Below are positions 1 through 64,000 of a DNA stretch of 64,000 nt, piece by piece (within the stretch, counting starts at the first letter, position 1; each line of letters begins with the position of its first letter). The translations under genes and the position numbers were made by a program. The stretch covers positions 28,148,001 to 28,212,000 of the forward strand of contig OZ024762.1 in NCBI GenBank assembly GCA_964016885.1. The letters run 5' to 3'. Below the pieces are notes generated by a model. The model did no database searches and was not told the DNA's origin. It was given only the letters and a program-made list of their open reading frames with translations. The DNA is from Eledone cirrhosa (Eukaryota).

Positions 1-200
1 GTATAGTTCGGCCTGTCCTCATGGGAGATGTATTGTATACTGTATATAGGCTTTAGCTTCGGCCTGTGCCCAGAGATTTCGGTCCTGTATCATAGCCTTT
101 GAGAGGTGCAATTGGGCAAGGTCAGTTCTATTACTTCATCCCAAGTCTTCCTGGGTCTCCCCACTCCAAGGCTTCCATCGACTTTGAGCACTCTGCATCA
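1..200 (-). mobile_element. RTE-type LINE 3' fragment
   Basis: Reverse strand reads GRPRKTWDEV-like RTE C-terminus; similar to 62450-62630. Confidence 0.7.
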
Positions 201-289
201 CACACACTCTCTTTCGCACCCTCTCTCTTTCTCTATCTCATATTCTAACCATCATCCTCATTTATCAACCTATTATTTCTATATTGCAG

Positions 290-372
290 CCACAATGAGC
301 CACCATGAAGCTGTACAGAGATTCAACTGTAATATATCTTACAGTGGTCTGATGCATGCTGTCACCCAAGAT
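290..372 (+). CDS. DNAJC13: DNAJC13 exon (window exon 1): TMSHHEAVQRFNCNISYSGLMHAVTQD
   Basis: ttgcag acceptor, gttagt donor; matches RFNANISYSGVLHAVTQD. Confidence 0.9.
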
Positions 373-800
373 GTTAGTAACTCTATATTTCTCTCCCTTT
401 TCTTGCCTCCTATGCATTAATGAAGCTTTGCTAATCTTTTAAATACAGAATAAGTAATATTCATTTCTTCACCAAACTTTAATAAAATTATAGTTGTAGA
501 CATAACAGAAGTCCGACGAGCTTTTGATTCCAGAGTCGGGCCAGATTGATACAGATTGAGCATTGAGCTGCTCAATCGCGAAATGTGCGTCAAACTTCAA
601 TCAATGAAATGAAGACAATACTTTGTCTTTTTGATTATTAGTATTATATTCTTAGTACTACACCATTATATCCACTGGAAACTACGCATAGAGTGCTCAC
701 TCTGGTGAACCTACAGTAACTGGACGTTACAATCACTAAGTATATATTTATATATATATAAAATAACAGGAGGCATGTACTGGTGTAAACACTTGAAAGG

Positions 801-867
801 TTTATTATACTATGATCATTTCAATGACCGGGTTCAGTATGAATCCAGTGACATCATCAGGTAATTC
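801..867 (-). ncRNA. Minimal type I hammerhead ribozyme motif (left arm of foldback 1)
   Basis: Minus strand: CUGAUGA - imperfect stem II hairpin - GAAA U GAUC A UA, with a palindromic stem III loop; stem I only ~3 bp. Confidence 0.55.
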
Positions 868-2830
868 AAAATATAACGAAGGAATATAGCAGATAAAAAT
901 CCATGGTGTTTGAATCAGAGACAGGAAGGCAGCTGGCAATTTAGCAGCTTCTAGCTCGGTTGGCCACCCTCGAGTGTTGATTATTAGGTCTACATATTAC
1001 CATCTGGTGTGGGGGCACAAGCCTTTAATGTACTACTACCATCCCGTCAGATGGAAACGTCAGCGCTGAGGTCACGCGTCAATCAGGCTGGAAATATATG
1101 CAAATATGCTCGAAATTACCACAAAATATATTTTTTCAAGAACAAACATCATCCACAAAGACAGACATAGAGATTAAAAAGGGAGAGAGTGTGTGTGAAT
1201 GAAAGAGATAGAAAGTGACCGAGAGAGAGTGGGGGAGAATGAAAGAGCGAGTGTGTGGGAGAATGAAAAAAAGGGAGAGTGTGGGTAAGTGATATAGAGA
1301 GAAGGTGACAATTAACATAAGGAGGCTTTTATGAAGAAGTTTAAGTGTAATATATATAGTCACGATAAATTGTCAGGGTAGTATATATAGTAAAATTATG
1401 CCCGTGCTAGCGGTCAATAAACAGCGACTGCGGACCCCGCGCCAGCCACCCCCTCCCACGTGCCAGCTGTTTTGAGTAATATCGTCTAGCGAAAGAAATG
1501 GAAATTAGTTTTTCCGAGCACTCCACGAATGTAACTGTCTTAGGCATCGGGTGTTCTAGTGCAGAGCCCCCCAGCGCCGACCGGCCATCGTATATACCAA
1601 GCGGTTGCTATTATATCACACAGGGTGGGGATTTAGTTAAATGCTAGTAGGAAGAGGCATGTTACAGCTAAAGGTTATGACTAAGCCTAGAATATAAAGG
1701 TACTATTTGGTGGTCAATGCTGGCAGTGTGGCGAGTCCCAAGCCCGGCCTGGCACTGGGTCGAAGCAGTGGTTCCGAGTAATTTTGTTTGTCGGGTGTGA
1801 ATAAATATTAATCGTCTGGTAACACGCGATGATCCGACGGATGTGGCGGATTTCCGGACTGCGCGCTGGGCACTCGGGCGTTTTAGCCTTCCTTGAGTGC
1901 TTGGAAATATAAATTTCCCCTTCTTTTGATAAACGAAATTACTCGGAACCACTGCTTCGACCCAGTGCCAGGCCGGGCTTGGGACTCGCCACACTGCCAG
2001 CATTGACCACCAAATAGTACCTTTATATTCTAGGCTTAGTCATAACCTTTAGCTGTAACATGCCTCTTCCTACTAGCATTTAACTAAATCCCCACCCTGT
2101 GTGATATAATAGCAACCGCTTGGTATATACGATGGCCGGTCGGCGCTGGGGGGCTCTGCACTAGAACAGCCGACGCCTAAGACAGTTACATTCGGGGAGT
2201 GCTCGGAAAAACTAATTTCCATTTCTTTCGCGAGACGATATTACTCAAAACAGCTGGCACGTGGGAGGGGGTGGCTGGCGCGGGGTCCGCAGTCGCTGTT
2301 TATTGACCGCTAGCACGGGCATAATTTTACTATATATACTACCCTGACAATTTATCGTGACTATATATATTACACTTAAACTTCTTCATAAAAGCCTCCT
2401 TATGTTAATTGTCACCTTCTCTCTATATCACTTACCCACACTCTCTCTGTCAACCTCTCTCTTTTTTTTTATTCTCCCACACTCTCTCTCTCTTTCATTC
2501 ACACACACACACTCTCTCCCTTTTTAATCTCTGTCTGTCTTTGTGGATGATGTTTGTTCTTGAAAAAATATATTTTGTGGTAATTTCGAGCATATTTGCA
2601 TATATTTCCAGCCTGATTGACACGTGACCTCAGCGCTGACATTTCCATCTGACGGGATGGTAGTAGTACATTAAAGGCTTGTGCCCCACACCAGATGGTA
2701 ATATGTAGACCTAATAATCAACACTTGAGGGTGGCCAACCGAGCTAGAAGCTGCTAAATTGCCAGCCGCCCTCCAATCTCTGATTCAAACACCATGGATT
2801 TTTATCTGTTATATTCCTTCGTTATATTTT

Positions 2831-2897
2831 GAATTACCTGATGATGTCACTGGATTCATACTGAACCCGGTCATTGAAAGGATCATAGTATAATAAA
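2831..2897 (+). ncRNA. Hammerhead motif, right arm of foldback 1 (stem III mutated)
   Basis: CTGATGA 2838-2844, GAAA 2876-2879, then GGATCA rather than TGATCA; AATAAA follows. Confidence 0.5.
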
Positions 2898-3060
2898 CCT
2901 TTCAAGGATTTACACCAGTACATGCCTCCTGTTATTTTATATACAACTACACAAACGAAGACGGGTGAGTTGCATTACGTTGAGTGCTTTCCATAATATT
3001 ACATCGAGGTTGACCACACAGAATGACCAGTTCTATCCAGTGGTGAACCAACAAACCCAA

Positions 3061-3094
<34 letters not shown>

Positions 3095-3097
<3 letters not shown>

Positions 3098-3775
3098 TGT
3101 ATACCGATTAATGTTCAGAGCCATCCTCAGCATTCTCGTGTAGCACCCATCCACCATCTGAGTGAGTTTCTTGGTCAGTGTCCAAGTCTGAGACCCATAC
3201 AGCAGCACAGACTCCACTACAGTAATGAAGAGATGGATTTTCAGGTCTTTACAAAGGTCCGACTTCCACACCGATCTCAAGCTGTGGCACGCCGCCCAGG
3301 CTTTGCTCTTCCTCTCAACCTCATCATCTATCGTATTCCCAATCTTTGCTCCCAAATACAGGAAGTCCTCAACCAATTCTAGCGGCTTCCCGCCTACATT
3401 AGTGATCCCCTCTGGCTTCTCAACATTCTCTACCAGATATTTTGTTTTAGTCTCATTCATTCTCAGCCCCACACTGAGGATGAAAAACTCAGAGCTATAT
3501 GGGAGCCTCCCAAAAGTCAGCTCAAAAGTGACACAGAGGAGACTGAGGTTAGCTTGACATGCTCACCAACATCCAGAGTTGACATTGCACTCAGTGCTCC
3601 TGTGGGAGCCCCTACATGGCCACACTGGAAGAGGAAGACCAAGGTTAACGTATGTTGATGCCCTAAGGACAGACACTGGTCTGTTGGAGACGCAGGACAT
3701 GGCAGCGATAATGAGGGACAGAGACCGCTGGAGAGAACTCATTCATGGATCTTGGGAATTTTACCCGCCCTAGAA
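3095..3775. mobile_element. RTE-type LINE fragment with 5' inversion (3095-3470 minus, 3471-3775 plus)
   Basis: Minus part: FLYLG...VLLYGSQTWTLT...RMLRMALNI. Plus part continues RMKNSELYG...RRLRLA...GRPRLTYVD. Confidence 0.85.
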
Positions 3776-3878
3776 ATATATATATATACACACACACACA
3801 TACATACATAGGTATGTATATAGTAAATATATAAATATGTATTATAAATACATATGTATATATATATAGAAATAGATT

Positions 3879-3929
<51 letters not shown>

Positions 3930-4344
3930 AATAAACATATGGAACAATCACAGGGAATAATTTGTAAAGTATGAAAGGACTACTGTGATTTACTGATTAA
4001 TTGGTGAAATATATTTTATATTTAAAGAAATATATACAAAGGAGATTAATCATTTTAAAAGGTATCTATATTTGAAGTTCTAGTTAAACTTTAATAGGTT
4101 ACTTACTTAGCTATGTGTGCTTTCATACTTTACAAATTATTCCCTGTGATTGTTCCATATGTTTATTTTATATATATATATCAATCTATTTCTAGTTGAT
4201 ATAAAATACTCGGATCTATTCATTGGAATATTTGAGCTTATTCTGCAGTGGATATGGCGCATGTCTCTCAGACATGACAACCCTTTAGCATTCGCATTCA
4301 TTTTCAAACGTCATGCTTATCTGTTCGCATTATTTTCAGTTAAT

Positions 4345-4530
4345 CGTGGATTGGCAGTATCGGTAGAGGGTCAGACACCATGCTTTCCAGCATAGTTACA
4401 TCCCTTAACGATCTGAGTTCAAATCCCGCCGAGGTTAACTTTGCCTTTCATCCTTCGGGGTCGATAAAATAAAGTACCAGTAATGTACTGGGTAATTGCT
4501 GGCCTTGTGCCAAAAAGTAGAAACAATTAT
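4345..4530 (+). mobile_element. tRNA-derived SINE (dominant family in window)
   Basis: A box TGGCAGTATCGG, B box GTTCAAATCC, conserved body TTTGCCTTTCATCCTT...GATAAAATAAAGTACCAGT, (ATT)n tail; many similar copies. Confidence 0.8.
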
Positions 4531-4689
4531 TTTCAGTTAATCGTACTCAAGAGGGTTATCAATTTTATTTGTTTGTAATTTTCTTAATTTTCTATGTGCA
4601 GATTTGAAATTTTGTCAGATGTTTAAATATCAATAATTTACAATTATATAATTTTACCTGATTTTTTTTGGTCACATTTGACTTTTATG

Positions 4690-5498
4690 GGCAGGTGAAA
4701 TTAATTAATAGGGGCATTTGAAGTATCAACCAGGTGAAAATACTGGTTTAATTTTAAATACGTTGTTTTCAGCATAATACTTGATATATAAGAATCACTA
4801 AACCTTATATCAGTGTTCCAGTAATTCCACAGTCTTGGAAATTGTTTTAAACTGAATATAATATTTACGGTAAAAAAATGCTTGCATTTCTGCAGCATCT
4901 ATCGGTCGCCATAACAGATCGGACTTTCCTCGATTTGAAATGTTGTTGTTGGGCATATCGATTAATCTCTTCTGCCATAACTTTAAAGAAAGTTTGTGGT
5001 AAAAACAAAAAGAAATAATCCAGTGCTTTAGCATCGGGAGCTAACGTGTGTTGTGGACTGGTATTTTGAATAAAATCGGGAACATATATTAGTGTGGTAT
5101 TTTTTAACCATATTGCTGAAATATTTTCAATGGCACCCTGGAGTCTCCTTCGTTTTCACTTTCAAAACAATCACCGTCGGACGAAATTTCAGAAATATAA
5201 ACATCAGATTCATTTGAAGATAAATCATTAATATTATTGTTTGTTACTTGTTTATTCTGAATGTCGTTTCAAAGTTAAAAAAACACTTGTTGTATTAAGT
5301 TGTTTCACTATATTAAGTGTTAATTTTCGCGGTAAAGGCCTAATCTCGCAGCATCTCGAATTGACGAAACTTTGATGATGGTTTGTTTATTTTTAGAACG
5401 ATTTTTTAGTGTGGGTGTTTTCGGGCGATTTCGGGCGGTTTGAACAAATGAAGGGGAAATAATTTCGGGCGATTTCGGGCGGTTTCAACACTAAAGGG
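4690..5498 (-). mobile_element. piggyBac transposon relic (5' end and transposase fragment)
   Basis: Terminus TTAA-CCCTTTAG on minus strand; subterminal TTTCGGGCGATTTCGGGCGG repeats; peptides WRPIDAAEMQAFF and PRLWNYWNTD...LNQYFHLVD typical of piggyBac transposase. Confidence 0.75.
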
Positions 5499-5755
5499 TT
5501 AATGTAATTTTTGGACATATCTGTATATATATATATCTATATCTGTGTGTGTGTGTATATATGTACGTATACAATAAAATAACAATGCAGGGAGCACTGG
5601 TGCATTTTATGATGGCACTGAATTCCCCTCTCAAACCGTATATTGTCCCCATTTGTTACATAAATCTGTTACATAAATCCCACCACAGTCACCATTAAAA
5701 AAGAAAGTAGGAAGTCCTTTGCTATATATTTTCTATTCCCAAATATCTTCAACAG

Positions 5756-5928
5756 GGCCTATTTGCTGAGAACAAGGAGAAGTTGATTAATGCTGCCTTG
5801 ACAGGTTTACTTGAACGTGAGGGTGACCAAAATAACATCACATCTGAAGCTTTAGAGGCTCAGTTCCAAGCATTGCGTCGACTGGTCGCTTCCAAAGCTG
5901 GTTTTCAAGCCTTCACTAGCCTCATCAA
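5756..5928 (+). CDS. DNAJC13: DNAJC13 exon 2: [19 protein letters not shown]...[18 protein letters not shown]
   Basis: aacag acceptor, gtaaga donor; conserved [10 protein letters not shown]. Confidence 0.95.
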
Positions 5929-5957
5929 GTAAGATTATTATTATTATTATTATTATA

Positions 5958-6782
5958 GGGGGATGGATTTGAAGTATCGGTAGAGCGTCAGACACCATGC
6001 TTCATGGCATAGTTACGACCCTTTATTATCTGAGTTCAAATCCCGCCGAGGTTAAATTTGCCTTTCATCCTTACAGGGTCGATAAAATAAAGCACCAGTA
6101 ACATACTGGGGTCGATTTAATCGACTTTCCCCTCCCCCAAATTACTGGTCTTGTGCCTATACTAGAAATCATTATTATTATAGTGGGGTGGATTGACAGT
6201 ATCGGTAGTGTTGGACACCATACTTCATGGTGTAGTTATGTCCCTTTATGTTCTGAGTTCAAATCTTGCCGATGTCAGCTTTGCCTTTCATCTTTACGAG
6301 GTCGATAAAATAAGTACCAGTAATGAACTGGGGTCGATTTAATGGACTTTCCCTTTCCCCCAAAATTGTTGACCATGTGCCTAAATCAGAAATCATTTGG
6401 CAGTAATGGTAGAGGGTTGGACGCCATGCTTTGACGCATAGTTACGGCCCTTTATGGTCTGAGTTCAAATCCCGCCGAGGTTGACTTTGCCTTTCATCCT
6501 TACGGGGGCGATAAAATAAAGTAGCAGTAATGCACTGAGTAATTGCTGGCCTTGTTCCAAACGTAGAAACAATTATTTAAGGGCAGTGAATTGGAAGAAT
6601 TGGTAGAGCATTGAACAACATGCTTTATGGAATATTGTTACGGCCATTTACATTGTGTTGAAATCCTGCCAAGGTTAGCTTAAAGGGTCGATAAAATAAA
6701 GTACCTGTAATGCACTTGGGTAAATTTAATCTACTTTCCCCCTCCCTTACAAATTGCTGACCTTGTGCCTAAAGTAGAAATA
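5958..6782 (+). mobile_element. Tandem cluster of four tRNA-derived SINEs
   Basis: Four head-to-tail copies similar to 4345-4530. Confidence 0.8.
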
Positions 6783-6825
6783 ATTAAGTGTGGTTGGCAC
6801 AGTGAATATAGTAGCTGTATCTTTC

Positions 6826-7365
6826 ACACACATTCACTAACATGCACACACACACACACACACTCATACACTCCCACTCACATCCCCACTTACATATGCA
6901 CTTTCACTCACATACACACTCCCACTCATACACTTTCACACACACTCACTCATACACACACACTCGTTCATACACATACAGGCACGCATACACTCATACT
7001 CACTCTTACACTGACATGCTTATACTCACACTCAGATACATACTCAGTCTCGCATACATACACACACAAAGCCACGTACACACACATTCACATGCACACA
7101 CACACATTCACATGCACACACTCACATTCACACAGCCACACACTCACACACACACAGCCACACACTCACACACACACACTCAGACACACACACTCAGACA
7201 CACACACTCAGACACACACACTCAGACACACACACTCAGACACACACACTCAGACACACACACTCAGACACACACACACAGACACACTCAGACACACTCA
7301 GACACACTCAGACACACACATACACACTCAGACACACACACTGACACACTCAGACACACACACAG
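6826..7365. repeat. (CA)-rich compound microsatellite including CACACACACTCAGA units
   Basis: Visible periodicity. Confidence 0.9.
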
Positions 7366-7420
7366 TCAGATATTTTATGCTATATGTTCAATTGACGAAA
7401 TTTTGTCTCTTTTCTTCCAG

Positions 7421-7520
7421 AATGCGAGAAAGAGTTGGAATAAAGGTTGTGAAAGCACTGAAACGTAACGATGATGCAGTCACCCATGCAGCTGTTGATA
7501 TGCTGTGTGCACTGATGCAG
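7421..7520 (+). CDS. DNAJC13: DNAJC13 exon 3: [33 protein letters not shown]
   Basis: ttccag / gtaaac; conserved [11 protein letters not shown]. Confidence 0.95.
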
Positions 7521-8045
7521 GTAAACACCACAACCACCCCACAGCCCATCCCCCACCATCACACCCACCCATATATTTGTGTGTGTGTATATATATGTAT
7601 ATATAAAGTAATGTAGTTAATAAGGCAGTGTGTATATATGTGTGGGTGTATGTGTGTATCATCATCATCGTTTAACGTCTATCTTCCATGCTAGCATGGG
7701 TTAAGACGGGAATTGTCCCACTTAAGGCAAGATTAGTCGGGAGACCGTATCTCGCTCGTATATACCCCCCCCCCAGCCCACACTGTAAAGTGGACATGTA
7801 AAAGACACGACAAAAAGCACCCAGCACACACTGTCAATGTGGTTGGCGTTAGGAACGGCATCTAGCCGTAGAAAACTAGCCAGAAACAGTTCTATACAAG
7901 CGAGACACAGGCACTCAACCTAACAAACCCGTCTAACCCATGCTAGTCTGAAAGACGGACGTTTGTAGATGATACACACACATATATATAAAAGTGTGTA
8001 TGTATATATAACTCATACCCTTCCTGTCACCACCATTATTATAAT

Positions 8046-8975
8046 CTCTCTCACTCACTCACTCTCACTCGCTCACACTCTCTCACTCGCTCGCTCACTC
8101 TCACTTACTCACACTCGCTTACTCTCACTCACTCACACTCACTCACTCACTCTCTCATTCACACTCACTCTTGCTCACTCTCACTTGCTCACTCTCATTC
8201 ACTCACTCTCATTCACTCCCTCTCACTCACTCACTCATGCACTCACTCACTCACTCACTCACTCACTCACTCACTCACTCACTCACTCACTCACTCACTC
8301 ACTCACTCACTCACTCACTCACTCACTCACTCACTCACTCACTCACTCACTCACTCACTCACTCACTCACTCACTCACTCACTCACTCACTCACTCGCTC
8401 ACTCACTTGCTCACTCACTCGCTCACTCACTTGCTCACTCACTCGCTCACTCACTTGCTCACTCACTCGCTCGCTCACTCACTCACTCGCTCACTCACTC
8501 GCTCGCTCGCTCGCTCGCTCGCTCACTCGCTCTCTAGCTGTCTCTCTAACTCTCTCTCTAACTCTATCTCTAACTCTCTCTCTAACTCTCTCTCTAACTC
8601 TAACTCTCTCTCTCTCTCTCTCTCTAACTCTAACTCTCTCTCTCTAACTCTCTCTCTAACTCTAACTCTCTAACTAACTCTCTCTCTCTAACTCTAACTC
8701 TCTAACTAACTCTCTCTCTCTAACTCTCTCTCTCTAACTCTCTCTCTCTAACTCTCTCTCTCTAACTCTAACTCTCTCTCTAACTCTCTCTCTCTCTAAC
8801 TCTAACTCTCTCTCTCTAACTCTAACTCTCTCTCTAACTCTAACTCTCTCTCTCTCTAACTCTAACTCTCTCTCTCTCTAACTCTAACTCTCTCTCTCTC
8901 TAACTCTCTCTCTCTCTCTCTAACTCTAACTCTCTCTCTCTAACTCTAACTCTCTCTCTCTCTAACTCTCTCTTT
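8046..8975. repeat. (CTCA)n grading into (CT)n/CTCTAA microsatellite, ending at the exon 4 acceptor
   Basis: Visible periodicity. Confidence 0.95.
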
Positions 8976-8987
8976 CACTAATTGCAG

Positions 8988-9095
8988 CCAATGCATGATG
9001 ACTATGACATCCGACAGGAACAGATGAATAAATTTTCCCTGATGTCTTCTCGAAAATTCCTTGAAAATCTTCTGGAGATGTTCAATTATCATGTG
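8988..9095 (+). CDS. DNAJC13: DNAJC13 exon 4: [36 protein letters not shown]
   Basis: ttgcag / gtaagt; conserved PMHDDYD.RQEQ.NK. Confidence 0.95.
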
Positions 9096-9124
9096 GTAAG
9101 TTCTTACAGAAATATCCATATATA

Positions 9125-9931
9125 CACACTTACATAGATACTTACATAGACACTTACATAGATACTTACATAGACACTTACATAGACACTTACATAGACA
9201 CTTACATAGACACTTACATAGACACTTACATAGACACTTACATAGACACTTACACAGACACTTACACAGACACTTCCACAGACACTTCCACAGACACTTC
9301 CACAGACACTTCCACAGACACTTACACAGACACTTACACAGACACTTACACAGACACTTACACAGACACTTACACAGACACTTACACAGACACTTACACA
9401 GACACTTACACAGACACTTACACAGACACTTACACAGACACTTACACAGACACTTACACAGACACTTACACAGACACTTACACAGACACTTACACAGACA
9501 CTTCCACAGACACTTCCACAGACACTTCCACAGACACTTACACAGACACTTACACAGACACTTACACAGACACTTACACAGACACTTACACAGACACTTA
9601 CACAGACACTTACACAGACACTTACACAGACACTTACACAGACACTTACACAGACACTTACAGACACTTACACAGACACTTACACAGACACTTACACAGA
9701 CACTTACACAGACACTTACACAGACACTTACACAGACACTTACACAGACACTTACACAGACACTTACACAGACACTTACACAGACACTTCCACAGACACT
9801 TCCACAGACACTTCCACAGACACTTCCACAGACACTTCCACAGACACTTACACAGACACTTACACAGACACTTACACAGACACTTACACAGACACTTACA
9901 CAGACACTTACATAGACACTTACATAGACAC
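9125..9931. repeat. 12-bp minisatellite CACAGACACTTA
   Basis: Tandem units with CATAG and TTCC variants. Confidence 0.95.
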
Positions 9932-10197
9932 TGAAGTTCAGCTATCATGTAAGTTATCTTACGGAAATATCCATATATATACACTTACATACATACTTAT
10001 AGACACTTACATACACTTACATAGACTTACATCTGGGGATGTTCAACTATCATGTGGTAAGTTATTTTACAGAAATATCCATATATGCATACTTTCATAC
10101 ATACTTACATACACTTACGTAGACACTTACACTTACATCTGAAGATGTTGAACTATCATGTAAGTTATCTTACAGAAATATCCCTATATAGACATAT

Positions 10198-10412
10198 ACA
10201 GCTGCATAAAAAGGTGCAGAGCACTATAAGCCGATGGAAGCCACGGAGTGGGGAGACACAAGAAGACCTGGGATGAGGTGATAAAGGCCGACCTTACTCA
10301 ATTGCACCTCTCAAGGGCAATGACACATGACCGTGACCTCTGGCGTCACACAGTAATACAGAAGACCCGACCCTCCACAGGAACAAGCCGAAGCTGAAAC
10401 ATAGACAATATG
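10198..10412 (+). mobile_element. RTE LINE 3' fragment
   Basis: Reverse complement of 62440-62645 (KTWDEVIKADLTQLHLS). Confidence 0.75.
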
Positions 10413-10480
10413 TATTAAGTATTTCTGTAGGAAAGGTAAAGGAAAGAAGAGTGCTCTATGTATAGTACAGAGCTATTTAT

Positions 10481-10722
10481 TTATGTAATAAACAACACAA
10501 TCTAATTATTCCATTACCCAAGGTTTCACGAAGTTAGACGATTCTTACAGAAACATCTGATATCGCTCATCAGATGAAATATCTTTATTATGGATCTAAG
10601 ATATGAAATTAAAATCCTTTTTAATATCTTATATCCATAATAAAGATCTTTCATCTGTTAGAATCATCTAACTTCGCAAAACTTTTGGGTGATGGAATAA
10701 TTATATTGTGTTAATTACATAA
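10481..10722. mobile_element. Palindromic MITE-like hairpin (~240 bp)
   Basis: AATTATTCCATTACCCAA / TTGGGTGATGGAATAATT and inner CTTTATTATGGAT / ATCCATAATAAAG are inverted. Confidence 0.7.
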
Positions 10723-10908
10723 TTGTTTCTACTTTAGGCACAAGGCCAGCAATTACCCAGTGCATTACTGGTACTTTATTTTATCGACCCCGTAAGGATG
10801 AAAGGCAAAGTCAACCTCGGCGGGATTTGAACTCAGATCGTAAAGGGACGTAACTATGCTGGAAAGCATGGCGTCCGACCCTCTACCGATACTGCCAATC
10901 CACCGCCC
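10722..10908 (-). mobile_element. tRNA-derived SINE
   Basis: Reverse complement of the 4345 family. Confidence 0.8.
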
Positions 10909-11707
10909 TTGTGGTTAATTACATAATATAGAGTAAATATACAGTAATGCAAATGCTAGAGGGTTAAAAAGTATATATGATTCAATTTAAACCCAGCCAT
11001 ATTCAGCTAGAATTCTCTCACCTCTTCTGTTCAAACTAGCTGTAACTGGCCATTCATACTGATGTTAAGGTATTGTTCTCAAAATAAATATCAAAATCTC
11101 AGATTTGATATTATGTGAGATAATTATGAGATAAAGCCTTTACCACAAAAATACAATGGAGTAAATATAGAGTAATGTAAATGCTAAAGGATTAAAAAAA
11201 TATACAATGTACCACTGGCATTTGTGGTCTCGGTTATTCACGGAATTTTCCTTAGAACCTAAATAATAATTATTCGTAGAAACCACCGCATATTCATGAA
11301 ATTGTAAATATCTTCCGCAATTTTTTTAATGTTTTTTTTTGTGGCAATATATTTTGTAACGCTAAATTAACAACAATATACCGTATTTGTTGGCCTATTA
11401 GGCACCCCTTTGCATAAGACTCTCCCTCTTTTCTTATTATATTTTACGTTATATTTTAACGTTTATAGGCATTTTTATGGACCAGGTCCAATATTTGCAG
11501 TTTTTCACTCTTCACGAGTGCTCTAGGAATGTAACCCCTGTAAATACCAGGGGACCACTGTATATATATCAATTTAATACCATCCATCCTCTGAAACTGC
11601 TCTTCCTTCCCTCACACACAATTCTTTGTTTCCGACCCACCCCCCTCTCTCTCCTCTCCCTCCCAGGGTAAAATCTTGATTGATTGAATATTAATCACCT
11701 TCCACAG

Positions 11708-11863
11708 GTACATGCTACAGGTGCATTAGTCATTTCGTCAATGTTGGATTTTTTAACGTTTGCCCTGTGTGCTCCATACAGTGAAACTACAGAGGGTGCT
11801 CACTTCGACACCATGTTGGAAATGGTTGCTGCCAATGGAAGAATTGTCTTCAAATTATTTCAG
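11708..11863 (+). CDS. DNAJC13: DNAJC13 exon 5: [30 protein letters not shown]...FKLFQ
   Basis: cacag / gttcgt; conserved [23 protein letters not shown]. Confidence 0.95.
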
Positions 11864-12316
11864 GTTCGTTTTTCTGTTTTTTTTATTTGTTTTTTTTTAA
11901 ATTTTATTTTAAAAAAAAATTGTTGTTGTTTTTCAGGTTTTTCTTATTTTTCTTTTTTTTTTGTTTATTTCTTTTGTTCTTTCTTTTATATTTTTTTTGA
12001 GATGGAAAAACTATAGTAAAAGAGTGGCTGGTGTTTCAGTATCTATGCTCTGTGTGTGTGTTTGTGTGTCTGTATGAATGTGTGTTTGTGTGAATGTGTA
12101 TGTGTGTTTGTGCGTTTATATTTAGTCTCATACATATAAATGTATGCACATACACACATGTACATACACATATACACATACGCGTCAGCATGTTGAAAAA
12201 AAATCCTTGTAATTGTAAATTCAACATCCTTACCACTATGCCACGTGACTCCACTATATGTTGCCAATGTATGAGTGTCTCTTCTATATATTATATTCTC
12301 CTCTATCTATTTCCAG

Positions 12317-12373
12317 CATCCATCTATGGCCATTGTGAAAGGTGCTGGGATGGTGATGAAAGCCATCATTGAG
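12317..12373 (+). CDS. DNAJC13: DNAJC13 exon 6: HPSMAIVKGAGMVMKAIIE
   Basis: ttccag / gttagt; conserved peptide. Confidence 0.95.
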
Positions 12374-12429
12374 GTTAGTTGTAAAGCTTCTGCTAGAAAC
12401 TTTTTTTCTTTGGAAATCGTAATATGTCA

Positions 12430-13080
12430 CTAGGTGTGTATGTGTGGATTTATCTACCAGCAGTGGCTTCTTTGCATCCGTGCCAAGTGATGTTGGTTGC
12501 CATCAGGCTTTTTTGGAACGTTTGTCACCAGGTGATCCTGGGGCAACCCCGCTTCCGTTTGCTCCCAGGTGGAGTCTATTTCATTGCTGTTTTCGAGTGT
12601 TTGTTAGGCAGGTGCAGAATATGGCCAGCCAGGTGGCACCAGCGCTCTGTGACCATCCACGACTCGGCTCTCCGCAGGATTTCCTCGTTTCACACTGTCA
12701 CACTAGGACACACGAAGGATCATTTGCAGGCACCACTGATTGAATGTGTTCAGTCGTCTGTATCTTTGTCGTACTCTTCCAGGTGTCACTCGTGTAAAAC
12801 ACTATCTTGTACAGGTGCAGTTTGATCCTGGTGCTGATGCATGAAGACAACTAGACTGGGCGCATCTGCTGGAAAACTGCAGCTCCTTTGCCAATCCGAC
12901 AGTTGATGTCGAGCTCGGCGTCACCATTTTTTGCCAGGATGCTGCCCAGACAGGTGAAGTGATCGACTTCTTCCAGGTCTTGTTGGTTGACTCTGACTGC
13001 TGGAACTGTGTGGTTGGCTGTCCTCATCACATTGGTCTTTTTGGTGTTGATTCTCAGACTGATCTTTTCTGCCAATCTAC
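12430..13080 (-). mobile_element. RTE-type LINE fragment (second family)
   Basis: LRINTKKT...EEVDHFTCLGS...DINCRIGK post-RT region; frameshifted. Confidence 0.75.
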
Positions 13081-13688
13081 CATCATCATCATCATGAATA
13101 TCTTCAATCACAGTCAATCACCAATTGGTGTCAGTTCATAGTTGCGGGTCCATATCCAATTATCCCATTCCTCTCTCATGCGCCTTAAAAGTCTTGTTTA
13201 ATGAACCATCAAGGAGTTGTAATTGAGAAGTTAGTCCACCACATATGAGAGCTATTTCAGTGTCTAAGTTCTTTACCCTCCTTACTCTATTCTTAGCCAT
13301 ACATGCACGAAATTGGTCTCAAACAAGAAGGTATACTTTCGAAAAATTGAAACAGTCTAAATATTCCCTATTTTTTAAGTATAAAAGTTTTACATATGGT
13401 AACTACTCCAAACCTGACCTTTACCTTATAAGACGCACAGTGATATTGAAGGTCAAATTTTAGGGAAAAAAGCATGCTATATTTGAAAAAATATGGTATA
13501 TATATGTATATATATATATATATATATATACCATACCATATATATACATATATATATATACCACACGCACACACACACTCTCTCTTTCCCTTTCTCTCTT
13601 TCCCTTTCTCTCTCTCTCTCTCTCTGAGGACATGTAATATAGCTGTTATGATGTGCTGTGTGTAATGTTTCTATTGTTACTATTTCAG

Positions 13689-13810
13689 GAAGGTGATGCT
13701 GAAATCGCTGCCAAAATGCAAGACTTGGCTCTTGGAGAAGGTGCTTTACCAAAACATCTCCACACTGCAATGTTCACACAAAGTGCCGATAGTCGGATGT
13801 TAACCAACAG
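13689..13810 (+). CDS. DNAJC13: DNAJC13 exon 7: [41 protein letters not shown]
   Basis: tttcag / gtgagt; conserved peptide. Confidence 0.95.
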
Positions 13811-14679
13811 GTGAGTTAGTAAAACTACTACAATGTATATTCTGTAAAATAAAAGGGGAGGCCAGAGTAGAGAGGACCCTTTTGCTGTGCCACTGTCTGG
13901 CAACCTCTCTAGTGTTGATCTACACAATAAATGCGCCCACTACACTCTGTAAATTGGTTGGTGATAGGAAGGGCATCCAGCCATAGAAAACTTGCCAAAT
14001 AAAGGGTTAGAAGGACCCTTCATTTGTCACTAATATATTTCTTCATTGTACCGTGTTGTTTGCTTTGTTTTTTCCATTCACTGTTTGCTAGCGTGGAAGA
14101 ACGGGTGTAAAACGGTGAGACACAAAGCAGGCTTTGTTTACAAACAGCTTGCGAATTTGAAAATTAAGTACAAATATATGCTGTATTTGACTGAATAGAA
14201 TTAGTCTGTTAGTTGGGATATTGATGTCATGGGACACGAACCCACATTTTTGGTTTGCCGGACCAATATGTTACCATTACACCAACACGCCACTAATGCT
14301 TCCTGCCATTCAATTAAAAGCTATATGTAAAAAATTATAAAACTAAATTGTTTAGAACACCAACTACAAGTGAAGTCATTCTTTTCCTTTTTTATATGTA
14401 TATATAAATATCCCACCATCCTCCCATTCCGTCCACTGTGTCAATGACACAACAGTCCACACTGTAAGGTGGTCATGTAGGAGACACGGTAAAAAGGCTC
14501 CCAGTCCACATTGTAAATGCGGTTGGTGTTAGGAAGGGCATCCAGCTGTAAAAAACCTGCCAGAGACACTTTCGTACGGGTGAGACATAGTCTCCCAACC
14601 ATTCTTGCATCAAATAGAACAAAACCGTCTAACTCATGCTAGCGTGGGAGATGGACGTTAAACGATGATGATATATATA

Positions 14680-17085
14680 TCATCATCATTTTACGTCCGC
14701 TTTTCCCTGCTTGCAAGGGTGGGACGGGTCTTATTCAGCACAGCATCTCTCCACTTGTCACAGTCCTTCGTCATCTCCACCGTGAGCTTCAGCGATCTGA
14801 GGTCTGTTCTCACCACCTCCGCCCATGTTTTTCGTGGTCTACCTCTACCACGTCTTCCTTCAACTGGCATTTCCTGGCACTTCTTCACCCATCAGTCATC
14901 CTCCATGCGCATCATATGTCCATTCCACCTCAGTCTCCTCTCTCGCACACTACATTCTATCCCTCGCAGACACAGTTTCTCTCTCAACACATTTATGCTG
15001 TGTCGATCATGCACATTGACATTGCACATCCAATGGAGCATGCTTCCCTCATTTCTCTCCAGCCGTCGCATATCCTCTACAGTTGCTGCCCATATCTCAC
15101 TACCATGCAGCATCACGCTCCTCACACATGCTTCATATAACCGGCCTTTCGTACGCAGAGAGAAACCCTTCTTCGTCAGCAGAGGAAGCAGTTCCCTAAA
15201 CTTCTTCCAACCCGTCCTTATTCTAGATACTATGGCCTCGGAACACCCCCCTACCAGGCTAATCTGATCTTCTAGGTATCGGAAGCTATCCACCACTTCT
15301 ATAGCACCCACCTGCATTTGAAAAATGTGTCTATCAATGCGACTTCTACTGTTTAATTTCCCTGTACCACTACTGCATACGTATTTCTCCCTACCTGTTA
15401 GTTTGCCTGCTATCACCTCGTGTACCCAGGATCTGCATTGTGTGCATTTTATAGAATTTATGCCAGTTGCTTTTCTGCATATCGAACATAGCCATTTCCC
15501 TGACGGAATCAGGGTTTTGTCCTCTTTTCTACTCAACACTTTTGTCTTAGCTAGGTTCACTCTCAGTCCTCTTGCTTTCAACTGCTGTTTCTATAGCCAG
15601 AATTTATTCTCTAGCTCCTCTACTGATTCTGCTATATGAACCAGATCGTCAGCATAGAGAAGTTCCCATGGACAGCCAGTCTTAAACACCTCTGTTATGG
15701 CTTGGAGGGCTATAATGAACAAGAGCAGGCTGAGGACTGAACCATGATGTCTGGAATTCCTCACTAAACTCCATTCCTACCCTGACTTTACTGGCAGCAC
15801 CTCTGTATAAAACTTGCACTGTCCTCACAAGCCATTCCTCAACACCTAATTTCCTTAGGGACCACCAGGTCAACAAAGGCTAAGTATAGTGGCTTATTCT
15901 TCTCTAAGAACCTCTCTTGTAATTGTCTCACCAAGAAGAGGGCATCTGTTGTACTCTTCCCAGGCACAAAACCAAACTGCATCTCATCTAGTTTGACCCT
16001 TTCTCTAATTAGTTGTGTTAATATCCTTTCTGCCACTTTCATAACCTGATCCATCAGTTTTATACCCCTATAATTGCTCCTCTCCAGAACATCCCCTTTA
16101 CCTTTGTAGCAATTTATGAGAATACTGTTGTACCAGTCTTTGGGTATGACACCACCATATATAGCCTGATAGATGAAGCGTGCAACCAGTTTAGTACCTA
16201 CGTCCCCTGATTCCTTCAGCATCTCAGCAACTATCCCCGAAGGTCCAGCAGCCTTACCATTTTTCATTTCCTTAATCGCCTCTTGGACCCTGTATTCATA
16301 ATCTCAAAAGCTGGTCCCTTTGTCGGATCTACTGAGGGTAATTTCTCTCTCTCCCATTCGTTCTCCACATTCATCAGTCTCTCATAATGACATTTCCAGG
16401 CCTCCTTTTTCTGATCATTCGTGACGCTAAGTTCACCGGCATCATTCCGGACACATTTATCTCCAACAACATCCTGATTTGTATTGATACACTGCCTTGC
16501 AATGTGGAACACCGCACGCCTCTGATCTTCCCGTCGCAGTACATTGGCAAACCTCCTACTCTCAGCCTCCCTGCGTACTAAGTACACCTGACGTCTAGCT
16601 TCTCTCTTAGCGGCTGTATATCCTTCTCTACTCCCACCCTTTTTCCAAGCCTTCCATGCTAGTCTTTTGTCTCTAATGGCCTTATCTACTGTGCTGTTCC
16701 ACCACCAGGTCACTCTCTGTCTGGTTGGAGCTCTGCTCCAGCCACAAGTTTCATCAGTAGCCTGCAGTAAGTTGTCACGTAAGAAATTCCAGTTATTATC
16801 TATGTCCTACGTCTCTAAATCGTCTTCTTTTTCGTCATACACATCTTGAAGGGCTTTCCTAAATTTGTATTTTAGTGAAAGGTCTTTTAGCTTCCAGACC
16901 TTTCTTCTCCACACCTTCCTGTATGTCTCATTCCATCTCTTGCTTACTGAGATATCACTAACGACTAACCTATGCTGTGGGGTACATTCTTCCCCAGGGT
17001 ATGCCTTGGTATTTGACACCATCTGCCTGTCCCGCTGCCTAACTAGTAAGAAGTCAATCTGGCTTATGTGCTCGCCTGATATACA
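14680..17085 (-). mobile_element. RTE LINE, 5'-truncated, decayed (end of APE, RT, PHD-like finger)
   Basis: ORF pieces SQIDFLL, TWWWN, GKAAGPSG, NYRGIKL, QFGFVPG, YADD (tatgctgacgat on minus), FRYL, GRPRKTW; (GAT)n tail. Confidence 0.92.
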
Positions 17086-17087
17086 TA

Positions 17088-17968
17088 CAGGGTGCGGACG
17101 ATATTTGTTCGCAAGTTTCAACTGCTAATTTTATGCAAATTTTTTTTACTTCCGTTGTCACTCTTGTCTTCATAAAAACAGTGACTATATTTCCATTATT
17201 TATTTTCAGAATAATTGATTATGAATAATTTTGAACCTCCAAATTTGTGGAAGAGACACAGTGTTCTTCTTGGAATCCGTGCCGGGAGGTCAAATAAGAC
17301 CAGAAGATCAACTCCCAGAACAACAGGTGGCTCGCTGTCTCATCCAAAGACATGCCCAGAGTCATGCAGACAAAGTTTCCAGCAACAACATTGGTCTTAG
17401 GTGTCATCAGCAGTCAAGGTGACATCATGCCACCTCATTTCTTCCCTGAGGGCCTTAAGCTGAACACCGATTGCTACATCCGCGTTCTGAGCGAGGTAGT
17501 AAAGCCCTGGATCGACCAGGTAGCTGCAGGTAGGCCGTACGTTTGGCAGCAAGACTCAGCGCCCTGCCATACCAGCCGAAAGACCCGAGCCTGGCTGTCG
17601 GAGAACTTCATCGACCACACTTCACCTGACATCTGGCCTCCCAGCTAGCCTGACTGCAACCCCCTCGACTTCTTTGTGTGGGGTGCAGTGGAACGAGACA
17701 CCAACAGATCTAGCTGCAATACGAAAGACGATCTGAAGGCCAAGATCACAAGTGCCTTTAGGGGCCTAAGTCGGGGGACAGTGACGAAGGCCTGTAGCCA
17801 GTTCCGAGGCCGTCATCAAAGCCAATGGAGGGTTTATTGAGTGAGATCGAAAGAACAAGTCATGAAGACAAACTGACCCAAGTTTGATAAATATATCTTA
17901 AAAAATAAAACTACTGTGTTATTTTTTCCTAGACAGTAATCTTGCGAACAAATATCGTCCGCACCCTG
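17088..17968 (+). mobile_element. Tc1/mariner superfamily, DD37D (maT-type) transposon, internally deleted
   Basis: TIRs CAGGGTGCGGACGATATTTGTTCGCAAG; TA TSD; WQQDSAPCH...WPPS*PDCNPLD with 37 residues between the last two catalytic Asp. Confidence 0.9.
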
Positions 17969-17979
17969 TATATATATAT

Positions 17980-18215
17980 ACACACACACCACGCACCACA
18001 CACACAACACACACACACCACGCAACACACACACACCATGCACCACACACACCATGCACCACACACACCATGCACCACACACACCACACACCATGCACCA
18101 CACACCACACACACACACACCACACACACCACACACCACACACACCACACACCACACACACCACACACACCACACCACCACCACACACCACACACCACAC
18201 CACACACCACACACA
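17980..18215. repeat. CAC/CA low-complexity repeat
   Basis: Visible periodicity. Confidence 0.9.
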
Positions 18216-18299
18216 CTCTCTCTTTTCTGTTGACAATAATTGTTTATTAATGAAGATGGAAAAATAAATTCTAAGAACAGTTTCTTTAATGTATTGTAG

Positions 18300-18375
18300 A
18301 CAGTTGAGTCGTCATTTAGTTGGACTATGGGTGACAGGCCACCCCACAGCTATGCATTTGCTTGGGAGAATAATG
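18300..18375 (+). CDS. DNAJC13: DNAJC13 exon 8: QLSRHLVGLWVTGHPTAMHLLGRIM
   Basis: ttgtag / gtaagt; conserved QLSRHLVGLW. Confidence 0.93.
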
Positions 18376-18394
18376 GTAAGTTATTTCTTAAATC

Positions 18395-19130
18395 TTTAGC
18401 ATTTACATTACTCTATATATATACTATTATATTTTCACGGTAAAGGCTTTACTTCACATAATATCACAGTATTTACATTACTATATATATACTATTGTAT
18501 TTTCACAGTAATATCTCACATAATATCTCATATAACATTTACATGACTGTATATATATATACTATTATATTTTCACAGTAAAGGCTTTACCTCACATAAT
18601 ATCTCACATAATATTTACATGACTGTATATATACTATTATATTTTCGTGGTAAAAAATTTACCTCACATAAATATCTCGCATATCATTTACATTACTCTA
18701 TATATACTATTGTATTTTCACAGTAAAGGCTTTACCTCACATAATATCTCACATAGCATTTACATTACTATATATATACTATTATATTTTCGGCAGTATC
18801 GATAGTCGGACACCATGCTTTGAAGCATAGTGTTACGTCCCTTTATGATCCGAGTTCAAATCCCGCCAAAGTTAACTTTGCCTTTCATCCTTACGGGGTC
18901 AATAAAATAAAGTACCAGTAATGTACTGGGTAATTGCTGGCCTTGTGTCAAAAGTAGAAACAATTATATTTTCACTGTAAAGACTTCACCTCATATAAAT
19001 ATCTTGCATAACATTTACATTACTCTATATTTACTATTGTATTTTCATGGTAAAGACCTAATTACCTCACATAATTATCTCACATAATATAGAATCTACG
19101 AGATTTTCATGACGTTATTATTTTGAGAGT
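18395..19130. repeat. Tandemly amplified ~70-bp piggyBac-MITE subterminal unit, interrupted by a SINE (18791-18965)
   Basis: Repeated CATTTACATTACT...TATTTTCAC.GTAAAGGCTTTACCTCACATAAT; the same motif lies inside the TTAA MITEs. Confidence 0.7.
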
Positions 19131-19250
19131 AAGTGTGTTTTACGATATATTTTCTGGCAAAATTAGAACATAACCCTCCCTAAATATAACAATATCTGTT
19201 TCAACAGACAATTTCATGTTTTTTTAATATTTTATCATCTTCTCTTCCAG

Positions 19251-19346
19251 CCCAGTGGCTTGCTGTCCTACCTTGACTCAACTGATGAAGTACCAACTAT
19301 AGAGGAAGACAAGCTACATGTTAGAGACAATGTAAAACTGGCCCAG
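19251..19346 (+). CDS. DNAJC13: DNAJC13 exon 9: PSGLLSYLDSTDEVPTIEEDKLHVRDNVKLAQ
   Basis: ttccag / gtatgg; conserved GLL.YL.S and HVRDNVK. Confidence 0.93.
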
Positions 19347-19878
19347 GTATGGAGTGTTCCCTCTTTTATTTAACTTGCCGCCTTCATCATCATCATCGTT
19401 TTAACATCTACTTTCTCTGCTAGCAAGGGTTGGACAGGTCTATATAGAGCAAGTCAGTACTGAAGCAGTAGCTACAGATCTGACAGACAAGCCAGGGATG
19501 TGTGTCTTGCTTATGTATGGTCTCACGTTTCACCAAGTACATAAGACAGGTTGTCATGACATTGTAACAACTGATGGTCCTCCCAATATATATATATAGC
19601 GCCCAGCCCGCACTGTAAAGTGGTTGTGTTGGTGTTGTGACAAAAAGCACCCAGTACTCACTGTAAATGAGGTTGGCTCTACGAAGGGCATCTCGCTGTA
19701 GAAATCAAGCCAGAATCAGTTCTGTGTCAGCAAGACATGTCACCTTACTTGATATTGTTCACATCATGACAACTTGTCGAACCCATGGTAGCGTGGAAAA
19801 ATTGACATTAATAGATGATGATGATGATGATAATTAAAATAAGTAGGAACGAGTTGTCAGAATATCATCATTAGTTTA

Positions 19879-19929
<51 letters not shown>

Positions 19930-20028
19930 TCATATGTATGTATATCATCATCATTCTATTTTCGTTTTTTTGTTTTGTTATATTTTTTAAAACATTATTT
20001 CTGTCTATTTTCTTTGTTGCTTATTCAG

Positions 20029-20142
20029 GATCGACAAAACAGACAAAAGAAAAATCCACAACTTCAATTAATAGAGAAAAAAATTGATCATTTTCTTCAA
20101 CATTGGCGAGCACAGATGGGGTTAGAATCCAGTAAAAAACAG
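20029..20142 (+). CDS. DNAJC13: DNAJC13 exon 10: DRQNRQKKNPQLQLIEKKIDHFLQHWRAQMGLESSKKQ
   Basis: attcag / gtatgt; HWR..MG motif; phase 0-0 fits. Confidence 0.88.
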
Positions 20143-20443
20143 GTATGTATCATGTCAGCATATTGGGTTGTGTTTGATAATTGTATATATATGATCAAAT
20201 ATGCGTGGCTGAGTGGTTAGAGAATTGGATTCGCAATCGTGAGGTTGTGATTTTGATTCCCAAACCGGGCAATGCATTATTTCCTTGAGCAAAACACTTT
20301 ATTTCACGTTGTTCCTTCTACCTGTATTTGCGAAAGACTGTCTATATATATATATATACGCACACACACATATATGTATACACACACCCACCAGTCGCCA
20401 GCACTTTCCTCTCACTATTATCTTCTCTCATTATTTCTGTTAG

Positions 20444-20569
20444 AACGATGTAAAACCTATTGTACTACGGAAGCGACGACAACGAATAAAGAGTGAGGCC
20501 AACTGGCTTTTGTTTTACCACCATTTCAACCACGACCATGCTAGACCCAATTTAATATGGAACTACAAG
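20444..20569 (+). CDS. DNAJC13: DNAJC13 exon 11: [42 protein letters not shown] (IWN repeat)
   Basis: tgttag / gtatgt; conserved LRKRRQRIK and LIWN. Confidence 0.95.
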
Positions 20570-21161
20570 GTATGTCCTATGTCCCCTTTGTTTGCTTTTA
20601 TACTTTATATTATTATTATTACTAGCAGAAAAACCACCCTGCTAGCATGTGTAGTGTGCATATTGATATTATATGCAAATATATATGCAAATATATATAC
20701 GTCAAATAAAATCGAAATTGAGAAAATGCACAGGAAATTGAAGAAAGATTGTTACACTCTCTCTGTAATCAGTAAAGTAATCTTAGACGATATATATAAA
20801 CTGCATTATGGTGAAATGTTATGGAAACGAAAAAGGAGAAAATTAGCGCTGGAAATATCAACCTTATATAATGATGCAAGTATATGAACGTTTATATAAG
20901 TGATGTGATATAGTGTACAGCTAAGTGATAAGATACAACGGATGCTAACCGAAGTATTGACATTTGAACATTTTTAAAGAAGTAAATCTTAAAATAAGCA
21001 ATATATAAAAATATTTGTTTAATCAAGAGCTACGGTTTAGTAGATAAATTATGTAATATTTATGATTTATTCAAAGTAATCCAACTTATTTTAATAACAT
21101 GTTCAGAAAAAATATCCCTGACAGTCTCACAGTCCACCAATCATTATATTTAAGATTATTA

Positions 21162-21760
21162 AGGGTGGTGGATTGGCAGAATCGGTAGAGTGTCGGACAA
21201 CATGCTTAGTGGCATAGTCATGGCCCTTTATGTTCTGAGTTCAAATCCTGCTGAGGTTAACTTTGCCTTTCACCCTTACTGGGTTGATAACATAAAGTAC
21301 CAGTAATGCACTGAGGTCGATTTAATTGACTTTCCCCTTCGCTCAAAATTGCTGGCTTTGTGCCTAAGTCAGAAACCATCATTACTGCTTTGCAGCAGAG
21401 AGTTATGGCCCTTTATGTTCTGAGTTAAAATCCCGCCGGGGTTAGCTTTGCCTTTCATCCTTACGAGGTTGATAAAATAAAGTACCAGTAATGCACTGGG
21501 GTCGATTTAATTGACTTTTCCTTTCCCCAAAACTGCTGGCCTTGTGCCTAAATCTGAAACCATTGTTATAATTAGGGTGATGGATTGGCAGAATCGGTAG
21601 AGCGTTGGACAACATGCTTAGCGGCATAGTTATAGCCCTTTACATTCTGAGTTCAAATCCTGCTGTGGTCGGCGTTGCCTTTCATCCTTACGAGGTTGAG
21701 AAAATAAAGTACCAGTAATGCACTGGGGCCGATTTAATCAACTTTCCCCTCTCTCCCCTA
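21162..21760 (+). mobile_element. Cluster of three tRNA-derived SINEs
   Basis: Same family as 4345. Confidence 0.8.
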
Positions 21761-21936
21761 AAAGTTCAGCAACTGAAAGATCAAACTGGTGCTAAACAAC
21801 AACAACAACAAAAAGCTGGTTGAGGATACACCTGTAACTGAACCTCAACAACAACACATTTCTTGTATTTCTTATAGGCACCGCTGAATTATGAAATCCC
21901 CCCCTTTTTTTTTATTCTTCTCTCGCCTGCCTTTAG

Positions 21937-22081
21937 ACACGGGAAGAACTACGAGAAGCTTTGGAGAATGAAATGCGGTCATTCAATGCTGACCGGGAGT
22001 TGGGGTCTAGCCACGTTATAGCATGGAACCATCAAGAATTTGAAGTACCTTTTATCTGCCTAAGTGATGAAATTAAAATAG
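21937..22081 (+). CDS. DNAJC13: DNAJC13 exon 12: [23 protein letters not shown]...WNHQEFEV...EIKIG
   Basis: ctttag / gtaagt; conserved peptide. Confidence 0.95.
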
Positions 22082-22244
22082 GTAAGTTTTGCTTTCTATA
22101 CCATTCTTTTGTATTAAACATTTTATTAAACATTCAATCCAGCTCAAATGTTAACCATTTAAAGTATTCACCCATCTGAAGAATTAGCCCTGTTATATAA
22201 TGCCACAGCTTACGTGTTCCCAATTCAACTGTTAGCCCTGTTAA

Positions 22245-22466
22245 CCCTTTTAGCATTTAAACCGGCCAAATCTGGCCAGAATTCTCTCACCTCTTTCTGT
22301 TCAAACTGGCCATAATCGGCTGCTCATACTTATGTTCAGGTATTGTTCTCAAAATAGATATCAAAATCTTATAGATTTCGATATAATGTGAGATAATTAT
22401 GAGAGATAAAGCCATCACCTTGGAAATACAGTAGTATATATAGAGAGTAATGTAAATGCTAAAGGG
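22245..22466. mobile_element. piggyBac-type MITE
   Basis: TTAA-CCCTTTTAGCATTTA ... TAAATGCTAAAGGG-TTAA. Confidence 0.8.
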
Positions 22467-22769
22467 TTAATGGGAATCCGGTAGAGATTACATTTAGCAG
22501 GAATACAGCATGACGGGGTTAAATCTATTTCCATTCAAGATCACTAACTCTTTGGTTATTTCAACTTTAGAAGGAATAGAATAGAGAATGGGTCACATCT
22601 GAGTAAGTTTGGCCTCTTATGAGGCTACATCTCATATACAATAGTGTCTAACCCATGCTAGCGTGGAAGAACGGACGTAAAACGATGATGAGAGTAATGT
22701 AGATACTATGTGAAATATTATGAGATAATAATTGTGAGGTAAAGCCTTTACCATGAAAATACAATATAT

Positions 22770-23007
22770 CTAAGGCAGGTAAAATTCCCAAGATCCATGG
22801 ACAAGTTCTCTCCAGTGGTCTCTGTCCTTCATCATCGCTGCCATGTCCTGTGTCTCCCACCAGAGACCAGTGTCTGTCCTTAGGACATCAATATATGTCA
22901 ACCTCAGTTTCCCTCTTCTAGTGTGTCCATGTAGGGGGTCCCACTGGAGCACTGAGTGCAGTGTCAACTCTGAATGTCAGTGAGCATGTCCATCTAACCT
23001 CAGTCTC
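22770..23007 (-). mobile_element. RTE LINE 3' fragment (same family as 3471-3775)
   Basis: TLHSVLQWDPLHGHT...WRELVHGSWEFY. Confidence 0.8.
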
Positions 23008-24151
23008 TATATATACAATAGTGTGTATATATATATATTAGTAAAAAGGAAAAGAAAATGCTGACAAATTTTTCCCAGTGAAAAATAGTTTAATTAGGAA
23101 TAAGTATAAATTAGTAATAAGTATTGGTTAGTATTTAGTTTTAAGTTTTTACCGGTTGCACATTTCTAATGCTTTTCAAAAATAATTTTGAGATAGAGCG
23201 CTCGTGATGTTTGCTCTAATCTGATCAGTTTTGGAAATTCTACCTGTTTTATGTGAAAAAGTGGCTCCAGAGGTATTAAGATTTGGTTGGTTGTTGAATG
23301 TCACGTGAATAAGTACTATAAATTCCGCGCCAATTCGTGTTGCAAAAATTCTTGTAGTCAAAACAATTTTGATTGGTCGGTAGAGGTCATGTGAATGTTA
23401 AAAATTGATTTTAGCGCGAACTGGTTTGGCGCCAAATGTAGGTTTGTCGAAGAGTGTCCTTTTTCGCTTGATTGAGTTGCACTCATGTTGAGAAGTCACT
23501 GAAAAACATGTCAATTAAGACAAATGTGTGTGTGTGTGTGTGTGTGTGTAGTAAAGAGGTTCATTGTTGTGATAATGGTCAGTAGGGATGTGTGTGTGAG
23601 TTGCAGTCATGTTGAAAGGTCAACAGTTCAGGTGTCTATTAACATGTTGAAACATATTTTTCAGCTCTTGTCTTATACGGAGTGTGTGTGTGTGTGTGTG
23701 GATGGACCAGTATTTTTGTGATACTGATAAAAATGGTGTACATTATTCGATATTTTCAGTCATTTGCAAAAACGATTCTCTCAAAAGAACATCAAAAACA
23801 TCAATAATAAGAGGTGAAATGATGTATAGTATTGTCATAACACCAAGGTGTGTGTGAGTGTCCAGATTGTACGTACTGCAAGGGGAATCCATTAGGCCCT
23901 GCCGTATGGGATACTTGTGTACAAATATGTATGTGCCCATCAATGTGCAATACATGTGCGTATGTGTGTGTGTGTGTGTCGGCACGTTTATATCTATAAA
24001 CATCAAAAGGTATGCAAATTTGTGTATATTTGTGTTGCACCATAGAACGTGTGTTTACGTATGTCATTGTTTTTATATGTGGATAGAAATGTATGTAGGA
24101 TGTATGCTGATGAAGGTATGTATGTTGACGTGTGTATGTTGTGGGTTCGTC

Positions 24152-24865
24152 TTAGGGAGAAGTGTTTAGACGGGGTCCGTATTTGTTAATAAAGTGAGAT
24201 TCCTTGCTGATGCGCTGGGTGTGGGTGGCATTATCTTTAAATTTGTAGAGGGGAAAGATTCTAAAGTTGGGATGATTTTGGGCGGCACAGGTATCAATGT
24301 GTTCACTCAGTGGTATTTTAATTTGGGATCTATGGACAGTCATGCGTTGGCGGAGGCTGTTTTTAGTCTGGCCTATGTATTGTTCTTGACAACCTGAGCA
24401 AGTTAATACATATATTAGATTTTCTGATGTGCATGTGAAATTGTGTTTTACTATAAAACGTTGTCCTTTGAAATAGAATTCCGAACCCTCTATTAGGTTG
24501 ATGCATATGCCACAGTTGGGTCTATCGCATTTTTTTACTGTGGGTTTTGTTGTTGTGGTTGGCAGTACTTTGGCATGTGTTAGGATGTTTTTCATTGACT
24601 TAGATTGTCTTTTGCACTTTATGATATCGTGTGTTCGAAGGATTTGGTTCATTCTATGGTCCTTTTTTAACACAGGGATGTTCTGGAGGATGGTGTCAAA
24701 GGCCTCATTGTTGAGGGGGTTGTGTGTGGAGATGTATGGAAGAGCTTTTAGTTTTGGTTGATTTACTTTAGGGTGTCTAAGGTCCTGGGTACTGAGTTTT
24801 AGGGCATGTTGGATTCCATTGTCAATTAGTAATGCAGGGTAGACCCTGCTTATGAGTGTGTCCTT
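24152..24865 (-). mobile_element. Penelope-like element fragment, GIY-YIG endonuclease; 3' UTR probably extends to ~23040
   Basis: KCDRPNCGIC zinc motif, NLIYVLTCSGCQEQYIGQT, RMTVH, ESHFI...LN. Confidence 0.88.
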
Positions 24866-25093
24866 ATATATATGTATATATGTGTGTGTCCTTATATATA
24901 TGTATATATACAGAGAGAGAGAGTGTAATGTAAATTCTAAAGGGTTAAACATTCCATCCAGCTCAGCTGTTAGCCTAGTAATACAATGTTCCTAACCCAA
25001 TTGTTAGCCTAGCTGCTGTCCTAGCTCAGACACAGGCATGTTATTTTATCCCACTTTATAGAGTTAACCCTATATTTCTTTACCCGACAACAG

Positions 25094-25163
25094 GTGATTA
25101 TTATCTTCGTTTACTGCTGGAGGAGGGCGAAGAATCCACTGAAACATTTGGTATAAAGCGCTC
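25094..25163 (+). CDS. DNAJC13: DNAJC13 exon 13: DYYLRLLLEEGEESTETFGIKRS
   Basis: caacag / gtaagt; conserved GDYYLRLLLEE. Confidence 0.95.
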
Positions 25164-25174
25164 GTAAGTAACAC

Positions 25175-25211
<37 letters not shown>

Positions 25212-25552
25212 TTACATATTTACATCGTCTAAACCCATGCTAGCTTGGAAGATAGATGTTAAATGATGAAAGATATGTAAACAAATATATACATATGTAT
25301 ATGCAGCATCGTTTAATGTCCATTTTCCACACTAGCATGGGTTGGACGTGTTGTCCCATTAGAGGCAAGTTGGGTCAGGTGACTGTGTCCTGCTCATATA
25401 GAACCATTTCTGGCGAAGTTTCTATGGCTGGATGCTCTTCCTAACGCCAACCACATTTACAATGTGGGCTGGGTCCTTTTTGATGTGACTCCTACATGAC
25501 CACTTGATAGTGAATGTAACACTTGCTTGTATATATATATGTGTACATTGTA

Positions 25553-25870
25553 CATCATCATCATCATTTTACGTCCACTTTTCCCTGCTTGCAAGGGTGG
25601 CACAGGTCCTATTCAGCACAGCATCTCTCCACTTGTCATGCTCCTTCGTCATCTCCATCATGAGCTTCAGTGATCTGAGGTCTGCTCTCACCACCTCCGC
25701 CAATGTGTTTCGTGGTCTTCCTCTACTGCGTTTTCCTTCTACTGGGATTTCTTGGCACTTCTTCACCCAGCGGTCATCCTCCATGCGCATCACATGTCCA
25801 CACCATCGCATTCTTCTCTCCTGAACACAACTTATCCATCTTATACACAGTTTCTCTCTCAACTCATCTA
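25553..25870 (-). mobile_element. RTE LINE 3' fragment
   Basis: RRMRWCGHVMRMEDD...GRPRNT; (GAT)n tail. Confidence 0.85.
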
Positions 25871-25941
25871 TGCTTGTTCGTACATATATAAACTAATATA
25901 TATATGTATTTATATGTATGTATATATATATATTATATATA

Positions 25942-26312
25942 TATGACACACGACCGTGACCTTTGGTATCACACAGTAATACAGAGTACCCGACCTCCCA
26001 TGGGTACAAGCTGAAGCATATAGACAATATGCCCCCACACCCTCCCACTGCAAAGTGGTCGTGGAGGTGCCACGGCAAAAAAGCACCCAGCCCGCACTGT
26101 AAATTGGACGTGTAGGCGCCACGGAAAAAAAGCACCCAGCACTCACTCTAAATGAGGTTGGTGTTAGGAAGGGCATCCAGCTGTAGAAATCAAGCCAGAA
26201 TAAGTTCCTGTATGAGCAAGGCATGGTCAGCCGACCAGACACTGCCCACAACAGGACAACCCGTCTAACCCATGCTAGCATGGAAGAACGGACGTAAAAT
26301 GGTGATGATGAT
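25942..26312 (+). mobile_element. RTE LINE 3' UTR fragment
   Basis: Near-identical reverse complement of ~62160-62522. Confidence 0.8.
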
Positions 26313-26608
26313 TATATATATATATATATTATATATATATATTATATATATATATATTATATATATATATATTATATATATATATTATATATATATATAT
26401 ATTATATATATGTAGATAAATCTACCAAGAGTTTACGGTAGTGTCCAATCCGTATGAAGAACTCAATGTAATCCGGATATCATGGAAAGAAGAGATGCAA
26501 TGAAAAATCACTTTCGGTGAAAGATAAACGGAAAACAGAGTCAAGATAAAATATTAAAAAAATAATGAATAAAACAATGAAGCAGTTCCTTATATTAAAC
26601 AAAAAAAG

Positions 26609-26763
26609 TTCATTATTTAACGATCGTTTCTAGGATATATATGTGTTAGAATTGGCATGCATATTCAACAGATCTATGTACAAAATTATACAAAATTATA
26701 CAAACTATCAAAATTAAATATACATACCAAACACATATATATGCCGTCTTCAGAAATAATGAA
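26609..26763 (-). ncRNA. Type I hammerhead ribozyme motif with long stem II (left arm of foldback 2)
   Basis: Mirror of 27678-27832. Confidence 0.72.
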
Positions 26764-27677
26764 ATATATTTATTGATAATAACAACAATTCAAAATTAGA
26801 GGTCTGTTTGGGAACAGAGTTCAAATTGACCAATGAAAATACAAAAAGTTTATACAGTTAGGTGTGTGTATATATTCATATAAGTAACTTCGTTCACAGA
26901 TATGCATAAAGATATATGTTCACATGCATACGCTTGCCAAAAAGATGTATGTAAATACAAAAATTCAAGGCTAATGTCTCTGTATGTTTATAATCTACAG
27001 ATAAAATACGTACCCACATATATAAATATAAAATAAATATATACACACATTCATATACTCACACATATACGTACATTCACACACACACGCGTATACGCAA
27101 ACACATACACACAACCACGAACATACATACACACATACACCCCCACACACATATATGTGTGTATATACTATTATCATAAGCATATGGATATTAATGCGCG
27201 CACATAAACACTGCCACACACATTTAGATCCAGATACAGAAAGTAGGTGGGGGGGGGGAGAGGTCAGTATTCACCGGTGTCAGCAGACTGCCTATTTATA
27301 AATGTATCTATAAACTTAGAAATAAAAAGAAAAGAAAAAGAAAAAAGAAATATATCAAGAAAATATATATATATATGTGTGAGTATATGAATGTGTGTAT
27401 ATATTTATTTTATATTTATATATGTGGGTACGTATTTTATCTGTAGATTATAAACATACAGAGACATTAGCCTTGAATTTTTGTATTTACATACATCTTT
27501 TTGGCAAGCGTATGCATGTGAACATATATCTTTATGCATATCTGTGAACGAAGTTACTTATATGAATATATACACACACCTAACTGTATAAACTTTTTGT
27601 ATTTTCATTGGTCAATTTGAACTCTGTTCCCAAACAGACCTCTAATTTTGAATTGTTGTTATTATCAATAAATATAT

Positions 27678-27832
27678 TTCATTATTTCTGAAGACGGCAT
27701 ATATATGTGTTTGGTATGTATATTTAATTTTGATAGTTTGTATAATTTTGTATAATTTTGTACATAGATCTGTTGAATATGCATGCCAATTCTAACACAT
27801 ATATATCCTAGAAACGATCGTTAAATAATGAA
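27678..27832 (+). ncRNA. Type I hammerhead ribozyme motif with long stem II (right arm of foldback 2)
   Basis: 10-bp stem I TTCATTATTT/AAATAATGAA; CTGAAGA 27688-27694; ~115-nt stem II hairpin; GAAAC-GATC-GTT (palindromic stem III, GUU triplet). Confidence 0.72.
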
Positions 27833-28368
27833 CTTTTTTTGTTTAATATAAGGAACTGCTTCATTGTTTTATTCATTATTTTTTTAATATTTTATATTAT
27901 ATATATATATATTATATATATTATATATTATATATATATATATTATATATATTATATATATATGTGTATAAATGTAGGTATATGTATATTTAAAGTTTGA
28001 GTGACAAGCCCCCCAAGCCTCATTCAGTTACCATGTGGGCAGGAACTCATCAAATCGGACCAACGAAACAATGTTTCTATTGGTCTTTCCATTGCTGATA
28101 CCATCTACTGGTCGCAACTCCTGGCAAAAATAGTAACATGAAATAAAGTGTCTTGCTCAAGGACATAACACATCACCTGGTCCAGGAATCGAACTCCCAA
28201 TCTCATGTTTGTGAATCCTATTCCCTAACAACTATGCCACATGCCTTCAGTCATCATCATCATCATTTTACGTCTGCTTTTCCCTGCTTGCAAGGGTGGG
28301 ACGGTGCAGTGTATATATATATATTATTCAAAATGTTAATAAATGAAAAATATTCTCATAATCAAAAT

Positions 28369-28437
28369 ATATATTTTATTATACATATTTCAAAGGTACA
28401 ATGGTCTTTAAGTACGTTTTCATCAGACAAAATATAT
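28369..28437 (-). ncRNA. Minimal type I hammerhead ribozyme motif (left arm of foldback 3)
   Basis: 11-bp stem I AUAUAUUUUGU/AUAAAAUAUAU; CUGAUGA; stem II AAA-C-GUAC/GUAC-C-UUU; GAAA-U-AUGU-A-UA. Confidence 0.75.
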
Positions 28438-29809
28438 GATTTGATATGTGACATTCCACTACGGTTTTGATTATTCAATTCCAGTATTGGCAGTGATTTA
28501 TTTCATCAAATCTCAACGTTTTTATACCACAAATAATATGATAAACTTAAAGAAGAAAAGAAAGTAGAGCAAGTTAGAAATATAGGAGGGGGATGCAAAG
28601 AAGAGGAAAAGGCAAGAAATAAACAAATAAATAAATGAATGAATAAATGAATAAATAAATAAATAAATGGATGAATGAATTAAAAAAATAATATAAAAGA
28701 AAAGAGGAATAAAAACAAAAGAGAGGGAAGATGTGGGGAGAGTAAAGAGAAAACAGGGGAATAAAGAAAAACGAAGAAAAAGAAAATATGAAATAGAGGG
28801 GAATAAAAAACCGTTGTATTCAAATGCTAGATAAAATAAGAAATCAAAAATCTATTCACAAATATGAAATATGAAATTTAATAATACATAGACTATCATT
28901 AAAAGGAAACTATATATCAGAACAATTAAATACAGAAGTAAATATAACCATTCATTAAATAAAATGAAATACAATTATAGAGAGTAAATATAACCACAGT
29001 TGGATTCTTAGAAATAAATGAAAATTAAAGAATAAAGCTTTCATAAAGCGAATTTCTAAATTAATTTGGATAATAAATGAACAAAATATATTATATGTAT
29101 TGATGGGGATATATGCATGGTATTATATTTTAATATATATTTAATAATTATTTAAATACGCTTTAAAGATTAATTCTTTTAAAGTTGTAGTAAAATATTA
29201 ATAGAATATCTTACCTTAAAATTAGAAATTATAATAATCTATAATGAGCTAAATTTAATTATATAAATTTGTAATTAACTTAAATATTTGATTGCTATAG
29301 AAAGTAATCTATACCTAATAATCTAGATATAATATAAAAGTATAATTAGCTAAAGCATAATCCAATACAAGCGATATTCATTGATATTTGTGAATAGATT
29401 TTTGATTTCTTATTTTATCTAGCATTTGAATACGTTTTTTTATTCCCCTCTATTTCATATTTTCTTTTTCTTCGTTTTTCTTTATTCCCCTTTGTTTTCT
29501 CTTTACTCTCCCCACATCTTCCCTCTCTTTTGTTTTTATTCCTCTTTTCTTTTATATATATTTTTTTCTTTTTATTCATTCATCCATTTATTTATTTATT
29601 TATTCATTCATTTATTTATTTATTTGTTTATTTCTTGCCTTTTCCTCTTCTTTGCATCCCCCTCCTATATTTCTAACTTGCTCTACTTTCTTTTCTTTAA
29701 GTTTATAATATTATTTGTGGTATAAAACCGTTGAGATTTGATGAAATAAATCACTGCCAATACTGGAATTGAATAATCAAAACCGTAGTGGAATGTCACA
29801 TATCAAATC

Positions 29810-29875
29810 ATATATTTTGTCTGATGAAAACGTACTTAAAGACCATTGTACCTTTGAAATATGTATAAAATATAT
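29810..29875 (+). ncRNA. Hammerhead motif, right arm of foldback 3 (3-nt deletion at cleavage site/stem I)
   Basis: CTGATGA 29821-29827, GAAA 29856-29859; one ATA missing relative to the left arm. Confidence 0.6.
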
Positions 29876-30231
29876 ATTTTGATTATAAGAATATTTTTCA
29901 TTTTTTAACATTTTGAATAATATTAAACACTTCAGGAAAATCCACTGTTGAGTGCTTCTAATCTATTGTCATATTGTATTCGTTGAGTAATCAACGAACC
30001 ATATTAATCTTTGGTTATATATATATTATAAAAAAGAAGAGATAATATTACGTATACTCTTCTCTGTTTATTACATCATCCTGTTATGCACATTTCAAAG
30101 ACATGAAAGTGGTTGTATAATAATTCTTTGACAAGTATAATAATTCTTCAGACAAGTATTGAGGTGTAATATTGTTTGTTTTAGATATGCTCGCCATTAT
30201 ATTTATATATATACTTATATATATATACATA

Positions 30232-30311
30232 CAGGGTGTTCCCCCAAAATGCATACATATATTTATTAGAATGCTGTTGAAGAATGTATACATTTTTTGG
30301 GGGACTCCCTG
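30232..30311. mobile_element. 80-bp Tc1/mariner-type MITE (related copy ~33121-33201)
   Basis: TA-CAGGGTGTTCCCCCAAAA ... TTTTGGGGGACTCCCTG-TA. Confidence 0.7.
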
Positions 30312-30720
30312 TATATATATATTACATTTAAGGTTATAGATGTCCTGTTGAGATAATCTCGAAGATGTCTAGTCTCCAAAAATAAGTTCCTAGAAAAAAT
30401 TCAAAGAATAAACTTGCAAAATACTAAATGACATATACACACACATAAATATCCAATGATATAAATGTATAATAGGACAATCAAACTTTTACAATAGTCA
30501 ATCTGTATAGAATGTCCATTACATAGTCCATTACAGTATCATTTTTTTTAACAAAAATTTAAAACAGATACCTGATAAAAATGATATCTCCCTCATATGT
30601 ATCCTTCACAAAACATGAACACATTTCAACAAATATCGGTGAAATCAGATGATCTAATATATATATTTATATATGTCTATAAATATATTTATATACCCGT
30701 GAATGTATTTTATTTACTAG

Positions 30721-30880
30721 TTATGAATTCTTCAATGACCTCTATCACCGATTTTTGCTGACCACCAAAGTCCCAATGAAGTGCATGTGTTTACAGGCAA
30801 TGGCAATAGTATATGGTAAATGCCACCAAGAAATCGGCCCTTTCAATGACACTCGTTATATTATTGGCATGCTGGAGAGA
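30721..30880 (+). CDS. DNAJC13: DNAJC13 exon 14: [32 protein letters not shown]...IIGMLER
   Basis: tactag / gtaagt; conserved peptide. Confidence 0.95.
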
Positions 30881-31939
30881 GTAAGTATACACCTCACTCT
30901 TCTTCTTATCCACCTTTCTTTCTTCTTCTGTGCCCACTTATTCCTAGGAGGGTTGTAGGGACAGAGTTTTCAAACACTCTTTCCAGGGAGTCCTTTCAGA
31001 ATCAACCATCTCCAATTGATTTGGCTGGACTGGATATCCAAGTGAGACCAGCCAAGCTCATGGATGTTATCTAACTATCTTCCTTGGGATCTACCCTGAG
31101 ACATTCTAACTTCATGTCCATAGTATCAGAGCTGTGATCTCTTAATTTGGAGAAGTAGCGAGTGGCTCTACCTAGAGAAAATCTCTGATCACCGAGATAT
31201 GCTCTATCGAGTAACATTACTCAAAAGATCCTTCAGAGGAATCCCATTTCAGCTGCTTGTATTCGCAATCGTATTCTTTCTGTCATTACCCAAATTTAAC
31301 CCTTTTATTGTCATATATCTAATGAAAAACACTGCCTATATTTTCTAAATCATTTTGAAAATAATTAAGAATTTGGAAGGATTTAGTAACATAACTAACT
31401 TAATATTAATCTGGTGTTTGGGGCATAACTTAAAGGTTCTTACATAAAATTGTGATGTAAGGTTTTTAGATAATTCATCATCATCATCTAACTGCCATTT
31501 TTCCTTGCATGCATGGGTTAGACGAGTTGTTCCATTGTAAAACAAACCAAATCAGATGACCATGTCTTGGTCACACAGAACTGTTTCTGGCTTGGTTTCT
31601 ATGGCTGGATGCCCTTCCTAACACCAACCACATATATACTTAAACCCTTTTGGCATCATATTTCTCATAAGATACTGCCCATGATTTTGAAAATAATTTA
31701 TAATTTCAAGGGTTTTAGTAATATAACTTTCTCACTATCAATCTCAACAAAGGTTAAGTTTTCTTTTTTTTAATTCTTTCTCCTCAATTCTTCTTTTCCC
31801 TTCATTTTCTATTTTTTTCTTCTTTCCTTCTTTTAAGTGTAAACTTTCCCCCTGTTGCCACCAGGGGTTACAGTTCCCTCTCCAAACATACATTGGGACA
31901 GGAATGGCTAATTTCTCAGATTTTTTCATGTATTTTCAG

Positions 31940-32002
31940 TGTACAGACCGACTAGAAAGGGATCGATTGATTCTGTTCCTTAATAAACTAATACTACACA
32001 CG
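31940..32002 (+). CDS. DNAJC13: DNAJC13 exon 15: CTDRLERDRLILFLNKLILHT
   Basis: tttcag / gtaagt; conserved peptide. Confidence 0.95.
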
Positions 32003-32049
32003 GTAAGTATTGTTTTTGTCTTGAAAGATACCCAGTATATATATCTTAT

Positions 32050-32700
32050 TAATCATAGTGCTGGTGCTACAGTAAAATACACCCAGTACACTCTGTAAAA
32101 TGGTTGACAATCAAATATTTAGTCTTGTTGAGGACAAGACAACCTCTCTAGTGTTAGTACCACAATAAAATGCACCCAGTACACTCTGTCAAATGGAGAG
32201 AACACAGAAAGGTCTCTTTAGTTTTGTTGAGGACAAAATGACCTTTCTAGTGTTGGTGCCATAGTAACATACACCCAGTACACTCTGTAAAATGGTTGAC
32301 AATGGAATGGAGAACATAAAGAGGCCTCTTTCGTCCTTGTTGACAACACAACCTCCTTAGTGTTGGAACCACAATAAAATACACCCAGTACACTCTGTAA
32401 AATGGCTGACAATGGAATGGTGAGAATGTAAAGAGGTCTCTTTAGTTTTGTTGAGGACAACCTCCCTAGTGTTGGTACCACAATGAAATACACTCTGTAA
32501 AGTGGTTAGCAATCAAACATAGACAATATAGAGTGGAGATGACTCCTTAGTTTTGTTGAGGCCACAACCTCTCTATTGTTAGTACAATAGTAAAATACAC
32601 TCAGTACACTCTGTAAAGTGCTTGACAATCAAATGGTGACAATGTCAAGTAGAAATGTTCCTTTAGTCTTGTCAAGGATATGACATCTCAAGTAAACTCT
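32050..32700. repeat. Degenerate ~115-125 bp tandem repeat
   Basis: Recurrent AAATACACCCAGTACACTCTGTAAAATGG and GTTGAGGACAA...CTAGTGTTGGT blocks. Confidence 0.75.
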
Positions 32701-32811
32701 GACAAGCATTTTGGGTAGGTCTGAAGCTAACATACATCCTTCCTCCTACCTCTCTCACAGCTCCCTAAAAAGGATCAGGGCATTACTATTTCTCTTCCCA
32801 GTCATCAAACA

Positions 32812-33108
32812 CAGAGATCCCCAGCCACTGGGCCACAGACTGGTACCGGTCTGTGGATCACTTGCTACCAGGCCACAAAGAAATAATTAACTTGTTTAAA
32901 ATTATATAATAGATAAATTGAATATTGGACTTTAGTTTTAAAAGATTTGTTTAAATATTCAATATTCATCTACTTTAATAAATTGCTCTTTTTATTATTG
33001 CTCCCTTTATTGAAATACACTTAAATAACACATGTGCAACGACTGGCCCGCGGAAAGATTCTCCAGCATGAAGCTAATCTATGGTATAAAAAAAGTTGGA
33101 GACCACTG
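32812..33108. mobile_element. hAT-type MITE
   Basis: CAGAGATCCCCAGC ... GTTGGAGACCACTG termini; 8-bp TSD ATCAAACA/ATTAAACA. Confidence 0.7.
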
Positions 33109-33497
33109 ATTAAACATATACGGTGTCCCCTGCCCAAAAATGTATAGGCAATATTTATTAGAATGCTGTTGAAGTGTGTATATATTTTTTGGGGACACCC
33201 TATATATACTGGGTCAAGTTAGTACAGGGTTTGGGTCGGAAGTAGTTATTAAAGGTTGTGCTGGTTATGTGTGACTTTCATGTCAGTTATGTAATAGGGT
33301 GGTAGTCGCTGCAGAATATTGTTATACAGAAACTACATAATATGACAGATGTAGCCTGATGTCTGTCACCCACATACCAATAACTGTATTCTCGGGAGGG
33401 TTGGGACATTTGTTGAATAGTTTTAACTGTTCCACTGACTTTCTTCTGACATAAATGTTTATTTGTCTTTATTATTATTTTTACGGTTTTATTTCAG

Positions 33498-33599
33498 AAA
33501 AATATCAAAGAAATCCTTGATTCAAACGGAATTAAAATCCTCGTAGATTTGCTAACATTAGCACATCTACACACCAACAGAGCAGTTGTTCCCTTACAG
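33498..33599 (+). CDS. DNAJC13: DNAJC13 exon 16: [34 protein letters not shown]
   Basis: tttcag / gtaagg; conserved [11 protein letters not shown]. Confidence 0.95.
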
Positions 33600-33659
33600 G
33601 TAAGGGCTGGGGAATTTATGGGTTTATTTAATGATGAATTGTTTGTTATTGTTTTTCAG

Positions 33660-34140
33660 CAGGAGTGCCATCCCAGGGGCTTTAGAGTAACATTACTTAA
33701 TAAAATGCATAGCTTGGAGATCACAGAGTCACTCCAGGTAGAGCCGCTACTTCTCCGAATTGAGAGATCACAGCTCCGACATTATTGGCATGTGGTTAGA
33801 ATGTCTCAGGAAAGAATCACTGGACTGATTTGTAGCTCGGAGATCAGAGAGTCACTCCAGGTAGAGATGCTACTTCTCCAAATTCAGAGATCACAGCTCC
33901 GATACTACGGGCATGTTTCCGGAAAGAATCGCTGGACAGATTTTATGGGCAAAACAAACTGGTAAGAGACCCAGGGGTAGACTCCAAGCAAGATGGTTGG
34001 ATAACATCCATGAGCTTGGTTGGTCTTGCTTGGGGATCCAGCTGATCAGTTGGAGATGGTTGCTTCTGACAGGACCCGCTGGAGGGAGCGTTTGAGGACT
34101 CTTCCCCCACGACCCTCTCAGGAATAAGTGGGTGAAGAAG
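33660..34140 (+). mobile_element. RTE LINE 3' fragment with internal tandem duplication (related minus copy ~30925-31290)
   Basis: [18 protein letters not shown] appears twice; [14 protein letters not shown]. Confidence 0.75.
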
Positions 34141-34409
34141 TACACTGACATGTGTATCCTGAACATACTTCTCAAGGAGATTCAGCATAACACAGGGTGG
34201 GATAAGGTTGACACAGTACATTAACATGCAGTAATGATTTAACAGAAAATATCTAAAAACGAATTTGTAAATTCAAATGTTTATAGTATCTTTACTAGTG
34301 GATAGAGAACATTTGCAGTATTAGAGTAAAGACTTTAATTTTTAATGTGATGCAGTTAAAGTGATATTTTGTACTTTTCAAGAATATCTTGTTAATGTGG
34401 TTTCATATA

Positions 34410-37121
34410 CCGTATATACTCGTGTATAGGTCGCACATTTTTAACGATAAATAAGTATAAATTTTTGGGGTGCGACCTGTCTGATCGACATCAGACTGAC
34501 CAATGATTTTTCATAGACTTAATCAACGATGGGTATTTATAAAAATAACTTTGTTAATATTTTTTATTATTTAACATAATAATTTCATATATCTACCTTC
34601 TTATACATATATTTCTTGATTTTAAATTTTTTACTAAAACTTCGTAGTGTTTGTTTTTTTCTATCTGACTGAACCATCCGTCATTAAAATCCATAGAAAT
34701 GCATACCCGGTATTTAAAATGTGATTTCATTGTCTTAGAGTTGCTATGAACACGTATTGTGACGTATTTACTTTAACAGGAAACAGATTATTGCACGTGG
34801 CCTTTCTTTTCAAAATTAGCAAGTGAGAAAAGTTGATAGTTGAAATTTTTTTATAATTCACTGAGAAATATGAATTCTGGTAAGAGAAAAAGTTATCAAA
34901 CAGTTTTCAAGTTAAAGGTGGTTGGTTATGCAGAGGAATTTGGAAATAGATCAGTAGAAAGGGAGTTTGGAGTGTCAGAAAAGGTGGTGAAAGGTTGGAG
35001 GAAACAAAAAGACAAGCTGGGAGAAATGCCTAAATCAAAGAGAGCAGCAAGGTTTGGAGTATCACCATATCAAGATCTTGAAAAAGAGCTAAATGATTGG
35101 GTTTTAGATATCAGGGAAAATGGACACATTGTTACAAGACTTTCTATAAGAACGAAAGCCCTTCAACTTGCACCAAAGTACCACTTATTCCAATTTAAAT
35201 CGTCAGCAGGGTGGTGCACCAGGGTTATGAATAGGTTTGGACTGACTCTTCGCCAAAAGACACATATTGCACAAAAGCTGCCAAAAGATATTGATGACAA
35301 AGTACACAATTTTGTAAAATTTGTTTGATTTTGCTATGGAGAATATAGCCAACATGGATGAAACACCCATGTACTTTGACATGCCAGACAACACAACTGT
35401 GGATAGTGTAGGTAACAAAACAGGTCATGAAAAACATTTTACTGTTGTCATGAAAAACATTTTACTGTTGTTCTAGCATTTTACAGGTCATGAAAAACAT
35501 TTTACTGTTGTTCTAGCATTTTACAGGTCATGAAAAACATTTTACTGTTGTTCTAGCATGCCAGGCTGATGGAACAAAACTTCGCCCTATGGTTATTTTT
35601 AAAAGGAAAATTATGCCGAAAGAGAATTTTCCAAGCGATGTGATTGTGAAGGTACATCCGAAGGGCTGGATGGACGAGAACTTAACAAAGTTATGGCTTG
35701 ATGAAGTGTGGATGAAAAAGCCAGGGGCATTACTGAAGCCACGAAGTTTGCTAGTTTGGGATATGTTTCGATCTCACTGCTGTGAGTCTGTAAAGGATAA
35801 GCTGAAGGATTGTAAAACAAGACGAGCAGTGATTCCTGGTGGTTGCACCTCGGTCTTACAACCCCTTCATGTGGCAATAAATAAGCCCTTCAAGACTGGA
35901 CTTCTGGATGATATCAGGTGAAAAAGAAATTACCAAAGGTGGATCATTGAAAAGACCTGGCTTGAGATTAGTGGTGGAGTGGGTGAAGGAGGCTTGGGAA
36001 AGTATCCCTGAAGAGCTAATAATGAAGGCTTTCAAAAAAATGTGGCATATCAAATGCGATGGTCAGGACTGAAGATGATGTGTTATATGAGGGTTTAGTT
36101 GGTGAAAAGACGGAAAATGCAGAGAGTGATGAGGGAGATGATATTGAAGAATGTGAAGATGAATTGAATGACTATTATAACGAATGCACAATTACAGATG
36201 GAGAAATGAAAAAACTATTTAATTAACAGGTGTAAAAGTAATAACTTTATGGATAAACACAAAAATTTAAACTTTATCTGCCTTACCTGTTAGATTTGTT
36301 GCAAAAAAATTCAATAATGACCTAGATGTTGACTTCCATCAATTCTAGCAGTTTTTCGAACAGGTGAATTAATTAAAAATGCAGATATAATCAGTACAAG
36401 GTTTTAGTCTTTCTCTACATTCCAGGCAAATATTTTCATTGAAAAAAAATGTATAAAACCTTTTCACCAGTCAAAATAATATTTGCAATGTACGGTGTAA
36501 ATTTACGTAACAGAATGTTCCCAATATATAAGTTAATTAACAGGTGTGAACATGTATTGGTGTTGTATCTTTCAACCACGTTGCTGTAATATTTTCAATG
36601 GTGTCCGTCAGATTTTCGCTTTCACTTTCAAAGTAACTATCATCGTCAGAAATAAATACGTCTGATTCATTTGAAGATAAATCACTAATATTATCTTGCG
36701 TTTCTTTTTCATTTCGAATGTCGTCGTATGTAAAACCTTCAAAGTCGGTATTCGCTACTTTGGGAAGCCATGTTGATACGCTAAAAATCTGTTATACTTT
36801 TAACGTTAAAAAACAGGTGTTATTTCAAGTTGTTTCACTATATTAAGAGTTAATTTTCTCGCTTAAAGGCTTTATCTCGCAGTAATCTCAAATTGATGAG
36901 ATTTCGATGACGTTAATGTTTATTTTATAAATAAAACATGGTTTGGAGTATATATCGCAACGGCGAAGTAATGGAAAGCTAACAGATTATTAGCTTCAAT
37001 TATCATAAACAATAGTAGTTTGACGGCCCAAATTTCAGTGCGACCTATCTGCGAGTCAATGGCAAATAGCCTATTTGTTAAATGAAAAGTGGGTATGCGA
37101 CCTATACGCGAGTATATACGG
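34410..37121 (+). mobile_element. pogo-family DNA transposon, full-length but decayed
   Basis: TIRs CCGTATATACTCG(T/C)GTATAGGTCGCA; TA TSD; BrkDBD/CENP-B HTH (34840-35328), NMDETP, GWMD, LLVWD, IPGGCTSVLQPL (DDE_1). Confidence 0.92.
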
Positions 37122-37326
37122 TAGTTTAAATAAAATGTTTATAGTATCTTTATTAGTGGTCAGATTGTTATTAAAATTTGCAGTATTAGAGTAAAGACTT
37201 CAATTTTTAATGTGATGCAGTTAGTGTTGTTTTGTACTTTTTAAGTGTTGTTAGATAGTAAATTTCTTTTATTTGTAAATTATTGTAGTGTTAATCAACA
37301 AGTAGTTATATAATGAAGACATTTAA

Positions 37327-37752
37327 CCCTTTAACATTTACATTACTCTATATATACTATTATATTTTTATGGTATAGGCTTTATCTCAAATAATATTGA
37401 ATCTACGAGATTTTGATGTTATTCGTTTTGAGAACAATACCTTAACATTTAAACTGGCTGTATTCAGCCAGAATTCTTTCACCTTTTTCTCTTCAAACCG
37501 GCCATAGCTGGCTGTTCATACTGATGTTAAGGTATTGTTCTCAAAATAAATAACATCAAAATCTCGTAGATTCGATATTATGTGAGATAATTATGTAAGA
37601 TAAAGACTTTACCACAAAAATACAATAGTATATATAGAGTAATGTAAAGGCTTTAGGGTAAAAGGTCAGTATGAGTGGCCAGTTACAGCTGGTTTGAACA
37701 GAAAGGGGTGAGAGAATTCTGGCCGGATAGAGCTGGTTTAAATGCAAAAGGG
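37327..37752. mobile_element. piggyBac-type MITE (compound)
   Basis: TTAA-CCCTTT ... AAAGGG-TTAA; body matches the 22245 family. Confidence 0.75.
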
Positions 37753-37784
37753 TTAATGTCATTGTGATTGTTGTTTTATTCCAG

Positions 37785-37889
37785 AGTAATCTCCTTGAAG
37801 CTGGCGTTGATATGAAGCGAGAAAGTGAAAAAGAATGGTACTATGGGAATGCTGACAAAGAACGTTTGGGACCATATAGCTATGAAGAG
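37785..37889 (+). CDS. DNAJC13: DNAJC13 exon 17: [35 protein letters not shown] (GYF_2 start)
   Basis: ttccag / gtgagt; conserved [15 protein letters not shown]. Confidence 0.95.
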
Positions 37890-38726
37890 GTGAGTGGATC
37901 TTATCATCACTGTCCACATCACCACAATTGTCAACCTTCACTGTCATTACCTTCTCTCTCTCTCTCTCTCACATTCAAATTTGGAACTATATTCATAGCA
38001 AGTAAGACTAAAAGGCTACTAGACAAAGGAAGAAAGAAAGGGGGAAGGGGATAGGGTGACAGACTTTACACCTAGGTTAGACCAGTGTTTTGGCTGTGCC
38101 CCCTGGACAAAATGGCAACGGCATTTCCCTGGACAGTGGTCAGACACCCACTGCAACAGACACCCCACCTCATGGGGCTATTTCCTCAGATGGGCTGCTA
38201 TCAGCACAATCGACTAAGAACAGCAAGCAGGTTCTAATTTCAAACTTCTTTCTGTTTCAAAACATATTTACTTGTCATGCCTCAAAGCATGGCGTCCGAC
38301 CCTCTACCTTATGGGGTCGATAAAATAAAGTACCAGTAATGTACTTGGTAATTTGCTGGCCTTGTGCCAAAAAGTAGAAACAATTATATTTGCTATGAAT
38401 GTAGAATGGAAGGTGATGGGTGATGTGTTGGTGTGATGGTAGCACAGTGGTCTGGATAACCAAAGATGTGGGTTCGACTCCTGTGTCCGTCAATACTCAT
38501 CTTTTTCCATTTCTCAGAGGGTTCTAAACTCCACTATCAGGCTAAAATTTCTTTAGTTAAAAAAATACAGTGAAAGTTTCTATTTCGAACTTCACTCGCT
38601 GTTTCAAAATAAACTTACATATATACATATATATATATATACATATATATACATATATACTTTGTTTTTGAATTTGTTTTGCAAGATTTCTTATCTGGAA
38701 ACTTATATTTGAAACAGACAGTGTTA

Positions 38727-38804
38727 TACTTTGGGAGGGTCATGCTGCCAATAAAAACACACGCACCTGTTTAGTTGGTTGGTTGGTTCAATAACCAGAT
38801 GGCT

Positions 38805-38840
<36 letters not shown>

Positions 38841-41708
38841 TTAACTGTATTGGTTATAGAGTAGTCGCCACTTTAGCAGGGTGGTAGAATCAGTGGTCGT
38901 TACTTTAACAGGGTAGATGATTGAAGGTCGTTAGTTGCCAGTGTGGTAAGTAATAGTATCCTCGTTGGATTATCTTGTTGACATAGACGTGAGGGAAGGT
39001 CCCTCGATCTATTTACCATCTATTTACAATATTCCTTTCGTCAGGTCGCCAATTCCAGCAGCATGGATTATAGATGTTATTGAGACACGAGTAACATAAT
39101 AATGATTTCAACAGCAGTAATTAGAGATGAAATGTATGTTTATTTATATGGTTGAAGTTACAGATAAAAAGAGGTTACAAAAGGGAATGTGCCATTGCGC
39201 CGTTAAGCCGGCGAGGCTAGGGGTGCAATATCTCACTGTTACATTATGCGTGTTGCTGGCTCGAAGTTTCTGGTACAAGAGAGAGATTCTTCAAATCTTC
39301 GCGGGGAATTTCTTCCTCAGGGCACGTAGGGATACATCCTCTTCTACTGGCGCTGATTGGCTGTACTGAGCCAAATCACGCACAGAGAATGTATGTGAGC
39401 CCGCGGAATGTAGGTCACTACATCACCTCCGACCAGATTTTCAGCCGAAAATCGATAACGAAGAAACCAAGGACCCACATATTATTGAATCAGCAAGAAC
39501 AAATGCTGAAAGAGCACATCAGTTAAAAAATAATTGAGCAGAAAGATTCATGTAAGAACAAAAAAAATTAGGCGCGACGGGCCGTGTTGAGCCGCTGTTA
39601 AATGACTAGCTGTTTTGTAGTTTAAACGAGACCCTCAAGGGCCTACCAGAAAACAGATAAAGTCTGACATGGGCGAAGTTGCTATTCTTGCATTAAATGT
39701 TAATGGTAAGCGTTGTACCAGTAGCTGTGAACGAAGCTATTATGGTAGTTTACCAGTGCTGGCAAGAAAATGATGGCCCCCAGATGTATTGTCGAATGTG
39801 CTGTGGAGCCAGGAAAAAATGGCTGGTTGCTTTGTAAAGAAAAACAAAGGCAAGTTTAATCTGTAGGTGGGCTGCAGTGTAAATTCCATAATTCGGGCGA
39901 ATCCACAGAAGTGGCTGAAATATTGACAAGTCCAGTTCAATTTGTTGCTTTCCCAGCGAGTCGGGCAAAAACAACAAGACGGATGGCCGTCATGGACGAT
40001 CAGTGTGCAACGAGATGCGAAGCTGTTTGAGTTCAGCTGCAATTAGAATTCTCGTGTTGCGGTGCCTGTTTGAATCCAGTGGATTAAGCTCTGTGAGCTG
40101 CTAGCATGTGACAGCATCTCAACCAGGTGAAAAGGGACTCGCAGAATATTACGTTTGAAGAACATATACCAAGAACAACATGTTGGTGTGTGATAAAAAA
40201 AATGTGTGCATATGCATGTATGTAAAACAGCAAAGAATGTGAATGAACAAAAACCATGAGCAAACAAATAGCAAAAGAGCACAAAACAAGTAAATGCATT
40301 CTACAAAGAAATATGTGAATGTAACAAACTGATAATTCAAAGTCAATCTAAGGGAGCAGAGAAATTGCTCAATAAGTTCAAAGTTTTTCAAAGTCAAATA
40401 GTTCACACATCACCAGTGTACAGACACTAGTTCTATCTGAAAACTGAAAAAGAAGTTTGTTAATGCCGTTAGGGGTTAGATGTATGGTGTTTTTGAGTTT
40501 TTGTGGCCATTTTACCGTCCCGCCACACGGTTGTGTTGCTTATTGTTAAAGCAATGTCAAAGAATCTTCTGTAGAGTAGCAGTCACCAAATATAGCAGCC
40601 ACGTCTGACGCCATAATGGTGAGAAAACTACTGTCTCAATTTCTCGCGTCCCTGTGGTAACGAGACAGAAGGTATGGTGGTTGCGTCGGTAAAGCTACAA
40701 GCCGTCCTGAAATTTCCGATGTGTGGTGGTTTGCGTCGGTAAGGCTATGAAGCTGCCACTCACTATTCCCTGCTTTGGTCAGTGGCTAAACAATGCTGTC
40801 GCTGCTGCTGCTGTTGTTGTTGTCAAGTGTAGCCAGATGTCGGTAGCCATCTTGAAATTTTTTCGTGGCGAAAAAGTTTCTGAAATACTGGTAATTTTTC
40901 AAAAATCTTAAAAGGAAAATTTTGTATCTTCGCAAGTTGCGAAAAGGTTGGCAAAGGGGCAATAAAAGTTCAACTGAATGAAAAAGAAGGGCTGCGTTAA
41001 ATTCTTACGTCGGTCACCACTTTAGCGGTATTGGTTATTATTGTGGTCACCACTTTAGCAGGGTGGTAGAATCAGTGGTCGTTACTTTAACAGGGTAGAT
41101 GATTGAAGGTCGTTAGTTGCCAGTGTGGTAAGTGATAGTATCCTCGTTGGATTATCTTGTTGACATAGACGTGAGGGAAGGTCCCTCGATCTATTTACCA
41201 TCTATTTACAATATTCCTTTCGTCAGGTCGCCAATTCCAGCAGCATGGATTATAGATGTTATTGAGACACGAGTAACATAATAATGATTTCAACAGCAGT
41301 AATTAGAGATGAAATGTATGTTTATTTATATGGTTGAAGTTACAGATAAAAAGAGGCTACAAAAGGGAATGTGCCATTGCGCCGTTAAGCCGGCGAGGCT
41401 AGGGGTGCAATATCTCACTGTTACATTATGCGTGTTGCTGGCTCGAAGTTTCTGGTACAAGAGAGAGATTCTTCAAATCTTCGCGGGGAATTTCTTCCTC
41501 AGGGCACGTAGGGATACATCCTCTTCTACTGGCGCTGATTGGCTGAACTGAGCCAAATCATGCACAGAGAATGTATGTGAGCCCGCGGAATGTAGGTCAC
41601 TACACATACCATCTAGTTATCAAACCAACCAACTGGAAATTTATAATAAATGGAAGTGAAAACCAACAGGTGCGTGTGTTTTATTGGCAGCATGACCCTC
41701 CAAAAGTA
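38727..41708. mobile_element. Palindromic MITE-like element split by an LTR element
   Basis: TACTTTGGGAGGGTCATGCTGCCAATAAAAACACACGCACCTGTT (38727) is inverted at 41665-41708. Confidence 0.7.
38840..41604 (-). mobile_element. Non-autonomous Gypsy-type (CsRn1-like) LTR element; LTRs 38840-39422 and 41021-41604
   Basis: ~583-bp near-identical direct repeats starting TGTAG on minus; 4-bp TSD CATA; PBS TGGTGACC--GACGT resembling tRNA-Trp complement (41007-41019); purine-rich GGTCGGAGGTGA before 3' LTR. Confidence 0.85.
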
Positions 41709-41914
41709 TTATATATATATATATATACATACACACACACATATAAGAAATTAAATGAGCTGTGTGGTTACTGTAAACAAAGTTTAAGATGGTAGCATGG
41801 ACGAAACAAGAGAAGAAAGCCTTCATCAGCTGTAAACTGCAGATCATAGTTGTTTCGGCGCTTAATACAGGACATCTAAAAGCGATCAGCAGTGCACCCA
41901 AGGCCTTTTATCGA

Positions 41915-41947
<33 letters not shown>

Positions 41948-41948
41948 G

Positions 41949-42435
41949 TAGATAAATCTACCAAGAGTTTACGGTAGTGTCCAATCCGTATGAAGAACTC
42001 AATGTAATCCGGATATCATGGAAAGAAGAGATGCAATGAAAAATCACTTTCGGTGAAAGATAAACGGAATACAGAGTCAAGATAAAATATTAAAAAAATA
42101 ATGAATAAAACAATGAAACAGTTCTTATATTAAACAAAAAAAGTTCATTATTTAACGATCGTTTCTAGGATATATATGTGTTAGAATTGGCATGTATATT
42201 CAACAGATCTATGTACAAAATGATACAAAATTATACATATATATATGTGTGTTGGTATGTATATTTAATTTTGATAGTTTGTATAATTTTGTATAATTTT
42301 GTACATAGATCTGTTGAATATACATGCCAATTCTAACACATATATATCCTAGAAACGATCGTTAAATAATGAACTTTTTTTGTTTAATATAAGAACTGTT
42401 TCATTGTTTTATTCATTATTTTTTTAATATTTTAT
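41949..42435. mobile_element. Second, internally deleted copy of foldback element 2
   Basis: Near-identical to 26412-26700 followed by ~27700-27895. Confidence 0.88.
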
Positions 42436-42502
42436 ATATATATATATATATATACATACACACACAAATATATATATATATAATTTCTGGTTGATGTTTC
42501 AG

Positions 42503-42705
42503 ATGAAAACCCTGTGGAATGATGGTGTGATCAATGCGAAGACGAGATGCTGGGCCCAGGGTATGGATGGCTGGAGGGCCCTACAGTCTGTGACCCAGCT
42601 CAAGTGGAAGTTACTGGCCACCAGTCAATCTGTAATGAACGAGACAGATCTTGCCAAACTTATTCTCAACATGTTAATCTCCATTGTAGAACATTACCCC
42701 AGCAG
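42503..42705 (+). CDS. DNAJC13: DNAJC13 exon 18: [25 protein letters not shown]...YPSR
   Basis: tttcag / gtaata; conserved [13 protein letters not shown]. Confidence 0.95.
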
Positions 42706-42709
42706 GTAA

Positions 42710-43125
42710 TAATCACCATCACCACCATCATCATCATCATCACCACCATCATCATCATCATCACCATTGTCATCGTCATCATCACCATTGTCATCGTCAC
42801 CATCATGACCACCACCACCACCATCACCATCACCATCATCATCACCATCATCACCATCATCATCATCACCATTGTCATCGTCACCATCATGACCATCACC
42901 GCCGCCACATTCACACACTTATACACACACACAGACCATCACACATGCATACACACAGACCATCACACACACGCACCATCACACACACACATGGACACGC
43001 ACACATACACGCACCATCACACATGGACACACACATGGACATGCACACATACACACACATACGCACCATCACACATGGACACACACACACATGCACCATC
43101 ACACATGGACGTGCACACACACACA
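42710..43125. repeat. (CAT/CAC)n and CA-rich microsatellites
   Basis: Visible periodicity. Confidence 0.9.
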
Positions 43126-43166
43126 CTAACAGTGTTGTAATTAATGATTGTTCCCCTTGTCTACAG

Positions 43167-43251
43167 AGATATAGATGGCGCTATTGTTCGACCTCTTCCC
43201 CGTGCGAAAAGATTGCTGTCTGATGCTACCTCTTTACCTCACATAGTTCAG
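43167..43251 (+). CDS. DNAJC13: DNAJC13 exon 19: [28 protein letters not shown]
   Basis: ctacag / gtaagt; conserved peptide. Confidence 0.95.
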
Positions 43252-43283
43252 GTAAGTTGTTTAATGTTATTCTTATATATATG

Positions 43284-44034
43284 CTAGCTGCCACGTCCGG
43301 CTGGCACCCGGCTAGGTGTACCTGACCCCACCACTCCACTGCAAAAATACCACATACCCTCCCGTGTCACATTGTCCTTCTGACTCTCTCTCTCTGAATA
43401 ACTAACACTTTAATTGTATCTCTCTGTCTAACAGCCTATCTCTCTCTTTCTCTCTCTGTATATATTGAAGGCAGATACGGAAACTAAAACAGTGTTGTCA
43501 TATAGAGAGTGAAGAGCGACAGAGAGAGTAAAGCAGTTAAATTATAGAGAGGGTGAAAGAGGGAGAGAGATATAATATTAGAGAGTGAAGAGCGACAGAA
43601 AGAGAAAAGCAGTTAAATTATAGAGAGGGTGAAAGAGGGAGAGAGATATAATATTAGAGAGTGAAGAGCGACAGAAAGAGAAAGGCAGTTAAATTATAGA
43701 GAGGGTGAATGATCTATTATAGAGAGCCGAATTTACATACGACGGTCATCTCTATGGAAAGTAAGAGTGTTGTCATATAGAAAGTGAAGAGAGGCAGAGA
43801 GTAAAGCAGTTAAATTATAGAGAGGGTGAAAGAGGGAGAGAGAGAGATGACGCTCAGCTTTATAATATTTGAAAGTGAAGAGCGACAGAGAGTAAAGCAG
43901 TTAAATTATAGAGAGGGGGAATGATCTATTATAGAGAGGGAAGAGCGACGGGAAGAGTAAAGCTAAGAAACTATAGGGAGGTGTGTATGATACATACATA
44001 ATACACACGACAGTCAGCTTTATAATATTATAGA
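43284..44034 (-). mobile_element. Non-autonomous Helitron-like element with internal ~76-bp repeats
   Basis: Minus strand begins TCTATAATATT and ends with a CCGG..CCGG hairpin plus CTAG. Confidence 0.65.
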
Positions 44035-44064
44035 TTGTTATATATATATATATATTTGATTTCT

Positions 44065-45308
44065 ATCATCATCATCATCATCATCATCGTTTAACGTCTA
44101 TCTTCCACGCTAGCATGGGTTTAGACGGGAATTGTCCCACTTGAGGCAAGATTGGTCATCTCGTTCGTATGGGACTGTCTGGCAGGTTTTCTATGGCTGG
44201 ATGCCCTTCCTAACACCAACCACGTTTTTACCGTGTTACCTACACGGCCACATTACAGCGTGGACTGTGTTTTTTTGTTGTGACACCTACACAACCTCAT
44301 TTATTTAGGACTGAATGTTGTGGTACCAACATAACTTTACAGAGAAAGGGGTGGAGTAGGAGTAGTGGGATGGGGGTGTATATTTGATTAAGAGGTGCCT
44401 ACTGACTGAAGGTTTCGCTTTTTACTTAGGCAAGGCGGGTTTTCTGTATCACTGCGTAGCGGCAAAGATCTCGGTCCAATGACATTGTCTTAAAGAGGTG
44501 TAAGGTCGGAATTTATCAAATCGTCCCAGGTTTTTCTGGGTCTGCCTACTCCGTAACTTCCGTCAATTTTGATCGCCCTGCACTTTTTTATACAGCTGTC
44601 GTCTTTCATGTGCATCACGTGACCATACCAACGTAGTTTTCTTTCGATCCCTATTATACCTAATTTCTTTGATCCCTATTATACCTAATTTCTCACTTAG
44701 TTCATTTATGCTTTGTTGTTCACATATATTACTATTACACATCCAGCGGAGCATGCATGCTTCGTTCCTCTCCAGTCTGCGCAGATCCTCTGCACACAAT
44801 GCCCATGTCTCACTGCCATGTAACATAGCTGTTCGTATGCAGGCATCATACAGTCTGCCTTTCATTTTTAGAGAGAAACCTTTAGCGGCCAATAGTGGTA
44901 TAAGCTCTCTGAACTTTTTCTATCCTGTTCTGACTCTAGCTACTGTACTTTCTAAGCACCCTCCACCACTGCTGATTTTGTCACTCAGGTAACGAAAGGT
45001 GTCCACTATTTCTATAGAGCCATCTGGGCAATAGAAGGAGCTAGTATCCTGTTGGCACTTGCTACTTATTGTACCTGAGCACTGGCCACATATAAAATCT
45101 ACGTTCTTAGATAGCTTACCTGTGATCCCACTACATCTTTTATGTACCCATACTTTGCATTTGGGACATAAAATGGAATTTTTGCCTACTCCTTTCCTAC
45201 ACACTGAGCATGGCCATTTCCCAGAGGGGACCTGTGCCGTATTTTCCTTCCTACATACTAGAACTTTAGTCTTAGACAAGTTAACTTTAAGGCCTTTTGA
45301 TTCTAGGC
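44065..45308 (-). mobile_element. RTE LINE 3' portion with PHD-like finger
   Basis: GLKVNLSKTK, CSVC...CPKC...HKRC...CGQC, FRYL, MLHGSETW; (GAT)n tail. Confidence 0.9.
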
Positions 45309-45604
45309 TATATATGTGTTTATATATATTATAGATTCCATACACTGGTGGTTTCCCCTGTTTTATTGATGGCACATTATCTCTCTCTCTCTAGTGAACA
45401 TATTGTATTTTAAAGAGCTCAGGAATCCTTTTCCTTTGAGCACATTATTGACAGGGAATAACGAGAGTCTATGGCTCCGTTAATGTATCGTGATATATAT
45501 ATATATATAATGTATGTATATAAAAGGTAAACAGAAATAACAACACAATCGGTACAGTATATGGAAGGGATATATTAGGTTAACGCTTGATATAGCAGGA
45601 AGAG

Positions 45605-45645
45605 GATCCTAACGTTTTGGATGCTAGTCCTTCATCAGAAGAAAG
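45605..45645 (-). ncRNA. Degenerate minimal hammerhead motif upstream of, and inverted to, the Penelope ORF
   Basis: Minus: UCUU CUGAUGA AGGA CUAGCA UCC AAAAC GUU AGGA (core G12 changed to A). Confidence 0.5.
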
Positions 45646-45696
45646 AATGAAAAATATGATAGATTGTGAGACGAGCGGATCATATCTATATATGTG

Positions 45697-45770
<74 letters not shown>

Positions 45771-45794
45771 ACGGAATTTTACCTATATATATAT

Positions 45795-48748
45795 CATCCA
45801 ACACCTTGTCTCCTCCTCCTCCTCCCTCCCACCGCTTCGCACCTCATCATCCACACCCCTACTATCTACTTCCTTCCCAAATCCGACAACACCGGCCGCC
45901 CCATCGTCTCTGCTTGCAACTGCCCCACCGAACTCATCTCCGCCTCTCTTAACTCCATCCTTGCCGCCCCTTGTCACTACCCTCCCCTCCCACATCTCCG
46001 ACACCAACCACGCCCTTCGCCTATTCGACTCCTTCACGTTCCCACCCGCCCCACAGCCCTTCCTCTTCACCCTAGATATCAAGTCGCTTTATACTGTCAT
46101 CGCTTTATACCGACGGCCTACGTGCCCTCAAGCACTACCTCGACCTTTGCCCATCCCCTCCACCCCTACCCTCCTTCGCCTCGCCGAGCTGGTCCTCACC
46201 CTCAACTGCTTCTCCTTCTCGGGTGAGTTTTATCAACAGGTCACGGGGGTAGCCATAGGCACAAGAATGGGCCCAAACTATGCCAACTTTTTCGTTGGCC
46301 ATGTTGAGGCCCAAATCTTTGTCCAGTACACCGGCCCCACGCCCGAAATCTACGGTTGTTACATTGACGACTATATCGGAGCCACGGCCCTCAGCCGAGA
46401 ACAGCTCAACTCCTTTCTCTCCTTCTTCTGCTCCTTCCACCTCTCCCTCCACTTCACCACCTCTATCTCCACCACCCACGTCCACTTCTTAGACATCTCC
46501 GTCGCCATCAACCCCTCCTACCACTCCCTCGTCACCTCCACCTTCTTCAAACCCACCAACTCCCACTCCTACCTCGACTTCACCTCCTCCCACCCTACAC
46601 ACACTAAACACTATTCCCTACTCCCAACTCCTCAGGATCCGCCGCCTCTGTAGCCAAGATGCTGACTTTGAGTCCCAGGCCCTTTCCCTAGTCGGCCATT
46701 TCATCTGCAGAGGTTGCCCCCTCCTTCGTCCACACCGCCTTCACTCGCGCCTGTGCTGTCCACCGCCCCACCACCGCACACCCACCCACCGTCTCCCCTT
46801 CCCCATCACCTACCACCCCTCCACCACACCATCCTCCGCCTCTTCTGACGCCTCCAGTCCGACCCCTCCACCTCCCACATCTTCCCATCCCCACCACTCC
46901 CCTCCTTCAAACGCGCACGGAATCTCCGCAGCTCGCTACCCCCCCCCCCCGGTTCCCTTCCCTGTTCCAGGCCTCGTTGCAACACCTGTCCCCACATCAC
47001 CAACACCACCACCTTCCAGGGTCCCAACGGCCACTCTCGCTCTGTCCGGCACGCCTTCCGCTGCACCTCCTCCACCCGGTCTATGGACTTGGAGTGTAGC
47101 GCAACCTACGTCGGACTGACTGGGCGTCACCTGGCGGACCGTTTTACCGAACACCTCCCGGATATTCGTCTCGGCGGTAGTTCCCCCATCGCCCGCCACT
47201 TTGGCTCCCCTGGACATTCCGCGCACCACCTCACAGTCTGTGGCCTACTCCAATGCCACGGAACACCCGGCTCAGGGTTGAACAACGCACCATTTTCACC
47301 CTACAGACCCACACTCCCCCGGCCTGAACTCCCCACCCCTATTCCTTTAACCTTCAACCAACCTGTTCCCCCCCCCACACACACATATCCCCCACTAACA
47401 CCACTAACACACTCCTCCTTTTCACCGCCCACCCCACAACTAACAATACTAACATCCCCACCTCTCCCCCTATCATGCACACACCCACCGGTACATATAT
47501 ACACACACACTATCCACACACCCTACTACCACCACTAACCCTCACCCACACATCCACTCCCACCACCCCACAACTAATACCACTAACATCACCCCGACCC
47601 CATGCACACGAACACACACCCAACCACACCCACTTACACCACTAACTATACACACCCTACCACCACTGACTCCCACTAACACAGCCGCATTCACCCCTTT
47701 CCCCACCCCTAGTATACTAACACCCACTAACACCCCCTTCACCACACACGCCAGTACACTACACTCCCTCCACTGTCCCCCACACCTTTCTCTTCCTCTC
47801 CCTGCTCCACCCACACCCCTTTACACACACATCCCACTAACACCTCTACTAATACACCTGACCCCCTCCACACTCCACCTTTCACACCTACCCATCCTCT
47901 CCCCTGTCCACCGCACCTCCGCACACACTGACACACTGCCATTCTCCTCTACTGCTGCTATGCCTTGACCCTCTGACCACTCCTCCGCACACACAGACAC
48001 AGCCCTCTCCACCTGTCATTCTCCTCTACCCTCATCCTGCCTTGACCCTCTGACCACTTCCTGTTGTGCGCACACCCCACATCTCCCCTCTTCTGACTAC
48101 CACAACCACGGATTAAACACCACCGGCCTTCGTTCCCACCATCTACTCCATCACATGGAAAATATCCGGCACCTCACCACACCCTCTATGGAACTACCCA
48201 CAGACATACACTCAGGAAAACTTTTTTAGAATCACGCCACCTACATCCACAAAATGTATAAACACCACATACACATGCGTACCCCCACATATATACACAC
48301 TCAGCCTCCGGAATCCTCCCCCACCCCTCTGACCCCTCCCCATCCACACGCACACACACCTTTTCCTGAACATGGAACCTCGTTCTTCCTCCAACTCTCA
48401 CATACACACACACACACCTTCACCTACACACATACACCACCTTCAGCCCTCCCCGCTCGGACACCCCTCTCCCCACTCCACTCGCCACCACCCCTACACG
48501 CCGCACACCCTGCCACCACTTGTTTATCTTCGTTTATTTATTTATTTTTTTTATTTGTACCCCCCCCCCCCCTATTTCTAAATGTCTCTCCTCCACTCCC
48601 CTACACACCCTCGGAACTCTCTTCCCACCCACTTTTCGCCTGAAGAAGGGTTGATGTGCCCGAAACGTCCCCCCCCCCCACACTTTCAAGAGCGTGAAAC
48701 TAATAAATCTTTGTTCATACTGCCTCTGTTTTGTTCCCGTTGCATTTT

Positions 48749-48755
<7 letters not shown>
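45795..48755 (+). mobile_element. Penelope-like retroelement, decayed (RT, GIY-YIG, C-rich 3' UTR, terminal hammerhead)
   Basis: YFLPK, GRPIVS, LFTLDIKSLYT, GVAIGTRMGP, YIDD, KPTNSHSYL, CSRPRCNTC, YVGLTGR...RFTEH; AATAAA ~48702; (TA)n. Confidence 0.92.
48633..48672 (+). ncRNA. Minimal hammerhead motif at Penelope 3' end
   Basis: CTGAAGA-A-GGG...CCC-GAAAC-GTC; stem I 3' strand replaced by a C run. Confidence 0.6.
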
Positions 48756-48793
<38 letters not shown>

Positions 48794-48800
48794 GCATTTT

Positions 48801-48847
<47 letters not shown>

Positions 48848-49020
48848 AAGTGTATTATTGGTTGTGTCAAACGGTCCAATCAATTTTTGTTAGCAATATT
48901 AAGTTCTCCATGCTTTTGTATATCTCCAATTCCATTTATGGGAACAGCTAGATGATGTAAAACGGAGTATTTGTATCAAAATAAAGATCCGAAGGCATGG
49001 TATAAATTTCCTATCATTTT

Positions 49021-49084
49021 AATCACGACACGTTTCAATAAGAGATAAATCGATCGACTATCACTGATCTCGTCAGGTTAAAAT
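49021..49084 (-). ncRNA. Degenerate hammerhead motif in a further PLE-like 3' end
   Basis: Minus: CUGACGA ... GAAACGUGUC, followed by a tail ending at (TA)n. Confidence 0.45.
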
Positions 49085-49573
49085 GGTCTTCAAATCCTTG
49101 ATATGAGGGAGAAAATTAACGGTGTTCACTCACAGAGTTTAGTCTCTCATATGAAGATCAAGCAGTCAAAACATGGCGACTGCTATCATCCTCAGTTAGG
49201 GTCATAAAACTATCAAGTCTCTATCTCCCAATAGCTGTAAAAGACACTGGACATTAATCAAATCTGTAGAATTACAGTCGGTCACAGTTAATGTGAGTGG
49301 GTATACACACACTCACACACGATGCGATGTCAAACAGCCTCTTTAAAGCCATGTCAGTAGAATTACTCCGTCATTCTTGCTCTTGTGTTAGCATGTAAAC
49401 AGAACTGCAGATACTAATGTTTCTGGGTGATTACCCTTCATCAGTACAGTATACTGCTTACCTGCCAACAGTCAGAGCTAGTGAAAATATATATTGTCTA
49501 AAATATACAGTGACAGATTGGCCTGATTTGCATATTAGCAGACCCACTGATCAGCCAACTATTTGTTTATTAC

Positions 49574-49611
<38 letters not shown>

Positions 49612-49659
49612 ACACACATGATTTCTGTATATAATGTGTCTATTTTCTTTTCACTTCAG

Positions 49660-49860
49660 TTACTCCTCACATTTGACCCTGCTTTGGTGGAGAGAGTGGC
49701 CATTTTATTGTATGAAATAATGCAGGACAATCCTAATGTCTCTCGGCTTTATCTAACTGGTGTCTTCTATTTTATCATGATGTACACTGGCTCCAATGTC
49801 TTACCTGTGGCTCGCTTCCTCAAGTACACCCACCTGAAGCAAGCTTTCCGTTCTGATGAG
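49660..49860 (+). CDS. DNAJC13: DNAJC13 exon 20: [17 protein letters not shown]...[28 protein letters not shown]
   Basis: cttcag / gtaggt; conserved peptide. Confidence 0.96.
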
Positions 49861-49959
49861 GTAGGTACTGTATAGCGTAGAAGTTTGTTGGATATGAGGG
49901 ATATTTTGGCTGCTATTTCTAAACACTCAGGTGACCATAATGATACTCTTTATGATAAT

Positions 49960-52900
49960 AATTGACCAGTGTAAACACATTGTTTGTGTTTGCCTGTGTG
50001 TAAATTGACCAGTGTAAACTGTTTGTGTGGTGGTCTGTGTATAAATTGACTAGTGAAAACACAGTGTGTTTGTGATTGTCTGTGTGTAACCTGACCACTG
50101 TAAACAATGTTTGTCTGTGTGTAAATTAACCAGTGTAAACACAGTATGTTTGTGTTTGTGTAAAATGACTAGTGTGCGTATGTGTGTAAATTGACCAGTG
50201 TAAACTGTGTGTGTATTGGCCAGTGTAAACACTGTGTTTGATTGTAAAATTAACCAGTTTAAACAGTGTGTTTGTTTGTGTGTAAACTGACCTGTGTATA
50301 CAGTGTGTTTGTGTCTGTGTAATCTGACCTATGTAAACTATTTATCTGTGTGTAAATTGACCAGTGTAAACACTGTTTGACTGTGTGTAGTATAACCAGT
50401 GTAAACACTGTTTGACTGTGTGTAGTATAACCAGTGTAAACACTGTTTGACTGTGTGTAGTATAACCAGTGTAAACACTGTTTGACTGTGTGTAGTATAA
50501 CCAGTGTAAACACTGTTTGACTGTGTGTAGTATAACCAGTGTAAACACTGTTTGACTGTGTGTAGTATAACCAGTGTAAACACTGTTTGACTGTGTGTAG
50601 TATAACCAGTGTAAACACTGTTTGACTGTGTGTAGTATAACCAGTGTAAACACTGTTTGACTGTGTGTAGTATAACCAGTGTAAACACTGTTTGACTGTG
50701 TGTAGTATAACCAGTGTAAACACTGTTTGACTGTGTGTAGTATAACCAGTGTAAACACTGTTTGACTGTGTGTAGTATAACCAGTGTAAACACTGTTTGA
50801 CTGTGTGTAGTATAACCAGTGTAAACACTGTTTGACTGTGTGTAGTATAACCAGTGTAAACACTGTTTGACTGTGTGTAGTATAACCAGTGTAAACACTG
50901 TTTGACTGTGTGTAGTATAACCAGTGTAAACACTGTTTGACTGTGTGTAGTATAACCAGTGTAAACACTGTTTGACTGTGTGTAGTATAACCAGTGTAAA
51001 CACTGTTTGACTGTGTGTAGTATAACCAGTGTAAACACTGTTTGACTGTGTGTAGTATAACCAGTGTAAACACTGTTTGACTGTGTGTAGTATAACCAGT
51101 GTAAACACTGTTTGACTGTGTGTAGTATAACCAGTGTAAACACTGTTTGACTGTGTGTAGTATAACCAGTGTAAACACTGTTTGACTGTGTGTAGTATAA
51201 CCAGTGTAAACACTGTTTGACTGTGTGTAGTATAACCAGTGTAAACACTGTTTGACTGTGTGTAGTATAACCAGTGTAAACACTGTTTGACTGTGTGTAG
51301 TATAACCAGTGTAAACACTGTTTGACTGTGTGTAGTATAACCAGTGTAAACACTGTTTGACTGTGTGTAGTATAACCAGTGTAAACACTGTTTGACTGTG
51401 TGTAGTATAACCAGTGTAAACACTGTTTGACTGTGTGTAGTATAACCAGTGTAAACACTGTTTGACTGTGTGTAGTATAACCAGTGTAAACACTGTTTGA
51501 CTGTGTGTAGTATAACCAGTGTAAACACTGTTTGACTGTGTGTAGTATAACCAGTGTAAACACTGTTTGACTGTGTGTAGTATAACCAGTGTAAACACTG
51601 TTTGACTGTGTGTAGTATAACCAGTGTAAACACTGTTTGACTGTGTGTAGTATAACCAGTGTAAACACTGTTTGACTGTGTGTAGTATAACCAGTGTAAA
51701 CACTGTTTGACTGTGTGTAGTATAACGAGTGTAAACACTGTTTGACTGTGTGTAGTATAACCAGTGTAAACACTGTTTGACTGTGTGTAGTATAACCAGT
51801 GTAAACACTGTTTGACTGTGTGTAGTATAACCAGTGTAAACACTGTTTGACTGTGTGTAGTATAACGAGTGTAAACACTGTTTGACTGTGTGTAGTATAA
51901 CCAGTAAGTGTTTACACTGGTTTTCACTGTCAACCTGTTGTGTAGTATAACCAGTGGTAAACATGTTTGACTGTGGTGTAGTATAACCAGTTGTAAAACA
52001 CTGTTTGACTGTGTGTAGTATAACCAGTGTAAACACTGTTTGACTGTGTGTAGTATAACCAGTGTAAACACTGTTTGACTGTGTAGTATAACCAGTGTAA
52101 ACACTGTTTGACTGTGTGTAGTATAACGAGTGTAAACACTGTTTGACTGTGTGTAGTATAACGAGTGTAAACACTGTTTGACTGTGTGTAGTATAACCAG
52201 TGTAAACACTGTTTGACTGTGTGTAGTATAACCAGTGTAAACACTGTTTGACTGTGTAGTATAACGAGTGTAAACACTGTTTGACTGTGTAGTATAACCA
52301 GTGTAAACACTGTTTGACTGTGTGTAGTATAACGAGTGTAAACACTGTTTGACTGTGTGTAGTATAACGAGTGTAAACACTGTTTGACTGTGTGTAGTAT
52401 AACCAGTGTAAACACTGTTTGACTGTGTGTAGTATAACGAGTGTAAACACTGTTTGACTGTGTGTAGTATAACCAGTGTAAACACTGTTTGACTGTGTGT
52501 AGTATAACCAGTGTAAACACTGTTTGACTGTGTGTAGTATAACCAGTGTAAACACTGTTTGACTGTGTGTAGTATAACCAGTGTAAACACTGTTTGACTG
52601 TGTGTAGTATAACCAGTGTAAACACTGTTTGACTGTGTGTAGTATAACCAGTGTAAACACTGTTTGACTGTGTGTAGTATAACCAGTGTAAACACTGTTT
52701 GACTGTGTGTAGTATAACCAGTGTAAACACTGTTTGACTGTGTGTAGTATAACCAGTGTAAACACTGTTTGACTGTGTGTAGTATAACCAGTGTAAACAC
52801 TGTTTGACTGTGTGTAGTATAACGAGTGTAAACACTGTTTGACTGTGTGTAGTATAACCAGTGTAAACACTGTTTGACTGTGTGTAGTATAACGAGTGTA

Positions 52901-55205
52901 AACACTGTTTGACTGTGTGTAGTATAACGAGTGTAAACACTGTTTGACTGTGTGTAGTATAACCAGTGTAAACACTGTTTGACTGTGTGTAGTATAACGA
53001 GTGTAAACACTGTTTGACTGTGTGTAGTATAACGAGTGTAAACACTGTTTGACTGTGTGTAGTATAACCAGTGTAAACACTGTTTGACTGTGTGTAGTAT
53101 AACCAGTGTAAACACTGTTTGACTGTGTGTAGTATAACCAGTGTAAACACTGTTTGACTGTGTGTAGTATAACCAGTGTAAACACTGTTTGACTGTGTAG
53201 TATAACCAGTGTAAACACTGTTTGACTGTGTGTAGTATAACCAGTGTAAACACTGTTTGACTGTGTAGTATAACCAGTGTAAACACTGTTTGACTGTGTG
53301 TAGTATAACCAGTGTAAACACTGTTTGACTGTGTGTAGTATAACGAGTGTAAACACTGTTTGACTGTGTGTAGTATAACCAGTGTAAACACTGTTTGACT
53401 GTGTGTAGTATAACCAGTGTAAACACTGTTTGACTGTGTGTAGTATAACCAGTGTAAACACTGTTTGACTGTGTGTAGTATAACCAGTGTAAACACTGTT
53501 TGACTGTGTGTAGTATAACGAGTGTAAACACTGTTTGACTGTGTGTAGTATAACGAGTGTAAACACTGTTTGACTGTGTGTAGTATAACCAGTGTAAACA
53601 CTGTTTGACTGTGTGTAGTATAACCAGTGTAAACACTGTTTGACTGTGTGTAGTATAACCAGTGTAAACACTGTTTGACTGTGTGTAGTATAACCAGTGT
53701 AAACACTGTTTGACTGTGTGTAGTATAACCAGTGTAAACACTGTTTGACTGTGTGTAGTATAACCAGTGTAAACACTGTTTGACTGTGTGTAGTATAACC
53801 AGTGTAAACACTGTTTGACTGTGTGTAGTATAACGAGTGTAAACACTGTTTGACTGTGTGTAGTATAACCAGTGTAAACACTGTTTGACTGTGTGTAGTA
53901 TAACCAGTGTAAACACTGTTTGACTGTGTGTAGTATAACCAGTGTAAACACTGTTTGACTGTGTGTAGTATAACCAGTGTAAACACTGTTTGACTGTGTG
54001 TAGTATAACCAGTGTAAACACTGTTTGACTGTGTGTAGTATAACGAGTGTAAACACTGTTTGACTGTGTGTAGTATAACGAGTGTAAACACTGTTTGACT
54101 GTGTGTAGTATAACCAGTGTAAACACTGTTTGACTGTGTGTAGTATAACCAGTGTAAACACTGTTTGACTGTGTGTAGTATAACCAGTGTAAACACTGTT
54201 TGACTGTGTGTAGTATAACGAGTGTAAACACTGTTTGACTGTGTGTAGTATAACCAGTGTAAACACTGTTTGACTGTGTGTAGTATAACCAGTGTAAACA
54301 CTGTTTGACTGTGTGTAGTATAACCAGTGTAAACACTGTTTGACTGTGTGTAGTATAACCAGTGTAAACACTGTTTGACTGTGTAGTATAACGAGTGTAA
54401 ACACTGTTTGACTGTGTGTAGTATAACGAGTGTAAACACTGTTTGACTGTGTGTAGTATAACGAGTGTAAACACTGTTTGACTGTGTGTAGTATAACCAG
54501 TGTAAACACTGTTTGACTGTGTGTAGTATAACCAGTGTAAACACTGTTTGACTGTGTGTAGTATAACCAGTGTAAACACTGTTTGACTGTGTGTAGTATA
54601 ACCAGTGTAAACACTGTTTGACTGTGTGTAGTATAACCAGTGTAAACACTGTTTGACTGTGTGTAGTATAACCAGTGTAAACACTGTTTGACTGTGTAGT
54701 ATAACCAGTGTAAACACTGTTTGACTGTGTGTAGTATAACGAGTGTAAACACTGTTTGACTGTGTGTAGTATAACGAGTGTAAACACTGTTTGACTGTGT
54801 GTAGTATAACCAGTGTAAACACTGTTTGACTGTGTGTAGTATAACCAGTGTAAACACTGTTTGACTGTGTAGTATAACGAGTGTAAACACTGTTTGACTG
54901 TGTAGTATAACCAGTGTAAACACTGTTTGACTGTGTGTAGTATAACGAGTGTAAACACTGTTTGACTGTGTGTAGTATAACGAGTGTAAACACTGTTTGA
55001 CTGTGTGTAGTATAACCAGTGTAAACACTGTTTGACTGTGTGTAGTATAACCAGTGTAAACACTGTTTGACTGTGTGTAGTATAACCAGTGTAAACACTG
55101 TTTGACTGTGTGTAGTATAACCAGTGTAAACACTGTTTGACTGTGTGTAGTATAACCAGTGTAAACACTGTTTGACTGTGTAGTATAACCAGTGTAAACA
55201 CTGTG
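49960..55205. repeat. 35-bp minisatellite CCAGTGTAAACACTGTTTGACTGTGTGTAGTATAA, roughly 140 units plus a diverged 5' edge (49960-50360)
   Basis: Directly visible; CG variants and 33-bp variants present. Confidence 0.98.
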
Positions 55206-55217
55206 TTTGTCTTTCAG

Positions 55218-55372
55218 AATAAAAGCTCCAACATAATGCAGAGGAGTGTGATGGGCCATCTTCTCCCTGAGGCCATGGTGTGTTACCTAGAAAACTATTC
55301 TGCTGATAGATTTGCTGAAATATTTCTGGGTGAGTTTGATACACCTGAGGCAATATGGAGCAATGAAATGAG
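55218..55372 (+). CDS. DNAJC13: DNAJC13 exon 21: [27 protein letters not shown]...[17 protein letters not shown]
   Basis: tttcag / gtgagt; conserved peptide. Confidence 0.96.
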
Positions 55373-55404
55373 GTGAGTTTTCCTTTGTCTAAGTGGAGTC
55401 TTGC

Positions 55405-56290
55405 GTGGCCTAGTGGTAAGGTTGTTGGACTTAGGATCATAATATTGTGTATCTATATGGGGCAAATTGTGGCCTTGTGGAAAGGGTATTGGACTTAGGA
55501 TTATAATGTTATGTATTTATGGGAAGTCAGTTGTGGCCTAGTGGTAAGGGTATTGGACTTGGATCATAGTGGGCTGGGTCGTGTGTTGTGTTCTTGAGCA
55601 AAACATTTCATTTCATGCTGCTCCAGTATACTCAACTAAAAATGAGTACTAGCAATAGCTGGGGGTTTAACCCTGTGATGGACTGGTTTCCTGTCCAGGG
55701 GGAATCAATCAGGGTTTAGTGGTAAGGGTATTGGTCTTACGATCATAATGTCAGGGGTTTCAATTCCTGGGCTGGGTTGTGTGTACCAACCAACCTGGCA
55801 CCAAGATTACCCCCAACCCAGACACTAAAAATATCACTACAAACACCAATAGTACAAACCATAAATATTTAACAAACTAAAGGGTGCCACCACCTTTGAA
55901 AGAACCCCCCCCCCCCTCCAAGGAGGAAAGTAAAATCTGTCTGTCTTCAGCAAGGAGGTTTGTCAGGCCTGTGCTTATCCCAGTTTTGTGGTGTTTAACA
56001 ACTGAGAGCACAAGAATTCCCCCTGGACAGGACACCACTCCATCGCAGGGTTAAAGTCTGTTTCAAGCCCAGAGGCTCATCAGGCCGGTGTTATCCCAAT
56101 TTTGTGGCGTTAAGCAACCAAGAGTACAACACTCGACCCTGGATAGGACACCAACTGCTGGTACTCATTTTCATCAGAGCAAAGTGAAATGAAGAGTTTT
56201 GCTGAAGAACACAACACGCAACCCAGTCCAGGAATCGAATCCACAACATTATGATTGTAAGTCTAACACCCTTACCACTAGGACACGCAC
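55405..56290. mobile_element. Second tRNA-derived SINE family, fragments in both orientations (also ~20205, ~28100, ~59095)
   Basis: GTGGCCTAGTGGTAAGG A box, TTCAATTCC B box, TTCTTGAGCAAAACA core. Confidence 0.7.
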
Positions 56291-56374
56291 CTCTATATTT
56301 TGTATCTGATTGTTGTTAAATTAATTCACTTTCTCCTCTTCCTCCATTTTCTCATTCTCTTCTTTTTCTTTCAG

Positions 56375-56576
56375 ACGGATGATGATTGAGAAAATTGCTT
56401 CCCACCTGGCTGATTTTAGTCCTCGATTGCAGAGTAACACACGTGCCCTTTATCAATACTGTCCTATCCCAGTGATCAGCTTCCCACAGTTGGAAAATGA
56501 ACTCTTCTGTAATATTTACTACCTTAAACATCTGTGTGATACAATGAACTTCCCAGATTGGCCAATCAAAGACCCA
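56375..56576 (+). CDS. DNAJC13: DNAJC13 exon 22: [32 protein letters not shown]...WPIKDP
   Basis: tttcag / gtaatt; conserved peptide. Confidence 0.96.
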
Positions 56577-56830
56577 GTAATTTAATTTTTTAAATTTTTT
56601 TCTCGTAATTCTTCTCTTAATCTTCAGCATGCTGTGGTGACACTTGGCGCCATATGAGTAATTTCCCCTTAATACATAATGTAGTGTCAAGGGAAACATC
56701 TCATAAAAATTCCTAGCGTGCTAAAGGTTAATATTCTTCTGGACTCATCTTGAAAGTCTCATCATTCTTTTCTATTGTCATTCTTCTTGTTAACCCCTTT
56801 TGTCAGGCCACTCATGTTAATCTGACTTAA

Positions 56831-57037
56831 CCCTTTGGCATTTAAACCGGCCGTATCTGGCCAGAATTCTCTCACCTCTTTCTGTTCTAACCAGCTATAA
56901 CTGGCTTCTTATACTTATGTTAAGGTATTGCTCTAAAAAAAAATTATATCAAATCTCATAGATTCGATATTCAATGAGATAAGGTGTTTACCTTGAAAAT
57001 ACAATTGTAAATATAGAGTAATGGAAAATCTAAAGGG
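56831..57037. mobile_element. piggyBac-type MITE
   Basis: TTAA-CCCTTTGGCATTTAAACCGGCC ... TAAAGGG-TTAA. Confidence 0.78.
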
Positions 57038-57059
57038 TTAAAGGTACTGTAGGTACTCC

Positions 57060-57470
57060 TGGCCTGTCATTTTAATCTCAGTTAAGGCTACCCCAGGTCA
57101 TTTATTTTAACCTGATTTATGAGTACACCAGGCCTGTCAGCCTGAATTAAGGCTGCCCCAGGCCTGTCAATCTGAGATAAGGCTACCCAAGGCCTATCAT
57201 TTTATCTCAAGTTAAGGTTACTTCAAGCCTATTAGTTTAACCCGAGTTAAGGTTACCTCTCACCTATAATTTATATTTGAGTTTAGGCTATCTCAAGTTA
57301 AGGCCACCGCAAGCTTATTATTTTACCTCAAGTTAAGGCTACCTCAAGCCTGTTATTTTACCTCATGTTAAGGCCACCTCAAGTTAAGGCTACGTCAAGT
57401 CTGTTATTTTACCTAAAGTTAAGGCTATCTCAAGTCTGTTATTTTAGCTCAAGCCTGTTATTTATTTCTG
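57060..57470. repeat. Degenerate ~30-35 bp tandem repeat (AGTTAAGGCTACCTCAAGCCTGTTATTTT)
   Basis: Recurring motif. Confidence 0.7.
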
Positions 57471-57608
57471 AGTTATATTTATTGAAGGAAAGGTGGTAAT
57501 TGAAATGTTGAAAGTCTACTGAAATATGAGCTGTGTGTAAGATCTCATATGATGTATCAATTTAACATTTCTTCTCTCTCACCTCTCTTCTCTCTCTCCA
57601 ACCTATAG

Positions 57609-57724
57609 GTGCGTCTGCTGAAGGATATTTTGGATGCTTGGAAGAAAGAGGTGGAAAAGAAACCTCCTTCCATGTCAATAGAAGAGGCTTATCAAGTATT
57701 GAACCTGAACAAAGTAGCTACAGG
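57609..57724 (+). CDS. DNAJC13: DNAJC13 exon 23: [39 protein letters not shown] (J-domain helix I)
   Basis: ctatag / gtacgt; conserved peptide. Confidence 0.94.
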
Positions 57725-57982
57725 GTACGTATTAATATATTGGCTTTCTGCCTGTCTGTCTCTCTGTCTTTCTGCCAGTCTGTCTGTCTCTGTCTGTCTA
57801 TTTCTCTGTCTCTCTCTCATACATTCTGTCCTTTCTCTCTCTCAAACACATTCCATTCTCTCTCTGACACACTCACACTCTCATACACACACACTCACAC
57901 ACACACTCACACACACACACTCACACACACACTCACACACACACACACACACACATGCTTTCATTTGTGTTTGTTCTCTTAG

Positions 57983-58205
57983 TTTCCTTCCCTCCGTTTC
58001 CTTCCCTCCGTTTCCTTCTCTCCGTATCCTTCCCTCCGTTTCCTTCCCTCCGTTTCCTTCCCTCCGTTTCCTTCTCTCCGTATCCTTCCCTCCGTTTCCT
58101 TCTCTCCGTATCCTTCCCTCCGTTTCCTTCCCTCCGTTTCCTTCCCTCCGTTTCCTTCCCTCCGTTTCCTTCTCTCCGTATCCTTCTCTCCGTTTCTTTC
58201 CCTCG
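57983..58205. repeat. 14-bp pyrimidine minisatellite TTCCTTCCCTCCGT
   Basis: Visible periodicity. Confidence 0.9.
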
Positions 58206-58441
58206 GTTTTCTTCCCTCTCTATTTCCTTCCCTCTGTATTTCCTTCCCTCTCTATTTCCTTCTATCTCTTTCATTCTCTCTGTATTTCATTCTCTCTGTA
58301 TTTCATTCTCTCTGTATTTCATTCTCTCTCTTTCCTTCTCTCTCTCTCTCATTCCTTCTCTCTCTCTCTCTTACCCTCTCTCTTTCCTTCTCTTTCTCTC
58401 TTTCCTTCTCTCCATTTCGTTCTCTCTATTTCGTTCTGTAG

Positions 58442-58520
58442 ACATGAAGAAGCTAAAGTAAGAAAAGCCTACTTCCGTCTGGCCCAGAAATACCATCCTG
58501 ATAAGAACCCTGATGGCAGG
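58442..58520 (+). CDS. DNAJC13: DNAJC13 exon 24: [26 protein letters not shown] (J-domain HPD motif)
   Basis: ctgtag / gtaaga; HPD motif. Confidence 0.96.
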
Positions 58521-59929
58521 GTAAGACATCTTGTTGTTATTGTTGTTTGATCCCCAGCTCATCCTTCATCTGGTAGATCTAGGCTCAAAGATATCCCAGC
58601 TGGGATTAACTCATCTCTTTAACCCTTTCATTACCATATTTCTATTTCTAATGAAAGACACTTTCAAAATGACTTGAAAATCATTTTGAAAATGAAAAAA
58701 AATTTGGAGGAATTTAGAAAATAAAATAACTTTCACATTATTAACATTCAACATGTTGGCAACATAAAGCACCATAGAGTAATCTCTCCCTAATGCTGTG
58801 TCAAGGGAAACAACTCATAAAAATGACTAGCACACTAAAGGTTAAGCTGGTGTTTGGAAAATAACATAAGGGATAACATTTTTTTTTTTTAAAGTTAAAT
58901 ATAATCACTTTAAAAGAAAAGGATTGGGGACAATTTGGTACCAAAGGGGTTAACCCTTTAGCATTTAAACCGACCATATCCGGCCAGAATTCTCACACCC
59001 TTTTTTGTTCAAATTGGCCATAATCGGCTGCTCCTATTAATGTTAAGGCATTGTTCTCAAAATAAATATCAAAATATTGTAGAGTTGATATGGAGGCACA
59101 TGGCATTGGCCTTGCAATCGAAAGGTTCTGAGTTCAATTCTCAGACCGGGTGATGTGTTGTTTCCTTGAGCAAGACACTTTATTTCACATTGCTCCAGTT
59201 TACTCAGCTGTAGAAATGAGATGATAGGACTGGGGTCCCTATCATTCCACTGCAAAGTGGTCGTGGAGGTGCCACAGCAAAAAAGCACCCAGCCCACCAT
59301 GTAAAGTGGTCATGTAGGCGCCATGAAAAAAAAGCACCCAGCACTCACTGTAAATGAGGTTGGTGTTAGGAAGGGCATCCAGCTGTAGAAATCAAGCCAG
59401 AATCAGTTCCCGTCCCACCCTTGCAAGCAGGGAAAAGCAGACGTAAAATGATGATGATATGTGAGATAATTAAGCTTATTTTAGATGGATTTGGCTGCTA
59501 TTTCTAGAAGGATAACAAACCATTTCAAGACATATTCTTCTCAGTTTGTCATAGACTTTAGTTACTCCCAGTAGTAATATAATATACTGTATATACTTGA
59601 ATATAAGCCAAGGAATATGGGCCCAACTTCAAATTCTATGTAAATAAGATTTAGATTTTTGCCCATTTCTCAGACATAAAATAGTGGGGTCGGCTTATAT
59701 TCCAATATATATATATGGTACTTTGTACTGATAAGACACAAGATGTTGAAACAGTTCAGGTTATTAATATATAACAAGACTAAATATTGTAGATGAAACT
59801 AATTTAAATTTTAAAAAACTCAAAACATTATGGTGCCCTCTATTTAAAATACTAATTTTACTAATGTTAAAAAGACTCAATTTCCAACAAGATTTCTCTC
59901 CCTTTGCATAGAAACTGACATATCATTAA

Positions 59930-60925
59930 GACAGTGGATTGGCAGAATTGTTAGAGATTCAGCCAAACGTTTGTGCCGCCCTTTATGTTCTGTGTACAAA
60001 TCCCACTGAGTTTAGCTTTGCCTTTCATCCTTTGGGGTTGATAAAATACCAGTAATGCACTGGGGATGATTCAATCGACTTTCTCCTCCCCAAAAATTGT
60101 TGGTCTTGTCGGTAGAGTGTTGGACAATATGCTTAACAGCATAGTTATGGCCGTTTACGATCTGAATTCAAATCCTGCCGATGTTAGCTTTGCCTTTCAT
60201 CCTTATGGGATCAATAAAATAAAATACCAGTCATGCACTGGGGTCAATTTAATTGACTTTTCCCTCTCTGCCAAAATATTGCTGGCCTTGTGCCTAATGT
60301 AGAAACAATTATTGTTATTATTGGTGGATTGGCCAAATCGGTAGAGCATCGGACAGTGCGTTATCAGTATTTAGTTACGATTTTCTACATTCTGAGTTCA
60401 AATGCCGCCATGGTTAGGCCTTTCATACATACAGGGTCATTTCATACATACAAATAAAGTACCGGTAATACACTGGGGTTGATTTAATCGACTTTCCACT
60501 CCCCTTCAAATTGCTGGCCTTGTGAAACAATTATTATATAACAATATATTTATTATTATTATCTGTAGGAAATGTTTGAAAAGGTCAACAAGGCTTATGA
60601 GTTTCTCTGTAGTAAAAAGAAAAAAGCTATCCAAGGACCTGATCCGGAGAATATCGTCCTCATACTTAAAGCTCAGTCTATTCTGTTTAACAGACACAAG
60701 GCTGGTAAGTCACTGCTTTTCTTCATTATCTTTACAGGGTGGTGGATTGGCAGTATCGGTAGAGGATCAGACGCCATGCTTTGTAGCATAGTTACGGTCC
60801 TTTATGATCTGAGTTCAAATCCTGCCGAGGTTAACTTTGCCTTTCATCCTTACGGGGTCGATACAATAAAGTACCAGTAATGCACTGGGCAATTGCTGGC
60901 CTTGTGCCTAAAATAGAAACAATTA
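59930..60925 (+). mobile_element. tRNA-SINE cluster flanking exon 25 (three copies before, one after)
   Basis: Same family as 4345. Confidence 0.78.
60569..60704 (+). CDS. DNAJC13: DNAJC13 exon 25: [45 protein letters not shown]
   Basis: ctgtag / gtaagt; conserved peptide. Confidence 0.96.
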
Positions 60926-61395
60926 TCTTTACATTCTTTTATTCAGCTTGTTCACTTATTCATGTTTTTATATATATATATATATATATTTAGAAATAAG
61001 AGGAAAACACAAACAGGGGATATTTCCCATCATCAGTTGTCTCCTGGAGATCACGGACATTTTTATGCAATCACCTTACAGAGTGGACTGGACACTTTTG
61101 TCGTAGAACCAAACAACCTCCTTACAGTGTGAACTGGGTGCTTTTTCTCGCGTCACTAGCACAACCACCTTATAGAGTGGATTGGGTGCTTTTTGTTATG
61201 ACCAGCACAACCACTTCACAGTATGAACTGGGTGCTTTTTCTGGTGTCACCATGACAAGCATGACCACCTTACAGTGTGGGCAGGGTGCTTTTTCTCATG
61301 TCACCAACATGACCATCATATAGAATGGACTGGGTGTTTTTGCTGGTGTAGATAATAAAAATATGATAATAAAGAAACTGATGTTCTCATTGTAG

Positions 61396-61580
61396 TGCTG
61401 GAACCCTATAAATATTCTGGATATCCCATGTTAATAAAAACCATTCAGATGGAAACACAAGATGAGACGTTGTTCTCTAAATCGGCCCCTCTCTTGGCTG
61501 CGGCTAGTGAAACAGCCTACTACACAGTCAACTGTTCAGCTTTGAATGCAGAGGAACTTCGACGAGAAAATGGTATTGAG
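61396..61580 (+). CDS. DNAJC13: DNAJC13 exon 26: [16 protein letters not shown]...[18 protein letters not shown]
   Basis: ttgtag / gtaaga; conserved peptide. Confidence 0.96.
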
Positions 61581-61600
61581 GTAAGAAAACTGTCACACTC

Positions 61601-61998
61601 TTTTACTGCTTTCAGTCATTAGATTATGGCTACTAATGAGGTGAGGGAATGGTCTTAATTGTTTTACTGCTTTCAGTCATTAGATTATGGCCACTAATGA
61701 GGTGAGGGAATGGTCTTAATTGTTTTACTGCTTTCAGTCATTAGATTATGGCCACTAATGAGGTGAGGGAATGGTCTTAATTGTTTTACTGCTTTCAGTC
61801 ATTAGATTATGGCCACTAATGAGGTGAGGGAATGGTCTTAATTGTTTTACTGCTTTCAGTCATTAGATTATGGCCACTAATGAGGTGAGGGAATGGTCTT
61901 AATTGTTTTACTGCTTTCAGTCATTAGATTATGGCCACTAATGAGGTGAGGGAATGGTCTTAATTGTTTTACTGCTTTCAGTCATTAGATTATGGCCA
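61601..61998. repeat. 61-bp tandem repeat, ~6.5 copies
   Basis: TTTTACTGCTTTCAGTCATTAGATTATGGCCACTAATGAGGTGAGGGAATGGTCTTAATTG. Confidence 0.95.
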
Positions 61999-62149
61999 TG
62001 CTGATCGGGGAAAATGGTAATGCGGTGAGAGCATGGTAACGAGGTGAGAGCTTGGTAACGAGGTGAGAGCTTGGTTAGGAAGTCTTTTACTGCTGTCAGT
62101 CATTAGATTACAGCCATGTTGATTTGGGGAAATGGTAACAAGTTGAGAG

Positions 62150-64000
62150 TATCATCATCATCATCATCGTTTTACGTCCGTTCTTCCACGCTAGCATGGG
62201 TTAGACGGGTTGTCCTGTTGTGGGCAGTGTCTGGTCGGCTGACCATGCCTTGCTCATACAGGAACTGATTTGGCTTGATTTCTACAGCTGGATGCCCTTC
62301 CTAACACAACCTCATTTACAGTGAGTGCTGGGTGCTTTTTCGTGGCGCCTACACGTCCACTTTACAGTGTGGGCTGGGTGCTTTTTTGCCGTGGCACCTC
62401 CACGACCACCTTGCAGTGGGAGGGTGTGGGGGCATATTGTCTATATGCTTCAGCTTGTACCCATGGGAGGTCGGGTACCCTGTATTACTGCGTGACGCCA
62501 GAGGTCACGGTCATGTGTCATTGCCTTTGAGAGGTGTAATTGGGTAAGGTCGGCTTTTATCACCTCATCCCAGGTCATCTTGGGTCTCCCCACTCCGCGG
62601 TTTCCATCGACTTCTAGTGCTCTGCACCTTTTTATGCAGCTGTCATCCTTCATACGCATCACATGTCCATACCAGCACAACCGCCTCTCCTGCACACAGC
62701 ATTTGATTCCTCTTATGCTCAGTCTCTCTCTCAATTCATTTATGCTTTGTCGTTCACGTATATTACTGTTACACATCCATCGGAGCATGCAGGCTTCGTT
62801 TCTCTCTAATCTACGTAAGTCTTCCACCTTCAGCGCCCAGGTCTCACTACCATGCAACATTGCTGTTCGGATACACGCATCATACAGTCTGCCTTTCATT
62901 CTGAGGGAGAAGCCTTTTGCAGCTAGCAGTGGTAGTAGTTCCCTAAACTTCTTCCATCCCATTCTTACCCTAGTTATTGTACTTCTGAACACCCACCTCT
63001 GCTGCTAATTCGGTCACCTAGGTAGCAGAAGCTGTCTACTGTTTCTACAGAGCCCTCCCAGAGATTGGTGGTACTTGTTTCCTGTGGCTGTTTGCTGTGT
63101 GCGAGGTCATCAGCATACAGGAGTTACCATGGGCATCCGGTCTTAAACACCTCCGTTATTGCCTACAGGACTATGATGAACAGGAGGGGGCTAAGAACAG
63201 AGCCCTGGTGGACCCCAACCTGTACGCTAAATTCCTCGCTATACTCATTGCTAATCCTAACTTTGCTGACTGCTCCCCTATACATGGCTTGTACCGCTTT
63301 CACATGCCATTCATCTACTCCTAGTTTTCTAAGAGCCCACCAGATTACAGCACATGGAACTCTGTCAAAGCCTTTCTCAAGGTCGATAAATGTCAAGTAG
63401 AGTGGCTTACTTTTAGCTAGGTACTTTTCCTGTAACTGCCTCACAAGGAAGAGGGCATCAGTGGTGCCTCTTCCTGGTACAAACCCAAATTGCATCTTGT
63501 CTATTTTCACCCGGTCCCTAATCAACTGTGCTATAACTCTTTCTGTTACTTTCATGACCTGGTCCATCAACTTTATACCTCTATAGTTTCCTCTATCTAG
63601 TACATCGCCTTTACCTTTGTAGCAGTTGACAATGATGCTACTGCACCAATCTTTTGGTATGACACCTTCTAGTATTACCTGGTTAACAATACGTGTGGTT
63701 ATAGTGTGACCTACAGACCCAGATACCTTCAGCATCTCGGCAGCTATACCCGATGGACCGGTTGCCTTCCCCATCTTCATATCTTTGATTGCCTTACTTA
63801 CTACGTTGCTGCTGACTTGTACTGTTGGTCCCTCTATAGGGTCTACTTGGGGTAGGGTCTCTTCTTCCCATGCATTCTCCTCATTTAGTAATCTATCATA
63901 ATGACTCTTCCATGCATCTTTCTTCTCAGCACTTGTGAGGGCAAGCTCAACTTTATCATTCCGGATACACTTCTCTCCAATGACATCACAACTATCTCTG
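62150..64000 (-). mobile_element. RTE LINE (RT to 3' end, internal deletion of the finger region); continues past window edge
   Basis: GKATGPSG, NYRGIKL, QFGFVPG, DLEKGFD, GVHQGSVLSPLLF, YADD, GRPKMTW; (GAT)n tail. Confidence 0.93.

Follow-up and report, generated by a model that had tools for sequence, protein, structure and literature searches.

The window analysed here, a 64,000-nt stretch of Eledone cirrhosa DNA (contig OZ024762.1, positions 28,148,001 to 28,212,000), contains three long foldback elements, E1, E2 and E3, and the question is whether such elements replicate as foldbacks or arise anew from other elements. The original prediction described a common plan of (TA)n, arm, spacer, inverted arm, one-sided unpaired tail and (TA)n, and this plan was present at all three places (Table 1), with (TA)n bordering each element on the left and right. 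The arms of the three were said to lack mutual similarity, which was confirmed by blastn, with no matches of E1, E2 and E3 to each other at E<1e-5. The spacer of E1 is normal body sequence of its family, that of E2 is 3' UTR of its parent element, and that of E3 is 3' UTR. The tailless arm of E1 stops at the fixed inner 3' end of the E1 family.

Table 1. Coordinates of the foldbacks, their parts and their predicted motifs, counted from the first nucleotide of the window
Feature	Position	Strand	Details
E1 foldback	757-3065		tailless (-) arm and tailed (+) copy; inverted arms 755-1792 and 1928-2943, 94.6% identity
E1 tailless arm	757-1792	-	5'-truncated copy of the ORF-less E1 family
E1 tailed copy	1793-3065	+	spacer 1793-1927, arm 1928-2943, tail 2944-3065
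E1 left predicted hammerhead	811-860	-	strict motif; C3 at 860, predicted cleavage after 811; proximal stem I short, 3 bp
E1 right hammerhead motif	2838-2887	+	helix III palindrome disrupted by a single change
E1 TCA motif A	2720	+	just 5' of the E1-family 5'-end pile-up; predicted transcription start, 118 nt before C3
E2 foldback	26412-27898		tailed (-) copy and tailless (+) arm; inverted arms 26546-27069 and 27372-27898, 99.8% identity
E2 tailed copy	26412-27364	-	tail 26412-26545, arm 26546-27069, spacer 27070-27364
E2 tailless arm	27372-27898	+	
E2 left predicted hammerhead	26619-26753	-	strict motif; stem I 10 bp, stem II 116 nt, helix III palindromic
E2 right predicted hammerhead	27688-27822	+	strict motif; intact
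E2 TCA motif A	26760	-	at the E2-family 5'-end pile-up; predicted transcription start, 7 nt before C3
E3 foldback	28321-30017		tailless (-) arm and tailed (+) copy; inverted arms 28321-28868 and 29381-29923, 94.8% identity
E3 tailless arm	28321-28868	-	
E3 tailed copy	28869-30017	+	spacer 28869-29380, arm 29381-29923, tail 29924-30017
E3 left predicted hammerhead	28380-28426	-	strict motif; stem I 11 bp
E3 right hammerhead motif	29821-29867	+	cleavage site hit by a 3-nt deletion
E3 TCACT motif A	29753	+	at the E3-family 5'-end pile-up; predicted transcription start, 68 nt before C3
E2-family foldback	41948-42435		tailed copy 42237-41948 (-), tailless arm 42239-42435 (+)

Hammerhead motifs were sought with a strict type I descriptor, which required the core, a helix III/loop complementary to itself throughout, NUH and a stem I of at least 3 bp. 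The window contained five such motifs, compared with a mean of 0.1 (maximum 2) in 100 block shuffles; four are marked in Table 1, and 30151-30085(-) is additional to those of the three foldbacks. A hammerhead motif in every arm had been described, but only E2 has two intact motifs, and the right-arm motifs of E1 and E3 failed the strict scan. With Rfam, no hammerhead was reported in the window at E<=1, and neither the window nor the E1 unit gave a hammerhead or any other credible family. Among copies, the core was intact in 43/45 E2 arms, 70/78 E3 arms and 53/72 E1 arms, and helix pairs were retained in 90% (E3) and 96% (E1) of cells versus 30-62% in slid controls. Within-family helix covariation was not above shuffles, with two-sided changes at 3 and 1 pairs, and the copies mostly reflect neutral decay of recent sources. 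The minimum-energy folds of single motifs differed from the active fold in 4 of 6 cases, a behaviour expected of dimer-type motifs. The hammerhead strand is the ORF strand (sense) in loci L091 and L109, and further families in the sampled loci showed the same hammerhead plan with unrelated stems. From the core, the three helices, NUH and the palindromic helix III, the motifs of E1, E2 and E3 are predicted to be type I hammerhead ribozymes; they point outward only because they are located near the 3' end of each pLTR. A transcript through a foldback would, as proposed, contain a ribozyme and its antisense, with predicted energies of -98 to -253 kcal/mol for the duplex versus -11 to -47 kcal/mol for the self-fold, and masking of the ribozyme by the opposite arm would be a by-product. 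All of the foldbacks are intronic, the host gene being DNAJC13/RME-8-like, and its pre-mRNA would contain long double-stranded RNA from them.

E2 shared 98% identity with the 3' terminus of a young element of about 6.3 kb with an 810-aa ORF for RT plus GIY-YIG, and the 3' ends of L091 and L093 matched E2 at 97-98%. The ORF (810-811 aa), uninterrupted in 2 of 10 long loci and broken in the other 8, contains YRDD and a YIG-type nuclease region; its protein had 118 homologs at E<=1e-20, and a local Pfam search of this ORF and two related fragments gave no match. RWR, DKT and CxCx5C were found in L269, L271, L272 and L273, and CRLC and CNH close to the C-terminus of the nuclease ORF; in L093 the first linker Cys is altered. 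The tail continues into the 5' UTR and then the ORF at all 25 ORF-start loci. For E3, L109 and L107 have ORF fragments upstream of the E3 3' region, and in L110 an ORF begins beyond the tail. Neither E1 nor E3 yielded an intact autonomous partner, and TA runs follow nearly all 3' ends sampled. With its single ORF, PLE-type RT and GIY-YIG endonuclease, the E2 parent is classified on sequence as an EN+ Penelope-like element (PLE), and partial tandem pLTRs, an inverted 5'-truncated copy, a one-sided tail and a sense type I hammerhead in the pLTR, all EN+ PLE traits, were seen. It is provisionally assigned to the Hydra-type clade by motifs and by-eye comparison with named Hydra RTs. The RWK-like motif, DKT, CxCx5C, the CxxC and CxH of the C-terminal nuclease and the (TA)n preference agree with this assignment, but the length of about 6.3-6.9 kb from pLTR to pLTR does not, Hydra elements being generally, as a tendency, below 3 kb. 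The earlier view of the foldbacks as ORF-less inverted-pLTR pieces of PLEs with type I hammerhead motifs is borne out.

The E1 family is an ORF-less 2.07 kb unit with direct pLTRs, represented in L179 by a complete copy (pLTR-body-pLTR) that is 2066 nt long and flanked by TA runs. All 25 loci with sequence after the E1 tail enter the same body, which shows no sense match to the Hydra profile. A 60-protein Hydra profile gave no match to E1 units, with controls scoring 1e-43 to 1e-144, and no DNA similarity was found between E1 and L091, L109, L110, L107 or L088. The Hydra ORF beside an E1 arm in L101 and L099 was rejected as an E1 parent; in L101 the ORF is part of a different family that entered the TA run occupied by the E1 arm. 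E1 was also rejected as a non-LTR retrozyme (short tandem units under 1 kb, abundant as circular RNA), its unit being 2066 nt and its copies mostly dispersed. Having no ORF, pLTR ends with a tail and many copies, E1 is classed as a non-autonomous PLE that moves as a linear unit, and it would borrow the Hydra enzyme in trans. The suggestion of non-autonomy was right for the ORF-less E1 family, but the unit that replicates is very probably not the foldback.

The 5' ends of copies met a family-specific wall at TCA (Table 1). In the 150 nt upstream of the wall, 2, 1 and 2 ends were found in the three families, versus 6, 15 and 15 downstream, and before the wall G substitutes the templated C in 6 of 12 E2 arms. 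The wall is likely to be a transcription start. Alternatively, it could be an RT stop or a joining hotspot caused by RNA structure or AT-rich microhomology, which would concern the wall only and not the identity of the elements. The E2 wall does coincide with the 5' edge of stem I and the E3 wall with a near-palindrome, the extra G occurs in E2 only, and none of the 17 ORF-linked E2 copies reaching the wall stop there, which a simple capped mRNA does not predict. We nevertheless regard a stop or hotspot as rather unlikely, given the scarcity of upstream ends, the C to G substitution, the presence of TCA at the wall in three unrelated pLTRs despite ribozyme distances of 7, 68 and 118 nt, and the Inr-like TCACT noted in rotifer pLTRs (PMC3846280). 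A splice acceptor was rejected, with no AG at the wall and upstream sequence that varies between copies. No published 5'-end pile-up at a PLE start site was found, subscription papers and Repbase lying outside the search. Two E2 arms (L142, L165) and one E3 arm (L222) have their 5' ends at the cleavage site; two of these three are explained by stem I microhomology, with no support either way for enrichment.

Each family has two fixed 3' ends, one with a tail of 95-145 nt and one without. In tandem copies the tail leads into the 5' region of the element itself. Tailed and tailless ends were paired in 61 of 64 foldbacks, in a sample anchored on the tail and therefore blind to pairs of two tailless arms. 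The tailed arm reached further 5' in 24 rows, the tailless arm in 23, and both equally in 15; since either arm may reach further, neither arm is a copy of the other's cDNA. The same PLE insertions might instead acquire the inverted arm when a single nucleic acid primes itself or snaps back, on an antisense template or by folding of the cDNA at hammerhead stem I. Self-priming was proposed for a rotifer Penelope from palindromic junctions (PMC3846280), L142 (E2) and L222 (E3) are joined exactly at the stem I complementarity, and variants are often common to both arms of one locus. This origin is nonetheless improbable, as 5' sequence is confined to one or the other arm in the rows counted above, the arms of L168, L230 and L237 lack any overlap, the tailless end of each family is constant to within 1-3 nt, and several junctions contain untemplated bases. 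The evidence favours two independently primed cDNAs over snap-back.

In the two-cDNA scheme, the Hydra protein would nick both strands of (TA)n, and priming within the pLTR RNA, at the tail end and again at the inner site, would start two cDNAs. Each of these would end separately, by random truncation or at the RNA 5' end (TCA motif), and the two ends would be joined by microhomology. The breakpoints likely record where the element RNA starts and the joining of two separately primed cDNAs. A copy spanning the cleavage site implies that its template RNA was uncut there. In vitro, two internal RT starts of an anole Penelope bound the tail and both target strands are extended, but no difference in RT start was seen from strand to strand, from which a strict one-tail rule is not predicted (PMC11167929). 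No account of the pairing of tailed with tailless ends was found, again with subscription papers and Repbase outside the search, nor was twin priming found in the literature as an account of head-to-head Penelope copies. We tentatively suggest, as a possibility somewhat short of even, that the thousands of short copies document PLE transposition chemistry in vivo: every foldback would consist of two cDNAs from the two fixed pLTR starts, one tailed and one tailless, upstream-pLTR copies would terminate by run-off at a capped Inr start and gain a cap-derived G, and ORF-bearing copies would stem from another template, circular or multimeric and lacking a 5' wall.

Whether a foldback is itself recopied was examined at the breakpoints. 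The junction queries of E1 and E3 matched end to end only at their own loci (best 40 of 250 and best 40 of 416 candidates, respectively), a depth at which rare shared junctions could escape notice; for E2, whose junction is of low complexity, the result rests on copy-to-copy comparison. Breakpoints vary in all three families, the 64 foldback loci having 63 different start pairs, and no arm-specific variants were common to different loci among 14 short foldbacks. An inverted arm adjoined 49 of 100 tail-anchored copies. The recurrence claimed at 41949 proved to be an E2-family foldback with breakpoints different from those at 26412; each of its arms is cut inside stem II, so that both lack the CUGANGA half and no intact ribozyme core is present. 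A foldback or MITE-type DNA transposon was rejected, about half of the copies having no inverted arm and arm lengths and junctions being variable. Replication of the whole self-masking hairpin as a non-autonomous class is extremely improbable, for although the families number in the thousands (997-3454 first-look candidates), the centres of recurring short symmetric foldbacks fall within about 15 nt of one another, three short E3 foldbacks (L216, L226, L238) have a common register at a near-palindrome and E1 has no ORF, the long junctions and arm variants behave as above, junction letters differ in all short E2 foldbacks, the same wall starts non-foldback copies (L053, L055, L143, L166; L220, L223, L231; L208, L015), and the copies most closely related to E2 (100% over 389 nt) differ in their 5' structures. 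The replicating unit of the original prediction is not upheld, and the contrary outcomes that it named were observed: arms mapping to 3' ends of ORF-bearing PLEs for E2 and E3, and differing breakpoints for all three families. Each foldback very probably joins, head to head, two 5'-truncated 3' ends of a Hydra-type PLE within a (TA)n run; it was likely formed in one insertion event and likely not recopied as a foldback, its two cDNAs likely having been primed separately.

An inverted 5'-truncated copy, a one-sided tail, TA targets and hammerheads are an already published PLE insertion structure (PMC8557442; PMC3846280). The Hydra clade, which includes Hydra-1_Obim of Octopus bimaculoides, is described with the same single ORF (RT and C-terminal GIY-YIG, RW[K/R], DKT, CxCx5C linker, and CxxC and CxH towards the end). 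Also in common are insertion at (TA)n, a type I hammerhead in sense orientation close to the 3' end, partial tandems, a 5'-truncated copy in inverted orientation and a single-end tail (PMC8557442). The elements described there are mostly under 3 kb, whereas the E2 parent, with its long repeat-rich 3' UTR, has about 6.3 kb; the tails here are 95-145 nt instead of 30-40 and end 50-150 nt short of the ATG, where those described take in the start of the ORF. The 116-nt stem II of E2 is a further difference (PMC8557442). The Penelope elements of Adineta vaga and Drosophila virilis likewise show head-to-head inverted pLTRs with a tail on one arm, an Inr-like motif in the pLTR and pLTRs sufficient for trans mobilisation, but belong to another clade, have visible target-site duplications, which (TA)n conceals here, and had their inversion attributed to self-priming (PMC3846280, PMC2377424). 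PAc, a Poseidon element of Anolis carolinensis, resembles the present elements in its two internal RT starts bounding the tail, AT-rich target, extension of both strands and uncut RNA template; it differs in clade, in being an in vitro system and in a hammerhead that overlaps the start codon, and inverted products were not addressed (PMC11167929). E1 resembles the non-LTR retrozymes of animals, and non-autonomous PLEs of which Chlamydomonas MRC1 is an example, in lacking an ORF, in carrying one type I hammerhead per unit, and in its direct repeats, dimers and likely dependence on a PLE enzyme (PMC7229834; bioRxiv 10.64898/2026.07.22.740005; PMC8557442). Unlike retrozymes, with consensus lengths of 51-972 bp (bioRxiv 10.64898/2026.07.22.740005), its unit is 2.07 kb, mostly dispersed and 5'-truncated, with a two-ended tail system and inverted 5' copies.

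In summary, little is added as an element class, inverted pLTRs, hammerheads and one-sided tails being standard for PLEs and an octopus Hydra family being on record. The value lies in a data set on how PLEs build tandem and inverted structures. The E2 family is very young (copies 98-100% identical, ORFs intact), and its base-precise junctions allow the two-start-site model to be tested, the promoter to be located, and the question to be asked whether ribozyme-cut RNA ever serves as template. New members that standard descriptors and Rfam overlook are the ORF-less 2.07 kb E1 family and the variant with a 116-nt stem II. If the two-start scheme is true, it would replace the antisense self-priming model, and E1 would become a link between retrozymes and PLEs, as a non-coding parasite of Hydra elements 2 kb in length.

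The three foldbacks of the window, E1 (757-3065), E2 (26412-27895) and E3 (28321-30017), share the plan claimed for them, with a spacer between inverted arms, an extra stretch (tail) on one side only and TA runs outside, all of which were confirmed in place. PMC8557442 gives this plan in full for Penelope-like elements (PLEs), namely an inverted 5'-truncated copy, a one-sided tail, insertion into (TA)n and hammerheads in the pseudo-LTR (pLTR), and E1, E2 and E3 are further members of this already described insertion type. E2, E3 and a second E2-family foldback at 41949 are located between exons of a plus-strand DNAJC13/RME-8-like gene, and PLE ends in the window are nested inside one another's TA runs.

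Foldbacks and neighboring features (window coordinates)
Feature	Position	Strand	Remarks
E1 arms	755-1792 / 1928-2943	inverted	identity 94.6%
E2 arms	26546-27069 / 27372-27898	inverted	identity 99.8%
E3 arms	28321-28868 / 29381-29923	inverted	identity 94.8%
DNAJC13/RME-8-like gene exons	7380-7523, 33450-33620, 49597-49872, 57609-57725, 58425-58547	+	RME-8_N and DnaJ matches
Decayed hammerhead-like motif, then tail-like stretch	about 505-739	+	altered core at 513-591; runs up to TA run left of E1
Fourth hammerhead motif	30085-30151	-	tailless pLTR end of another family adjoining E3 TA run; stem II, internally duplicated, fails to fold
PLE 3' remnant with GIY-YIG	24152-24991	-	Pfam PF01541, E 6.5e-7
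Degenerate PLE of other type, presumably Neptune-like by its motifs	45627-48760	+	RT and nuclease remnants 45772-47538; minimal hammerhead near 48640; inverted decayed hammerhead near 45640
Pogo/Tigger-like transposase remnant	34840-35921	+	HTH_Tnp_Tc5, DDE_1
Long tandem array	about 50260-55210		short unit, open in several frames
tRNA-like Rfam match over cut-off	14222-14291	-	probably head of short interspersed repeat
tRNA-like Rfam match over cut-off	38422-38492	+	probably head of short interspersed repeat

Junction-spanning queries of E1 and E3 matched at full length at this locus only (best 40 scored of 250 and 416 candidates, respectively), and the remaining matches were half matches. An adjacent inverted arm was found in 49 of 100 tail-anchored copies (17/40, 13/30 and 19/30), and the foldback census of 65 rows, with one duplicate (L036 = L158), represented 64 loci, among which 63 different start pairs occurred. 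Three short E3 foldbacks had one register at a near-palindrome in common, and shared variants were not arm-specific in the 14 short foldbacks tested. These unique junctions, varied start pairs and variants thus argue against the original prediction that the foldbacks replicate as a class of their own. The recurrence on which it drew, at 41948-42435, is indeed an E2-family copy, but its breakpoints differ from those of E2 and it has no intact hammerhead core because both arms start within stem II.

The family of every foldback end was large (997-3454 first-look candidates, best 40 scored per search), and its copies had two exact 3' ends, with and without the tail, both followed by TA runs, and were truncated at variable points on the 5' side. 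The 3' end of a ~6.3 kb element matched E2 at 97-98% identity. This element carries an ORF on the hammerhead strand, which was uninterrupted (810-811 aa) in two of ten long loci and broken or cut in the others. The protein, with 118 homologs and no match in a Pfam search, has the features by which PMC8557442 characterizes the Hydra clade (RWR, DKT, YRDD, CxCx5C, a YIG nuclease region, CxxC and CxH); compared by eye, it is like the Hydra proteins in the supplement of that paper, where one from Octopus bimaculoides is entered as having a hammerhead and (TA)n targets. The pLTR and tail lay directly upstream of the ORF start in all 25 loci found with an ORF start, and therefore the following unit begins with the tail. 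Loci L107 and L109 link E3 to fragments of related ORFs, and in L110 the E3 tail continued into an ORF start, with no intact E3 parent seen among the loci examined.

The derivation of arms from 3' ends of autonomous PLEs accordingly holds for E2 and E3, which are ORF-linked, but E1 traces to a non-coding parent. The E1 tail ran on into an ORF-less body in 25/25 loci; the unit is 2066 nt, present as a complete pLTR-body-pLTR copy (L179) and as a tandem dimer (L280/L281), and therefore E1 is a non-autonomous family moving as a linear unit. A profile of 60 Hydra proteins gave no match to the E1 unit while controls scored strongly, and no helper was found among the loci examined. Published accounts describe non-autonomous PLEs in Chlamydomonas (PMC8557442) and, in a 2026 preprint, a derivation of animal retrozymes from PLE pLTRs (bioRxiv 10.64898/2026.07.22.740005), and E1 was also compared with the animal retrozymes of PMC7229834. 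E1 and E3 have short motifs in common in the tail and directly past it. A TTGAG(T/C)RCT-like motif occurs in all tails (E1, E2, E3; L101, L110) and a GCTCC motif just beyond each tail end, both being candidate RT-initiation signals; letters resembling these can be seen in the Hydra entries from coral and octopus in the PMC8557442 supplement.

A tailed arm was paired with a tailless one in 61 of 64 foldback loci and with another tailed one in 3, tailless pairs being beyond the reach of this tail-anchored sample. The arm extending further 5' was tailed in 24 rows and tailless in 23, the two lay within 5 nt in 15, and some pairs had no overlap. Since either arm may reach further and overlap may be absent, neither arm can have been copied from the other by folding back. 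For rotifer PLEs of the same head-to-head geometry, PMC3846280 proposes self-priming on an antisense template; such self-priming, or snap-back, fits few junctions here, those of L142 and L222 at stem I agreeing with snap-back, whereas most others do not and the reach and non-overlap of arms contradict fold-back copying. On the simplest reading, two cDNAs would be primed from the two nicks, each at one of the two start sites, and their far ends then joined. In anole PAc, according to PMC11167929, the tail is delimited by two internal RT starts, cutting and extension affect both target strands, and the template is uncut RNA; the one-tail rule is unaccounted for by PAc, because its strands do not differ in start use.

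The 5' ends of copies piled up in a wall at or just past the A of a TCA motif in three unrelated pLTRs, 7 (E2), 68 (E3) and 118 nt (E1) ahead of the ribozyme core. In tail-anchored samples, with 10-nt windows picked after the data were seen, one window held 11 of 19 E2 ends within 150 nt (corrected binomial p 7e-11; 9 without two placed from junction reading), 10 of 26 E3 ends (p 1e-7) and 5 of 22 E1 ends (p 0.02; three rows left out, their alignment being interrupted by a deletion in the window copy), and few ends lay in the 150 nt upstream (2, 1 and 2). The templated C before the wall A was replaced by G in 6/12 E2 arms (p 0.012 with G set at 18%, 0.054 with 25%), one arm being ambiguous and another taken from a more distantly related copy; G preceded the wall in 1/5 E3 arms. 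From these sequence features we infer that the wall is probably a capped transcription start, and short solo pLTRs would be products of priming in the upstream pLTR. Earlier studies note an Inr-like TCACT in rotifer pLTRs (PMC3846280) and an internal promoter in D. virilis Penelope. Against this simple picture, 0/17 ORF-linked E2 copies reaching the wall stopped there, compared with 11/29 tail-anchored copies (Fisher p 0.004, computed with 16 ORF-linked copies); the ORF-linked copies were somewhat older, and there are hints that coding copies come from a multimeric or circular template. Whole-unit E1 loci began at the wall in 3/25 and beyond it in 4/25. Neither the wall nor the two-cDNA reading had a match in the literature searched, a scope exclusive of subscription papers and Repbase.

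A strict type I hammerhead descriptor detected five sites in the window, whereas 100 shuffles gave a mean of 0.1 and at most 2. The outward motif predicted for every outer arm was strict in E1 left, both E2 arms and E3 left, but damaged in E1 right (helix III palindrome broken) and E3 right (3-nt deletion at the cleavage site); the other site was 30151-30085, and an Rfam scan of the window picked up none of them. The core was intact in 43/45 (E2), 70/78 (E3) and 53/72 (E1) arms, its positions being conserved slightly more than others. In alignments of 52 and 56 out of 70 distinct sequences, proposed pairs were kept in 90% (E3) and 96% (E1) of cells versus 30-62% in slid controls, and within-family covariation showed no excess over shuffles. 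The opposite arm would mask the predicted hammerhead as originally proposed, and whichever strand is read, the antisense arm is transcribed before its motif, as the geometry dictates. Of the plus-strand motifs, that of E2 is intact and those of E1 and E3 are damaged, and three cases are too few to infer selection.

According to PMC4209133, PLE hammerheads are typically weakly active as monomers and have a helix III that is palindromic. In other families of the retrieved loci the letters are unrelated, and the core, the stems and the helix III palindrome are retained; stem II measures 58-88 nt in several of these families. A stem II base of about 3 pairs, a C-C mismatch and a longer helix is shared across families (E1, E3, L198, L232). 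At least 15 more hammerhead families occur in the flanks of retrieved loci, which suggests that this genome contains many undescribed PLE families.
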